Part shown: piece by piece, positions 1 to 64,000 of the stretch
Position numbering within the stretch: the first letter of the stretch is position 1
How the letters are laid out: each line of letters starts with the position of its first letter
From: Mobula hypostoma
Taxonomy: Eukaryota
Length of the DNA: 64,000 nt
Assembly: GCF_963921235.1 (NCBI RefSeq)
Contig: NC_086107.1
Coordinates: 109,060,001 to 109,124,000, forward strand
Reading direction: 5' to 3'
The notes under the pieces: generated by a model
The model's database searches: none
Told to the model about the DNA's origin: nothing
What the model saw: only the letters and a program-made list of their open reading frames with translations
Made by a program: the position numbers and the translations under genes

Positions 1-423
1 TCTCTCTCTGTCCCTTTGCCTCCAGTTTTTCCAACACTCTCCCTCAACCCTATTAATATGTTTCCTTTTCCTCCTCTACCCTCTCCATTTGCCCATCGCC
101 TACACACTCCACCCACTGGTTCTCTCTTCCTCCCACCTCCCTCACTTGAAGCCATGCTTCATCTCCCTCTCCTATCAGGTTCCTCCCTCTGTGACCCACT
201 GCCTCCTCCACTACTCTGGATTTATACTCTTCCAGTATCTTGTCCATTGCCTTTCATTAACTCAGCCTGCCTCAGCGCAATTTTATACGTAATGGATTGT
301 GTGCCCTTTTCTGTGTAGATACTGTCGAAACTATTGAGAACAAAAGCAGCTAATTATACTTGGACTTTATAAATCCCTGAGCGTCATGTGCAGACCGTTT
401 AACAAACTACTCGCCCAAGGATT

Positions 424-1950
424 CTTTCTTTCTTTTTCAATCTTTTTATTAATTTCAAAATATAGAGACAAAACATAGCAATAATACAGATAGTAGGAGA
501 TATATTGTTACACTGAAAAAAAGTAATTGTAAAGTCAAATAGTGTAAATTAACAAAGCTCCCTATCATGTAGAACTTGTATTTGGATTTTCAAAAGGCTT
601 TTGACAAGGTCCCACACAGGAGATTAGTGTGCAAACTTAAAGCACACGGTATTGGGGGTAAGGTATTGGTGTGGGTGGAGAATTGGTTAGCAGACAGGAA
701 GCAAAGAGTGGGAATAAACGGGACCTTTTCAGAATGGCAGGCGGTGACTAGTGGGGTACCGCAAGGCTCAGTGCTGGGACCCCAGTTGTTTACAATATAT
801 ATTAATGACTTGGATGAGGGAATTAAATGCAGCATCTCCAAGTTTGCGGATGACACAAAGCTGGGTGGCAGTGTTAGCGGTGAGGAGGATGCTAGGAGGA
901 TGCAGGGTGACTTGGATAGGTTGGGTGAGTGGGCAAACTCATGGCAGATGCAATTTAATGTGGATAAATGTGAAGTTATCCACTTTGGTGGCAAAAATAG
1001 GAAAACAGATTATTATCTGAATGGTGGCCGATTAGGAAAAGGGGAGGTGCAACGAGACCTGGGTGTCATTATACACCAGTCATTGAAAGTGGGCATGCAG
1101 GTACAGCAGGCGGTGAAAAAGGCGAATGGTATGCTGGCATTTATAGCGAGAGGATTCGAGTACAGGAGCAGGGAGGTACTGCTGCAGTTGTACAAGGCCT
1201 TGGTGAGACCACACCTGGAGTATTGTGTGCAGTTTTGGTCCCCTAATCTGAGGAAAGACATCTTTGCCATAGAGGGAGTACAAAGAAGGTTCACCAGATT
1301 GATTCCTGGGATGGCAGGTCTTTCATATGAAGAAAGACTGGATGAACTGGGCTTGTACTCGTTGGAATTTAGAAGATTGAGGGGGGATCTGATTGAAACG
1401 TATAAGATCCTAAAGGGATTGGACAGGCTAGATGCGGGAAGATTGTTCCCGATGTTGGGGAGGTCTAGAACGAGGGGTCACAGTTTGAGGATAGAGGGGA
1501 AGCCTTTTGGGACCGAGGTTAGGAAAAACTTCTTCACACAGAGAGTGGTGAATCTGTGGAATTCTCTGCCACAGCAAACTGTTGAGGCCAGTTCATTAGC
1601 TATGTTTAAAAGGAAGTTAGATATGGCCCTTGTGGCTACAGGGGTCAGGGGGTATGGAGGGAAGGCTGGGTTCTGAGTTGGATGATCAGCCATGATCATA
1701 ATAAATGGCGGTGCAGGCTCGAAGGGCCGAATGGCCTACTCCTGCACCTATTTTCTATGTTTCTATGTTTAACTAACAACGGATAATACAAAGCAAAAAA
1801 AACTGGAAAAAAAATCATGAAAAAGAAAAAAAACAAAACAAAAAAGAAACAAACCTCATCCCCAAAGAAAAACAAAATTAATCAACTAAACTAAAAGACT
1901 TGGGCAAAACTAACAACTTAAAAATGGAAAAGAAGAAAACCTCAGTGTCG
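424..1950 (-). mobile_element. L1/Tx1-like LINE 3' UTR fragment, interrupted by a nested CR1
   Basis: Perfect 15-bp direct repeat ACTCGCCCAAGGATT at 409-423 and 1951-1965 (TSD). Minus strand ends AATAAAAAGATTGAAAAAGAAAGAAAG (polyA signal plus A-rich tail). Clade assignment is inferred. Confidence 0.6.
576..1770 (+). mobile_element. CR1-clade LINE, 5'-truncated; uninterrupted C-terminal part of ORF2 (RT) plus 3' UTR
   Basis: ORF 576-1676 has [31 protein letters not shown] and the CR1 C-terminal motifs LVRPHLEYCVQFWSP, RGDLIETYKI and FFTQRVVNLWNSLP. Ends in (TTTCTATG)n tail. Confidence 0.96.
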
Positions 1951-2119
1951 ACTCGCCCAAGGATTTAAGATTCAACTTTGTTTATCACCTGTACATTGAA
2001 ACGTATGGTGAAATACATCATTACTGTTGACAACCAACGCACCTGAGGGTGTGCTGTGGACAGCCCACAAGTGTTGCCACACAGTCCACCACCGATATAA
2101 CATGCCTAGCATTCCTATA

Positions 2120-3225
2120 TGGTCAAGAAAGCTCAACAATGCCTCTACTTTCTGAGGAGGCTAAAAGAGAGCTGGCCTCCAAGAGGACTACAACCTTGCT
2201 GTGGTTCGGAGGCTTGCATGCTTCAGTGACCCGGAGAGCGATGCTGGCTGCAGTCAGAGATTTATGCTTTGGCTCTTGGCAGGATCACCCATGCCTAACA
2301 GGTCAAAGGGTAGAGGCCAGACTAAGAGTGGTCCACCAGTCCTCCAGGTCTGGGGGTTCAGCTCAGGGCTAACAACCCTGACTGGTCAAACAAAATTGTT
2401 ACAGAAACAGCAATGAAGAATCCTTCTACATCTGTGTGTGATGGTATTCTGAGTCTCCACCTGGGATTTGCACAACTGACAGTAATGAAAACCAAGAGGA
2501 AGCTACTGACATGATGAAGGAAGACCTGAACACCACCAGAGATGGAGGATCTTCATTGCTGCCTAAACACCAGTAGTGTAGCAGGCAGTAAGTAAGTAAA
2601 GAGAGCTGGACTTTGCACATCTATACTCACATCATTCTACAGATGTTCAGCAGAGAGCATCCTAGCAAGCTGTATCACTGCCTGGTGCAGAAACTACACT
2701 CTGGAGGAAAGGAAGACTCTACAACAGTCTAAACTGCCCAACGCATCACTGGCACCAGCCTACCCGCCATCAGGGACATATGTACAGAAAGGTGCCCAAC
2801 AAAGGCCAGTAACATCATGAAGGATCTCACACACACCCCCGCTCATGGACTATTTGTCCCACTCCCATCAGGGAGGAGGCTACGTAGTATCCATGTTAGG
2901 GCTACCAGACTCAAAAACAATTCCTTCCCCCAAGCAGTAAGGCTGATCAACACCTCCACCGGCCAACTCCACCACTACTTTATTATTTCCCATCAGTCAC
3001 CTTATGTACAGCCCAGTGTCACTTTATAGACATATAATCAATCAACATATATAAACCATGTTATGTATTTATATTTATTGTGTTTTTAATTATTATTGTT
3101 CTTTATCCTTTGTGTTTTTTTCATGCTGTATCAGATCGGAGTAACAATTTTTTCATCCTCCTTTGCATTTGTGTACTGGAAATTACGTTAAGCAATCTTG
3201 AATCTTGGATCTTTGAATCTTGAAT
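2120..3225 (+). mobile_element. Rex1/Babar-type LINE 3' fragment, split by an insertion at ~2180-2595
   Basis: Degenerate KKAQQCLYFLRRLK, FYRC..ESILASCITAW and HGLFVPLPSGRRLRSI..RLKN.SFPQAVRLIN; ends in (TTGAATC)n tail. Confidence 0.75.
2180..2595 (+). mobile_element. Non-autonomous RTE-related element
   Basis: Contains CCTCCAGG..GGGGGTT..GGGCTAACAACCC, resembling RTE 5' leaders; ends in (AGTA)n tail; interrupts the Rex1-type fragment. Confidence 0.45.
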
Positions 3226-3462
3226 TCAATATCCTCCAAGACACTGAGGATAATTAGAGAGGTACAGTTCTGATCCCTCTACACTTCAGAAAGAATTGCA
3301 AGGTTTTGGACTGGGGGCACAGCAAAGATTTAATAGAATGATCTCAGGAATAAGGGAGAAACGGAGGCAGAAGGTGATAGAGTTTTTTTTACTTTGAAGA
3401 GAAAAGGTTGAGGATTTTTTAGCGGAGTTGTTCAAGCCTGGATTCATGAATAGGTGAGACCG

Positions 3463-3790
3463 GAGTTCAAGGCCTTGTGTTTGGGGTTCCATTATCGGCA
3501 AATCTGGAGTTCGAGGCCTAGTGCTTGGGATTCCATTGTTGTCAAATCTGGAGTTCGAGGTCTAGTGTTTGGGGTTCCATTGTTGTCAAATCTGGAGTTC
3601 GAGGCCTAGTGCTTGGGATTCCATTGTTGTCAAATCTGGAGTTCGAGGCCTAGTGTTTGGGATTCCATTGTTGTCAAATCTGGAGTTCGAGGTCTAGTGT
3701 TTGGGGTTCCATTATCGGCAAATCTGGAGTTCGAGGCCCAGTGTTTGGGGTTCCATTATCGGCAAATCTGGAGTTTGAGGCCTGGTGTTC
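3463..3790 (+). repeat. 44-bp minisatellite, ~7.5 copies
   Basis: Units start at 3463, 3507, 3551, 3595, 3639, 3683, 3727 and 3771; consensus GAGTTCGAGGCCTAGTGTTTGGGGTTCCATT(ATCGG/GTTGT)CAAATCTG. Confidence 0.95.
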
Positions 3791-4734
3791 AGTGATCGGA
3801 GTATCCTGGGATTGATTCCAAGGATCAAGGCCTGGGGATTGAATTGGAGTCCAAATAGCAAGGCCCATTGGCCTGAGCTGAGTCTGCAAATCTCTGCAAG
3901 TTCACTGGGGAAACTGAAGCCCAAAGTCTGCAAGTCCATCTCCACTGGAAGCTGGGAGGTGCTGTAGGCTGACGGCCTGTCCTGGGGTTAAAGAACTGGT
4001 CATGTGCATGAGTGGGAGGGAATAGGGCTTGTTTTGCTGTTGTTGCTTTGTTGCCTGCTGTGTCCCGTGTTGTTCTGCCGAGCATTGTGGGCTTGCAATG
4101 TCGGCACTGACACTTGTGGGCTGCCCCCTGCACACCCTCAGGTGTGTTGGTTGTTAACGCAATGATGCATTGCACTGTATGCTCCGAAGTACATGACATA
4201 AATAATCATGAATCTTGAATCGAAATCTGGGGGGGTTTACATAGAGCAGATAGAGGCAGCTTTCCTAGCAGCACAAGGATCAGAAACACATATTTAAAAT
4301 AATCCACAAAAGAACCAGGGGGAAGAAGAGATTATTTTCCCCCTCAGGGAATTTCAGTAATCGGGGAGAAGCTGCTTGAAAGAACAGTAGAAGCAGTTTT
4401 AATGGGAGCTCTCAAAAGGGCGATTAGACATGAAAGAGAAAAGTCTGCTGTCTTGTGGAGACAGTGTAAAGGTTCAAAGTTCAAAGTAAATTTATTATCA
4501 AAGTACATATATGTCATCATGTACAACCCTGAGATTCATCTTCTTCTGGGCATAGTCGACAAATCTATAGAATAGTAACCACAACAGAATCAATGAAAGA
4601 CCGCCCAACTAGGACATTCAACCAGTGTACCGAAGGCAACAAACTCTGCCGATGCAAAATGAAGAAACAATAATAATAAATAAATAAGCAAAAAATATAG
4701 AGAACATGAGATGAAGAATCCTTGTAAGTATAGG

Positions 4735-5385
4735 ATTAGATTGGATTAGATTATGAGGACACGCAGTCCTCTTTTATTGTTGTTTAGTAATGCATGCATT
4801 AAGAAATGATACAATGTTTTACCAGAATGATATCACAGAAACACAAGACAAACCAAGACTAAAAAACTGACAAAAGCCACATAATTATAACATATAGTTA
4901 CAACAGTGCAAAGCAATACCATAATTTGATAAGAGCAGACCATGGGCACGGTAAAGTCACAGAGTCTCTCGAAAGTCCCATCATCTCACGCAGACGGTGA
5001 ACCTCCAGCACTGCAAACTTGCCGATGCAGCATCCTGGAAGCACCCGACCACAGTCCGACTCCGAGTCCGTCCGAAAACTCCGAGCCTCCGACCAGCTCT
5101 CCGACACCGAGCACCGAGCACCATCTCTGCCGAGCGCTTCGACCCCGGCCCCGGCAACAAGCAATAGGCAAAGCCGAGGATTTGGGGTCTTCCCCTCCGG
5201 AGATTCTCGATCGCACAGTAGCAGCAGCAGCGAAGCGGGCATTTCAGAAGTTTCTCCAGGTGTTCCTCTGTGCTTCTCACGTCTGTCTCCATCAAATCAG
5301 GATTGTGCATGGCATCCTACCTCACAGATACGATATCAATTCGGAACGGCCGCACACACTGCGTCGCGTCGCCATCTTCTCCTCC
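4735..5385 (-). mobile_element. ~650-bp non-autonomous retroposon (AAGATGGCG head, (AATCT)n tail), copy 1
   Basis: Highly similar to 10405-11058; related copies at 40030-40672 (+) and 44115-44350 (-). Minus strand starts GGAGAAGATGGCG and ends ACAATAAAAGAGGACTGCGTGTCCTCAT(AATCT)n. Confidence 0.85.
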
Positions 5386-5699
5386 CTATTGACCCTATTG
5401 ATTGGGTCAATAGCGACAATGGCATGATTAAATTTGCATATGTTCACAGAGGCAGACCATTCAACCCAACCCATCCAGGCAGACCAATGGACACCCTTCC
5501 ATGTTAACTCCATCACCCAACACTGGTCTACACCAACCTTTTTTGTGTCATGGACCAATGCCATTAAGCAAGGGGTCCATGGACCACAGGTTGGGAACTT
5601 CTGGGATGGAGTCTTCGACACCTAAACAATACAATTGTTCATCCAGCAGGTTCTTAAACGCTGCTAGCAACCCAGATTTCTAAGAATCCACCCACAACA

Positions 5700-6330
5700 A
5701 GTGGCTACCTACTTTAATTTGACTTCCCGTTTGAACATGTCAGCCCATGGGCTCCTCTACTGCCACGATGAGGCCACCCTCAGGTTGAAGGAGCAACACG
5801 TCATATTCCACCTGGGTAGCCTTCAACCTAATGGCACGAACATCAGCTTCTCAAACTTCCAGTAATTTCTCCTCACCCTTCTCTCCTTTTTGATTCCCTA
5901 TTCTAGCTTCCCTCTTGCCCCTTCTCTTCTCCTCACCCGTCATCAATCACCGCCTTCTGGTATCCCTCTTCCATTTCTCCCATGGTCCACTCTCCCCTCC
6001 TATCAGATTCCTTCTTCTTCAGGTCTTTACCTCTTCCACCAATCACCTCTCAGATTCTCACTTCATCCCCTACCTCCCCCCACACCTCCCACCTTCATAA
6101 TCTGTCTTCTGCTCCCTTCCTTTCCAGTCCTGGTGATGGGTTGCAGCACAATCTGTCTACTGCTAATTCCCAAGCAACACACGCAGAACGCTGGAGGAAC
6201 CCAGCAGCTCGGGCAACATCTATGGAGATAAGTAAACAGACGACACTGCAGGCCGAGACCCTTCGTCAAGACTCACGAGAGGTGGTGTTTGACCTGCCGA
6301 ATTCCTCCAGCATTTGGTGTGCACTTCCAA
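5700..6330 (+). mobile_element. Penelope-like (Neptune-type) 3' fragment with inverted pLTR piece
   Basis: Degenerate HGLLYCHDEATLRLKEQHVIFHLGSLQPNG.NI.FSNF (GIY-YIG C-terminus), pyrimidine-rich UTR and an inverted pLTR copy at ~6170-6275. Confidence 0.75.
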
Positions 6331-8149
6331 GAATTCTGTTGGAGAGATGTGAGGATACCATACCTTTAACTTCCCCAGGCCCCTGTATGAAGCTCAGCGA
6401 TCTGGCCTGAGGGTATTTACTAGCTGAGACGAACCAACAAGAAGCTGAGCTGGTGGAGGTAGGTGAGGATCACTGTCGACCCAAGTGGGCCAAGTCACGT
6501 TGTTTCTGAGGTTCCAAGACCCTTTCCTATTACATTGCTTGTTTACACTGTCACCTCTGGGAAGAGCCAGTATGCAGCGGGGACGGGAAGAGAAAATGGA
6601 ATGTCACAAGTGATATTAGTTAAGCCTCCCGGAGAGCAGCAGAGTCTGATTAAAGGAGACAGTCAGAGAGAACCGAGCTTGGCGGGGCGTCTCACTGCAC
6701 TCACAGTCTCGGTGACCAGGCACTGGCGTGGACCACCCACAGGACACACAGCCAGAGGTCCTTCGCTCCAAGCTTCCCCTTTCCCTCACAGTGTCCTCCT
6801 CTCTCTTTCACCAGGCACTCCATCCTCCCCACCCATCCTCTGCCCCAGCATGAGAGCCCCCCTCCTCCAAAGAGGGATCACTTTCCCAGCCCCACCCTGT
6901 CCAAACTTCTTACAGTGATCCTTCTCCTCTCCTTCCTCCCTTTATTCCATGTTCCACTTCCTCTCCTACTAAATTCTGTCATCTTCAGTCATTTTGATAC
7001 TTCTACCTATCACATCTGGTTTCAGACACTCTTCGCACTGCCTGCTTTCACCCTATCTTTCCATCACCCCCCCTCCTCACCTGGATCCACCTGGCACCTG
7101 ACAGCTCTTGCCTCACCCCTTCCCTTTCTCTGAAGAGCCGTGACAATGGCTGGGTTCACCCATCTTGTAAAGACACTGCCCAGAAGGAGAAAATGGCCAC
7201 TCACTTCTGTAGAAAAAGTATGCCAATCATGGTCATGGAAAGCCATGGTTGCCCATGTTATGCGACACGGTGCACAATGAGCGAATTAACCTCTCCTCTA
7301 TCGTTTAGACCAGATGGAAGGGTCTCATCGCAAAACGTTGACTGTCCATTTCCCTCTATAGATGCCGCTGAGCTCCTCCAATATTTTCATGCCTCACCAT
7401 GTCCTGCCTCCTCTCCACTCACTTCCTCTCCACCCTTCCCTACTCTAGGTTCTCCCTTCATCACTTTCCCCTACTTTACCATGCTGCTCACCCGCTCTTC
7501 CCATCATTGCTTGTTCCATCACCTTTCCCAAAGAACTTGGCTTGCTGACTGTGCTTTCCACATGGACGTGGCATGGGAACCATGACTCCATCCAGATTAG
7601 GGTGAGGGGTTCTAATCCCATTCCTGAAACTTCCACAAATTGGGTTGATAAGTCTATAGGAAGTTCTACATTATCAGTGCAGTGAGATGTTAAACTGAGG
7701 TCATTTCTCCCTCCTTGGATTGACGTTAAACATCCCATGAGACCATCAGACATGGGAGCATAATTAGGCCATTTGGCCCATCGAGTCTCTGCTATTTCAT
7801 TATGGTTGATCCATTTTCCCTCTCAGCCCCATTCCTCTGCCTTTTCCCTGTAACCTTTCACACCCTGGCTCGTCAAGAATCTGCCAACCTCTGCCTTAAA
7901 TACACCCAGAGACCTGGCCTCTACAGCCCCCTGTCGCAAGGAATTCCAGAAATTCACCACTCTCTGGCTAAAGAAGCATCCCGCAGCACTGCTTTGGAGT
8001 TGTTCTTTCTGCGGCTTCTGGTCAATACCAATCCAGCAATCCTCCGAAACAGCTCAAGGGAGCTTGGAAGGAAAAGGCTGGGACTGGCGACAAGACTTAA
8101 TTTGGAGTAGAGAACATTGGGATCTCTTGAGTAGGGTATTTTAGAGCTG

Positions 8150-8410
8150 CAGCCTCCCAGCACTAGAGATCCTGAGCTCCCGCGCTGACTGTCTGGAGTT
8201 TGCACGTTCTCATGGCGACCATATGATTCATCTGGTTGATCCGATTTCCTCCCACAGCCACTGTACATTGCCACTAATGTGTGTTCAACTGGTAGAATCT
8301 GGTGGGAGCTGATGACAATGAAATAAATACGGGTAATTTGGGATTCGTGTAATTGGGTGGCTGATTCTCAGTGTAGACTCGATGGGCTGAAGGGCCTTTT
8401 TGCCTGCTGT
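8150..8410 (+). mobile_element. HE1/V-SINE-like tRNA-derived SINE, degenerate
   Basis: GGAGTTTGCACGTTCTC...TTTCCTCCCACA V-domain-like core and a CR1-like tail (GATGGGCTGAAGGGCCT). Confidence 0.65.
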
Positions 8411-8693
8411 ACCGTTGTATCATTCCCTGACTATCTTCAGCCCTATCTTAGCTTAGCAATGGATCAGCCAGTCTATTACCTCAGTCACTGCACAGCAAAC
8501 ACTTCAAACTGCTTTTTATAAAGCTGCTTACATTGTAAATACATGGTGGTATTTATGTATTTATTCACATTTTATTCCATATCTGTACTTCTTACACTAT
8601 TTTTAGATCATTCTCTATTCTGTATAATTGTTGAATGTTGACGTTTTCTATTTGTTACATGTCACGCCAACACACCACAGTAATTTCTTAATA

Positions 8694-9441
8694 TAGTGGA
8701 TTCCAGCTAACTGGGACACATTGGGACCATAACATTTTGGTCCAATTATACAGCTGCCCCAATTAGCTGAAATCTCATGAAAAAGGTTAAAAGCTATAAA
8801 AAAGACAAATGACTGTTGAATTGAGTAACAACTTTTGTGCTTAAGTTGAATACAGAACAAATTAGAACACTACCGATACTACTACAGTTCTATGAAACTG
8901 TGTACTAGTTCCTAATAATTATCAACGGGATGCTGCCATGTTTTTTATTTTGATTGACCATAAATTAACAAAATCAGCACAGAGAATGGACTGTCTTCAT
9001 ATAATGCATCCTCCAAATCTTCATCGTCATTGCAGAATTCAAGGTGATGAAATAGTGAAATCATTTCATTTTCATTCTTGTCCATTTCTGGCATCTCCAA
9101 GCCTGAATGCTTGAAACCACAGTGAATTGTCTCACTGCTTATTTCTCACCAACTATCAGTGACAAAAATCACTGCTTTTTGAACATAAGTACATGCTACT
9201 GATGCTATCTAAAGCTGTTCACTCTAAGCACAGTGTAGTGTTTAATGAATACACAAGTGCACACAACTGACACAAGTTAAAAACCGTTAGGCAAGTTTCC
9301 TGTCCCAATTAAGTAGCATATTGTCCCAAATAAACAATGGGAATCCTGGCTATTTTCTTGATCAGCTTTTGTTCTTTAAGAGTTGCCCCAAATAAGCGAA
9401 TGCCCTGATTAAATGATCTGCCAACTAACCGGAGTCCACTG
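8694..9441. mobile_element. pogo/Tigger-like non-autonomous DNA transposon
   Basis: Imperfect terminal inverted repeats AGTGGATTCCAGCTAACTGG / CCAACTAACCGGAGTCCACTG. An inverted partial copy lies at ~19975-20203. Confidence 0.65.
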
Positions 9442-9453
9442 CTCATGCAAATG

Positions 9454-10010
9454 TACAGTCAGTGTCCACTTTAATAAGCACACCTGTAGACCTGTTCGTT
9501 AATACAAATATCTAATTAGCCAATCATGTGACAACAACTCCATGCATAAAAGCATGCAGACATGGTCAAGAGGTTCAGTTGTTTATTTTTTTCAGACCAA
9601 AGATCAGAATGGGGAAGAAACTTGATTTAAGTTACTTTGACTGAAATAATTGTGGGTGCCAGACAGGGTGGTTTGAGTATCTCAGAAACTGCTGATCTCC
9701 TGGGATTTCCATGCACAACAGTCTCTGGAGTTTACAGAGAATGGTGTTGAAAACAAAAAAAAAATCCAGTGAGCGGCTGTTCTGTGGGTGAAAATGCCTT
9801 GTTAATGGGAGAGGTCAGAGGAGAATGGCCAGACTGGTTCAAGCTGACGGGAAGGCGACAGTAACTCAAATAACCACGTGTTACAACAGTGGTGTGCAGA
9901 AGAGCAACTCCAAACACACAATACGTCAAACCTTGAAGTGGATGGGCTACGTCAACAGAAGACCACACCGGGTTTCACTCCTGTACCAAGTAAAGTGGCC
10001 ACTGAATATA
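9454..10010 (+). mobile_element. Tc1/mariner non-autonomous element
   Basis: TIRs CAGTG(T/G)CCACTTTA...TAAAGTGGCCACTG. Internal remnant of a Tc1 transposase HTH (MGKK.DLS.FD...IVGARQGGLSISETADLLGF). Confidence 0.85.
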
Positions 10011-10011
10011 T

Positions 10012-10269
10012 CACGAACATGAGAAAGTCTGCAAATGCTGGAAATCCACAGCAACACCCACAAAATGCTGAAGAAGATCAGAAGGCCAGGTAGCATCTAT
10101 AAAAAGAGTAAACAGTCAACTTTTAGGGCTGAGACCCTTCATCAGGACCAGGGACAGTCCCTTCCTGGGAATAGTCCTGATCAAGGGTCTCGGCCCAAAA
10201 CGTCGACTGTTTATTCATTTCTACAGATGCTGCCTGACCTGCTGAGTTCCTCCAGCATTTTGTGTGTGT
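10012..10269. mobile_element. Fold-back Penelope pLTR insertion with two inverted hammerhead-like motifs
   Basis: Left arm minus, right arm plus. TSD CACTGAATATAT (10000-10011) / CACTGAATGTAT (10270-10281). Confidence 0.8.
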
Positions 10270-10404
10270 CACTGAATGTATATGTATTTCTTTCTGTAAT
10301 TTATAGTATATTCTATCTATTACATTGTACTGCTACAGCAAAACAACAAATTTCACAATATATGTCAGTGATATTAAACCTGATTCTGAAATTTATTTAT
10401 TTAG

Positions 10405-11058
10405 ATTTAGATTAGATTAGATTATGAGGACAAGCAGTCTTCTTTTATTGTCATTTAGTAATGCATGCATTAAGAAATGATACAATGTTTTTCCAGAATA
10501 ATATCACAGAAACACATGACAAACCGACTAAAAACTGACAAAAACCACATAATTATAACATATAGTTACAACAGTGCAAAGCAATACCGTAATTTGATAA
10601 GAACAGACCATGGGCACGGTAAAAAGTCTTAAAGTCTCTTGAAAGTCCCATCATCTCACGCAGACGGTGAACCTCCAGCGCCGCCAACTTGCCGATGCAG
10701 CATCCTGGAAGCACCCGACCACAGTCCGACTCTGAGTCCGTCCGAAAACTTTGAGCCTCCGACCAGCTCTCCGACACCGAGCACCGAGCACCATCTCTGC
10801 CGAGCGCTTCGACCCCGGCCCCGGCAACAGGCAGCAGGCAAAGCTGAGGATTTGGGGCCTTCCCCTCCGGAGATTCTCGATCGCACAGTAGCAGCGGCAG
10901 CGAAGCGGGCATTTCAGAAGTTTCTCCAGGTGTTCCTCCGTGCTTCTCACAGCTGTCTCCATCAAATCAGGATTGTGCACGGCCCCCTAGTTAACACGTA
11001 TTGATATCATTCGGAACGGCCGCGCGCGCTGCGTCCCGCCGCCATCTTCTCCTCCCTC
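10405..11058 (-). mobile_element. ~650-bp non-autonomous retroposon, copy 2
   Basis: Highly similar to 4735-5385 (the supplied ORF translations are nearly identical). Confidence 0.85.
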
Positions 11059-11293
11059 CTCAACCTTATCAAAACTCAGTCAATGTTGCTTTTCTTCTGA
11101 ATGGCAGCAACCCCAACAAAGCATCACAACCTGTAAGATCAGTCTTGAGTTTATCTGTAGAGTAGGGACCAGAGTCCACAACCCAGCTACCCCAGGGTCC
11201 AGTGTGGTGCGAAATCAGGCAAGCAACTGCCTTTCGTCCGCATCACAGCAAATTCAACAGCAGTAAAATTCTTTGCTGTTATTAAAGGAAAAG

Positions 11294-11313
11294 GCACCAT
11301 CTGCTGGTGGCCA
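11294..11313 (-). promoter_or_regulatory. Candidate CTCF site
   Basis: Minus strand TGGCCACCAGCAGATGGTGC matches the core CCASYAGRKGGCRS with one mismatch, in apparently non-repetitive DNA. Motif match only. Confidence 0.35.
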
Positions 11314-11563
11314 ATGTAAGAACTAATTGACATGGAAAAACACATTGCAAGTGAAACCACCTGGTTTCCTTGACCAGGAGATACACACTCCAGTCCCGCC
11401 AAACCCTCGAGATTGAGAGGGATCTCCCACACCAAACCCTGGTTTGTGTGGATACTGTGTAGTTTGCTACCCTGTTACAACTCAGTGCCAAGAAATAACA
11501 GACAACACACTGCATATGATTAAAGGAATTATACTTATGAATCTTAACTAAAGGGTTAGTAAA

Positions 11564-11876
11564 AGTGTTGGCACGTGGCCAAGTGGTTAAGGCGTTCGTC
11601 TAGTGATCTGAAGATCGCTAGCTCGAGCCTTGGCTGAGGCAGCGTGTCGTGTCCTTGAGCAAGGCACTTAACCACACATTGCTCTGCAACGACACTAGTG
11701 CCAAGCTGTATGGGTCCTAATGCCCTTCCCTTGGACAACATCGGTGGCATGGAGAGGGGAGACTTGCAGCACGGGCAACTGCCAGTCTTCCAAACAACCT
11801 TGCCCAGGCCTGTGCCCTGGAAACCTTCCAAGGCGCAAATCTATGGTCTCACGAGACTAATGGATGCCTATAAAAA
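11564..11876 (+). mobile_element. tRNA-derived CORE-like SINE, long-tail subtype
   Basis: A box TGGCCAAGTGG, B-box-like GCTCGAGCC and CORE-like GTGTCCTTGAGCAAGGCACTTAACC. Matches 49029-49339. Confidence 0.85.
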
Positions 11877-12689
11877 GTAAAGAAAGAAAAATCAAAAAGG
11901 GCCCATTATAATTAAACAGTCAAATGTGCACAAGTTGGAGCTCAACTCCTCCAAATGTCCTCAGTAGACCTCAGCACCTTGCTCCATCGAATCACAGTCC
12001 CCCACCAGGTCGAACCCTATGACCGGCTCTCTCCAGCGTCTTCGCTCTTCATCTCCCACTGAACAAAGGACCCCGGCTCACACTGCTGTCAGGCACACAA
12101 CACAAAAAAACACACTGCCCTTGTTGGACAGCTCACATTCCAAAGCACCCGTTATCTCTAACCATAACCCAAACATTGCTTCTACAGAAAGACCATTATG
12201 TTAACCTTTCCCAGGGAGTTACACAAGAATGTATCAGTCTCTAATCTGATGGCACGAACGTCGAGTTCTCCAACTTAAGGTAATTCCTCCCCCTCCTCTT
12301 GTCTCCTTTTCTGTTCCCCACTCCAGGTGCCATCTCGCTCCTTTACTTCTCCTCACCTGCCCATCAGCTCCCTTCAGTGCTGTTCCTCCTCGCCTTCCTC
12401 CCATGGTGCACTCGCCTCTCCTATCAGATTTCTTTATCTTCAACCCTTTTCCACCTTCCAGCTTGTCATCTCATTTCCCCCTCCCACATGCCTTCCTGCT
12501 CCCCAGACTGACTCCATCCATCACCTTCTAGCATGTACTCCTTCCCCTCTTCCCACCTTTTTACTCTGGCTTCTTCCCCCTTCCTTTCCAGTCCTGTTGA
12601 TGAGGATAGCCATGGTCACAGCTATGATTGTTCTTGGCAAATGTTTTCTAGAGCGACTGAGATCCCCGGAAGAGCGAAGATGGTGGAAA

Positions 12690-13010
12690 GATCCTTGTGA
12701 AAGATTTTGAGGATTATCTGGAAGGACAGAGACATTAAACACTTAGCCTACATGAGTAGAACCTCCACCACAATAAGGCAACACCAACTCCAATGGGAGT
12801 GTCATGTCATCCAGATGCTGAACTCACATCTCCCCAAACAAGCTCCCAATAAGCCCCTGGTGGGCAAAGAAAACACTTCAAAGATAACATCAAAATCAGC
12901 CTGAAGAAATACAATGTGACATCTAAAAACTGGGAAGACTTTGCACTCAGTAGATACACCTGGAGGAAATCTGTTCAAGAGGGAGCTGTAATACCTGAGA
13001 GCCACCATGG
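12690..13010 (+). mobile_element. RTE-clade LINE 3' fragment, degenerate
   Basis: LRIIWKDR...QLQW.CHVIQM..SHLPKQ and FKDNIKISLK...WEDFALSRYTWRKSV resemble an RTE ORF C-terminus. Confidence 0.7.
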
Positions 13011-14704
13011 TGATTTATGTTCATTAATTATATGTTGAACTAAATCTAAATTCCTCGTTGGTGAATTCAAGCTCATGTCTAGAGGTCTCTGAATGTCAGT
13101 CCAGTCAAGAGCTATTTCATTCCAATTTGCCCAATAATTGATTCTAATCTGAAAGATGACTTCAACAATTCTCTCACTTCTATTCTTTGTTATATTGGTG
13201 ATGACCTCCTATTGGTCACCTTTTGCTGTGAGTGACCAATGAGTTGTTTAATATCCTCCAGGAAGGGGAACCAGCCAATGAGCCATGGTTTGCCAGAATG
13301 GGGGTGGGGGGAACAGGTATTGCCGAACATTTATTGCTCGCCCCTAATTGTCCCTGAGAAGATGCTGGAGAACAACCAAGTGGAACTGCAGACATTTGAA
13401 TAGCGAAAGTTCTCCCAGGAAGTTCCAGGTTCAGATCCATTTCTGTATTTTGTGTATAATGTTTCTCTGGTGGGGGGTGTTGGTAGGTGTGGAACTGAAG
13501 TGCATCAGGCCTGTGCTCTCAGAGTTTGAAGAACGAGATGAGAATTTAATTGAAACATGTAAAATCCTTATAAGGCAAGTTCTGATTTTTTTTCTGGCTG
13601 TAGTATCCAGAACTGAAGCTGACAAAGTTATCCAGCCAGCACCTTCAACTCATGCAGTTCCTGCCACCAAAATAGAAAAGCACAACCAATATGGAGATAT
13701 TTCCTTCCTTTCTACATAAAATACTTGGATAAGTATTGTCCATCCTTCATCGGAGTTGGATATGAACCTAGAACTCCCTGGCAGATTTTTGTCCACCACC
13801 TTCCCAAGGACAACTTGACAATAAATGCCAGCTCTTGCCAAAAACGCCTTGAAAAGAAATTTATGCAACTGCGACAAGTCAGTGATTTCAATAGAGAAGA
13901 AGAATGTGTTAAATTTAAGAGACAGTGTTGGATCAATGTAAAGACATCCTCTGAACTTTCAACTCGGTCTTTTAAGTGACAAACGCTCAGAAAAAGAAAT
14001 TCAAGTCCGTGTTTAATTACATTTCTTTTTCTGAAAGGAACGTCAATCGCACAAAAGGACTGATAACATTTTATCAGTCCTGGATAGAAAGCCAGGCAAT
14101 CTTAATTGCACTCGGTATATTTAGCTGGGAACAATATATCTGGATGATCGTTAAGATTAAAGTTTAAATAATTTACCAGCTGATTGTCTGAGAGGTTTGG
14201 AGGCAAGTTAGTAATATGGTGTGGTTGGGACCTTGTGCTAAGCAATTAATATGAAAAGCTCTAGCAACTGTGTCTTGAAATGTTTATAGTTTTCCCATGC
14301 CTTAATGTTTTAAGAACTGAGAATCACTTGAGTTTTAACTCATTAGTTGTAATGTGTTACAGTCCTGTTGAGTTAAAATGAACTTTATAGATCATGCGTC
14401 GGAGAGAATTCTAAAGGTTCATTTATTGTAAAAGTACACAACTCTAAATTCTTCTTCTCCAGATAGTCACGCATCCAAGAAATGTAAAAATGGCAGCACG
14501 ATCTGCAACCCCCAAATTCCTCCTCCCTGCACAAAAAATGAAAAGTGGAACAGGCACATCAACCTCCAAATCCCCTGCCCCCGCAAGAAAGACTGGGTGA
14601 AAAACAGAGAATATAAGAACTAATGTCTGAAAAAAAAATCTATAGTCTAAGTCTATATCCAAAATGCAGAAAACCTGGCTAATATTCTCTGGGCAGAGTG
14701 GTTG

Positions 14705-14930
14705 GCTTTTCCCTCTCTGGCAGTAAGCGATCACAAGGCAGCCTCCCCTCTCTGTAGCAGAGTAATCTCCCAGCGATCAAAAGACAGTCTCCCCTCTCCA
14801 TACCAGAGCGATTCCACCAGTGATCAAAAATCAGTCTCTCCTTCACAAGGCAGAGTGATCCCCCATCGATTAAAAGGCAGTCTTCCCTCTCTGTAGCAGA
14901 GCGATCCTACCAGTGATCAAAAGGCAGTCA
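14705..14930 (+). repeat. Degenerate ~46-bp tandem repeat, ~4.5 copies, within a retroposon remnant
   Basis: GATCAAAA-like anchor recurs at about 14729, 14775, 14822, 14868 and 14915. Confidence 0.75.
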
Positions 14931-15056
14931 TCCTATATGATTATAAAAGAGAGACAAGAATGCTTAGTAAGATGGAGATATATGTATGGCTTTTATTGAC
15001 CTAGAGATAGATACCTTAACTTCCAACACAAGTCAAATATTGTAAATATATTCTAA

Positions 15057-15790
15057 ACATGAGAAAGTCTGCAGATTTTGGAAATCCAAAGTAACACATA
15101 GCTGGAGGAACTCAGCAGGCCGGAGAGCATCTATGAAAAAGAGTAAACAGTTGACGTTTCGGGCCAAGACTCTTCTTCAGGACTGGAAAGGAAGAGAAGT
15201 CAGAGTAAGAAGGGTGAAGCGAAGGTAACTTCACTCCAGTCACAAGAAAAATCGGGACCACTCGGTGGCCACCTATTTCAATTCTACTTCCCATTCCTAT
15301 TCTGACATGTCAGTCCATGGCCTCTGCTACTGTCATGATGAGGCCGCTCTCAGGATGGGGGAGCAACATCTTATATTCCACCTGGGTAGCCTCCGACCTG
15401 ATGGCATGAACGTTGATTTCTCGAACTTCCATAAGTCGCCCCCTGTTTCCCTCTCACCTGTCTTTCTTACCTACCTATCACCTCCCTTAGGTGCTCCTCC
15501 CCTTCCCTCATTTCCATGGTCTGCTGTCCTCCCCTATCAGATTCCCCCCTTCTCCAGCCTTTTATCTCTTTCACCAATCAACTTTCCAGCTCTTTACTTA
15601 ACCCCACCCCCTCTTCCAGTTTCACCTACCACCGTGTGCTTCTTCCTCACCTCCCCTCATCTTCTTACTCTGACTTCTCCTCTTTCTTTCCAGTCCTGAT
15701 GAAGGGTCTCAGCCCAAATCTTCAACAGTTTACTCTTTCCCATAGAAGCTGCTTGGTCTGTTGAGTTCCTCCAGCATTTTGAGTGTGTTG
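15057..15790. mobile_element. Penelope-like element: GIY-YIG C-terminal remnant between inverted pLTRs
   Basis: 15265-15430 reads ATYFNSTSHSYSDMSVHGLCYCHDEAALRMGEQHLIFHLGSLRPDGMNVDFSNF. Hammerhead-like motifs at 15148-15185 (-) and 15691-15728 (+). Confidence 0.85.
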
Positions 15791-15809
15791 GCTTGTTTGA
15801 TTAAGCATT

Positions 15810-16282
15810 GAATTGAATTGACTTTATTACTTACATCCTTCATATACATGAGGAGTAGAAATCTTTATGTTACATCTTTGTCTAAATGTGCAATTTATAG
15901 TCATTTGTAATAAATATTATGTACAACAGGACAGTCAATATAACATAGAAGTACAGTTGCATCAGTGTGAGTTAATCAGTCTGATGGCCTGGTGGAAGAA
16001 GCTGTCCCGGAGCCTGTTGGTCCTGGCTTTTATGCTGCAGTACCATTTCCCGGATGGTAGCAGCTGGAACAGTTTGAGGATGGGGTGACTTGGGTCCCCA
16101 ATGATCCTTCGGGCCCTTTTTACACACCTGTCTTTGTAAATGTCCTGAATAGTGGGAAGTTCACATCTACAGATGCACTGGGCTGTCTGCACCACTCTCT
16201 GCAGTGTCCTGCGATTGGGGAAGTACAGTTCCCGTACCAGGCAGTGATGCAGCCAGTCAAGATGCTCTCAATTGTGCCCCTG
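15810..16282 (-). mobile_element. Rex1/Babar-type LINE 3' fragment
   Basis: ELPTIQDIYKDRCVKRARRIIGDPSHP...FQLLPSGK.Y.SIKARTNRLRDSFFHQAIRLIN; (TTCAA)n tail. Confidence 0.85.
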
Positions 16283-16844
16283 TTTGTTTGTTTTAAGTAA
16301 TTTATACGGGTTATACATAAAAAACGTGACTGGCATATGTCATTATGTCACCACATCATAAGTGCGCACCTCGCTAAAGTAAAAATGAAAGTACACACAT
16401 TGTTTTTATTTATTTATTTATTTATTTATTTATTGACACACACCCCCCCCCCCATTGTCTTGGTGTTAAATATCCTCAGCAACAAAATATCAGCTGAAAG
16501 AACTTAGCAGGCAGCATAAATGGGCAGGGGGTGCAGTCCTTACAAATCAGGAACCTATCAATGCTTTAAGTATACCCAATAACTTGTTTGTGGCAATCAA
16601 TTCCACAGAGTCATTATCCTCTGGCTAAAGAAGTTCTTCCTCCTCCTCGTTCTAAATAGGGACATCGCTCCTTTCCTAGATTCTCCCACCCTAGGAAGCA
16701 TTCTCTCCACATCCACTCTATCTAGGCCTTTTAATATTCAGTAGGATTCAATGCGAACTCCCACCCCCCAATTCTTCTGTTTCTATTTTCTGTAAAGAAA
16801 AGACAGCAAAGAAAGTTCTAGAAGGACATTGGAGAGACGCTAAC

Positions 16845-17385
16845 ACGAGAAAATCTGCAGATTCTGGGAATCGAAGGCATCGCACACAAAATGCTGGGGG
16901 AACTCAGCAGGCCAGGCAGCATCTATGGAAAAGAGTGAACAGTCGACATTTCGGGTCGAGACCCTTCATCAGGACTGAGAAGGAAGGGGGAAGATGCCAG
17001 AATAAAATGGTGGGGGTGGGGAAGGAAGTTAGCCGGAAGGTGAGAGGTGAAGCCAGGTGGGTGGGAAAGGTCAAGGGCTGGAGAAGAAAGAATCTGGTAG
17101 GAGGGGAGAGTGGACAATAGGAGAAAGGGAAGGCCTCATGAGGCCACCCTCAGAGAACAGCAGCAATACATTATAGTCCATCTCGCTACCCTACAACCTG
17201 ATGGCATGAATAGCGATTTCTCCTTCTGGTGAACAAAAATTACCCCCCCCCAACCCCTCCCCTCCTCTATTCCCCTCTCTGACCTTTTACTACTTCTCAT
17301 CTGCCTATTGCTTCCCCCAGGGTCCCCTCCCTCTTCCCTCTTCCCTTCTTCCGCGGATGCTGCCCGACCTGCTGAGCTCCTCCTG
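16845..17385. mobile_element. Penelope-like inverted pLTR pair with GIY-YIG remnant
   Basis: Minus pLTR at 16845-17130, then a plus segment (HEATL..QQYI..HLATLQPDGMN.DFS) running to GATGCTGCCCGACCTGCTGAG. Confidence 0.75.
16940..16977 (-). ncRNA. Minimal type-I hammerhead ribozyme motif (Penelope pLTR)
   Basis: Minus strand CAGUC CUGAUGA A GGG UCUCGA CCC GAAA UGUC GACUG: stem I CAGUC/GACUG, core CUGANGA and GAAA, stem II GGG/CCC, GUC cleavage triplet. Activity untested. Confidence 0.7.
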
Positions 17386-18619
17386 CTCTGCATTGTCGCC
17401 GTTTCATTGTGCTCGACGTCAGGCTGCACTCTTTCTCCTCACTGTGACCATCGGGCGGGAGGCACAGCAGCCCTGGGCCCCTCACCACCAGGTTCAGGAG
17501 AGGATATTGCCCTGTAGCCACCGGGCTCCTGGACTGGTGTGGACAGCTTCACTCACCTTGGTGCAGAACTGACTCCACAGCCTGGAGACTCACTTTCAGG
17601 GACTTCTGTCTTTATGGATGGTTCTTCATCGATTCTTTTACATTTCTTTATTTTCCAGTGGGTGTCAGCAAGAAAATGAATCTCACAGTATAAATACTCT
17701 GTGGTTGGCAGGGTGGAGATCATTTTCTACCAAGGTAGGTGTAAGGAGCTCCTTCCCTCTGCTAGCTTTCAGGTCACCCTTGGGCAAGCTGTTAATCCTG
17801 CTTTGCACCTACCCATTTTCCCCACCCGATCAGGATCACGTGAAGTCGTGTGAGCAGGTGGTGGACGGCTGTGTAGTTGCCGTTTTTGCACGTGCACAAT
17901 TTGCTGTTTCTTGCACATTGGTTGCTTGTCTGTCCTTGCCGTGTGAGGCTTTACATCGAAACCATTCTGCTTCTTTGTGCTGACAGTGAAAGCCTGCAGG
18001 AGAATAAACCTTGGCGACATGCATGTACTTTGATAATAGGTTTGCTTTGAACTTTGAACTTTGAACCCCAGTGGACCAGTCTGCTGCAGATCATTCACCA
18101 CAGATCATAAAACCCATCGCATACCATTATACAGCGAGAGCTTGCACGTCAACGAAGCTTTGCGATATGTGAACTATGGACATGCCAGATGGCTGAGATT
18201 AAATTACCAAAGCCTACGTAGATGTTCACAATGTACTCCTCAAGTGCACAGCAGCAACCAATGAACCCGGCCCAGCACGCCACATTTTAATATCTTTCCC
18301 ACCAGCTGCTGCCAATCTGTAATATAGGCAGGCTGTTCTTTCACTTGGTGAAGTTAGTCAAGCTGAGCACCTTGCTGGGATTCGTCACTTCCAAACATCA
18401 AACTGTAAGACATAGGAGCAGAATTAGGCCTTTCAGCCCATTGAGTCTGCTCTCCCATTCCCTTATGGCTGATTTATCATCAGAACCAGGTTTAATATCA
18501 CCTGCATATGTCATGAAATTTGTTAACTTTTCCGCAGCAGTACAACGAAATACATGAAAAATAAATATAGAGAAAACAAAACTGAGTTACATTAAATATA
18601 TATACGTCTGGGTTCCTAA

Positions 18620-18856
18620 TTAGTGTTGGGCATGTGGCCAAGTGGTTAAGGCGTTCGTCTAGTGATCTGAAGGTTGCTAGTTCGAGCCTCAGCTGTGGCA
18701 GCGTGTTTGTGTCCTTGAGCAAGGCACTTAATCACACATTGCTCTACTATCTGTGCGAGGAGTGGCGCCCCACACAGACTTCCAATCTGCGCCTTGTAAG
18801 GCATGAAAATGCCCGACGCAGGCCTCTCATGGTCTGAGTCAACGTTCCCTCCCCTA
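18620..18856 (+). mobile_element. tRNA-derived CORE-like SINE, short-tail subtype
   Basis: A and B boxes (TGGCCAAGTGG, GTTCGAGCC); TSD GGTTCCTAA at 18611-18619 and 18857-18865. Confidence 0.85.
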
Positions 18857-18865
18857 GGTTCCTAA

Positions 18866-19345
18866 GGTTGTCGTAGCCGGGAGTGCTAGTGGGGATAAGC
18901 TCCCACTACCTATAAAGTGCTCCAAATGGCGTGCGACTCTAACAGCCTCTGACAACCAAGTCCAACTCTTGGCCTTCACGTGAGGCTTAGCTACTAGGCC
19001 CGGTGTAACTGTTTCTACTGACAAGAGAAGGGGCAGAGGCGGACCACTGGCGCCTCAGAACCAGTTGCTTCGGGCAGGTGGGGCTTGTCAGCCTTGGACA
19101 GCAGCCCGCCTAGGAGAAGAAAAACTCTGATTTCAAACCTCCACTGCCTTGTGGCCATACCCACCCATGGGAAAGGCTTCGGGAGTAAACCCCGAGGAAG
19201 AAATTGGGAGCCGGGGTCCCTAAGGCAGTTTGATGTTGTTTACCTCTGCGATGACAGTGGTGCCAAATGTAGTCCTCTTGGACTACATCAGTGACATGGA
19301 GAGGGGGAACCCGCTGCATGGGCAACAGCCGGTTCTTCAAATCTT
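18866..19345 (+). mobile_element. RTE-related non-autonomous element
   Basis: Its 3' part (19250-19340) resembles the tail of the 11564 and 49029 SINEs; the 5' part resembles RTE leader sequence. Inferred. Confidence 0.45.
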
Positions 19346-19349
19346 CCCG

Positions 19350-19850
19350 CTGGTTGGGGTCCTTACTGATGGACGCTGTCTTCCTAAGCTACCGCTCCTT
19401 GAAGGTGCCTCTGATACTGCGGAGGCTAGTACCTGTGATGGAGCTGACTAACCGTACGAGTTTCTGCAACTTACTCACGCAGTAGCCCCCTCTCTTCCCT
19501 CTCCCAATACCAGACAGTGATGCAGCCAGTTAGAACGCTCTCCATGGTACATTTGTAGAAGTTCTCGAGTGTTTTTGTTGACAAGCTAAATCTCCTCAAA
19601 CTCCTAATGAAATATCACCGCTGTCTTGCCTTCTTTATAGCTGCATCGATATGTTGCAGCCAGGTTGGGTCCTCGGAGATATTGATACCCAGGAACCTGA
19701 AATTGCTCACTCTCTCCACTCCTGATCCCTCTGTGAGGACTGGTGTGTGTTCCCTGCCTCACCCTTTCTGAAGCCCACAATCAGTTCTTCGGTCCTACTG
19801 ACGTTGAGTGCAAGGTTATTGTTGTAACCCCACTCAACTAACTGGTATTA
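19350..19850 (-). mobile_element. Rex1/Babar-type LINE RT fragment
   Basis: Minus strand reads FRFLGINISEDPTW..HIDAAIKKARQR..F.RSLRRF and LENFYKCTMESVLTGCITVWY. Confidence 0.8.
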
Positions 19851-20944
19851 TCCCTCTCAACCCCATTCCCCTGCCTTCTCTCCGTAATCTTTGATGCAAT
19901 AACTAATCAAGAACCTAGCAAACTCCACTTCAAATCTGCACTGATTTTGTTCATTTACTGTCAAAAGAATCCGACGTGGATGAATTCCTTTGACAGTAAC
20001 TATTTGGAAATAATACATAGTTTTATAGTACTGTAGTAGTATTGATAGTGTACTAATTTGTTCTGTATTTTATTTAGCTACATAATTTGTCTTTTTGATA
20101 CCTTTTTAACTATTTTCGTGAATTTTCATCTGATTGGGGCTGCCACTTAATTGAGACAAAATGTACAGGTCCGGTGTGACTCAGTTAACCGGAATCCACT
20201 GTACATACTTTGATAACTGAATGTACTTTGACTTTTGAACTTTAATTCATTGAAGTTTTTTCACATTCTCAGGATATGGGTGGAGTTGGCAGATGATAGC
20301 TCCGAGCCTGAATGGCTCTGATGACCTTTCACCTTATTGACGACCCACACTGCACTTCCTCTGTGGCTGTCACACTTTATTCTGCATTCGGTTATTGTTT
20401 TACCTTGTTCCGCCCCAATGCACTGCACAATGAATTGCACTCTAAGATCAATACGCAAGATGAGCTTTTCAATATATCTCAGTAGATGCAGCAATAATTA
20501 AACTAATTCAAATTCCAGTGCAGTTGGTGAGTGTGGAGTTGTCCAGAGGCCAAGCAGGATAGGACCACTGGAATTCCTTGTGTGAAGGGCATTAGTAGTC
20601 CCTGCAATAAGCTAATAATTACTTCAAAGGTATATCCCTGACTGGAAAGCAGTTCAAGCTATCCTGTAAGGGACAGCACCCAAAAACCATATTGAGAAAG
20701 AATATGGAAGCAGGCCCTTCAGCCCATCGAGTCTGTACGACCACCCATTAAAACTAATTCTACCCTAAGGCATTTTATTTTCCCTCTGCTCTCGTCAACA
20801 CCACAGAGGACATTTACAGCGGCCGGTTAACCCCCCATCTGCACAATTTTGGGATGTGGGAGGAAACTAGAGCACCCAGAGGAAACACGCACGGTCACAG
20901 AGAGAACATGTGTGAAGCCCCACACCGACGGTAGCCAAGAGCAT

Positions 20945-21230
20945 ACTCTCAGTGGCCACTTTATTAGGTACATCCGTCCACCTGCTCATTAAATCAAGTA
21001 TCTAATCAGCCAATCATGTGGCAGCAACTCAGTGCATAAAAGCAGGCAGAGATGGTCAAGAGATTCAGTTGTTGCTCAGACCAAACATCAGAATGGGGGA
21101 GAAATGTGATCTAAGTGACTTTGACTGTGGAATGATTGTTGGTGCCAGACAGGGAGGTTTGAGTATCTCAGAAACTGCTGATCCCCTTGGATTTTCATGC
21201 ACAACAGTCTCTAGAGTTTACAGAGAATGC
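20945..21230 (+). mobile_element. Tc1 non-autonomous element, left part
   Basis: TIR CAGTGGCCACTTTATTAGGTAC; MGEKCDLSDFDCGMIVGARQGGLSISETADPLGFSCTTVSRVYRE. Confidence 0.85.
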
Positions 21231-21535
21231 CAAGAAATGTTTCAACAACATCCTTGGATGCCTTCCATGTGATTTTCTCCAGTCCCACTAGAAGTTCTTT
21301 GAATTGCCTGTCATTGATGACCTGTTTGATTTGTGGACCAACAAAAATGCCTTCCTTAATCTCGGCATCAGCTATTCTGTTTGAATTGAATTGAATTGAA
21401 ATAACAAATATGGGTGAATTTTAAAAAAAGGTATGTGATAGAGAAACTTCATGGCGATTTTCACGATCAGCATCCCAAACTCCATAAGATTCATCCAAAT
21501 GTTCTCAGGAAGTAAAATCTTTGTTGTGCAGCGTA
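21230..21535 (-). mobile_element. Chapaev3-like (CMC) DNA transposon remnant
   Basis: Minus 21378-21240 reads RIADAEIKEGIFVGPQIKQVINDRQFKELLVGLEKITWKASKDVVE (KEGIFVGPQI motif). An adjacent terminus-like sequence runs to ~21533. Confidence 0.6.
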
Positions 21536-21654
21536 AACTGCAGTGGAAGCAGACTATCGGGTACAAGGCCATAATGAGGTAGATTGTGAGGCTAGGAGTT
21601 TATCTTATTAATAGTTTTATAACAGTGGGATAGAAGCTGTCCTTAAGTTTAGCG

Positions 21655-23220
21655 TCTTGAACCCTTTGGACCAGCAAGGGCCGCTGACTAGCCACAGGTC
21701 TTGGCGGACCTGAAAGTCATTTATGTGAATTTATTAGAGTTGCTTGGAGCGTATGGGGTTTCCTCTGGTGAAGGGTCTTGTTGTGTCCATTCCGGGGCAG
21801 CTCAATCACCTTCAATACCCTCCAGACACTCAGCTCTCACCTGTGGCTCCAAGCAGCTTTCTCGATGGGACAGTGGCCACACCCGGGTAAACCGCTTCGA
21901 CAGGCGGGCTAAACCAGGCGGGATAGGGACATAGCTGCCCTAAGATGCGAAGCCAGCTCCAGCAAATTGGAAGGATGAGATCTACAGTGGGATCCAGTGG
22001 TTAGGAAGGTGGTTCTGCGACGCTCCGTGGAGAGCGAGGGGCATGACGAGGCACAGAGGACGTCATGGTCATCTGCTGCAACCAAGGAAGACCCCAGTTT
22101 GTGAGGCTTGTCCGTACCACTGGACCCGGACTTCTGAGATCGAGAGAGTGGAACTGCCCCAGTGCAATGGTCTTCGCATTTCAAATACTCTCCCGCATGT
22201 GCGTGGGAGTACGTGCTCACAGGGTGCGTGTGAAGCACCTACTGCAGTAGTGCAGTAGTGTAGTAGTGCTTGTAGTTAGTGCATGCTGCATGCTGTATAC
22301 CACACAGTGCTCTCTGCCCACAGCTATTGCCGCTAGCTAGCCTTCTTAATAGAGGGTGAAAAGAGGAGCCGAGTGTTGAAGCCTCCTCCTGCCAGTACAG
22401 GGCCTCTCCACCACCAAGACTCCTGCAGTGACTCCTCGGGGCCACACAGGGAAACTGGGTATCTTACGGTCCCAGGCTAAACTACAGGGGATCTCAGAGC
22501 AGCGGCGGACCCCAGAGACGTGGCGTGCAGGCCCGCCACTGTGTGGACACGCCCTGGCGCCCGTCAACCACTGTCCCAGCTATGGGCAAATAGCCCCACT
22601 GCTTTGTGGTAAGTCTGTTGAGACAAGGCTAAGGGAGCACACCCTGACAGGAAAGCAATGCGCAGGCGGTGTGCAATAGGCGGGCCTTAACAGACAAAGG
22701 ACCCAGCAGCCTCCTGCAGCCAAGATGTGGGGCCGGTTGTCCTGGGATCACCCTTGCGACCGGGATTTACCTCATCATGGTGAAGATAGCGCGACTGGGG
22801 ATGGCGCACCCCCTGTGGCACTTTAAAATCTTCCTTGCGCAGGTCTCCACCTCTGACCGCGGTGAACAATACCTGGACCTTACATATGGTTGAAGTCTGA
22901 CGGCGATGGGGCGTCTGGCAACGGGAGCAGGTACGAGTGGACTGGGAGCTCCTAGTCAGAACCCTGCACGACAGCAGCACAGGGTATTTGGTCGCTAGCA
23001 GCTGGGACTGAGTGGCAGCTGTTTTCGGCAGATGCCTGTGCAACTGAGCAGCCCTATTTAGGGACCGCACTGCTCACCCCAATTGGGGAAGGGCCTAGAA
23101 AAATTGCCCATTCAATCACTCACCTGGATCGGTTACCGCGCCTATCGGGTTATTCCACTGCTGCGGTCGAAATAAGAGTAATAAGAAACTCTCCCACACA
23201 GGCCTCCTGTCATCATCGGA
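21655..23220. mobile_element. Two adjacent non-autonomous RTE-like elements (approx. 21655-22245 and 22270-23220)
   Basis: GC-rich; both contain ACTCTCCC(G/A)CA near their right end, followed by short simple repeats ((GTAGT)n, TCATCATC). Family assignment is tentative. Confidence 0.4.
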
Positions 23221-23823
23221 TACAGCAGACAAACAGAGTTGTTTAATGACTAGTTTTACCTTTAAGCTCTCACTGTGTTTTTTATGACGTTCATTATGTG
23301 TATACAGTTTCCTTACACTTCTCATCCTTTCTTAAATGATTACAGCATGCATGTCTTTCCTTGTTTTATGATCTTTTTAAGTTTATTCTGGACCAGCGCT
23401 CACACTGAGTCGTGGATTCGAGTTCTGTGTGATCAACCATGCTGCGTGCTCTTGATTTGATTACTCGCTGTTTTACTCTCCAAATAAATCTTCTTTGTTA
23501 ATTTCTACTATCAAGTCCTGAGTTTGCTCCACACCTGGGTCAGCTTATCTGAGGAATGTTGCACCTGGTGGTATGTCCTTTCAGATTTTTCTACCTTCTG
23601 CCCGTTGGGAGGTGGGAGAATGTCTGGTGTGGAAAGTGTCCTTGATTATGCCGGCTGCTTCGTCGAGGCAACAAAGGTTCATTTAATATAAGAGAATGTA
23701 TACAGCATACAACTCTTACTCATCACAGACATCCACAAAGCAAGAAACCCCATAGAATGAAGGATAGAAACATCGAAGCCCCAAAGCCCCCTTCCCCTCG
23801 CAAAAGCATCAACAGGGTTTATT

Positions 23824-24526
23824 CACAACACGCTGGAGGAACTCAGCAGGTCGGGCAGCATCCGTGGAAACGATCAGTCAATGTTTCGGGCCGGAACCCT
23901 TTGTCAGGACTGTAGAGGGGAGGGGCAGAGGCCCTATGAAGAAGGTGGGGGGAGGGTGGGAAGGAGAAGGCTGGTAGGTTCCAGGTGAAAAACCAGTAAG
24001 GGGAAAGATAAAGGGGTGGGGGAGGGGAAGCAGGGAGGGGATAGGCAGGAAAGGTGAAGAAGAAATAGGGGGGAAACACAATGGGTAGTAGAAGGAGGTG
24101 GAACCATGAGGAAGGTGATAGGCAGCTGGGGGAGGGGGCAAAGCAAAATAGGGATAGGGGAAGGGAGGGGGAGGGAATTACCGGAAGTTGGAGAATTCTA
24201 TGTTCATACCAAGAACATGTTCTACTATGTTCTACTACCTATTGTGTTTTCCCCTATTCCTTCTTCACCTTTCCTGCCTCTTCCCTCCCCCACCCCTTTA
24301 TCTTTCCCCTTACTGGTTTTTCACCTGGAACCTACCAGCCTTCTCCTTCCCACCCTCCCCCCCACCTTCTTTATAGGGCCTCTGCCCCTTCCATCTACAG
24401 TCCTGACGAAGGGTTCCAGCCCGAAACGTTGACCAATCGTTTCCACGGATGCTGCCTGACCTGCTGAGTTCCTCCAGCCTGTTGTGAGTGTTGCTTTGAC
24501 CCCAGCATCTGCAGATTATTTTGTGT
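23824..24526. mobile_element. Fold-back Penelope pLTR insertion
   Basis: 23824-24090 is the reverse complement of ~24230-24490. Degenerate 17-bp TSD CATCAACAGGGTTTATT (23807-23823) / CATTGATAGAGTTTATT (24527-24543). Confidence 0.85.
24398..24433 (+). ncRNA. Minimal hammerhead ribozyme motif
   Basis: CAGUC CUGACGA A GGG UUCCAG CCC GAAA CGUU GAC: core intact, GUU triplet, short stem I (GUC/GAC). Confidence 0.6.
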
Positions 24527-25029
24527 CATTGATAGAGTTTATTGAGGAGAAGCTGGTTTTCATGATGTGCTGACCTGTGTTTGCAACTCCCTGCAGTGTC
24601 TTGTGATCTTGGACAGAGCAGTTCTGGATTATAACGTATGGACTAGCCAGATTTGTTGATGTGGCTTGCAAATTGGCTGTCATCCACATATCAGCAACAA
24701 TTCATTTATTGCAAACATCCTGAGAATGTGACTAGGTCAAGTTATGTTCATCACCGTCTACGTAACCACAGTGAGGTCCAGGTACAGTGGAAAAACTTGC
24801 TTGCTCACAGAATATAAATCATACATAAATCATTCTCATTTGTTATGAGATGGGTCATATGACTTCATCATTATGTGCCGTGTTGTATGACATCGGTGAA
24901 ATTTACTGTGGCTAATTAACCTAATAAACAGCACATCTTTGGATTGTGGGAGGAAACCAGATCACCCAGAGTCATGGGGAGAACGTAGAAACTCCTTACA
25001 GGTAGGTCCTTTCCAGTCCTTCCAGCAAT

Positions 25030-25212
25030 CCCCTAATTTAATCCTAATCACAATTTACAATGACTAATTAACCTACCCATTGGTATGACTGTGGGCGGTA
25101 ACCAGAGCACCTGAACGGGGAGGACGTACGCACTCCTTACAGGCAGCGGTGGGAATTGAACCCGGGTTGCCGGCACTGTAAACCGTTGTGCTAACCACTA
25201 CGCTACCGTGCC
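25030..25212 (-). mobile_element. HE1/V-SINE-like tRNA-derived SINE
   Basis: Minus strand GGCACGGTAGCGTAGTGGTTAGC...GGGTTCAATTCCC (A and B boxes) continues into a SINE body, so it is not a tRNA gene. Related copies at ~20700-20940, 34290-34550, 41820-41985, 44575-44660, 56420-56610 and 60780-60935. Confidence 0.8.
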
Positions 25213-25218
25213 AAGTCT

Positions 25219-25517
25219 TGATGAACATAACTTGACCTAGTCACATTCTCAGGATGTTTGCAATAAATGAATTGTTGCTGATAATGTGGATGACAGCCAA
25301 TTTGCAAGCCGCATCAACAAATCTGGCTGGTCCATATGTTATAATCCAGCACTGCTCTTCCCAAGATCACAAGACACTGCAGGGAGTTGGGAAACACAGG
25401 TCAGCACATCATGAAAACCAGCTTCTCCTCAACAAACTCCGTCGATGCTTTTGCGAGGGGAAGGGGGCTTTGGGGCTTCGATGTTTCTATCCTTCATTCT
25501 ATGGGGTTTCTTGCTTT
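25219..25517 (-). repeat. Inverted local duplication of 23737-23823 plus 24527-24753
   Basis: Reverse complement aligns to both flanks of the Penelope insertion and lacks the insertion. Confidence 0.85.
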
Positions 25518-26126
25518 TCCTTTCACACTGCACACCAATCTTCGCACCACTCAGCTGGTTTATTCCCATTATTGTATTTATTACTACATATGTTATCACC
25601 ATAACACTGTTTACTCAGTGAGATTCATGCAAGCAACGAGTTTCACTGCACCCTGGTGTATATGACAATAATCTAAACTGAAGCCGATAAAAAGCATATT
25701 AGCCTTTATTACAAGAGGATTTACGAGTAATGTAACGATATGCTACTACAGTGATATTTAATGAGCGCTTGCCTGGCATCTACTGCTCCACTTTGCTCTC
25801 TTTACAGGTTGCATTTGCAAATGAGTGGCCGTCATGAAGAATTGCCAGACTGCTCCTCAGCTGAGCAGGTCTGGCAGCATCTATCGAAATAGATGCTGCT
25901 CCTCAGATGAGGAGAGATTGAGTAGACTAGGCCAGCCTTGGTGCCAGCTCACATCAATCTACTCAGCCATCAATCTGGCCATTCCCTTCTACATAGCCCT
26001 CAACCCGAAACATCGGCGGGTTATTAATTTCCAGAGATGCTGCCTGACCCGCTGAGTTCCCCCAGCATCCTTTTGGGTGTTGTTTTAGACTAGGTCTTTG
26101 TTCTCTGGAGTTGAAAAGAACGAGTG

Positions 26127-27399
26127 TGTCATAAGTGAGCGTTGATGGCGGACCCAGACGCAAGGCACAGACACTGAAGTACTAGGAACAGGACTAGGTT
26201 TGTCAAGAAAGCGAGGGGAGAAATGACGCTGGACATCAACACAGGCCCTGGACGAGACCAGGATTCAGGGCCTGGGCTCAGACTTGGGCTGGAAGCATGG
26301 GACCCAGACGTGGAATGACGAACAAGGAGCCTGGACTAGGAACTCGGAACTCCAGAACCAGAGTCTAGGCAAGGACCCGGAACCCGGGTCTTGGTTGGGA
26401 CTCGGAACCGGAATCCGGGTCTAGGCTAGGACTCGGGACTAGGATCTTGGCAAGGACAGGACATGGCTACAGCACAGGACGAGGCACACCCGGGCCCGGC
26501 ATGGCACTCCCGGGCTGGGCGAGGCACCAGAATTGAATGAGGACACGAAGCTCAGATTTGGACAGGGCTGGAACATGGCGCCTGGACTTGGTCTTAGAAC
26601 ACAGGAACACAGAGCCTTGGACGTGGACTGGACGAGGTACTCCAGTGCAGGACATGGCTCTTGGACTAGGTTTGGCTCGGCTCTTGGACTCGGCTTGGTT
26701 AGGCTCTTGGGTATGGAGCCGGGACTCCTCCTTGGAGCACAGGGCCGGGACCCTTTCTAGGACGCAGGGCCAGGATGCTTTCTGGGACGCAGGTCCGGGA
26801 TGACTGCCGAGGATACTTGCTGAGGTAAACTGCCGAGGATTCAGATGGGGATGATCCAGCACAGGACGAGGAATCTCCAGCACCGGGCCAGGCGAGGTAC
26901 TCCTGGGCTGGGCGAGGACACGAAGCTCAGACTTGGACAGGGCTGGAACACGGTGCCAGGACTTGGTCTTGGAACATGGGAACACAGGAACACAGAACCT
27001 TGGACTTGAGCACAGGAACACAGAACACAGAGTCAGGATCCCTCCTTGGGAACAGGACATAGGGCCAGGACTCATACCCAGAACACAGACACTAAGCACG
27101 GCGACACAAAGAGACAGCTCCAAATTCAACAATAGATAGTTCCTTATCTTGGCGTGGCAAGTCTCCGGTCTCACTCCAGCGGTTGAACATGACGAGGTTT
27201 CAGGTGAAGGAAGGGGAAGGGAACAGTCCAGCAGGAAATCCTTGGTTTGAGAGGTATTTATGTGCCAGCCCAAAACGAGAATCAGGTGCCTCAATTAAGG
27301 CACCCACCAGAATAAGGGAGAAAACAGGAAAACCCAAAACAAAGATCAATGGACCGGACCATGAACCGGAATGCGGACTTCACACACCGGACCATGACA
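26127..27399. mobile_element. Solo LTR (Gypsy-like) inserted in a CR1 fragment
   Basis: Termini TGTCAT...ATGACA; 5-bp TSD GAGTG (26122-26126, 27400-27404); internal degenerate tandem repeats. Flanks rejoin as CR1-like sequence (GLFSLE..R..L.EVYK, degenerate). Confidence 0.85.
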
Positions 27400-27772
27400 G
27401 AGTGAATCTCACTGAAGTATATAAAACTCTTATAGGACTCAATAGAGTGATTGTAGGATGGAGGTTTTCTCAGGTTTAGGAGTCTAAAAATGACAGTCAC
27501 GGTCTCAAAGGGAGTGGTTGGCCACTGAAGACTGGAATGAGGATACATTTCTCAATGGGTGACAAACCTTCGATATTCTCTACTCCAGAGAGCTACAAAT
27601 CATTGACTATATTCAAACCAGAGAGATACTTCTGGATGTCAGAGTAATCAATCTATCCATTCCCTCCTACACAACCCATAACCTTCCATTTTTCATATTT
27701 CCATCGCCTCTTAAATGTCCGTTTTGGATCAGCCTCTACCAAAGTTCAGAGTACAATTATGATCAAATGTTA

Positions 27773-30585
27773 TAGAAACATAGAAAATAGGTGCAGGAGT
27801 AGGCCATTCGGCCCTTCGAGCCTGCACCGCCATTTATTATGATCATGGCTGATCATCCAACTCAGAACCCCGCCCCAGCCTTCCCTCCATACCCCCGACC
27901 CCTGTAGCCACAAGGGCCATATCTAAATCCCTCTTAAACATAGCCAATGAACTGGCCTCAACAGTTTGCTGTGGCAGAGAATTCCACAGATTCACCACTC
28001 TCTGTGTGAAGAAGTTTTTCCTAATCTCAGTCCTAAAAGGCTTCCCCTCTATCCTCAAACTGTGACCCCTCGTTCTGGACTTCCCCAATATCGGGAACAA
28101 TCTTCCTGCATCTAGCCTGTCCAATCCCTTTAGGATCTTATACGTTTCAATCAGATCCCCCCTCAATCTTCTAAATTCCAACGAGTACAAGCCCAGTTCA
28201 TCCAGTCTTTCTTCATATGAAAGTCCTGCCATCCCAGGAATCAATCTGGTGAACCTTCTTTGTACTCCCTCTATGGCAAAGATGTCTTTCCTCAGATTAG
28301 GGGACCAAAACTGCACACAATACTCCAGGTGTGGTCTCACCAAGGCCTTGTACAACTGCAGTAGTACCTCCCTGCTCCTGTACTCGAATCCTCTCGCTAT
28401 AAATGCCAGCATACCATTCACCTTTTTCACCGCCTGCTGTACCTGCATGCCCACTTTAAATGACTGGTGTATAATGACACCCAGGTCTCGTTGCACCTCC
28501 CCTTTTCCTAATCGGCCACCATTCAGATAATAATCTGTTTTCCTATTTTTGCCACCAAAGTGGATAACTTCACATTTATCCACATTAAATTGCATCTGCC
28601 ATGAGTTTGCTCACTCACCCAACCTATCCAAGTCACCCTGCATCCTCTTAGCATCCTCCTCACTGCTAACACTGCCACCCAGCTTCGTGTCATCCGCAAA
28701 CTTGGAGATGCTGCATTTAATTCCCTCATCCAAGTCATTAATATATATTGTAAACAACTGGGGTCCCAGCACTGAGCCTTGCGGTACCCCACTAGTCACC
28801 GCCTGCCATTCTGAAAAGGTCCCGTTTATTCCCACTCTTTGCTTCCTGTCTGCTAACCAATTCTCCACCCACACCAATACCTTACCCCCAATACCGTTTG
28901 CTTTAAGTTTCCACACTAATCTCCTGTGTGGGACCTTGTCAAAAGCCTTTTGAAAATCCAAATATACCACATCCACTGGTTCTCCCCTATCCACTCTACT
29001 AGTTACATTCTCAAAAAATTCTATGAGATTCGTCAGACATGATTTTCCTTTCACAAATCCATGCTGACTTTGTCCGATGATTTCACCGCTTTCCAAATGT
29101 GCTGTTATCACATCCTTGATAACTGACTCCAGCAGTTTCCCCACCACCGACGTTAGGCTAACCGGTCTATAATTCCCCGGTTTCTCTCTCCCTCCTTTTT
29201 TAAAAAGTGGGGTTACATTAGCCACCCTCCAATCCTCAGGAACTAGTCCAGAATCTAACGAGTTTTGAAAAATTATCACTAATGCATCCACTATTTCTTG
29301 GGCTACTTCCTTAAGCACTCTAGGATGCAGACCATCTGGCCCTGGGGATTTATCTGCCTTCAATCCCTTCAATTTACCTAACACCACTTCCCTACTAACA
29401 TGTATTTCACTCAGTTCCTCCATCTCACTGGACCCTCTGTCCCTTACTATTTCAGGAAGATTATTTATGTCCTCCTTAGTGAAGACAGAACCAAAGTAAT
29501 TATTCAATTAGTCTGCCATGTCCTTGCTCCCCATAATCAATTCACCTGTTTCTGTCTGCAGGGGACCTATATTTGTCTTTACCAGGCTTTTCCTTTTTAC
29601 ATATCTATAAAAGCTTTTACAGTCCGTTTTTATGTTCCCCGCCAGTTTTCTCTCATAATCTTTTTTCCCCTTCCTAATTAAGCCCTTTGTCCTCCTCTGC
29701 TGAACTCTGAATTTCTCCCAGTCCTCAGGTGAGCCACTTTCTCTGGCTAATTTGTATGCTACTTCTTTGGAATTGATACTATCCCTAATTTCTCTTGTCA
29801 GCCACGGGTGCACTACCTTCCTTGATTTATTCTTTTGCCAAACTGGGATGAACAATTGTTGTAGTTCATCCATGCAACCTTTAAATGCTTGCCATTGCAT
29901 ATCCACCGTCAATCCTTTAAGTGTCATTTGCCAGTCTATCTTAGCTAATTCACGTCTCATACCTTCAAAGTTACCCCTCTTTAAGTTCAGAACCTTTGTT
30001 TCTGAATTAACTATGTCACTCTCCTTCTTAATGAAGAATTCCACCATATTATGGTCACTCTTACCCAAGGGGCCTCTCACGACAAGATTGCTAATTAACC
30101 CTTCCTCATTGCTCAAAACCCAGTCCAGAATAGCCTGCTCTCTAGTTGGTTCCTCGACATGTTGGTTCAAAAAACCATCCCGCATACATTCCAAGAAATC
30201 CTCTTCCTCAGCACCTTTACCAATTTGGTTCACCCAGTCTACATGTAGATTGAAGTCACCCATTATAACTGCTGTTCCTTTATTGCACACATTTCTAATT
30301 TCCTGTTTAATACCATCTCCGACCTCACTACTACTGTTAGGTGGCCTGTACACAACTCCCACCAGCGTCTTCTGCCCCTTAGTGTTACGCAGCTCCACCC
30401 ATATCGATTCCACATCTTCCCGGCTTATGTCCTTCCTTTCTATTGCGTTAATCTCTCCTTTAACCAGCAACGCCTCCCCACCTCCCCTTCCTTCATGTCT
30501 ATCCCTCCTGAATATTGAATATCCCTGAACGTTGAGCTCCCATTCCTGGTCACCCTGGAGCCATGTCTCTGTGATCCCAACTATA
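27773..30585 (-). mobile_element. CR1-clade LINE ORF2 (APE endonuclease plus RT), 5'-truncated, with two in-frame stops
   Basis: GVVYRPP, IMGDFN and LGKSDH (APE); [37 protein letters not shown] and FADDTK (RT). ORFs 29508-30470, 28611-29507 and 27843-28595 share one frame. Same tail as 576-1770. Confidence 0.97.
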
Positions 30586-31599
30586 TCATAATCATAATCA
30601 TATATATGTTATACAACCTTGAGATTTGTCTACTTACAGGCAGCCACAAAGCAAGGAAACCCCAGAAGAATCCACTGAAAAAGTAAGACTGGCAACACCA
30701 AATCTGCAGAGAGAGAGAGAAACAAAATGTGCGAACAATAAAAATAAGCAAATAGCATTTGGAGTGGAAGTGCAACCTTGGGCATGGAGCCCAGAGCAGG
30801 CCACAGCCTTAGCCTCAGTTCAGTGCAGAGCCAACGGCAACAGGGAGCAACCAGCAGAACCGACCCCCAGAAGTGCATTCCAGGCACCCACCACCCCACG
30901 TGTAAAAAACCTACTTCTGACATCTCCCTGAAACTTACATCCACTCACCCTAAACCAATGTCCTCTGGTACCGGTCATGGGAAAAAGGTGCTGCCTGTCC
31001 ACACTATCTATGCCTCTCGTAATCTCTATCAGTTCACCTCTCATCCTCCATCACTCCGAAGTGTAAAGCACTTCAGTAGGTTCAATAGGTACATTTTAAT
31101 GTCAGAGAAATGTATACAATATACATCCTGAAATTCTTGTTCTTCGTAAGCATCCACGAAAACAGAGGAGTGCCCAAAAGAATGAATGACAGTTAAATGT
31201 TAGATTCCCCAAAGCCCCCCTCAGCTCCCCCACCCCCATCCCGCGCGTAAGCAGCAGCAAAGAGACGATCCTTTCTAAAAGCCTATTATATGTCTTTTCC
31301 TCATGAGACATGAGAATAAACCTTTCCTCATAGGGCATATTTCTTAATTCAGGCAGCATCCTGGTAAATCTCCTCTGCACCCTTTCTAAAGCTTCCACAT
31401 CTTCCTATAATGTGACTAGACCTGAACACAATACTCAAGTGTGGTCTGAACAAAGTTTTATGCAGAGCTACAACATTAATTCTCAGCTCTTCGACATTCA
31501 AAGTATTATCAAAAGTATGTATACATTATGCAACCTTGAGACTTGCCTCCTAATAGTCAGCCACAAAACAAGAAAGCAAAAAGAGCCCATTAAAAAGAA

Positions 31600-31793
31600 A
31601 ACACGAGGAAATCTGCAGATGCTGGAAATTCAAGCCACACACAAAGTTGCTGGTGAACGCAGCAGGCCAGGCAGCATCTCTAGGAAGAGATACAGTCGAT
31701 GTGACAAAGGGTCTCGGCCTGAAACGTCGACTGTGCCTCTTCCTAGAGATGCTGCCTGGCCTGCTGCGTTCACCAGCAACTTTGATGTGTGTG
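31600..31793. mobile_element. Miniature fold-back Penelope pLTR insertion
   Basis: ~65-bp near-perfect inverted arms enclose a degenerate hammerhead core. Perfect 13-bp TSD CCATTAAAAAGAA (31587-31599, 31794-31806). Confidence 0.88.
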
Positions 31794-31835
31794 CCATTAA
31801 AAAGAAGACTGTCAAACAATAAACGCAAGCAAATG

Positions 31836-32490
31836 ACACTGTAGAGGGAGCTTTACTCTCTATCTAACCCATACCGTCCCCGCCCTGGGACCGTTTGATG
31901 GGATATTGTAGAGGGCTTGACTCTGTATCTAACCCACACTGTCTCTGCCCTGGGACCGTTTGATGGGATATTGTGGAGAGGGCTTGACTCTGTATCTAAC
32001 CCACACCGTCTCTGCCCTGGGACCGTTTGATGGGATATTGTGGAGAGGGCTTGACTCTGTATCTAACCCACACCGCCTCTGCCCTGGGACCGTTTGATGG
32101 GATATTGTGGAGAGAGCTTGACTCTGTATCTAACCCACACCATCTCTGCCCTGGGACCGTTTGATGGGATATTGTGGAGAGGGCTTGACTCTGTATCTAA
32201 CCCACACCGTCTCTGCCCTGGGACCGTTTGATGGGATATTGTGGAGAGGGCTTGACTCTGTATCTAACCCACACCGTCTCTGCCCTGGGACCGTTTGATG
32301 GGATATTGTGGAGAGAGCTTGACTCTGTATCTAACCCACACCGTCTCTGCCCTGGGACCATTTGATGGGATATTGTGGAGAGAGCTCGACTCTGTATCTA
32401 ACCCACACTGTCTCTGCCCTGGGACCATTTGATGGGATATTGTGGAGAGAGCTCGACTCTGTATCTAACCCATGCTACTCTTACCCTGAG
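31836..32490 (+). repeat. 67-bp minisatellite, ~9.5 copies
   Basis: CTCTGTATCTAACCC anchor at 31921, 31988, 32055 ... 32457 (period 67); the first unit is 65 bp. Confidence 0.95.
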
Positions 32491-35400
32491 AGTGACTGAA
32501 GGAACAGTGTCGTTGAGGAAGATTTATAGTTTGTGCTGTTGTGGGACTGAGAAGGTTTAATATTAGTTTTTGGATCATTGAATGAAATAGTTGGATTCCA
32601 CCACGTCTTATCAGAAGAAAATAATAATCAAGAAACGCACTAAACCAAGACTTTTCTTTTGAGTGCACAGCGGGGCAGAACAGTATTATTTTCCAGTCAC
32701 TAGCAGTGGCTTTTCACCTCACAAAATGAGCTCAGGTGATTTTAATAAGTAGTTTCATCATGATTTCTTTTTGTAACCTTGTGCACTCAACCTTGCTGTA
32801 TAGGTTTCAGCCGCAGAGACTCTAATCTTCCCATTACCACAGAACAAACAGCACTAAGAGATAATTAATATGATGGTATAACCTTGTTGCACTCCCTGGT
32901 CGCTTCAAGTTGGATGGTACAGTCAGTCTCTCCATCACAACCTTGTCGGGGGGGGGGGGGATATTCCATCAAGACTTCAGCACAGTCACTCCCCCCCACC
33001 AATGGTCTGACTGCTCCTTTCTACTGTTGATACTGTGCTCCACTCCGCTCAAAGTTCAATGGTTCCATTTACTAGACAGTATACAACCTGAACTTCTTAC
33101 TCTGCACAGACATCCACATAACAGAAGAAAGATCCCAAAGAGTGAATGACAAAAACATTAGAACCCCCAAAGCTCCCCTACCCCTCCCACACACAAGCAG
33201 CAGAGAAAGCACTAACCTTCCCCCTACCTGCCTGAGCAAAATCATCAGCCCCCCCCGACTCTGCACCATGCAAACAACAGCAAAACCCCCAAAGAGACCA
33301 TGAGCTAGAATCCATCAAAAAAACACCATTCACCCCAACACCCTCAACACCCCACAGGCTCCTTCCCTCTCCCACTAATGAGGGAGAGAGAGATATCGCT
33401 TCTGCCACAGCGAGAAGGGGGAGGCCAACGACTCGCTGCTTCGATGTTACGGTCTGCAGCGCCGCCCATTTCGACAGCAGCGTGCGCTGCTCCCTCGAGG
33501 TTCCAGTCTCCCGCCATGCCTCGGCCGGCGACACCCCGGTGGGGAATCAGGTCGCCCACGGGGGCTGCACCCGCAAGGCACACGTCTTTCAGTCCGCTCC
33601 GGGAGATATTGAAATCACTAGGCCGCTGGGCGAGCCTGGGAGCGGGAACACGCCGCCTTGTAGAGCCGCAGTTTGAGTGCAGCTGTCGATCACCGACTCC
33701 AACAGGAACCCCAGCCACCTTGAGAAGGAGAGAAGGTATTAAAGAGAAGAAATTAAACTTTATGCGGATGAACTGGAAGAAGTCGCCCTCTGGTGCCAAC
33801 TTCAGCTCCTCCTCCAGTCCTCCTCCAATGTTCAAAGTAAATTTATTATCAAAATACCAGACACTAGCTTGAGATTCATTTTCTTGCAGGCATTTACAGG
33901 AAGAAAGAAATACCATAAGACATAGGGGTCATTCAGTCCATTGAGATTGCTCTGCCATTCCATCAGAGCTGATTTATTATCCCTTTGTTACGGGCTGGGT
34001 CGATCAGACCCAAAAGGTGTGAACAATTCAAGTGACCAGGAAATATTGCAATAAGCTTACAAGCAAAACAAAGTAACTTAAATGTAATTTATTATCGTAA
34101 GTAAGAAAGCACAAATAGACCACACAATCTACTACGTGTTAGGTTACAACGACTTCTGGGCTCCCGGTTCGTAGTCTCCAGTTGATTGCCACTGCTGTCG
34201 GGGGGGGTCCGAGGTATTATGGTAACCGTTCGGCTCAAGGCTACAGGAAACCGCGGAAAGTCGTGGACGTAGGTCAGCCCCTGGACAATGCCTCACAGCA
34301 CAGGCTGCCCAGGTTCAATTCCCGCCGCTCTCTGTAAGGAGTTTGTATGTTTCCCCGCACCCCCCATGTCTGCATGGGTTGCCTCTGGGGGTGCTCCAGT
34401 TTCCTCCCACAAGCCAAAGACATTCCGGTTCTTAGGTTAATTGATCATTGTAAATTATCCTGTGATTAGGCTAGGGTTAAATCATTGGGTATTTAGGTGG
34501 TGTGGTTCGAAACGCCAGAAGCGCCTATTACATGCTGTACCTGAATAAACAAAAATCATAGAAAACAACCCCCCCCCCCTCCAAGAACTCTACCTGCACT
34601 TCTTGCTGCCTCAGGGAAACAGCTAACATAATCAGACTTCTCCAAACCTGGACAGTCTCTCTTCTCCCAGGTAGAAGGTACAAAACACCGAAAGACTGTG
34701 CCACAGATTCAAGGACAGTTTCTATCCCACTGCTATAATTGAATTAAATTGGCTTTACTACTTACATCCTCAATATACATGAGGAGTAAAAATCTTTGTT
34801 ACGTCTCCGTCTAAATGTGCAATGTGCAATTTGTAGTAATTTAAAACAAATAGAATGTACAACAGGATAGTCAATATAACATAGAAATACAATTGTGTCA
34901 GCTTGAGTTAATCAGTCTGATGGCCTGGCCTGGTGGACCTCTGAATGGACCTCTTGGATAATAAGATGGGCTCTCAACTTTATAGGCCACCTTGTCATGT
35001 TCTTGCACCCATATTGTCTGCCTGCACTGCACTTTCTCTGCAACTGTAACACTTTATTCTGCATTCCCTTGAACCACCTCAATGTACTGATGTGATGGAA
35101 TGATCTACATGGATGGCACACAAAACAAAATTTTTCACTTTACCTGAGTACTCTTGATAACAAAAAAAAATGCAGTTTGCCGATTAGTCAGTAATCCCAG
35201 CTTCTAACCAGTCTAACCTATGAGCCTAAATCACCTATCCCTGGAGCCATTCCAGAAAATCTCCTCTGCATTTGCTTAGCAACCTTCAAATCCTTTCTGA
35301 AGTGTGGTAACCAGAATTCAATACTATACTCTTGTTTGGTTAGATGAAGTTTCTATAAGAGTTCAGCCTAATTTCCAAGCCTCTATCCACATTCTGGACC

Positions 35401-35494
35401 CCCTTGCCCCCACCTCAACCCACAATCACCCACATTCATAACTAACCTTTACAGTCAGTTATAACCACTTAGATCTGTTTTCTTTAGAAAAGTG

Positions 35495-35805
35495 TAGGAG
35501 AGGATGTTTCCTATAGTGGGGCAGTCTAGGACCAGAGGGCACAGCCTCAGAATAGAAGGATGTCCCTTTAGAACAGAGATGAGGAGTAATTTCTTAAGCC
35601 AGAGGGTGATGAATCTGTGGAATTCACTGTCACAGATGTCAGTGGCCGCGAAGTCATTGGGTATATTTAAAGCGGAGGTTGATAAGTTCTCAATTAGTAA
35701 GAGTAGGGAGAAGGCTGGAGAATGGAGTGGAGAGGGATAATAAATCAGCCACGTTGGAATGGTAGAGCAATCTCGATGGGGCAAATGGACTAATTCTGCT
35801 CCTAT
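35495..35805 (+). mobile_element. CR1 3' fragment
   Basis: MFPIVGQSRTRGHSLRIEG.PFRTEMRSNFLSQRVMNLWNSL. Confidence 0.85.
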
Positions 35806-36849
35806 CAAAGTACATTGATTATCAATGTATGGATGCAGAAAACAACTCTGAGATTTGTCTTCCCCACAGAGATCCACGAAACAAAGAAAACCACGGAATT
35901 CGTTCAAAGAAAGACATCTAACCGGCACCCCCAATGTGCAAAAAAAAACAAATCATGTAAGTGGCAGAAAAAAAAGTGAAAAACACAGAATATAAAGCAC
36001 AAAATTGAAAGAGACTTTCAGCTCAGCTCAGATCACTCTAGTCCTGTGTTGTTTGTTATCTCACGCCGCCTCGTTACAAATTGCACGGAACAGCAACCAA
36101 AAAAAAGGAGTGACCAGAAACCAGAAACACATCGTAACGTGAACTACAGAGTCCAATCCAGAAACTGCCTGAGTAAACCCTGCCCAAGACCCAGAACTCC
36201 GGCAGCATCAAGTGAGAGGCTGGTAGACGGCGTTGAGAACTCGCTCAGTTTCCACACTCGCTTCTATAATTCCAGTCTTCCTTGACACTTCAATTGGCGA
36301 GCAATGGAGCCAACCATGGGTTCACACCCTGTCTTCAGTCTCCTTGGCCTCGAGGCTGTATGCTTCACTCGAAACCTCACCCAACCCCCTCAAAGACAGC
36401 AAAGCCTACGCCTTATGGTTTAAAGTTTCACACTGAAACTAGTTTTCCATTAAACCTGTCAACCCACAGAGTTTTCCCCCAAGGTATGAAAGGTAAGAAA
36501 AATTAAATTAAACCCCAAGCAGCATGAAATGTATTTGTAGCAAGGAGATTTGATAAACAATTTTTCGATTAGTCTCAAGCGCTCCCTTAGGAAATCTATC
36601 TCGGCAAGATCGCTAGACTTTTATAATTTAAATTATATTAACCACTTGCGTCCAAAGATACATAATGCATATTAATATTGTATTTTTTTAATGATCACAC
36701 GATGTTACAATAGACTTCAAGTGCCTCTTGTTGGTCATGTTAGAAATCCTGGCAAGGTTAGGCAGAGTCAAGGACAGGAAAGTCAGCTGTGAGTTAATTT
36801 TGATGTGATGAATTTTCTTTGTGCTTCATTCCAGAGTTAGACCACACTT

Positions 36850-38450
36850 AGGGGCCACTTTATTGGGAACACCTGTACACCTGCTCGTTAATGTAAATAT
36901 CTAATCAGCCAATCATCAAAAGTTTCAAAGGACATTTATTATCAAAGTATGTCTAAATTATACAACCTTGAGCTTTGTTTGCTTACAGGCAGCTACAAAG
37001 CAAGGAACCTGAAATAACCCAATTAAGGAAAAATAATATGAAGACCAACACCTGGTACGCAGAGAAAGGAAAAGAATCACAAATCGTACAAACAATAGAA
37101 ACGAGCAACAACATTCCGAACCAAATTGTGTCTTCAGATCCGAATCCTGGGGCAGCCCAGAGTAGGCCCAAAGCCTCAGTGTCAGTTCATTGTATTAGCA
37201 GGCACAGAGCACAGCAGCTGGGACAGTCTTCACCGCCTCCGTGCCATGGAGAGAGGCGTGAACATTGCGGGAGAGCGAGAGAAATCAGCTCTGGCCTCTG
37301 ATCCCGATACCCTGTCTTTCCAATATATCACTTAAATTGTCCAAACAGTGTATTGTACCTCACACTAGGACCTGGGCACTGTTGTAGCAAAAGGCTCCAG
37401 GTCTAGAAGACGCCTCCCAGCAACTTCCTCATGTGGTGCCAACCCAATACATAAAAGCATGCAAACATGGTCAAGAGGTTCAGCTGTTGTTCAGACCAAA
37501 CATCAGAATGGCGATGAAATGTGATCTAAGTGACGTCGACCATGGAATAATTGTTGGTGCCAGACAGGGTGGTTTGAGTATCTCAGAAACTGCTGATCCC
37601 CTGGGATTTTCACACACAACCATCTTTATAGTTTACAGAGAGTGGTGAGAAAAACAAAAAATAAAAGTTCTGTGGATGAGAATGACTTGTTAATGAGAGA
37701 GGTCAGAGGAGAATGGCCAGACTGGTTCAAGCTGACAGGAAGGCGACAGTGACTCAAATAACCACGCTTTGCAACAGTGGTGTGCAGAAGATCATCTCTA
37801 CACACCGGACATCCCACCTCTCCCGGAAGTTCCGGGAGTCTCCCGCGTATTGATAGCGGCTTCCTGATGCCCGCAAGTTATATATAATATCCTGGAAATC
37901 GATTTTTTTGAGAGCGAGCAAGAGAGAGAGAGAGAGAGAGCGCGCGCCATGGCGGAGTGTTCCAAAAATAGAAAATATAAAACGTACGTCACCCCAGACT
38001 ACACTAAAGTGTACCCCTGCCTAATAGGGGTCAAAAATAATGATGGTGTTGCTCGCTGCACTGTTTGCAACAGTGAATTTTCTATCGCCCATGGTGGGTT
38101 AAGACTGTAAAAGACATGTTGAGGTGAGTTTAACAGGTGTCATTCGTTCATTAGCATAGCTAACATTATTTAAACTAGCTGGCTAGCTGCTCAGGAGCTA
38201 CTCTATTGCAGACATCCCACCTCTCCCGGAAGTTCCGGGAGTCCCCCGCAAATTGATGGTGCTACCTCCCTGAAATGAGTTTTTGCAGGGTGGGATGTCT
38301 GAAACATACAGCACGTCAAACCTTGAAGTGAATAGGCTACAGCAGCAGAAGACCATGAACATACACTCAGTGGCCATTTTATTAGTATCAGACCACAAGA
38401 CCTTACAGAGTATTAGGTACAGAAGGTAACTAATAAAGTGGCCACTGAGT
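36850..38450 (+). mobile_element. Tc1 non-autonomous element fragmented by nested insertions
   Basis: TIR-like ends at ~36853 and ~38447; HTH remnant at 37508-37648. Interrupted at ~36918-37430 (retroposon) and 37806-38301 (hAT). Confidence 0.75.
37806..38301 (+). mobile_element. hAT-like non-autonomous DNA transposon, copy 1
   Basis: TIR C(G)GACATCCCACC / GGTGGGATGTCTG. Internal ATG at 37949 encodes ..ARCTVCNSEFSIAHGG (zinc-finger-like transposase N-terminus). Near-identical to 45424-45936. Confidence 0.85.
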
Positions 38451-38451
38451 G

Positions 38452-39290
38452 TGGTGGTGGTGGGGTGGAGATACAACTTCACCAAAGGAGGTGGAAGGCG
38501 CTCCTTCCTTCTGCGAGCCTGCAGGTCACCCTTGGGCAAGGTGTATCACCTGCTTAGACCCACCCCTCCACCAATCAGGATCACATGAAGCCATAGGAGC
38601 TGATGGTGGATGGTCGTATGACCATCTGGGGTAGATCACAAGTCCTGGTTATGCGACCACTGACGCCAGGCAGACAATCTCTGAAGAGTATTGATAATGG
38701 CTGGGGTCACCCGTCTTGTAAAGACACCGTCCAGAAGGCAATGGCAAACTACTTCTATAGAAAAATTTGACAAGAACAATCACCAACTCTCCCAATCATC
38801 ATGAAGATCGAGAGGTGCACAAATTCGACTGGGCACCAGTGAAAGTCATGGCGTAAGCAAACACAGGGCATGCAGGAGAATTCTTCGAAGTGTGGTTTTC
38901 CGTAAACAATTCTATAAACAAACACATAGACCTTGATCCGATTTATGAGCTGATGTTGGCAAAATTCCAGACCACAGCGCACAAAGTTCGCCACACAGCC
39001 AGTCAGCGACGGGATTTCCTCCCCACATCGCAACTCAGTTTCTGTAATGACGACCAGTCAGCTGGTTGATAAGTACAGAAAGGCCAAGCATTCGGAGGAC
39101 AAATGACAATTTTATCAGCACACTGATCAGCACTCCTCGTATGGTGACGATATGTTTGCCAAGTAAGTTGCCAAGATCGGAGAACAACTCATCCCAGCCG
39201 TCGAACACCCAAGCCACACGTTTTCCAAGTTATTGCCAAAGGACAGTCATGGTCAAAAGACCATGATCACCCACATATCGCGACAAAGTA
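38452..39290 (+). mobile_element. RTE/BovB-related SINE split by a Penelope insertion
   Basis: AAGGCAATGGCAAACTACTTCT tail resembles BovB/RTE-type 3' ends. Related pieces at ~7130-7290, 12600-12650 and 17700-17870. Confidence 0.55.
38783..39232 (+). mobile_element. Second Penelope family (Poseidon-type) 3' fragment
   Basis: Degenerate A.EFFEVWFS.NNSINKHIDLDPIY (GIY-YIG C-terminus). Decayed hammerhead-like CTGATCA..CAC/GTG..GATATGTT at ~39118-39160. Confidence 0.6.
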
Positions 39291-39699
39291 CATATCGATG
39301 GTGACTGATGCACGCTCTCCAGTGTTACCGTGAAAGAGATTGTCAGAATGCAAACATCAATCAAAAATACGGGCAGAAAGAGCTCGCGATATTTTGCCAA
39401 CGGATGATCTACCTCATTATGACCTTGCATCTCATCGTCTGCCTCCACTTTTGTGGTAACTATAACACTTTATTCCACATGCTTGCTTTTCCCTTCTACT
39501 GCCTCAACGCACTGCATCATGAATTGATTTGTATGAACAGTATGCAAAAGCAGCTTTTCACTGTATCTTGGGACATGTGACAATAACAAACCAAAACCAA
39601 ATCCATTATTTGCATCTTTAAAACATGCCAAGTATCACCACAGGAGTTTTACCAAACATGAAAACAGAGAAACTCAGCACAGAGGATTTTATAAACCAG

Positions 39700-40912
39700 G
39701 AAACTCTGCAGCTGGTGGAAATCAGGTGGCATCTGTGATAATGAATAGACAGTCGACATTTCGGGCCAAGAGCCATCTTCAGGACTGAGAAGGAATGGGG
39801 AAGATGCCAGAATCAATAGGTGGGGGCAAGGGGAAGGAGGCTAGCTGGAAGGTGATGGGTGAAGCCAGATGGGTGGGAAGGGTCAAGGGCTGGAGAAGAA
39901 GGAATCTGATAGGAGAGGAGAGGGGACCATAGGAGAAAGGTAGCCTCCAACCTGATAGCATGCATATTGATTTCTCCTTCCAGTAAACAAAATTACCGCC
40001 CCCTCCTCTATTCCCGACTCTGACCTTTTACCTCTTCTTACCTGTCAAGGCGGGAGGACAGAGAGCAGCGCGCCGCATGCGTGCAGCCTCCTGGTGAAAA
40101 TGATATCGTATCTGTTAAATAGGGGCCGTGGACAATTCTGATTTGATGGAGACGGATGTGAAAGCACAGAGGAACATCTGGAGAAATTTCTGAAACGCTG
40201 CTGCTGTTCGCTGCGCAATCAAGAATCTTCCGGAGGGAAGGCCTCAAAATCCCCGGCTTTGCCTGCTGCTGGCGACCGAGATGGATGTCGAATCGTTCGG
40301 ATAGAGATGGTGCTCGGTACTCGGTACTCGGTGTCGGAGAGCTGATCGGAGGCTTGAAGTTTTCGGACGAATCAGAGTCGGACTGTGGTCGGGCATGGCA
40401 GGGAGAGTTTTCTTCCTTCTCCCGTCTGCGTGAGATGTGGGACATTTAACAGACTTTGAACTTTATACTGTGCTCATAGACTGTTCTTCATCAAGTTATG
40501 GTATTGTTGCACTGTTGTAACTATATGTTATAATTATGTGGTTTTGTTAGTTTTTTCAGTCTTCGTCTGTCCTGCGTTTTGTGATATCACACCGGAGGAA
40601 GTATTGTATCATTTCTTAATGCATGCATTACTAAATGACAATAAAAGAGGACTGCGTGTCTTCATAATCTAATCATCTCTTCCTGGGTCCTCTCCTCCTT
40701 CCCTTTCTCCTGAGGTCCACTCTCCTCCCCTATCAGATTCCTTCTCCACCTGGATTCACCTATCACCTTCTACTTTGTCCTCCATCCCCTCCCCCATACC
40801 TTTTTATTCTGGCATCCTCCCCCTTTCTTCTCAGTCCTGAAGAAGGGTCTCAGCCCAAAATGTCAACTATCTATTCATTTCCATAGACGCTGCCTGACCT
40901 GCTGAGTTCCTC
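39700..40912. mobile_element. Inverted Penelope pLTR pair with a nested 650-bp retroposon (40030-40672)
   Basis: Hammerhead-like motifs at 39750-39787 (-) and 40832-40869 (+). The nested element is the plus-strand relative of 4735-5385. Confidence 0.75.
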
Positions 40913-43900
40913 AATTATTCAATAGTTAAATGGTTCCATTTAATATCAGAAAACGTCTGCAGTATACAACCTGAAATTCTTACTCTTCACAGACAACCAC
41001 GGAACAGAACAAAACCCTGCAGAATAAATGACAGAAAACATTAGAACCCTAAAGCCTCCCCTCCCCTCTCATGTACAAGCAGCAGCAAAGCATCAATTCT
41101 CCCCGCTCGCCCTCCTCCAATTGTTCCAGCGGAAAGCATCAGCCCCCCGCCCCACCGTCCACCATGCAAGCAACAGTGAAAGCCCCCAAAAAGTCCGTGA
41201 TCTAGAGTCCATCAAAAGTCACAGTCCATAACCCAGCACTTCAACATGCCACAGGCTCTCCTCTAATGAGAGAGAATATCACTCCTTCCACAGTGAGGGG
41301 GGGCCAACGGTTCACTGTTCCAGTGCTATAGTCAAGTTTCTCCGACTCGAGGATCGGCAGCGAGTTCTCTCCCGCCCTCGATCCTCCGGCAGCTGCACCC
41401 GCAGCCTCGACGTTCCGATCTCCCGCGACGCTCCAGCCGGTGACGAGGAGTCTGGTCGTCCGCAGGGCCGCGCCCCGAAGAAGCCTGTCTCCCAGGCCGC
41501 CCCTGAGAATACCGAAAATGCTAGGCCGCTCAGCGAGCTCCAAGACTGGGGGCCCACTGCCGTGAAAAATTGTCTTACAGAGGGTTTCTTTTGTAAATGT
41601 CAGAACCTTTAGAGAGAGAGAAGGGGAGGCATCAGGGTTTAGGGAAGGATCCGTACGGCCCAGGGAGTCAAGAGGATGGCTACTAGTGATGGGATGGTTA
41701 TACTGTCAGACCATTCGGCTCAGAGGCTGTGCACCCATCTGCACTAATCTCACCTTATAACCCCCCTCCTCCACCACCAATATTCCAAATTCTATCAGTC
41801 GCCCAATCTAAAGGGAACTTATAGCGGCAGATCAACCTACCGTTCAGGCATAGGAGCACCAGACGGAACCTACACTGCCACAGGGAGAACGTGGAAACTC
41901 CACACAGACAGCGCCAGAGGTCGGGATCGAACCGGGGTCGCTGACGCTGTGCAGCGATGGCTCTGCCAGCGGTACCACTGTGGCCCAGCTCCAAGGGAAG
42001 ACAGCGGGAGGGGGCAGCGTGGAAGCTGCAAGGCATCGGACTGCAAGACCTGACAGAGTACGGCAAAAAGCCACCAAGGGGATCATCAGGGTCTCCCGCC
42101 CCACTATCAGTGACATTTACTGCGAATGTTTATACGAAGCATTGTTGAGGATCTCTACCAACCATCCCATAATCTCTCTGACCCATTACCATCAGGAAGG
42201 AGGTACAGGAGCATCTAGGACTGCCAGACTGGGTAACAGCTTCTTCCCTCAGGCTGTGAGGTAACGAATACCCAGCCACCACCGAGGTCTCACCTCGAGG
42301 ACAGCGAGCTATTTACTGTTTGGTGCTCACCCATTCTGCACACTTTGTGTGCATTTTGAATGATATTTTATTAACTTACTTGTGGTAATATTTTGTTTTA
42401 GGTAACACACACAGAATGCTGGCGGAACTGAGCGAGACAGACAGCGCGGGTCCTGATGCAGGGCCTCGGCCCGAAACGTCGACTGGTTATTCATTGCCAT
42501 AGATGCTGCCTGACCTGCTGAGTTCCCGCTGCATTTTGTGTGTTCTGTTTTTAAGTGCTGCATGTGGGTGCACCGTGATCAGGAGGAAAAATGTTTCATA
42601 TGTGTACAGTCAGATTCAAAGATTCAAAGTACATTTATTATCAGAGAATGTATAAATTATACAACCTTGAGATTTGTTTGCTTACAAACAGCCACAAAGC
42701 AAGAAACCTGAAAGAACCCGAATAAAGAAGAAAGAAAAATGATACCCGATGCACAAGAGAAAGTAAAAGAATGCAGATCAACAACATTCTGAACCAAATT
42801 GATTCATCAGATCCGAACCCCGGGATGCCCGGAGTAGGCCCAAAGCCTTGGTATCAGTTCATCACATTAGCGGGCACGGAGCACAGCAGCTGGGGCAGTC
42901 TTCGTAGCCTCAGTGCCATGGAGAGAGGAGTGACCATCACGGAGAGCGAGTGAAATTGGCTCTCGCCTCGGATCTCAACACCTTGCCTTTTCAATCTACC
43001 TGTGCCTGTGTTTAAATTGATCCAACCACGGAACAGCGAAAGGCTCCCGCACCCTAGAGAGAGGAGTGAACATCACGGACAGCGAGCAAAATCAGCTCTC
43101 ATCTCCGATCTGGGCCGGCATATAAATCGTGTAAACAGCGGATCCTACATTGCCCTAGGACCCGGCTACTGTGAAGGGTTCGGGGCCTAGACCACACCAC
43201 CCAGCAACATGCTCCGGGCCCAGATTTCGCCACCCAGCCCAAAGCCGCTCTCAAGCTCTTCAAATCAGCTTGGCATCCAGAGTGATCCAACTTCACACTG
43301 GGGCCAGTTGAAAAGGCATCGAATCTCCTCTGCCCTAACTTCTCCTCGGCACCCAGTCCAGTTGTACGGGTCTCGAATCCCCTCTGACCCGGCCCCGACT
43401 TCTCCTCTCTGAATGGCTCACTCGATCTGCATTGATTCTGCCACACGCCATCTCGGCTCAGCAATAATTTAACTTTAATCTAAAGCCGATAATTTAACTA
43501 GAAGACAATAAACTTGAATGTTGACCTTGAGAAGTCCCCCCCTGAGACACTGGCACAACAGGAACTTCAGGTCTGGGGCTTAAGGCAAGTGAGAAAAAAA
43601 AACAGGAGCAAGCAGAGGATAAGAGAGAAGTTCTGCCGTTTCAAAATTGAGATTATTCAGTGAAGCGAGCCCAATGGAAACAGGAAATGCAAACAAGGTG
43701 GATAATTTTAGAGTGTGAAGTGCAGCAACTTCTGTAACCTGGGTCAAGTGAGAGAGAGTTCGGTCCATCAGAATACATGTCGCAGCTCCTCCATCTCCAG
43801 CCAGCTCTCGATCTATTGGCAGATGACCAACTTTGACCGGCCTTATTTCCAGCCATTACGCGACAGCCCATAGAGGAGAAGTTGACACCCTGACACAGTG

Positions 43901-45423
43901 GTGCAAGATAACAACCTCTCCCGCACGGTCCAAAAAACAAGAGAGCTGATGGTGGATTACAGGAGGAACGGAGACAGTCTCGGCCCGATCAACGTCAATG
44001 GGTCTGCAGTTGAGAGGGCGAGTAGTTTCAAGTTCCTCGGTGTACACGTCACCAAAGATCTCACCTGGACTGTAAAACACTGGCTGTGAGGCAAAAATTA
44101 TTCGACCTCTCCCCGGCCGCTGAAACACGCAAAGCCGAGGATTTCGGGGCCTTCAGCTCCGGAGATTCCGGTTACCACACAGTAGCAGCGGCAGCGAAGC
44201 GGGCATTTCAGAAGTTTTCCGGATGTTCCTCCGTACTCTCACGTCTGTCTCCATCAAATCAGAATTGTGCACGGTCCCCTACTGGACAGATAACAGACAT
44301 CATCACCGAAGTGGCCGCGCACACTGCCGTCGCACTGCCATCTTCTCCCCCCTCCTTCCAACTTGATGCCAGAAATCCAGACCAAAGCACACAAAACACT
44401 GGAGGAACACAACAGGTCAGGCAGCATCTATGGAGAGGAATAAATAGTCGGCGTTTCAGTCCGGGACTCTTCATCAGCACTGGGCCTCAGCCCAAAACGC
44501 AACTGTTTATTTCCTTCCATAGAGGCAGCCGGACTTCCTAAGTTCCTCCAGAATTTTGAGTGTCTTGCTGCCCGTAAGGAGTTTGTATGTTCACCCCGTG
44601 ACCACATGGGTTTCCTCCGGGTGCTCCGGTTTCCTCCCACCATCCAAAGGGCGTATGGGCTCGTTGTCGTCGTGCGACGCCAGTGCCAGATAGATGGCAA
44701 CACTTGCGGGCTGCCCCCACCCCCAGCACATCCTCAGACTGTGCTGTCGCTGACGCAAAACGGCGCATTTCACAACGTTTCCATGGACACGTGGCAAATA
44801 AAGCTAATCTTTAACATGAGAAGTTAATGATTTTATTAGATCAAAGAAATGTTGTCAAGAGCAACATTCAAAATGCCGTGTTAGGGATAGTGGTGGGAAC
44901 GGATATAGCAGCAGTGATGTTCAAGAGGCTGTTAGATAGACAAGTGAATATGCTGGGACTGGAGGCATGTCGATCATGTGCAGAAAGAAGAGATTTTGTT
45001 TAACCTGGCATCAAGTGGGCAGAGTTAAAACAGCGTTGTGGCTGCCTGTTTGAGCTCATCTGCGAAAAGCAGCTTAATTTCTCTCTTTAAAATCTATTTT
45101 TTTTTCCTCCTCAAGGTGGCTGGGGGTTCTATCGAAGCCCTAATCTGCAAGTGGCACTCAAACTGCGTCTTTTTACAGCGGATGAGTCTCCTGCTCTCCG
45201 GCCGTCTCGGAAAATGGCACTCCGGGGTGCAGCCCTGTGGATGACTGATTCCAGGCTGGTGTCGTCGATGGAGGCGCCGCGGGAGATGAAGCGTCAGGAT
45301 TTCACTGCGAAAGATGTACGGAAAAGCGACGCGGCAGGCTGTATCATCGTAACAGCGATTGTCAGTCTCCCCTTTCGCTGGGAAATGGGTGTAATCTCTC
45401 TGTCCCTTGTTAATGAGAGAGAG

Positions 45424-45936
45424 CAGACATCCCACCTCTCCCAAAAGTTCCGGGAGTCTCCTGCATATTGATGGTGGCTCCCTGATGCACGCAAATTATA
45501 TACAATATCCCGGAAATCGATTTTTTTGAGAGCGAGCGAGAGAGAGAGCAAGAGAGAGCACTGAAGAGAGTGAGAGAGATGCCATGGCAGAGTGTTCTAA
45601 AAAAAGAAAATATAAAACGTACGTCACCCCAGACTACATTAAAGTGTACCCCTGCCTAATAGGGGTCAAAAATAATGACAGCGTTGCTCGTTGCACTGTT
45701 TGCAACAGTGACTTTTCTATCGCCCATGGTGGGTTAAGACTGTAAAAGACATGTTGAGGTGAGTTTAACAGGTGTCATTCATTCATTTGCATAGCTAATG
45801 TTATTTAAACTAGCTGGCCAGCTGATCAGGAGCTACTCTATTGCAGACATCCCACCTCTCCCGGAAGTTCCGGGAGTCTCCCGCAAATTGATGGTGCTAC
45901 CTCCCTGAAATGAGTTTTTGCAGGGTGGGATGTCTG
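45424..45936 (+). mobile_element. hAT-like non-autonomous DNA transposon, copy 2
   Basis: 13-bp TIR CAGACATCCCACC / GGTGGGATGTCTG; 8-bp TSD AGAGAGAG (45416-45423, 45937-45944), though this is low-complexity sequence. Confidence 0.88.
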
Positions 45937-47311
45937 AGAGAGAGCCTGTGGCATGTCGAAATGTCGGGTAAACAACAGTATTTGTTGACTGCAGATCATG
46001 GTCTCTCTCTGCGTGCTTTACTGTTTCTTGGTGGGTGGTGGATGCGGACGCATTTTTGCTGAAATGAGTGGGGGAACCGGAGGGTGATGCTTTGCTGCTG
46101 CTTGGGCAGGGGAGGGGGGAAAGGGGGGAGCTTTGGGGTGGGGATCTAACATTTTATTGTTGCTCATTCTTTTGGGTTCTTTTGTTATTTGTGGATTTCT
46201 TTGTAAACAAGTATTTCAGGTTGTATACTGAATCGAACAGACTTTCTTACTTACATCCTTCACAGACATGAGGAGAACTTGAGGTACTGTCCCAGGACAG
46301 ACGACAGCGAGCTGCTGCCAGAGGCCTATGCCCCGGCAGGGCTGATGGGCTGAAGGGATGTGGGGTGGACACAGGAATGTAGGATGAGGGTAAAGGATCG
46401 ACCGGACAGAATTCTCCTGTTCCCAAGAGTGGAATCAGGATCACGCTTTTAAAATCTCAGCCCTCCCACAGCGCAGCGTTTTGCTTTGGCGCTGCACTGT
46501 GAGTGTCAGCCAGGACACATTCCTACCTTGGTCTCCGGAATGGAGTCTGAACCCAACAACTTTCTGATTCGGGGGGGAAGTTTCCAGCCCCGTGAGGAGC
46601 AAAGATGGACTGTGACATAGCTGCGCCCTGCTCACCCAATCGCACCGCAGAGCAAAAGCCCCAGCCCCTCAGTCATCTGAAGAGCGGAACGATCTTGTCG
46701 AAGAGCTCATGAATATCTATTCAAATCACAACATGCTTCTGCAGAACCAGAAGCAGATGGTTCATTTAAAATACAGGATTTATTATTTTTAAAGCTGAAT
46801 CATCATACAGCTAACCCAGAACAATTTATAAATGTGAAATGGAATATTTCACCGACTGTCAAATGATACGAAAGCACTTTATATTATCAACTGCTCCAAA
46901 ATAACCACCAACTCCAAGGTATGACTTAGAAATTGAAAGCAGGTGCTCAGGTGATTTAAGGCTAATATGTAGTGTATCTTTTAACTGGGAAAGTGAAACT
47001 CATTTTGAGTTTCATTTAGATATCCAATTCCGACCTGACACTCAACTCGTATTAAGTCACAACCCAGTCTCCTTCCTGAAATCAGATCTCAGACAGTCAA
47101 TGCAAAAGAGACGTCCCATTATAAGGTCATTACTCTGGTGTCAGTTTTCCAAACGTCTGGCTGTTGATGGACAGCTGGAGGTGGGGATGCGCATTACTTC
47201 AAGGGAAATATTAATATTTGTTTGGAGAAAAAAAACAGCAGAGTGGAAGTTACACGTGGCCGTGGTGGAGTTACCGCAGTGTACATTCCGCATCAGAAAC
47301 TTGAACCTACT

Positions 47312-47828
47312 TTCAGCGGCCACTTTATTAGGTACACTTGTACACCTGTTCGTTAATGCAAATATCTAATCAGCCAATCATGTGGCAGCATCTCAGTGCA
47401 TGCAGACATGGTCAAGAGATTCAGTTGTTGTTCAGACCAGACATCAGACTGGGGAATAATTGTGATCTAAGTGACTTTGACTGTTGAATGATTGTTGGTG
47501 CCAGATGGGGAGGTTTGAGTATCTCAGAAACTGCTGATCTCCTGGGATTTTCACACACAACAGTCTCCAGAGTTTACAGGGAAAGGTGTGAAAAACAAAA
47601 AAAAAAATCCAGCGAGCAATTCTGCGGGTGAAAATACCTTGTTAATGAGAGCACTCAGAGGAGAATGGCCAAACTGGTTCAAGCTGACAGGAAGGTGACA
47701 GCAACTCAAATAGCCACGCGTTACAACAGCGGTGTGCGGAAGAGCATCTCCGAATGCACATTTCGAACCTTGAAGTGGATGGGCTACAGCAGCAGAAGAC
47801 CATGAACCAATACTCAGTGGCCACTAAG
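47312..47828 (+). mobile_element. Tc1 non-autonomous element
   Basis: CAGCGGCCACTTTATTAGGTACAC start; same body as 9454-10010. Confidence 0.85.
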
Positions 47829-48054
47829 TGCATAATCTATACAGACAAGGCAATGCAGAGGGAGTGCGGCATTGGCTGAAACTGTTCCCATCTCAGGCAG
47901 ACTCAAAACATAGAACAGTTCAGCAAAGGAACAAGCCCCTCAGCTCACATTTTTGTTCCAAAGTAATTGATTAACCAATCAATTGTATCAATCTGTTGTA
48001 TCCTTGAACTGCATGAAGAAATCTGTGCAAGAGAGGGTTTAAAGTGGGAAAGCC

Positions 48055-48705
48055 CTAGAGAGAGTGTGCAGAGGAGATTTACAAGGATGTTGCTTGGATT
48101 GGGGGGCATGCCTTATGAGAATAGGTTGAATGAACTTGACCTTTTCACCTTGGAGCGACGGAGGATGAGAGGTGACCTGATAGAGGTGTATAAGATGATG
48201 AGGGGCATTGATCATGTGGATAGCCAGAGGCTTTTTCCCAGGGCTGAAATGGCTAATACGAGGGGGGGCATAGTTTTAAGGTGCTTGGAAATACGTACTG
48301 AGGGGACGGCAGGGGTAAGTTTTTCACAGAGAGTGGTGGCTGCGTGGAATGCATTACCGGCGACGGTGGTGGAAGCGGATACAATACGGTCTTTTAAGAG
48401 TCTCTTAAATAGGTACATGGAGCTTAGAAAAATGGAGGGTTATAGTCATAGTCATAGAAACATAGAAAATAGGTGCAGGAGTAGGCCATTCGGCCCTTCG
48501 AGCCTGCACCGCCATTTATTATGATCATGGCTGATCCTCCAACTCAGAACCCCGCCCCAGTCATAGTCATACTTTATTGATCCCGGGGGAAATTAAAAGC
48601 TTATGCGCTAAGGAAATTCTAGACCGTTTCTAAAGTATGTTACATGGTCGGCACAACATTGTGGGCGGAAGGGCCTGTAATGTGCTGTAGGTTTCTATGT
48701 TCCAT
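48055..48705 (+). mobile_element. CR1 3' fragment containing two nested retroposon tails
   Basis: ESVQRRFTRMLLGL..MPYENRL...RGDLIEVYK...FSQRVVAAWNALP. A young CR1 tail on the minus strand at 48457-48558 has TSD AGTCATAGTCATA. Confidence 0.85.
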
Positions 48706-49028
48706 GTTCTATGAACTGAAGTGCACAAAGAAAGTCCGAGACCCATAGTGCCATGCAGAGCCAAGGGAACGTCGTGGAGCAGTGATCTGAACCAGCCAGT
48801 CTCTCGCTTTGGGCCCCAGCACCCTGACCTGTTCAATCTGGCCCGGCACCTAAATTGCCGTCCAAACATCGGGTTCTGTTGCTTCAATATGCTCTGGGGC
48901 CACGACCCCGCCACCTAGATTTGGCCTGTGGCAGACCTGTCCGCACGGCGCTTAAATCTCCGTCCAAGCACCAACACCCCTGGAAAAGAAACTTACCTGG
49001 AGAAGCATTATTTAAAAGCTTATTTACA

Positions 49029-49339
49029 GGCACGTGGCCAAGTGGTTAAGGCATTAGACTAGTGACCTGAAGGTTGTGAGTTCGAGCCCCAGCCGAGGCA
49101 ACGTGTTGTGTCCTTGAGCAAGGCACTTAACCACACATTGCTCTGCGACGACACTGGTGCCAAGCTGTATGGGTCCTAATGCCCTTCCCTTGGACAACAT
49201 CGGTGTCGTGGAGAGGGGAGACTTGCAGCATGGGCAACTGCTGGTCTTCCATACAATCTTTCCCAGGCCTGCGCCCTGGAGAGTGAAGACTTTCCAGGCA
49301 CAGATCCAGGGTCTCGCAAGACTAATGGATGCCTTTTTT
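49029..49339 (+). mobile_element. tRNA-derived CORE-like SINE, long-tail subtype
   Basis: A and B boxes; TSD TTATTTACAGG at 49020-49030 and 49340-49350. Confidence 0.88.
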
Positions 49340-50057
49340 TTATTTACAGGATGGAAACAAAGTGGCCATTTAATGACAGTGTCTAACCATCCTTGAGAAG
49401 GTGGGGTTGAGCTTCCTTCTTCAACACCTGCCATTCCTCTGATACGGCAGTTCCCTCAGTGTTAGGAGTTCAGCGTTCTGCACGAACAGCATCATATTCG
49501 CAAGTTTTGGGTTTAGAAATGAAGATCACCAAATCCACCGGCAAGTAAGGCAACAACACGGAGAACTGGAAGTGGAGAGGGTCAGCCACTTTAAATTGCT
49601 GGGTGTTACTATTTCAGAGGATCGGTCCTGGGCCCAGCACGTAATTGCAATTCTGAAGAAAGCACGGCAGCATCTCTACTTCCTTATGAATCCGCGGAGA
49701 TTCGGCATGACATCCAAAACTTCGACAAACTTCTGTCACTGTGTGGTGGAGAGTTTATTGACTGGCCACATCGCAGTCTGATAAGGAAACACCAATGCCT
49801 TTGAACAGAAAATCCTACAAGAAGTAGTGGATTTGGTCCGGTAAAGCCCTCCCAACCATTGAACACATCTACGTGAAACGCTGTCATAGGAAAGCAGCAT
49901 CCATCATCAGAGACCCTCGTCACCCTGACATGCTCTTTTCTCGTTTCTGCTGTCAGGTAGAAGGTACAGGAGCCTCAGGACTCACACCACCAGGTTCAAG
50001 AACAATTACTACCCCTCAACCACCAGACTCTTGAATAAAAGGGGATAACTACACTTA

Positions 50058-50557
50058 AACACAAAATAATCTGCAGATGCTCTTGTCAAAGGAACACTCA
50101 CAATGCGCTGGAGGAACTCAGCAGGTCAGTCAGCATCAGTTGAAAAGATTAGTCAATGTTTCGGGCCGAAACCCTTCGTCAGGACTGAAGGAAGAACTTT
50201 GGGGAGGGTTTGAAGAATGCTGGTAGTTGAAAAAAACAGTAATTTGAAAGACAAAGGGGTGGGGGAGGGGAAGCAGGGAGGTGATTGGCAGGAGAACAAT
50301 GCGCAGTAGTAGAAGGAGGCGGAACTATGAGGGAGGTGATGTGAAATAGGGATAGAGGAAGGGAGGGGGAGGGAATTACCGGAAGTTGGAGAATTCTATG
50401 TCCATACAAAGGGGCTGGAGACTACCTAGATGGTATTCTTCAAACCCTCCCCAAAGTTCTTCCTTCAGTCCTGACGAAGGGTTTCAGCCCGAAACGTCGA
50501 CTAATCTTTTCAACTGATGCTGACTGACCTGCTGAGTTCCTCCAGCGCATTGTGAGT
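50058..50557. mobile_element. Fold-back Penelope pLTR insertion
   Basis: 50095-50217 is the reverse complement of ~50436-50558. TSD GATAACTACACTTA (50044-50057) / GATAAATACACTTA (50558-50571). Confidence 0.88.
50466..50502 (+). ncRNA. Minimal type-I hammerhead ribozyme motif, best-preserved plus-strand copy
   Basis: CAGUC CUGACGA A GGG UUUCAG CCC GAAA CGUC GACU: all core residues present, palindromic ACGU stem III, predicted cut after C50498. Confidence 0.72.
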
Positions 50558-53397
50558 GATAAATACACTTACTTGCTCCATCACTGAGATGTTCCCACAA
50601 CCAATAATCTCACTTTAAGTACTCTTTATCTCATCATCTTATGTTCTCGTTATTTATTGCTACTTATTTATATTGGCATTGCACAGTTTGTTGACTTCTG
50701 AACTCCGGTTGATCTTTCATTGATCCTGTTATAGTTACTATTCTATAGATTTGCTGAGTGTACCCGCAGGAAAATGAATCTCAGGGGTGTATATGGTGAC
50801 ATATATGTACTTTGATAATAAAATTTACTTTGAACTTGACGTTGAGAACACAGAATAACAACAGGCTCTTCAGCCCACGAGGTTGTGCCAAACTTAGTAA
50901 ACTAATAATTAATTGCCAAATTAAACTAATTCCTTCTGGTGACATGAGGTCCATCCATGTCCCTCCATTCTCCGCACATCCAGCATTCTGCCCGCACAGC
51001 CCCAGGGTGGGGGGTGGACACTGTATGACACGCTCCAAGTAACAAAGGTCCAAAGTTCAAAGGAGTATGTACGATCCTTTATTAATGAGCCGGCAAAAGA
51101 CGAACAATCTTGTAACGACAAAAAGCTAATGGAACTAAAACCAGCGATATAACAAAATTAGCGGTCTAAGCAATGATGTTACTGATCTTGGCGTATTTAA
51201 GTGTTCAACAAAAAAATATCACTCCCTGGCTCTAAAATGAACCAAACCAGAGAAAGCTTGGACACATAACTAGACTTGCTCAATTCTACCGCGCTCCAGC
51301 CACATGACATAATAAACGTTCAATACAGACAGACAGAAAATATGGCCCCTGCTTCCCAGCTCCTAATTATTGCACTATAATGATTACAATTATACACTAC
51401 TAAAAATAGGAGACAAGAAATCTTCAAGGATAAACATCTTAATATTCATACAAATGTTCTCTTTTTTCTTCCAAAGAGTTCATGCAGCAATCATCTAGAC
51501 TGGAGGTTACCAGCACTTAGCCCAGTGCAGTGTGATCTTTACCTCCACTCTCTATCGGTCGGTAACTCAAGTCAAAGTCATGAAGCTTGCAGAGCTGCAG
51601 CTCCGCAAACTTCTGCTCTTGGTTATAGGCCTGTCCAGACAGCTGGACTTCGTCTTGATGCGCACCTGCCGCACGTACCGTCTTCTGTCTGGAAAAACTC
51701 AAATGACTCTTCGCATGATCCCATGAGGCGCTGTGTCGTCATCTACCCGCACAATGTTTCCCGGGAGGAAGTTGTGTTTTATACCTGACCACTTCTGATG
51801 TTCTTGTAACTCTGGTAAATACTCCTTGACACACCGTTTCCAAAATAACTTTGACATGTAGAGGACCTGCTTCCATCTACGATGAGAATCCTTTTGGAAC
51901 TCTCCTGGTGGTAAAGATGGTGAGGTCCTTCAGAAGCAACAGATGATTGGGTGTTAATGATCAGATGATGCTTTAGTTATTGGATGACCATTGATAATAG
52001 CCTCACAAAGAACAGTGTGGAAGTCCTCTTTGTCAGGGTGCTGTACCTTCATGGTGGAATTGGGGACCTTTCGCACAGACTTTATCAATCTCTCCCTTGT
52101 TCCTCCATGATGTAAACCAGGGGGTGGGTGGGGGGTTAAAATCCACTTAATTTCCAATTGCAAGCTTGAGAATTCATCTGGAAACCTCTTTCTTTGGCAA
52201 AGGCCAGCGATCTCCATTTCGGCCCTTCTGAGCTGCTCCATTGAGACAACCTCAGCTGATCTGACGTTTGGACTTCTCAATCTCTCTCTCTCCAAGGAAT
52301 CTCCTTCTTGTTCTTCATCCAAGTCAGACTGAGCAAGAGCGATCTTCACGTGCTTCCTCGTTCGACTAAGAAACAAGAGCGGGTTCTTAAATCTAAGATT
52401 CAAGGCCACCATCTTCGTCAAAAGATGGAAGATGAAAAATGATCTATTATATGTGTTCCTGCGTCCACCTCCTCGTCAATCTGCACAGCATTCATTGTAA
52501 CACTCCTCCTGACTTCCGGCTCATCTAGCAGAACAGTTGGGATTAACAGGCCATTCCCTTTCAGGCTGAAGAAGGTACTAAGGCCCAGATACCCAAGTTT
52601 CATCCTTCAGGAACGCTTTCACCTTCAACTTTCTAGAGGCCACGTCTGCTAGGTTGCTTGAAGTGTTTCCATACCTCCGTTGAGATGCTTGTGAGACTTT
52701 AAGAATTTCTGAAACCCTGCCTGCAATGAACCCTGGAAGTTTCATTCCAAATATACTTCAGTACAGATGTACCATCAATCTAAAAAGCTGAGTCCTGAAG
52801 CTGCAGGTACAACTTTATCCTCCACAATGTGTCCATACGTCTTGCCATTGTAGCAGCAGTGAGCTCCATTGAGAGGGATGGCTACTGACCTCAATAGAGC
52901 TACCTGAGATTTACACATGAGAACACAAGTTTTGCAACAATAGGTAGGTCACTGCTCCACAGCCATCTCCACTCGCATCTATAAAGTAGTGTAACTGTGC
53001 AGTAGTAACTTCTCCAAAATCCAGGGGTTTCAAACATCTAACAACCTTAAAGTCTTCCAGCCGGCAGACTTCTTCCAGCCAGCTTGTTCACTCATGAGCA
53101 ACTGATGTTGGTATAGTGTCATCCCAGCTAAGCCCTTTCTTACATAGATCTTATAGAATCTTCTTAGCAGATAACAAGATTCCTAAGCGGAGCATAGATG
53201 GAACTAATTGTGGAGAGGATCTGCCTTCTGGTAAATGGTCTTTCCTGGATGGTAATCTTAAACCTGAAAGTATCAGACTGAATGCACCATTTCACACCCA
53301 ATCCGTTCTCCACCAAAGAAACATATTGATTCAAATCCAAATCCTTCATGTCTTTCACTCTTTATTCTTATGGTATAACAGTTAGCACACCATGTCT

Positions 53398-53549
53398 ACA
53401 TTTCGGGCCGAGACCCTTCGTCAGGGCGAAGGGTCTCGGCCCAAAATGTTGACTGTACCTCTTCCCAGAGATGCTGCCTGGCCTGCTGTGTTCACCAGCA
53501 ACTTTTATGTGTGTTGCTCGAAATTCCAGCATCTGCAGATTTCCTCGTG
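53398..53549. mobile_element. Short fold-back Penelope pLTR insertion within BEL
   Basis: Two abutting inverted hammerhead-like halves. TSD AGCACACCATGTCT (53384-53397) / AGCACACTATATCT (53550-53563). Confidence 0.75.
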
Positions 53550-53985
53550 AGCACACTATATCTGTTGCTTATCCACTTCGTGAGTCAAAAAACCACCTCT
53601 AACACAAATGGGTGCAAGGTCATGGTAGAGAGACATCGCTTCTTCCTCAGAGGACACTGACACAAGGCAGTTGTCGACTTGGAAGCAATGCAAAACCTCG
53701 TCCACCATCTCGCGGCTGAACTGTTCTTCATCATCTTCTGCGCATTTCCTAAGAGCAAATTGGTGCAGTTCGGTGATTATGTTGATTCAAAGAGATGCAC
53801 CCCCGTTCTAAAGCATACCATATCTTGGCTGATGTCACCACCAGGCCATCAAAGGAACCTCAGCAGATCTGTATCTTCCACTGGTACTTTAACCTGATGA
53901 AATATTGACTCAGTATCTCCCATGGTCACCACAGGTTCCTTTCTAAATATGGTTATGACTCCTATCAGTGAGCTAATAAGATCTG

Positions 53986-54632
53986 TGATATCCAAAAAGA
54001 AGGAGAATCCTATCTGCAGGCTGAGAATAAATGGGGAAGACATAAAACAAGTAAAGAACTTTTGCTACTTAGGAAGCTGGGTGACATCAGATGGCAGGTG
54101 CGACTTGGACATCAGAAGGAGAATAGGGATGGCAAAAGACACCTTTACGAGAATGAAGAGTATACTGACCAATACTAAACTAGGCATGACAACCCAGCTC
54201 AGAGTGTTACGTTTATCCAGTGATGTTATATGGTTCAGAATGTTGGACAATATCTAGTAACATGAGGAAACGAAGCAGAGATGTGGTTTTTGAGGAGGAT
54301 GTAAAGAATATCATGGACGAAACGAATATCTAACGAGGATGTCATGAACAGAGCAAACACAATAAGAGAAATAATGTATGAGATCATGAAAAGACAATGT
54401 AACTTCATTGGACATGTGATTAGGAAAGAGGTGTTAGAATGCACAGTAATTATGGGAAAGATTGAAGGGAAGAAAGCAAGAGGAAGACAAAGACAAATGA
54501 TGATGGAGACAGCAGCCAGAGAATTGGAAATGAATACCAATGAATTGATCCACTGGACCCGAAACAGGAGTGTGTGGGCCATGGCAGTCAAAACTCAAAC
54601 TGGGCACGGCACCTGATGATGATGATGATGAG
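53986..54632 (+). mobile_element. RTE-clade LINE, 5'-truncated, inserted in the BEL RT region
   Basis: IKQVKNFCYLGSWVTSDGRCD.DIRRRIGMAK; FIGHVIR...GKIEGKKARGRQR; (GAT)n tail. TSD TAAGATCTG at 53977-53985 and 54633-54641. Confidence 0.92.
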
Positions 54633-55179
54633 TAAGATCTGATCCCTGTAAAAGCTGAGCATTAATTGATATTCAGTGAAATGTCGCTCCACAGTCAAAC
54701 ACAACACAAAGTTCCCCTTTTCTGGAGTGGTGAGCACCATGATGTGGAATATACCAAACGTTCCCATCACTGCGTTCCAGATCTTCTGCTGGCACTCCTT
54801 TGGTGTACCCTTGGAGCACGGAGATTTGACGCACTGTCGCTCGGGTTTATGGCATCCTGTGGGTCCTACCATGCCCCAATAACATGACAGATTACCCATA
54901 ATAAACGTGCAACGCAAATACAATACAGACAAACCGAAAGTAGATCCCTGGTTCCTACACCTGAGATTCATTTTCTTGCAGGTATACTCAATAATTCCAT
55001 TAACAATAATGGAATCAATGAAAGAAGCACCAACAGGATGGGCTAACAACCAGTGTCAAGAGACGCCGAACTGTGCAAGTACAAAACTAAATAATAATAA
55101 TAAACATTGAGAACATAAGATGAAAAGTCCTTGAAAGTGAGTCCATAGAACAGCTCAGTGATGGGACAATTGAAGCTGA

Positions 55180-56020
55180 GTGAAGTTATCCCCTCTGGTT
55201 CAAGAGCCTGATGGTTGAGGGGCAGTAACTGTTCTCGAACCTGACAGTGTGAGTCCTGAGGCTCCTGTACCTGCTTCCCAATGGCAGTAGTGAGAAGAAA
55301 GCTGGGCGATGGCTGTCCCTGATGATGGACGCTGATTTGCTACAACAATGCTCCATATAGATGTGCTCAGTGGTAGGGGTGGTTTACCCATGACGGACTG
55401 GGCTGTATCCACTACTTTTTGTCGGGTTTTCCATTCAAGGGGATTGGTGTTTCCATACCAGGCTGTGGTGCAACCAGTCAATATATTCTCCACTACACAC
55501 CTATAGAAGTTTGTCAGAATGTTCGGTATCATACCGAATCTTCACAAACTCCTAAGGAAGCAGAGGTGCTGCTCTGCTTTCGTTATAATTGCACTTAAGT
55601 GCCGGCCCCAAGACAGGTCCTCTGAAGTGACAACACCGAGGAATTTAAAGTTACTGACCCTCTCCACCTCTGATCCCCTGATGAGGATTGGCTCATGGAC
55701 CTCCGGTTTCCTCCTCCTGAGGTCAATAATCCGCCCTTTGGTCTTGCTGATGTTGAGTGAGCAGACCCCGTTGGTTATTGTTGTGTCATCATTCAACCAA
55801 ATTTTCAATCTTCCTCCTGTATGCTGATTCATCGCCAGCTTTGATTCGGCCAATGGCTGGTGTCATCAGCAAACTTGAATATGGCATTGGAGCTGTGCTT
55901 AACCACACGGTCATAGGTGTAAAGCAAGTAGAGCAGGGGGCTAAGCACACAGTCCTGTGGTGCTCCTGTACTGATGGAGATTATGGAGGAGATGCTGCTG
56001 CCAACCAGAATGACTGAGAT
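55180..56020 (-). mobile_element. Rex1/Babar-type LINE RT and 3' fragment
   Basis: LNISKTK..IIDLRR...VERVSNFKFLGV..SEDLSW..H...KAEQHL.FLRSL; NFYRCVVENILTGCTTAWYGN. Confidence 0.85.
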
Positions 56021-56906
56021 CTTTTAAATGAAGGGTATAATTAGCCACAGCACAACAAAGAAAGTCTTTCACATTTCATAAACTTTGTCTAGCTGTGTCC
56101 AATTTCAGCTGCGTGGCAACAAAGGCTATGTGCGTGGGAGCATTTAGTTACGGTGCGGCCACGCACCCTCACAGCTTTAGAGGGAACAGTGGATGATGCT
56201 GTGTGTCTGTGATGCATAGGGCAATAAACTCAACTTTGACTTTAAAACGTGGACAATTCTTCTCCCATTCCGACCTCTCCCCGTAGAAGCTGCTCAACCC
56301 ATATTGATTTTCTCCAGCAGATTGTTTGTTGCTACAGATTCTGGCATCTGGAGTCTCCCTGTGTCCCCACTTCACTTATTCTCCTCATGTTCCCATCAAT
56401 TCCCTGCAAGTTCTGGACGCAATTTATAGCGGCCAAGTTAAGCCACCAACCCACTCGACTTTGAGGTGTGGGAGGAAACAGGAGCACCCGGAGGAAACCC
56501 ACATGGTACACAAGGAGAGCCTGCAAACTCCACATAGAAATCACCTGAGGTCAGGATTGAACCCTGGTCTCTGGCATTGTGAAGGCAACAGCTCCACTAA
56601 CAGTGCTAAGAAACTCAGTCACTGACACTTACCCAGAGTAAGTTCCAACAGAAATTCAACAAATCTAATTGAACGCTTGGCCATTCAGCAGTAAATATGG
56701 AACTTTGTGAGGTAATATTGTGCAGAGATAATCTGCTTTTCATTACAGAACAGTACAGGCCCTTCAGCCCACAATGTTGTGCTGACCAAACCCACTCGAA
56801 TATCAATTTACCCCCTTCCCTCCTACACAGCCCTCCATTTTTCAATCATCTGTGTGCCTCTCTAAGAGTTTCTTAAAGACCATATTGGTTCTTCCTCAAC
56901 CACCAC

Positions 56907-57236
56907 CACTGTTCCTTCTAAGCTGCGCGGGTGCACAGCCGCACAGTAACTGAAACGCTCCCATGCACATAGCCTTTGTTGCCATGCAGCTGGGATAGAG
57001 ACAGACGAGAAAAAGGTCATGAAGCGTGAACGATTTTCTTTGCTGTACTTTATTTCATTATATCCTTTAATTAATACATAAGTGATTTTTCAGTTTTCAT
57101 TTTAAATATTCATAGCACGCATATTACAAAAAAAAACATTTAAAGTGCCACACGGTTTTCAGGCCATGTAAAAATTTCCTGCTCAGAGCAATACAGCTCA
57201 ACACAGCTGTAAAGAATATAATGAGAGGGTACGTTG
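56907..57236. mobile_element. hAT-like MITE, with an inverted partial copy at ~56060-56191
   Basis: Terminus CACTGTTCC(C/T)TCTAA; 56907-56992 is the reverse complement of 56107-56191. Confidence 0.6.
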
Positions 57237-57559
57237 GTACCCTTGACAGGGTGTTCCATACATCAATCACTATTTGTGTTAAAAAAAATTGCCTCTAGCA
57301 CTCTCCCCCCCCCCCGTACTTTCCTTCAATGATCTTAAAATGATGCCTCCCTCATGTTTGCCTTTTTCCTCTAGGAAAAAAGTATCTGGTTGTCCACTCT
57401 AATTATCCCTCTTATCTTGTACACCTCTGTCAAGTCACCTGTCATCCTCCTTCCGTAAGATAGAGGAGTAGAATTATAGGACATCAAAGAGAAAAGTTTC
57501 TCAGACCTACCTCGTCAAAAAGCATCTAGGAACCTTTCGAGAAACTCTTTGAGCGAACA

Positions 57560-57973
57560 GGTGTTTGTCGCACCCGTGGCGGCCACGGGGAGGCGCTGCT
57601 GAGCCTCTCAGCTCCATTACAGACCGAAAGTGACGATTCTGTGTGCAATTGAGGAATGCGGAAAAACAGCTCCTAGCAGTTTTTTTTTTTGCTTCTCACC
57701 TCGCCTGCTTCTTCCGAAAATCTGCTTTTCATTAATGCACACCATTTTGTTTTTCTTCTTCTTTGCAAAGAACCGAACAGAGAGAGAGAGAGAGAGAGAA
57801 AATAAGTAGCCGTTCTTGGATTGCCGAGACTGGAAACCCGCGGAGCGGTTTAAAATCAAGCGACGAGGAATCGGAGTTTACCGGAGTTTTCAGAGCCGGT
57901 GCTTGAAGTGCCCTCGCTGGATTCAACCACTGCATATCAGCCGCTTCTGCGATTTACACTAGGAGGACAAGTA
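57560..57973 (+). promoter_or_regulatory. Probable promoter and 5' UTR of the ADAP1-like gene
   Basis: Non-repetitive, CpG-retaining stretch directly upstream of the ATG. The TSS cannot be determined from sequence. Confidence 0.55.
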
Positions 57974-58064
57974 ATGTCAGCCGAGAAGGAGAGGATTTTC
58001 AGAGCGTTGAAGGAGATGGTACAGAGACCCGGGAATGGGGTCTGCGCCGACTGTGGGTTGCCAG
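57974..58064 (+). CDS. ADAP1: First coding exon of an ArfGAP with dual PH domains (centaurin-alpha family, ADAP1-like)
   Basis: MSAEKERIFRALKEMVQRPGNGVCADCGLP closely resembles the ADAP1 N-terminus (..LLQRPGNARCADCGAPD), including the first ArfGAP CxxC. Ends CCAG|GTAATG, a phase-1 donor at the expected Asp codon. Exon 2 not seen in the window; paralogue identity not certain. Confidence 0.85.
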
Positions 58065-58439
58065 GTAATGGTACAACTTTTCACTTACGCGGGAGAGGGT
58101 CTGTGAGATGTTTTTTTGGGGTGGGACTGAGTGTCAGCTCTACCTCGAGGGCACAGATCTCCAGCCAGGCACCCACCGTGGCGTGAGAGGAGAGGCGCGG
58201 TCTTTAACTCCTTTCTGATTGCGAGTGTTCCCGCGGTATCTAAAGGAAGCGTGCAATATCTTGATCGCTTTGTTGGAGTTTACTGTGCATACAGTGGCAG
58301 TCTGGATAAGCACATGGATGGGAGGGGTGTGGGAAATGCTCCTGCTGTGGCAGAATAGTTCGGCACGGGCTAGATGGGCCGAAGGGCTGCTTCGGTGGCG
58401 TAGCAGGAGTGACACTAAAAGTACAGTACAACTGTAACT

Positions 58440-58795
58440 CATAATTGGACGGATGAAGTGCTTGAACGGCCTAGATAGTGTGGACGTGGTGAGGATGTTT
58501 CCTATAGTGGAGAAGTCTATAACCAGAGGACCGAGCCTCCGAATGGAAGATTATCACTCTAGAACGGAGATGGGAGGAATTTCTTGAGCCAGGAGGAGGT
58601 GAATCTGTGGCTTTCATTGTCACAGACGGCTGTGCTGCGGAGGCCAAGTCGTTGGGTATATTTAAGCAGAGATTGATAGGTTCTTGATTCGTAAGGGCAT
58701 TAAAGGTTACGGGGAGAAGGCGAGAGAATGGGGTTGAGAGGGATAATAAATCAGCCATGATTGAATGGCGGAGCAGACTGCACGGGCTCCTGTGT
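58440..58795 (+). mobile_element. CR1 3' fragment (intron 1)
   Basis: Degenerate GLDSVDV.RMFPIV..S.TRG.SLR and CR1-type 3' UTR. Confidence 0.8.
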
Positions 58796-58814
58796 TTTAT
58801 CGTCTTAACTTTAA

Positions 58815-59100
<286 letters not shown>

Positions 59101-60544
59101 CAAGTTGGCACTAGTTCAATGGAAACTTTATTAGAAAGCTATTCCGCCACAGTACCTTTCACTCCGAGGGTCGAGGCTGAGGATTTCCTTTAGGACATCC
59201 CAAAGCTCCTTGGCAGCAATTGAAACGTTTCTTTTATGAAAGTTGTGCCGGAGGAGACTTGAGGGAAGTTGCGCACATCAGACTCCCACAATCCATTGTT
59301 TTGTATTACGAACCAGGGATTTATATATTGGTGAATCTCTTCAGGTGGGATCTTTGCGGTATTTTCAGGTTCAGGTTTAAGTTATCACATGTACATGGAA
59401 ACATAGTGAAATGTGTCATTTGCGTTAACAATCAACACACACGAGGGTGCGCCGGGGGGCAGCCCGCAAGTCTCGCCACACATTCCAGCGCCACGGGGCA
59501 TGGCGAAACGGGGTACATTAAGGTAGTGCACAATAAAACAAGCCCCATTCCTCCTTCCAACCCACGCGCATACACAGTCCCCTAACCCAGGGGCAGGCTG
59601 TGTTCTTCAGCCCCCGCTGGGGTCTACATCAAACCAAGAGGGCAGGGGAAGCTGTATTCTAACATCTCATCTGAGAGCCATCTCATTGTTACACCGGGGC
59701 ATCAACATCAGCCCAGATATTTACGCCTAAGCCTCTGGGCATTGATTTGAAACTAAAATGCAATGACTTAGAATTGGGAGATGCTGGCAGCTTATTCACA
59801 CCAAGTACTTTGTGTCTCCGATTCATTGTAAGCAATAAGATCAGAAATGGGCCACTTGGCCCCATAAGCCTGCACTGCCAGTCAGCATGATCGTGACTGG
59901 TGCTCACTGGTGGAGAAATTTAAGGGCTTGGTGCAGACCGCGCGCTGCCTGTGTCAGGCGTTGGAGTCGGTGCACAAAGGCAGAGGGCAGTCTAACAGCA
60001 GCCGATTGTCTTGGTCATTTTTCTTGTGATCACAAGACCCCGTTGGTGCGGAAAGCTGGAAGCCTGAGTCACTGACTTGGTGGCGGACGGCGGGGGAGCT
60101 GCGTGGCGTCGGTTGTAGCGAGGACTGGGCCTCAAGCCGCAGTGTCGCCTGTTTACAGCTGCCCAGGAGAGACGCTTCGGGGTCGCTGCACTCCACCGGG
60201 GGCGCTGTGCCGCAGCATCCAAACTGGTGTCGGTGCTGCCCCCCGGTGTTTGCTCTGCAAAATACAGGCTGGATTGTGTTCGACTGCAGACTGCTGCAAT
60301 ATTCGTGCACTCAGGAACTTGGACTATATATTTGTTGTGACTGTATTTTAATGATATCTTTTTATGTGCTGTATGTGACTGTTGGCACTGTGTTGTGCAC
60401 CTTGGCCTCAGAGTAACACTCTTTTGTTTGGCTGTATTCATGTGCGGTTGAATGACAATTGAACCTGAATTTGTTCTGAGAGGGTGTCTCCTGGTTCTAG
60501 ACTAATCGGGGGGGGCGGGGGGGGGAATGTCCTCCCGATATCTG

Positions 60545-61405
60545 CTCATTTTGTGCAGCTTTGGTCATCATATTCCAGGAAAAATGTCATTAAGCTAGAG
60601 AGAGTGCAGAGAAGATGTAAAGAACAAGAAAATTTAGTTTTATTAGTCACATATACATCAAAATGCCCAGTGAAGTGTATCGTTTGCGCCAATGACCAGC
60701 ACAGTCCACGGATGTGCTGGGGGCAGCCCGCGAGTGTCGCCATGCTTCTGGTGCCAACATAACGTGCCCACGCAACTTACTAGCCCCGACCAACCAGTAC
60801 GTCTTAGGAATATGGGAGGAAACCCACACGATCACAGGGAGAGCGTACAAACTCCTTACAGGCTGTGGTGGGAACTGAACTCTGACTGGTGCTCTAAGGT
60901 GTAATACTAGCCGCAATGTTACAGTGCCACCCCTTTATGAGGGCGCTGCCAGGTCTCGAGGGCCTTGAGCTACAGGGAGAGGTTGGGTGGGCGAGGACTT
61001 TATTCCTTGGTATGTAGGAGATTGTGAAGTGACATGACAGAGGCATATAAAATCATGGGGGGTGTGGTTATTGATAAGGGGAATGCGCACAGTCTTCCCC
61101 ACCCCCCAAGGTTGAGAAGTAAAAAACTAGAGGGCATAGGTTTGAGGTGAAGAGTGAAAGATTTGAAAAGGCCTGAGGGCCAACTTCTTCACACAGAGGC
61201 TGTTGCTGGAGAAAGTGCTTCAGGCTGGTATAATGACAACATTTAAAAGATATTTGGGTAAGTGCATTGATAAGCTGGATTTGGAGGTAAATGGGCCAAA
61301 CGTGAACAAATGGGACTAGCTTGGTGGGCACCATGGACACCATGGTCAGCATGGAAGAGATGGGCCGAAAAGCCTTTTTCTGTACTGTATTACCCTGTAA
61401 CTCTA
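60545..61405 (+). mobile_element. CR1 3' fragment interrupted by SINE insertions
   Basis: VQLWS..YSRKNVIKLERVQRR, resuming after ~60940 with L.Y.ERL..L.LYSL and TRGHRF.V. Confidence 0.7.
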
Positions 61406-62819
61406 AACACAAGAGACTCTGCAGAGGCTGGAAATATTGAGGAATGCACAGAACACTGGGGACTCAGCAAGTCACACGGCATCTATGGAGGGGAATAACT
61501 AGACAATGCTTTGGACCAAGACCCTTCATCTGGATGAGGTGGCCACTGGTTATAGTTCATTAGGAGTTTGAGGAGATTTGGTATGTCACCAAAGACTCCA
61601 GCAAATTTCTACATGGAGAGCATTCTAACCATTCTCTGTAAACTCTAGAGACTGTTGTGCGTGAAAATCCCAGGAGATCAGTAGTTTCTGAGATACTCAA
61701 ACCACCACGTCTGGCACCAACGATCATTCCACCATCAAAGTTACTTAGACCACATTTCTTCCCCATGATGGTGTTTGGTCTGAACAACAACTGAACCTCT
61801 GGACCATGTCTGCATGCTTTTACCCGTGGTCCCCAACCTCCAGGCCGCGAAGCATGCAGTGGTGCAGTGGTAGCCAGGACGCACCCAGCACGTCATTAAG
61901 AGAAAAGCCAAAATAAACAAGCTAATTAATTACGTGTTCTAACTAGTTGTATCACCCTCTAGTATGCACAAGATCATGAACAAAAACCTCAGGAAGTTGT
62001 AAACTCAGCCAGCTCCATCATGGGGAAAAAAGCCTCCCCACCATCAAGGTCATCTTCAAAGGGCAATGCCTCAAAAAGACGGCATCCAAAATTAAAGACC
62101 GCCACCACATGCCCTCTTCTTGATACTACCGTCAGGGAGGAGGTACAGGAGCCAAAAGTCACGCACTCAATGTCTTAAGAGCAACTTCTCCCTTCCGCTA
62201 TCAGATTTCTGAATGGACAATAAACCCATGAACTATTTTTGGTCTCTTTTTGCACTACGTTTAATTTATATTATAATTATCATTATAATTATATGTTTCT
62301 TAATATAATTTATAATATATTTTATGTATTCCACTGCACTGCTGCCGCAAAACAATAAATTTAATGCTATTCTGCATGTCGGTGATAATGAACCTGATCT
62401 GATTCTGAGCACAGTTGGAACAGCAGGGAGATGTTTGGCTTCAGACTTGTATCGCCCACTGTTCTCTCAACCCCAGGTTCGGCACTCCACCCTTCTGAGC
62501 GTCGGTCCCAGGAACTCGTGCTGCTCGGGGTGCAGGAAGAAGTAACTTCCATCTCAAAGTTCAAAGTAAATTTATTATCGGAGTACGTGAGATTAATTTC
62601 CACCTGAGATTCACTTTCCCGGAGGCATTCACAGTGGAACAAAAAATACGCTAGATTCAATGAAAGATTACACATAAAAAAGACTAACAAACAGCCAACG
62701 TGCAAAAGACAAACTGTGCAAATACAAAAAAATGTTACTACTACTAATAGTAAATAAATATTACGAGAACATGAGTTGTAGAGTCCCTGAAAGTGAGTTG
62801 TGGAGTAAGTCCTTTGTTG

Positions 62820-63900
62820 AGGTGAGTGAAGTTATCCACGCTGGTTCAGGAGCCTGATGCTTGAGGGGTAATATCTATTCCTGAACCTGGCTGTGCAGGA
62901 TCGAAGGCTCCTACCCTTGCCTGATGGTAGCAGTGAGAAGAGGGCATGGTCTGGATGGTGGGGGTGTTTGATGATGGATGCTATTTTCCTGTGGAAGCAT
63001 TCCTTGTAGATGTGCTCAATGATGGGGATGGATTCTCCTGTGATGGACCACACTGTATCCACCACTTTTTTATAAGCCTTTCTGGTCAAAGAACACTGAG
63101 GCTGTCTACAAGAAGGGTCAGAGCCGTCTCTATTTGCTGAGGAGACTGAGGTCCTTTAACATCTGCCGGACGATGCTGAGGATGTTCTACGAGTCTGTGG
63201 TGGCCAGTGCTATCATGTTTGCTGTTGTGTGCTGGGGCAGCAGACACCAACAGAATCAACAAACTCATTTGTAAGGCCAGTGATGTTGTGGGGATGGAAC
63301 TGGACTCTCTGACGGTGGTGTCTGAAAAGAGGATGCTGTCTAAGTTGCATGCCATCTTGGACAATGTCTCCCATCCACTACATAATGTACTGGTTGGGCA
63401 CAGGAGTACATTCAGCCAGAGACTCATTCCACCGAGATGCAGCACAGAGCATCATAGGAAGTCATTCCTGCCTGTGGCCATCAAACTTTACAACTCCTCC
63501 CTTGGAGGGTCAGACACCCTGAGCCAAGAGGCTGGTCCTGGACTTTTTTCCTGGCATAATTTACAGATTACTATTTAACTATTTATGGTTTTATTACTAT
63601 TTATTATTTATGGTGCAACTGTAAAGAACCAATTTCCCCCGGGATCAATACAGTATGACTAACTAACTAACTAATTTCCTGGGCATTGGTGTTTCCATAC
63701 CAGGCCATGATACAACCAGTCAGGACACTCTCCACTGTGCATCTATCGAAGTTGGTCAAAGTTTTCGTTGACATGCCGAAACTTATAAGAAAGTAGTGGT
63801 GCTGTCGTACCTTCTTTGAAATGGCACTTCCATGCTGGACCTAGGAAAGATCCTCTAAAATAACAACAAAAAGATTAAAGTTACTGATCCTCTCCTATTC
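62820..63900 (-). mobile_element. Rex1/Babar-type LINE (-) with a nested Rex1-type copy (+) at ~63085-63675
   Basis: Minus: KVVDT..SITG..IP.IEHIY...IIKHPHHPDHALFSLLPSG. Plus insert: KKGQSRLYLLRRLRSFNI...FYESVVAS and SFLPVAIKLYN, with a (TAAC)n-like tail. Confidence 0.8.
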
Positions 63901-64000
63901 CTTTTGTTCTTCAATGAGACAGTCCCAAGTTGATAGTCCTGGTCAAGTCTGACCCAATCCATCCTCATCCCCTTATAGCTGCTTCTATTGAGATAATTAG

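What the first reader, a model, noticed from the sequence alone, without database searches (positions are those of the whole stretch)
10012..53549. Dense family of hammerhead-ribozyme-bearing Penelope pLTRs inserted as fold-back units
Seen: the motif CAGTC-CTGANGA-AGGG-N6-CCC-GAAACGTC-GACTG, or decayed versions, occurs more than 15 times (e.g. ~6240, 7310, 10115, 10175, 15148, 15691, 16940, 23875, 24398, 31705, 39750, 40832, 42450, 44450, 50150, 50466, 53400, 53430, 61505). At least five insertions are minus-arm/plus-arm pairs with the 3' ends pointing outward, each bounded by one 12-17 bp TSD (10012, 23824, 31600, 50058, 53398), so each palindrome arrived in a single event. Established: Penelope-like elements encode GIY-YIG endonucleases, form inverted pLTR arrangements and carry minimal hammerheads with a palindromic stem III that need dimerisation. 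Inference: this lineage has a very high-copy, mostly non-coding, retrozyme-like derivative that places a potential self-cleaving motif on both strands and creates long dsRNA hairpins.
Basis: partly seen in the sequence, partly recalled or inferred. Interest (0 to 1): 0.72.

Follow-up and report, generated by a model that had tools for sequence, protein, structure and literature searches.

The report
Penelope retrotransposon tails inserted as hairpins
These hairpin-shaped insertions are real, but they are the broken-off tail ends of a known kind of jumping gene (Penelope-like) laid down in its known back-to-back pattern, and their small ribozyme motifs are mostly damaged or predicted to be locked inside the hairpin.

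Summary
All 19 listed motifs plus one more are present (20; 2 hits in 20 shuffles). The five named units start one base after a 12-17 bp duplication; six more back-to-back units have none. The motif is the described minimal hammerhead of Penelope-like elements (PLEs). The retrozyme reading fails: there are no tandem arrays, and seven copies run upstream into the C-terminus of an RT/GIY-YIG protein (relatives in rays and skates, Neptune-type linker). These are 5'-truncated PLE ends in the published 'inverted copy plus tail on one end' layout: 8 of 11 units have the tail on exactly one arm, none on both. Only 7 of 20 motifs keep the catalytic core, and where both arms carry it, folding locks it in the hairpin. 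Two small-sample patterns that my searches did not find in print: in 6 of 11 units the further-reaching arm stops 27-33 nt before the cut site, and in 6 of 8 tailed units the tail-less arm reaches further than the tailed one, which favours two separately primed cDNAs over fold-back copying. The scan reported this family before, in this genome (41 notes) and in other genomes.

The parts
10012..10269 (.). Unit U10: minus arm 10012-10148 (with tail), 24-nt filler, plus arm 10173-10269 (no tail); duplication 10000-10011/10270-10281
23824..24526 (.). Unit U24: minus arm to about 24213 (no tail, reaches coding end), 16-nt filler, plus arm 24230-24526 (with tail); 17-bp duplication; arms 95% alike
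25361..25517 (-). Empty copy of the U24 target site, in an inverted duplication of host DNA
   Evidence: (96% over 157 nt)
31600..31793 (.). Unit U31: minus arm with tail, plus arm without; exact 13-bp duplication; arms 97% alike; both arms cut inside the hammerhead
50058..50557 (.). Unit U50: minus arm 50058-50442 (tail, reaches coding end), plus arm 50435-50557, 8-nt overlap at the centre; 14-bp duplication; arms 98% alike
53398..53549 (.). Unit U53: very short minus arm ending within -1 to +3 of the cut site, plus arm with tail; 14-bp duplication
15056..15793 (.). Unit U15: minus arm with tail; plus arm from 15229 begins in the endonuclease coding end; no duplication found
15229..15432 (+). 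68-codon remnant of the C-terminus of a PLE GIY-YIG endonuclease
   Evidence: 57% identity over 67 aa to P0006
16842..17392 (.). Unit U17: minus arm with tail and intact core (16941-16977); plus arm starts in coding end and has lost its hammerhead; no duplication found
39691..40912 (.). Unit U39: minus arm with internal deletion and tail; plus arm starts in coding end, interrupted by another repeat at about 40046-40675; no duplication found
6164..6322 (.). Unit U6, abutting an older plus copy; no tail above the null, no duplication
42402..42545 (.). Unit U42; no tail; duplication score at the edge of the null
44382..44569 (.). Unit U44; no tail above the null, no duplication
5700..6163 (+). 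Solo copy: coding remnant 5701-5862, pyrimidine-rich 3' region, decayed hammerhead at 6125
12236..12602 (+). Solo copy from coding end to the start of the hammerhead core
7307..7387 (+). Decayed solo copy
25999..26086 (+). Solo fragment starting in stem II; a further minus fragment lies at 25861-25893
61406..61537 (-). Solo copy with tail
50466..50503 (+). Best-kept minimal hammerhead: full core, stem I 4 of 5, stem II 4 of 4, palindromic helix III; predicted cut after 50498

Best explanation
The units are dead, 5'-truncated 3' ends of endonuclease-bearing Penelope-like retrotransposons (Neptune type) in a cartilaginous fish, probably a ray. Each arm is the same stretch: end of the GIY-YIG coding region, a pyrimidine-rich 3' region, the minimal hammerhead, about 60 nt more, and an optional tail of about 36-40 nt. 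Most likely mechanism: the element's protein nicks both target strands 12-17 bp apart; each nick primes a cDNA on element RNA, one at the downstream start site (tailed arm) and one at the upstream site (tail-less arm); both stop early and their ends are joined by 1-8 nt of microhomology or 1-24 nt of filler, giving a head-to-head pair inside one duplication. Shown here: identity, duplications, arm geometry, junction types. Taken from the literature: nicking and extension of both strands and two internal start sites (PMC11167929, a Poseidon element). Inferred: that two cDNAs make the two arms (about 60%). The hammerhead is cargo in these copies: it does not set their ends and is predicted to be paired with its own antisense copy.
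For: Coding remnants in seven copies; 97 protein hits at E<=0.001, the best from rays and skates; hits P0061 and P0077 pass Pfam's GIY-YIG cut-off, P0027 carries RVT_1 plus a sub-threshold GIY-YIG, P0005 and P0006 show the CX2-5CxxC linker and CxxC between GIY and YIG (motif definitions in PMC8557442). Duplications and empty sites. Tail on exactly one arm in 8 of 11 units, on both in 0 of 11, as published. In U24, U31 and U50 each arm's best match among the 26 arms is its partner, at 95-98%. In 6 of 8 tailed units the tail-less arm reaches further 5' than the tailed arm, one is a tie, one is the reverse. Stems form with probability 0.00 in both directions in the 5 units with two motifs. Distant relatives of the protein carry a hammerhead-like motif downstream of the match on the same strand in 6 of 14 loci.
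Against: No full-length copy in the window and no genome held, so RT and linker come from relatives, not from these copies. The remnants alone hit no Pfam family and a word-based search found nothing. Six of 11 units lack a duplication; in 7 of 11 units (U6, U10, U15, U17, U39, U42, U44) partner arms are only 74-84% alike and are not each other's best match, so a single event is not shown for the six without a duplication. 'No unit with two tails' is not significant by itself (P=0.13). U50 fits fold-back copying equally well. High arm identity could also come from gene conversion, and matched arm lengths from later deletion of palindrome centres. No covariation in the 20 motifs.
Confidence: 0.82

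Rival explanations
1. Same elements, but the inverted arm is made by self-priming: the first cDNA, or an antisense RNA, folds back and copies itself (antisense version proposed in PMC3846280).
For: U50 has an 8-nt overlap and a tail-less arm contained in the tailed arm; fillers in U10, U17 and U24 contain small palindromes. The antisense version predicts that the tail-less arm reaches further 5', as in 6 of 8 tailed units.
Against: Fold-back of the tailed cDNA cannot give 6 of 8 tailed units; the antisense version does not give U50. Both orders occur, which two separate cDNAs allow.
Confidence: 0.25
2. A short non-autonomous RNA of about 135 nt, starting at the first strand of stem I, is a second template class beside the long element RNA (SINE-like, linear, not a retrozyme).
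For: In 6 of 11 units the further arm stops at -27 to -33 from the cut (P about 2e-4 and 2e-5 under two smooth length models); no unit mixes an arm that passes -35 with one that does not (P=0.0007 at that threshold, 0.02 allowing any threshold). The stop lies on an initiator-like YCAGTCC (consensus recalled, not tested).
Against: 11 units, ends entered by hand and by eye, threshold chosen after looking; rank correlation of arm lengths P=0.06. The same spot is also a 3' splice-site-like motif and the edge of a pyrimidine tract, so an RT pause or deletion of palindrome centres could explain it. No RNA end data.
Confidence: 0.25
3. One reading: a non-coding element that spreads by hammerhead cleavage and circles.
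For: Very high density; core has no fixed differences between four subfamilies (0 of 10 columns); animal retrozymes are proposed to derive from PLEs (bioRxiv 10.64898/2026.07.22.740005).
Against: None of the 13 tandem-repeat rows covers a motif; no fixed unit length; coding remnants in seven copies; 0 of 22 arm 5' ends at +1, nearest -5; pairs are inverted, not head to tail.
Confidence: 0.05
4. The pairs arise from two independent insertions at one spot or from later rearrangement.
For: Six units without a duplication and with 74-84% alike arms.
Against: Five shared duplications, an empty site for U24, fixed outward orientation in 11 of 11 units, partner arms as best matches in the young units.
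Confidence: 0.05

Closest known systems
Insertion units of canonical EN+ Penelope-like elements: inverted 5'-truncated copy, one TSD, 30-40 bp tail on one end (PMC3846280; bioRxiv 10.1101/2021.04.23.441226 = PMC8557442)
   Same: Head-to-head arms, single duplication, tail on one arm, heavy 5' truncation.
   Different: No ORF body between the arms, so units are only 144 to about 740 nt (1,220 with a nested repeat); density about 8% of the window; duplications 12-17 bp against 8-10 bp in the rotifer cases read.
Minimal type I hammerheads of metazoan PLEs (PMC4209133)
   Same: Core boxes, one extra base before stem II, G-C first pair of stem II, palindromic helix III without loop; the paper also notes pairs on opposite strands 100-700 bp apart in Schistosoma.
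   Different: Stem II is 4 bp, shorter than the 6-8 bp described for Schistosoma and Drosophila; host not among those named in the parts read; activity untested.
Poseidon element of Anolis carolinensis, PAc (PMC11167929)
   Same: Two 3' end positions downstream of the hammerhead; hammerhead cut not used to define copies; both strands extended in vitro.
   Different: Relatives here have the Neptune-type linker; no start codon or open frame at the hammerhead could be established.
Non-LTR retrozymes (bioRxiv 10.64898/2026.07.22.740005)
   Same: Type I hammerhead, PLE ancestry, mostly non-coding sequence.
   Different: No tandem units; inverted pairs with duplications; arms of variable length that enter the coding region.

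Membership tests
EN+ Penelope-like elements | C-terminal GIY-YIG endonuclease with CCHH motif | tested here: met
   Window holds only the last 68 codons or less; they align to the C-termini of GIY-YIG proteins with CxxC between GIY and YIG.
EN+ Penelope-like elements | Telomerase-like RT in the same ORF | tested here: inconclusive
   Not in the window. Relatives P0027 (RVT_1) and P0005 (RT motifs by eye, no Pfam hit) join RT to the matching end; no tree was built.
EN+ Penelope-like elements | Inverted truncated copy, one TSD, tail on one end | tested here: met
   11 units; 5 with duplication; tail on one arm in 8, on both in 0.
EN+ Penelope-like elements | Hammerhead in the terminal repeat downstream of the ORF | tested here: met
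EN+ Penelope-like elements | Full-length element with direct pLTRs | not testable with these tools
   No genome held.
Neptune clade | CX2-5CxxC linker between RT and endonuclease | tested here: inconclusive
   Present in close relatives P0005, P0006, P0013; beyond the reach of the window's copies; Nematis also has a linker.
Minimal type I hammerhead | Core boxes with stems I and II | tested here: met
   Majority sequence fits; 7 of 20 copies keep all 11 core bases; 81% of stem cells paired against 14-48% for slid pairings.
Minimal type I hammerhead | Palindromic helix III | tested here: met
   Unchanged 4-nt palindrome in 7 of 20 copies; others mostly CpG-type changes.
Minimal type I hammerhead | Compensatory changes in the stems | tested here: not met
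   Covariation score 0.112, reached by 421 of 500 shuffles; the copies are close kin, so this test has little power.
Minimal type I hammerhead | Self-cleavage as dimer or with protein | not testable with these tools
   Energy model does not favour the swapped dimer in 7 of 7 copies tried; it ignores the tertiary core.
Non-LTR retrozyme | Tandem units, each with a hammerhead | tested here: not met
Non-LTR retrozyme | No coding sequence, defined monomer bounded by the cut site | tested here: not met
Non-LTR retrozyme | Circular RNA | not testable with these tools
   Only contigs, none on record as RNA.

The most novel reading that the evidence does not exclude
Both arms of a unit are copied from one RNA molecule by a dimeric PLE protein that primes at both target nicks, at two start sites about 40 nt apart, and about half of the units come from a short RNA that begins at the first strand of hammerhead stem I. 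That would explain the single tail, the matched subfamily and length class of the arms and the hard stop near -32, and would make this genome's very many fold-backs a direct record for settling how Penelope-like elements integrate.
Probability: 0.2. Interest if true: 0.6.

Novelty: new member of a known kind. Interest (0 to 1): 0.25.

Why it matters
As a class, nothing new: the motif, the inverted layout and the tail are all in print. The value is as a data set. How PLEs make inverted ends is open (self-priming on antisense RNA against priming from both nicks), and short, duplicated, very numerous units let the models be told apart by counting arm ends. The remnants also turn up inside predicted host proteins of rays and skates, so the family matters for gene annotation there.

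Tried and rejected
Own-genome search: no genome held, so no genome-wide counts or master copy. Rfam: no hammerhead family match; two microRNA families matched hairpins below their cut-offs and were rejected. Pfam on two remnants: 0 families. Word-based protein search, longer proteins only: none at E<=0.001. ESM Atlas: best hits unnamed; one cluster with 21% GIY-YIG at score 0.88, a lead only. PDB sequence search with P0005: 0 hits. Sequencing runs: no RNA holder listed; the four runs laid were contigs and give nothing on expression or RNA ends. Exact-match duplication search missed U53 and U24 and found only 8-nt cores of U10 and U50; the mismatch search replaced it. Empty-site search in the window: spanning copies for U24 and U50 only, 2 of 5; the U50 one has 6 extra bases at the site. 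Covariation: none; consensus fold of 8 tailed arms gave one 8-bp helix without compensatory change. Dimer energies uninformative. Spliced-RNA template: no arm that stops near -30 carries the coding end directly upstream (by eye). Fold-back priming on stem I: no partner arm starts at +1 to +6. Partial tails suspected by eye in U6 and U44 were not above the null. The fragments at 25861-25930 were dropped as a unit because no plus arm aligned; solo copies were left out of the unit statistics. Lunse et al. (PMC5785218) is not held.
Full report
OBSERVATION. Their majority sequence is a type I hammerhead with 5-bp stem I, both core boxes, one extra base before a 4-bp stem II and a 4-nt palindrome in place of helix III. 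Rfam has no hammerhead match here. Seven of 20 copies keep all 11 core bases. Stem cells pair in 81% of cases against 14-48% for slid pairings, but there is no covariation (421 of 500 shuffles reach the score).

UNITS. Alignment of arms gives 11 minus/plus pairs, all with 3' ends pointing outward, and several solo copies, together about 5.3 kb or 8% of the window. The five named units begin one base after a duplication: U10 11 of 12, U24 13 of 17, U31 13 of 13, U50 13 of 14, U53 12 of 14. Four score above all 410 null pairs; U24 is reached by 3 of 410, and its site has an empty inverted copy at 25361-25517, 96% alike over 157 nt. For U50, contigs in runs X4 and X5 join 50055 to 50585 with 15 letters between, the length left when the unit and one duplication copy are removed; these are other copies of the host repeat, not the same locus, and a variant with extra bases also exists. 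The other six units have no duplication above the null. Partner arms are 93-98% alike in U24, U31, U50 and U53 and 74-84% alike in the rest. A tail of about 36 nt is on exactly one arm in 8 of 11 units, on neither in 3, on both in none (P=0.13 for the last point). Centres show overlaps of 1-8 nt (4 units) or fillers of 1-24 nt (7 units).

WHAT THE ARMS ARE. Seven copies continue upstream into a short coding remnant (15229, 5701, 17140, 50435, 39909, 24210, 12236). A profile of three remnants found 97 proteins at E<=0.001. Of the ten looked up, all are from rays or skates, so the host is probably a ray (inference). Of 24 different hits scanned with Pfam, 8 gave a GIY-YIG match, 2 of them above the cut-off, and one also RVT_1. 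The longest remnant is 57% identical over 67 residues to the C-terminus of P0006. P0005, P0006 and P0013 have a CX2-5CxxC linker and CxxC between GIY and YIG, marks of Neptune or Nematis elements (PMC8557442, passages). Six of 14 distant metagenome loci of this protein have a hammerhead-like motif downstream of the match on the same strand. The arms are therefore truncated 3' ends of coding elements. None of the 13 tandem-repeat rows covers a motif, so the retrozyme definition (bioRxiv 10.64898/2026.07.22.740005; part 1 of 5, passages and Discussion read) is not met in this window.

IS THE HAMMERHEAD DOING ANYTHING? Among nine longer arms in four subfamilies, fixed differences fall in 0 of 10 core columns, 6 of 22 stem columns (4 of them gap columns that my mapping assigned there), 24 of 27 upstream columns (inflated by one out-of-register copy), 5 of 10 spacer columns and 8 of 34 downstream columns. 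That fits selection on the motif in the parent elements, though the downstream stretch is conserved too. In the inserted pairs it is probably silent: with outward 3' ends the antisense copy is transcribed first in either direction (inference), and in the five units with two motifs stems I and II form with probability 0.00 in both directions, with 81-97% of the motif paired to the other arm. The exception is U17, whose partner lost its motif (0.69). No arm begins at the cut site (0 of 22, nearest -5). One arm, in U53, ends within -1 to +3 of it, a single case. Expression was not shown.

MECHANISM. The layout is published: inverted truncated copy, one duplication, tail on one end (PMC3846280, passages; bioRxiv 10.1101/2021.04.23.441226, passages). 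The motif and its opposite-strand pairs are in PMC4209133 (parts 1-2 of 4). For the anole element the protein cuts and extends both strands, starts at two internal sites that bound the tail, is predicted to be a dimer, and does not need hammerhead cleavage (PMC11167929, parts 1-3 of 4). The window adds a test. If the tail-less arm were a fold-back copy of the tailed cDNA it would lie inside it. It reaches further in 6 of 8 tailed units (U15, U17, U24, U31, U39, U53), ties in U10 and lies inside only in U50. Self-priming on antisense RNA, proposed in PMC3846280, fits the six but not U50. Two cDNAs, one from each nick, joined end to end, fit all eight; I put this at about 60%.

AN UNEXPLAINED PATTERN. 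The further-reaching arm stops at -27 to -33 in six units and at -290 to -495, inside the coding end, in five. The cluster is unlikely under two smooth length models (P about 2e-4 and 2e-5), and no unit mixes the two classes (P=0.0007 at the chosen threshold, 0.02 over any threshold; rank correlation P=0.06). The ends were entered by hand and by eye, and n is 11. The stop lies at the first strand of stem I, on a motif that resembles both an initiator and a 3' splice site (both consensus forms recalled). In Drosophila virilis an intron ends at that point (PMC4209133) and the start site lies 46 nt before that intron (PMC2377424, passages). A short RNA starting there is my leading guess; an RT pause or later loss of palindrome centres are rivals. 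Searches listed no paper on this pattern or on twin priming in PLEs, and none on this family in rays; the library lacks most subscription journals, Lunse et al. was not held (known only through passages of PMC6765202), and I opened no supplements. Figure S2 of PMC11167929 and the supplements of PMC4209133 may bear on both points.

EARLIER NOTES. The scan has 41 notes on this family in this genome and at least two on fold-backs in other genomes, with the same verdict; a sequence look-up and one word look-up gave nothing. Their genome-wide counts were not checked here.

VERDICT. Interest 0.25; the arm-end statistics are the part worth a genome-wide follow-up.

Noticed in passing
window 27843-30608 (-) and 573-1676 (+): A long LINE copy with endonuclease and RT domains split by single stops (Pfam Exo_endo_phos and RVT_1) and a second copy 98% alike over 1073 nt in the opposite orientation; CR1-like by recall.
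   Followed up: partly
window 23737-24753 and 25219-25517: Inverted duplication of host DNA (91-94% alike) about 0.5 kb apart; U24 sits in one arm only, so it came after the duplication.
   Followed up: yes
P0001, P0003, P0004, P0019, P0037, P0039, P0052: Predicted host proteins with the PLE coding end built in; five are named as ray or skate proteins (ATP synthase c, VKORC1L1, neuromedin-U receptor 1, RECQL5, NYAP1). In P0003 the PLE part stops exactly at the end of the PLE frame, as if a splice donor there is used. Gene models only.
   Followed up: partly
window 5862, 12280, 17229, 39982 (+), 24181, 50379 (-): A GT donor-like motif at the end of the coding remnant in 6 of 7 copies and a pyrimidine tract plus CAG at the start of stem I: a possible intron of about 200-270 nt in the terminal repeat. 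Untested.
   Followed up: partly
window 53394-53425 (-) and 6125-6163 (+): Two arms end within a few bases of the predicted cut site (-1 to +3 and about +3 to +5); could record use of a cleaved RNA or be chance.
   Followed up: partly
window 40046-40675; similar at about 4900-5500, 10390-11000, 44030-44330: Another repeat family of about 600 nt, nested in the plus arm of U39; similar translated stretches recur.
   Followed up: no
window 38359-38456: Short hairpin element with inverted ends of about 26 nt (matched a microRNA model below cut-off); U10 is inserted at the end of a similar sequence near 9985-10011. MITE-like by recall.
   Followed up: no
window 31850-32472; 58815-59101; 3462-3789: Tandem arrays: 67-bp unit, 9.3 copies, 96% alike, just after U31; a TC run of 144 units; 44-bp unit, 7.5 copies.
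   Followed up: no
window 49033-49095 (+), 25141-25212 (-): Weak tRNA-like matches below cut-off, probably SINE heads.
   Followed up: no
L004 2086, L008 1481, L009 3207, L010 2306, L011 3050, L012 2631: Hammerhead-like motifs with a longer palindromic helix III downstream of distant PLE protein matches in metagenome contigs.
   Followed up: partly
all units: The tailed arm is the minus arm in 6 of 8 tailed units; not significant, but could reflect the direction of host transcription.
   Followed up: no
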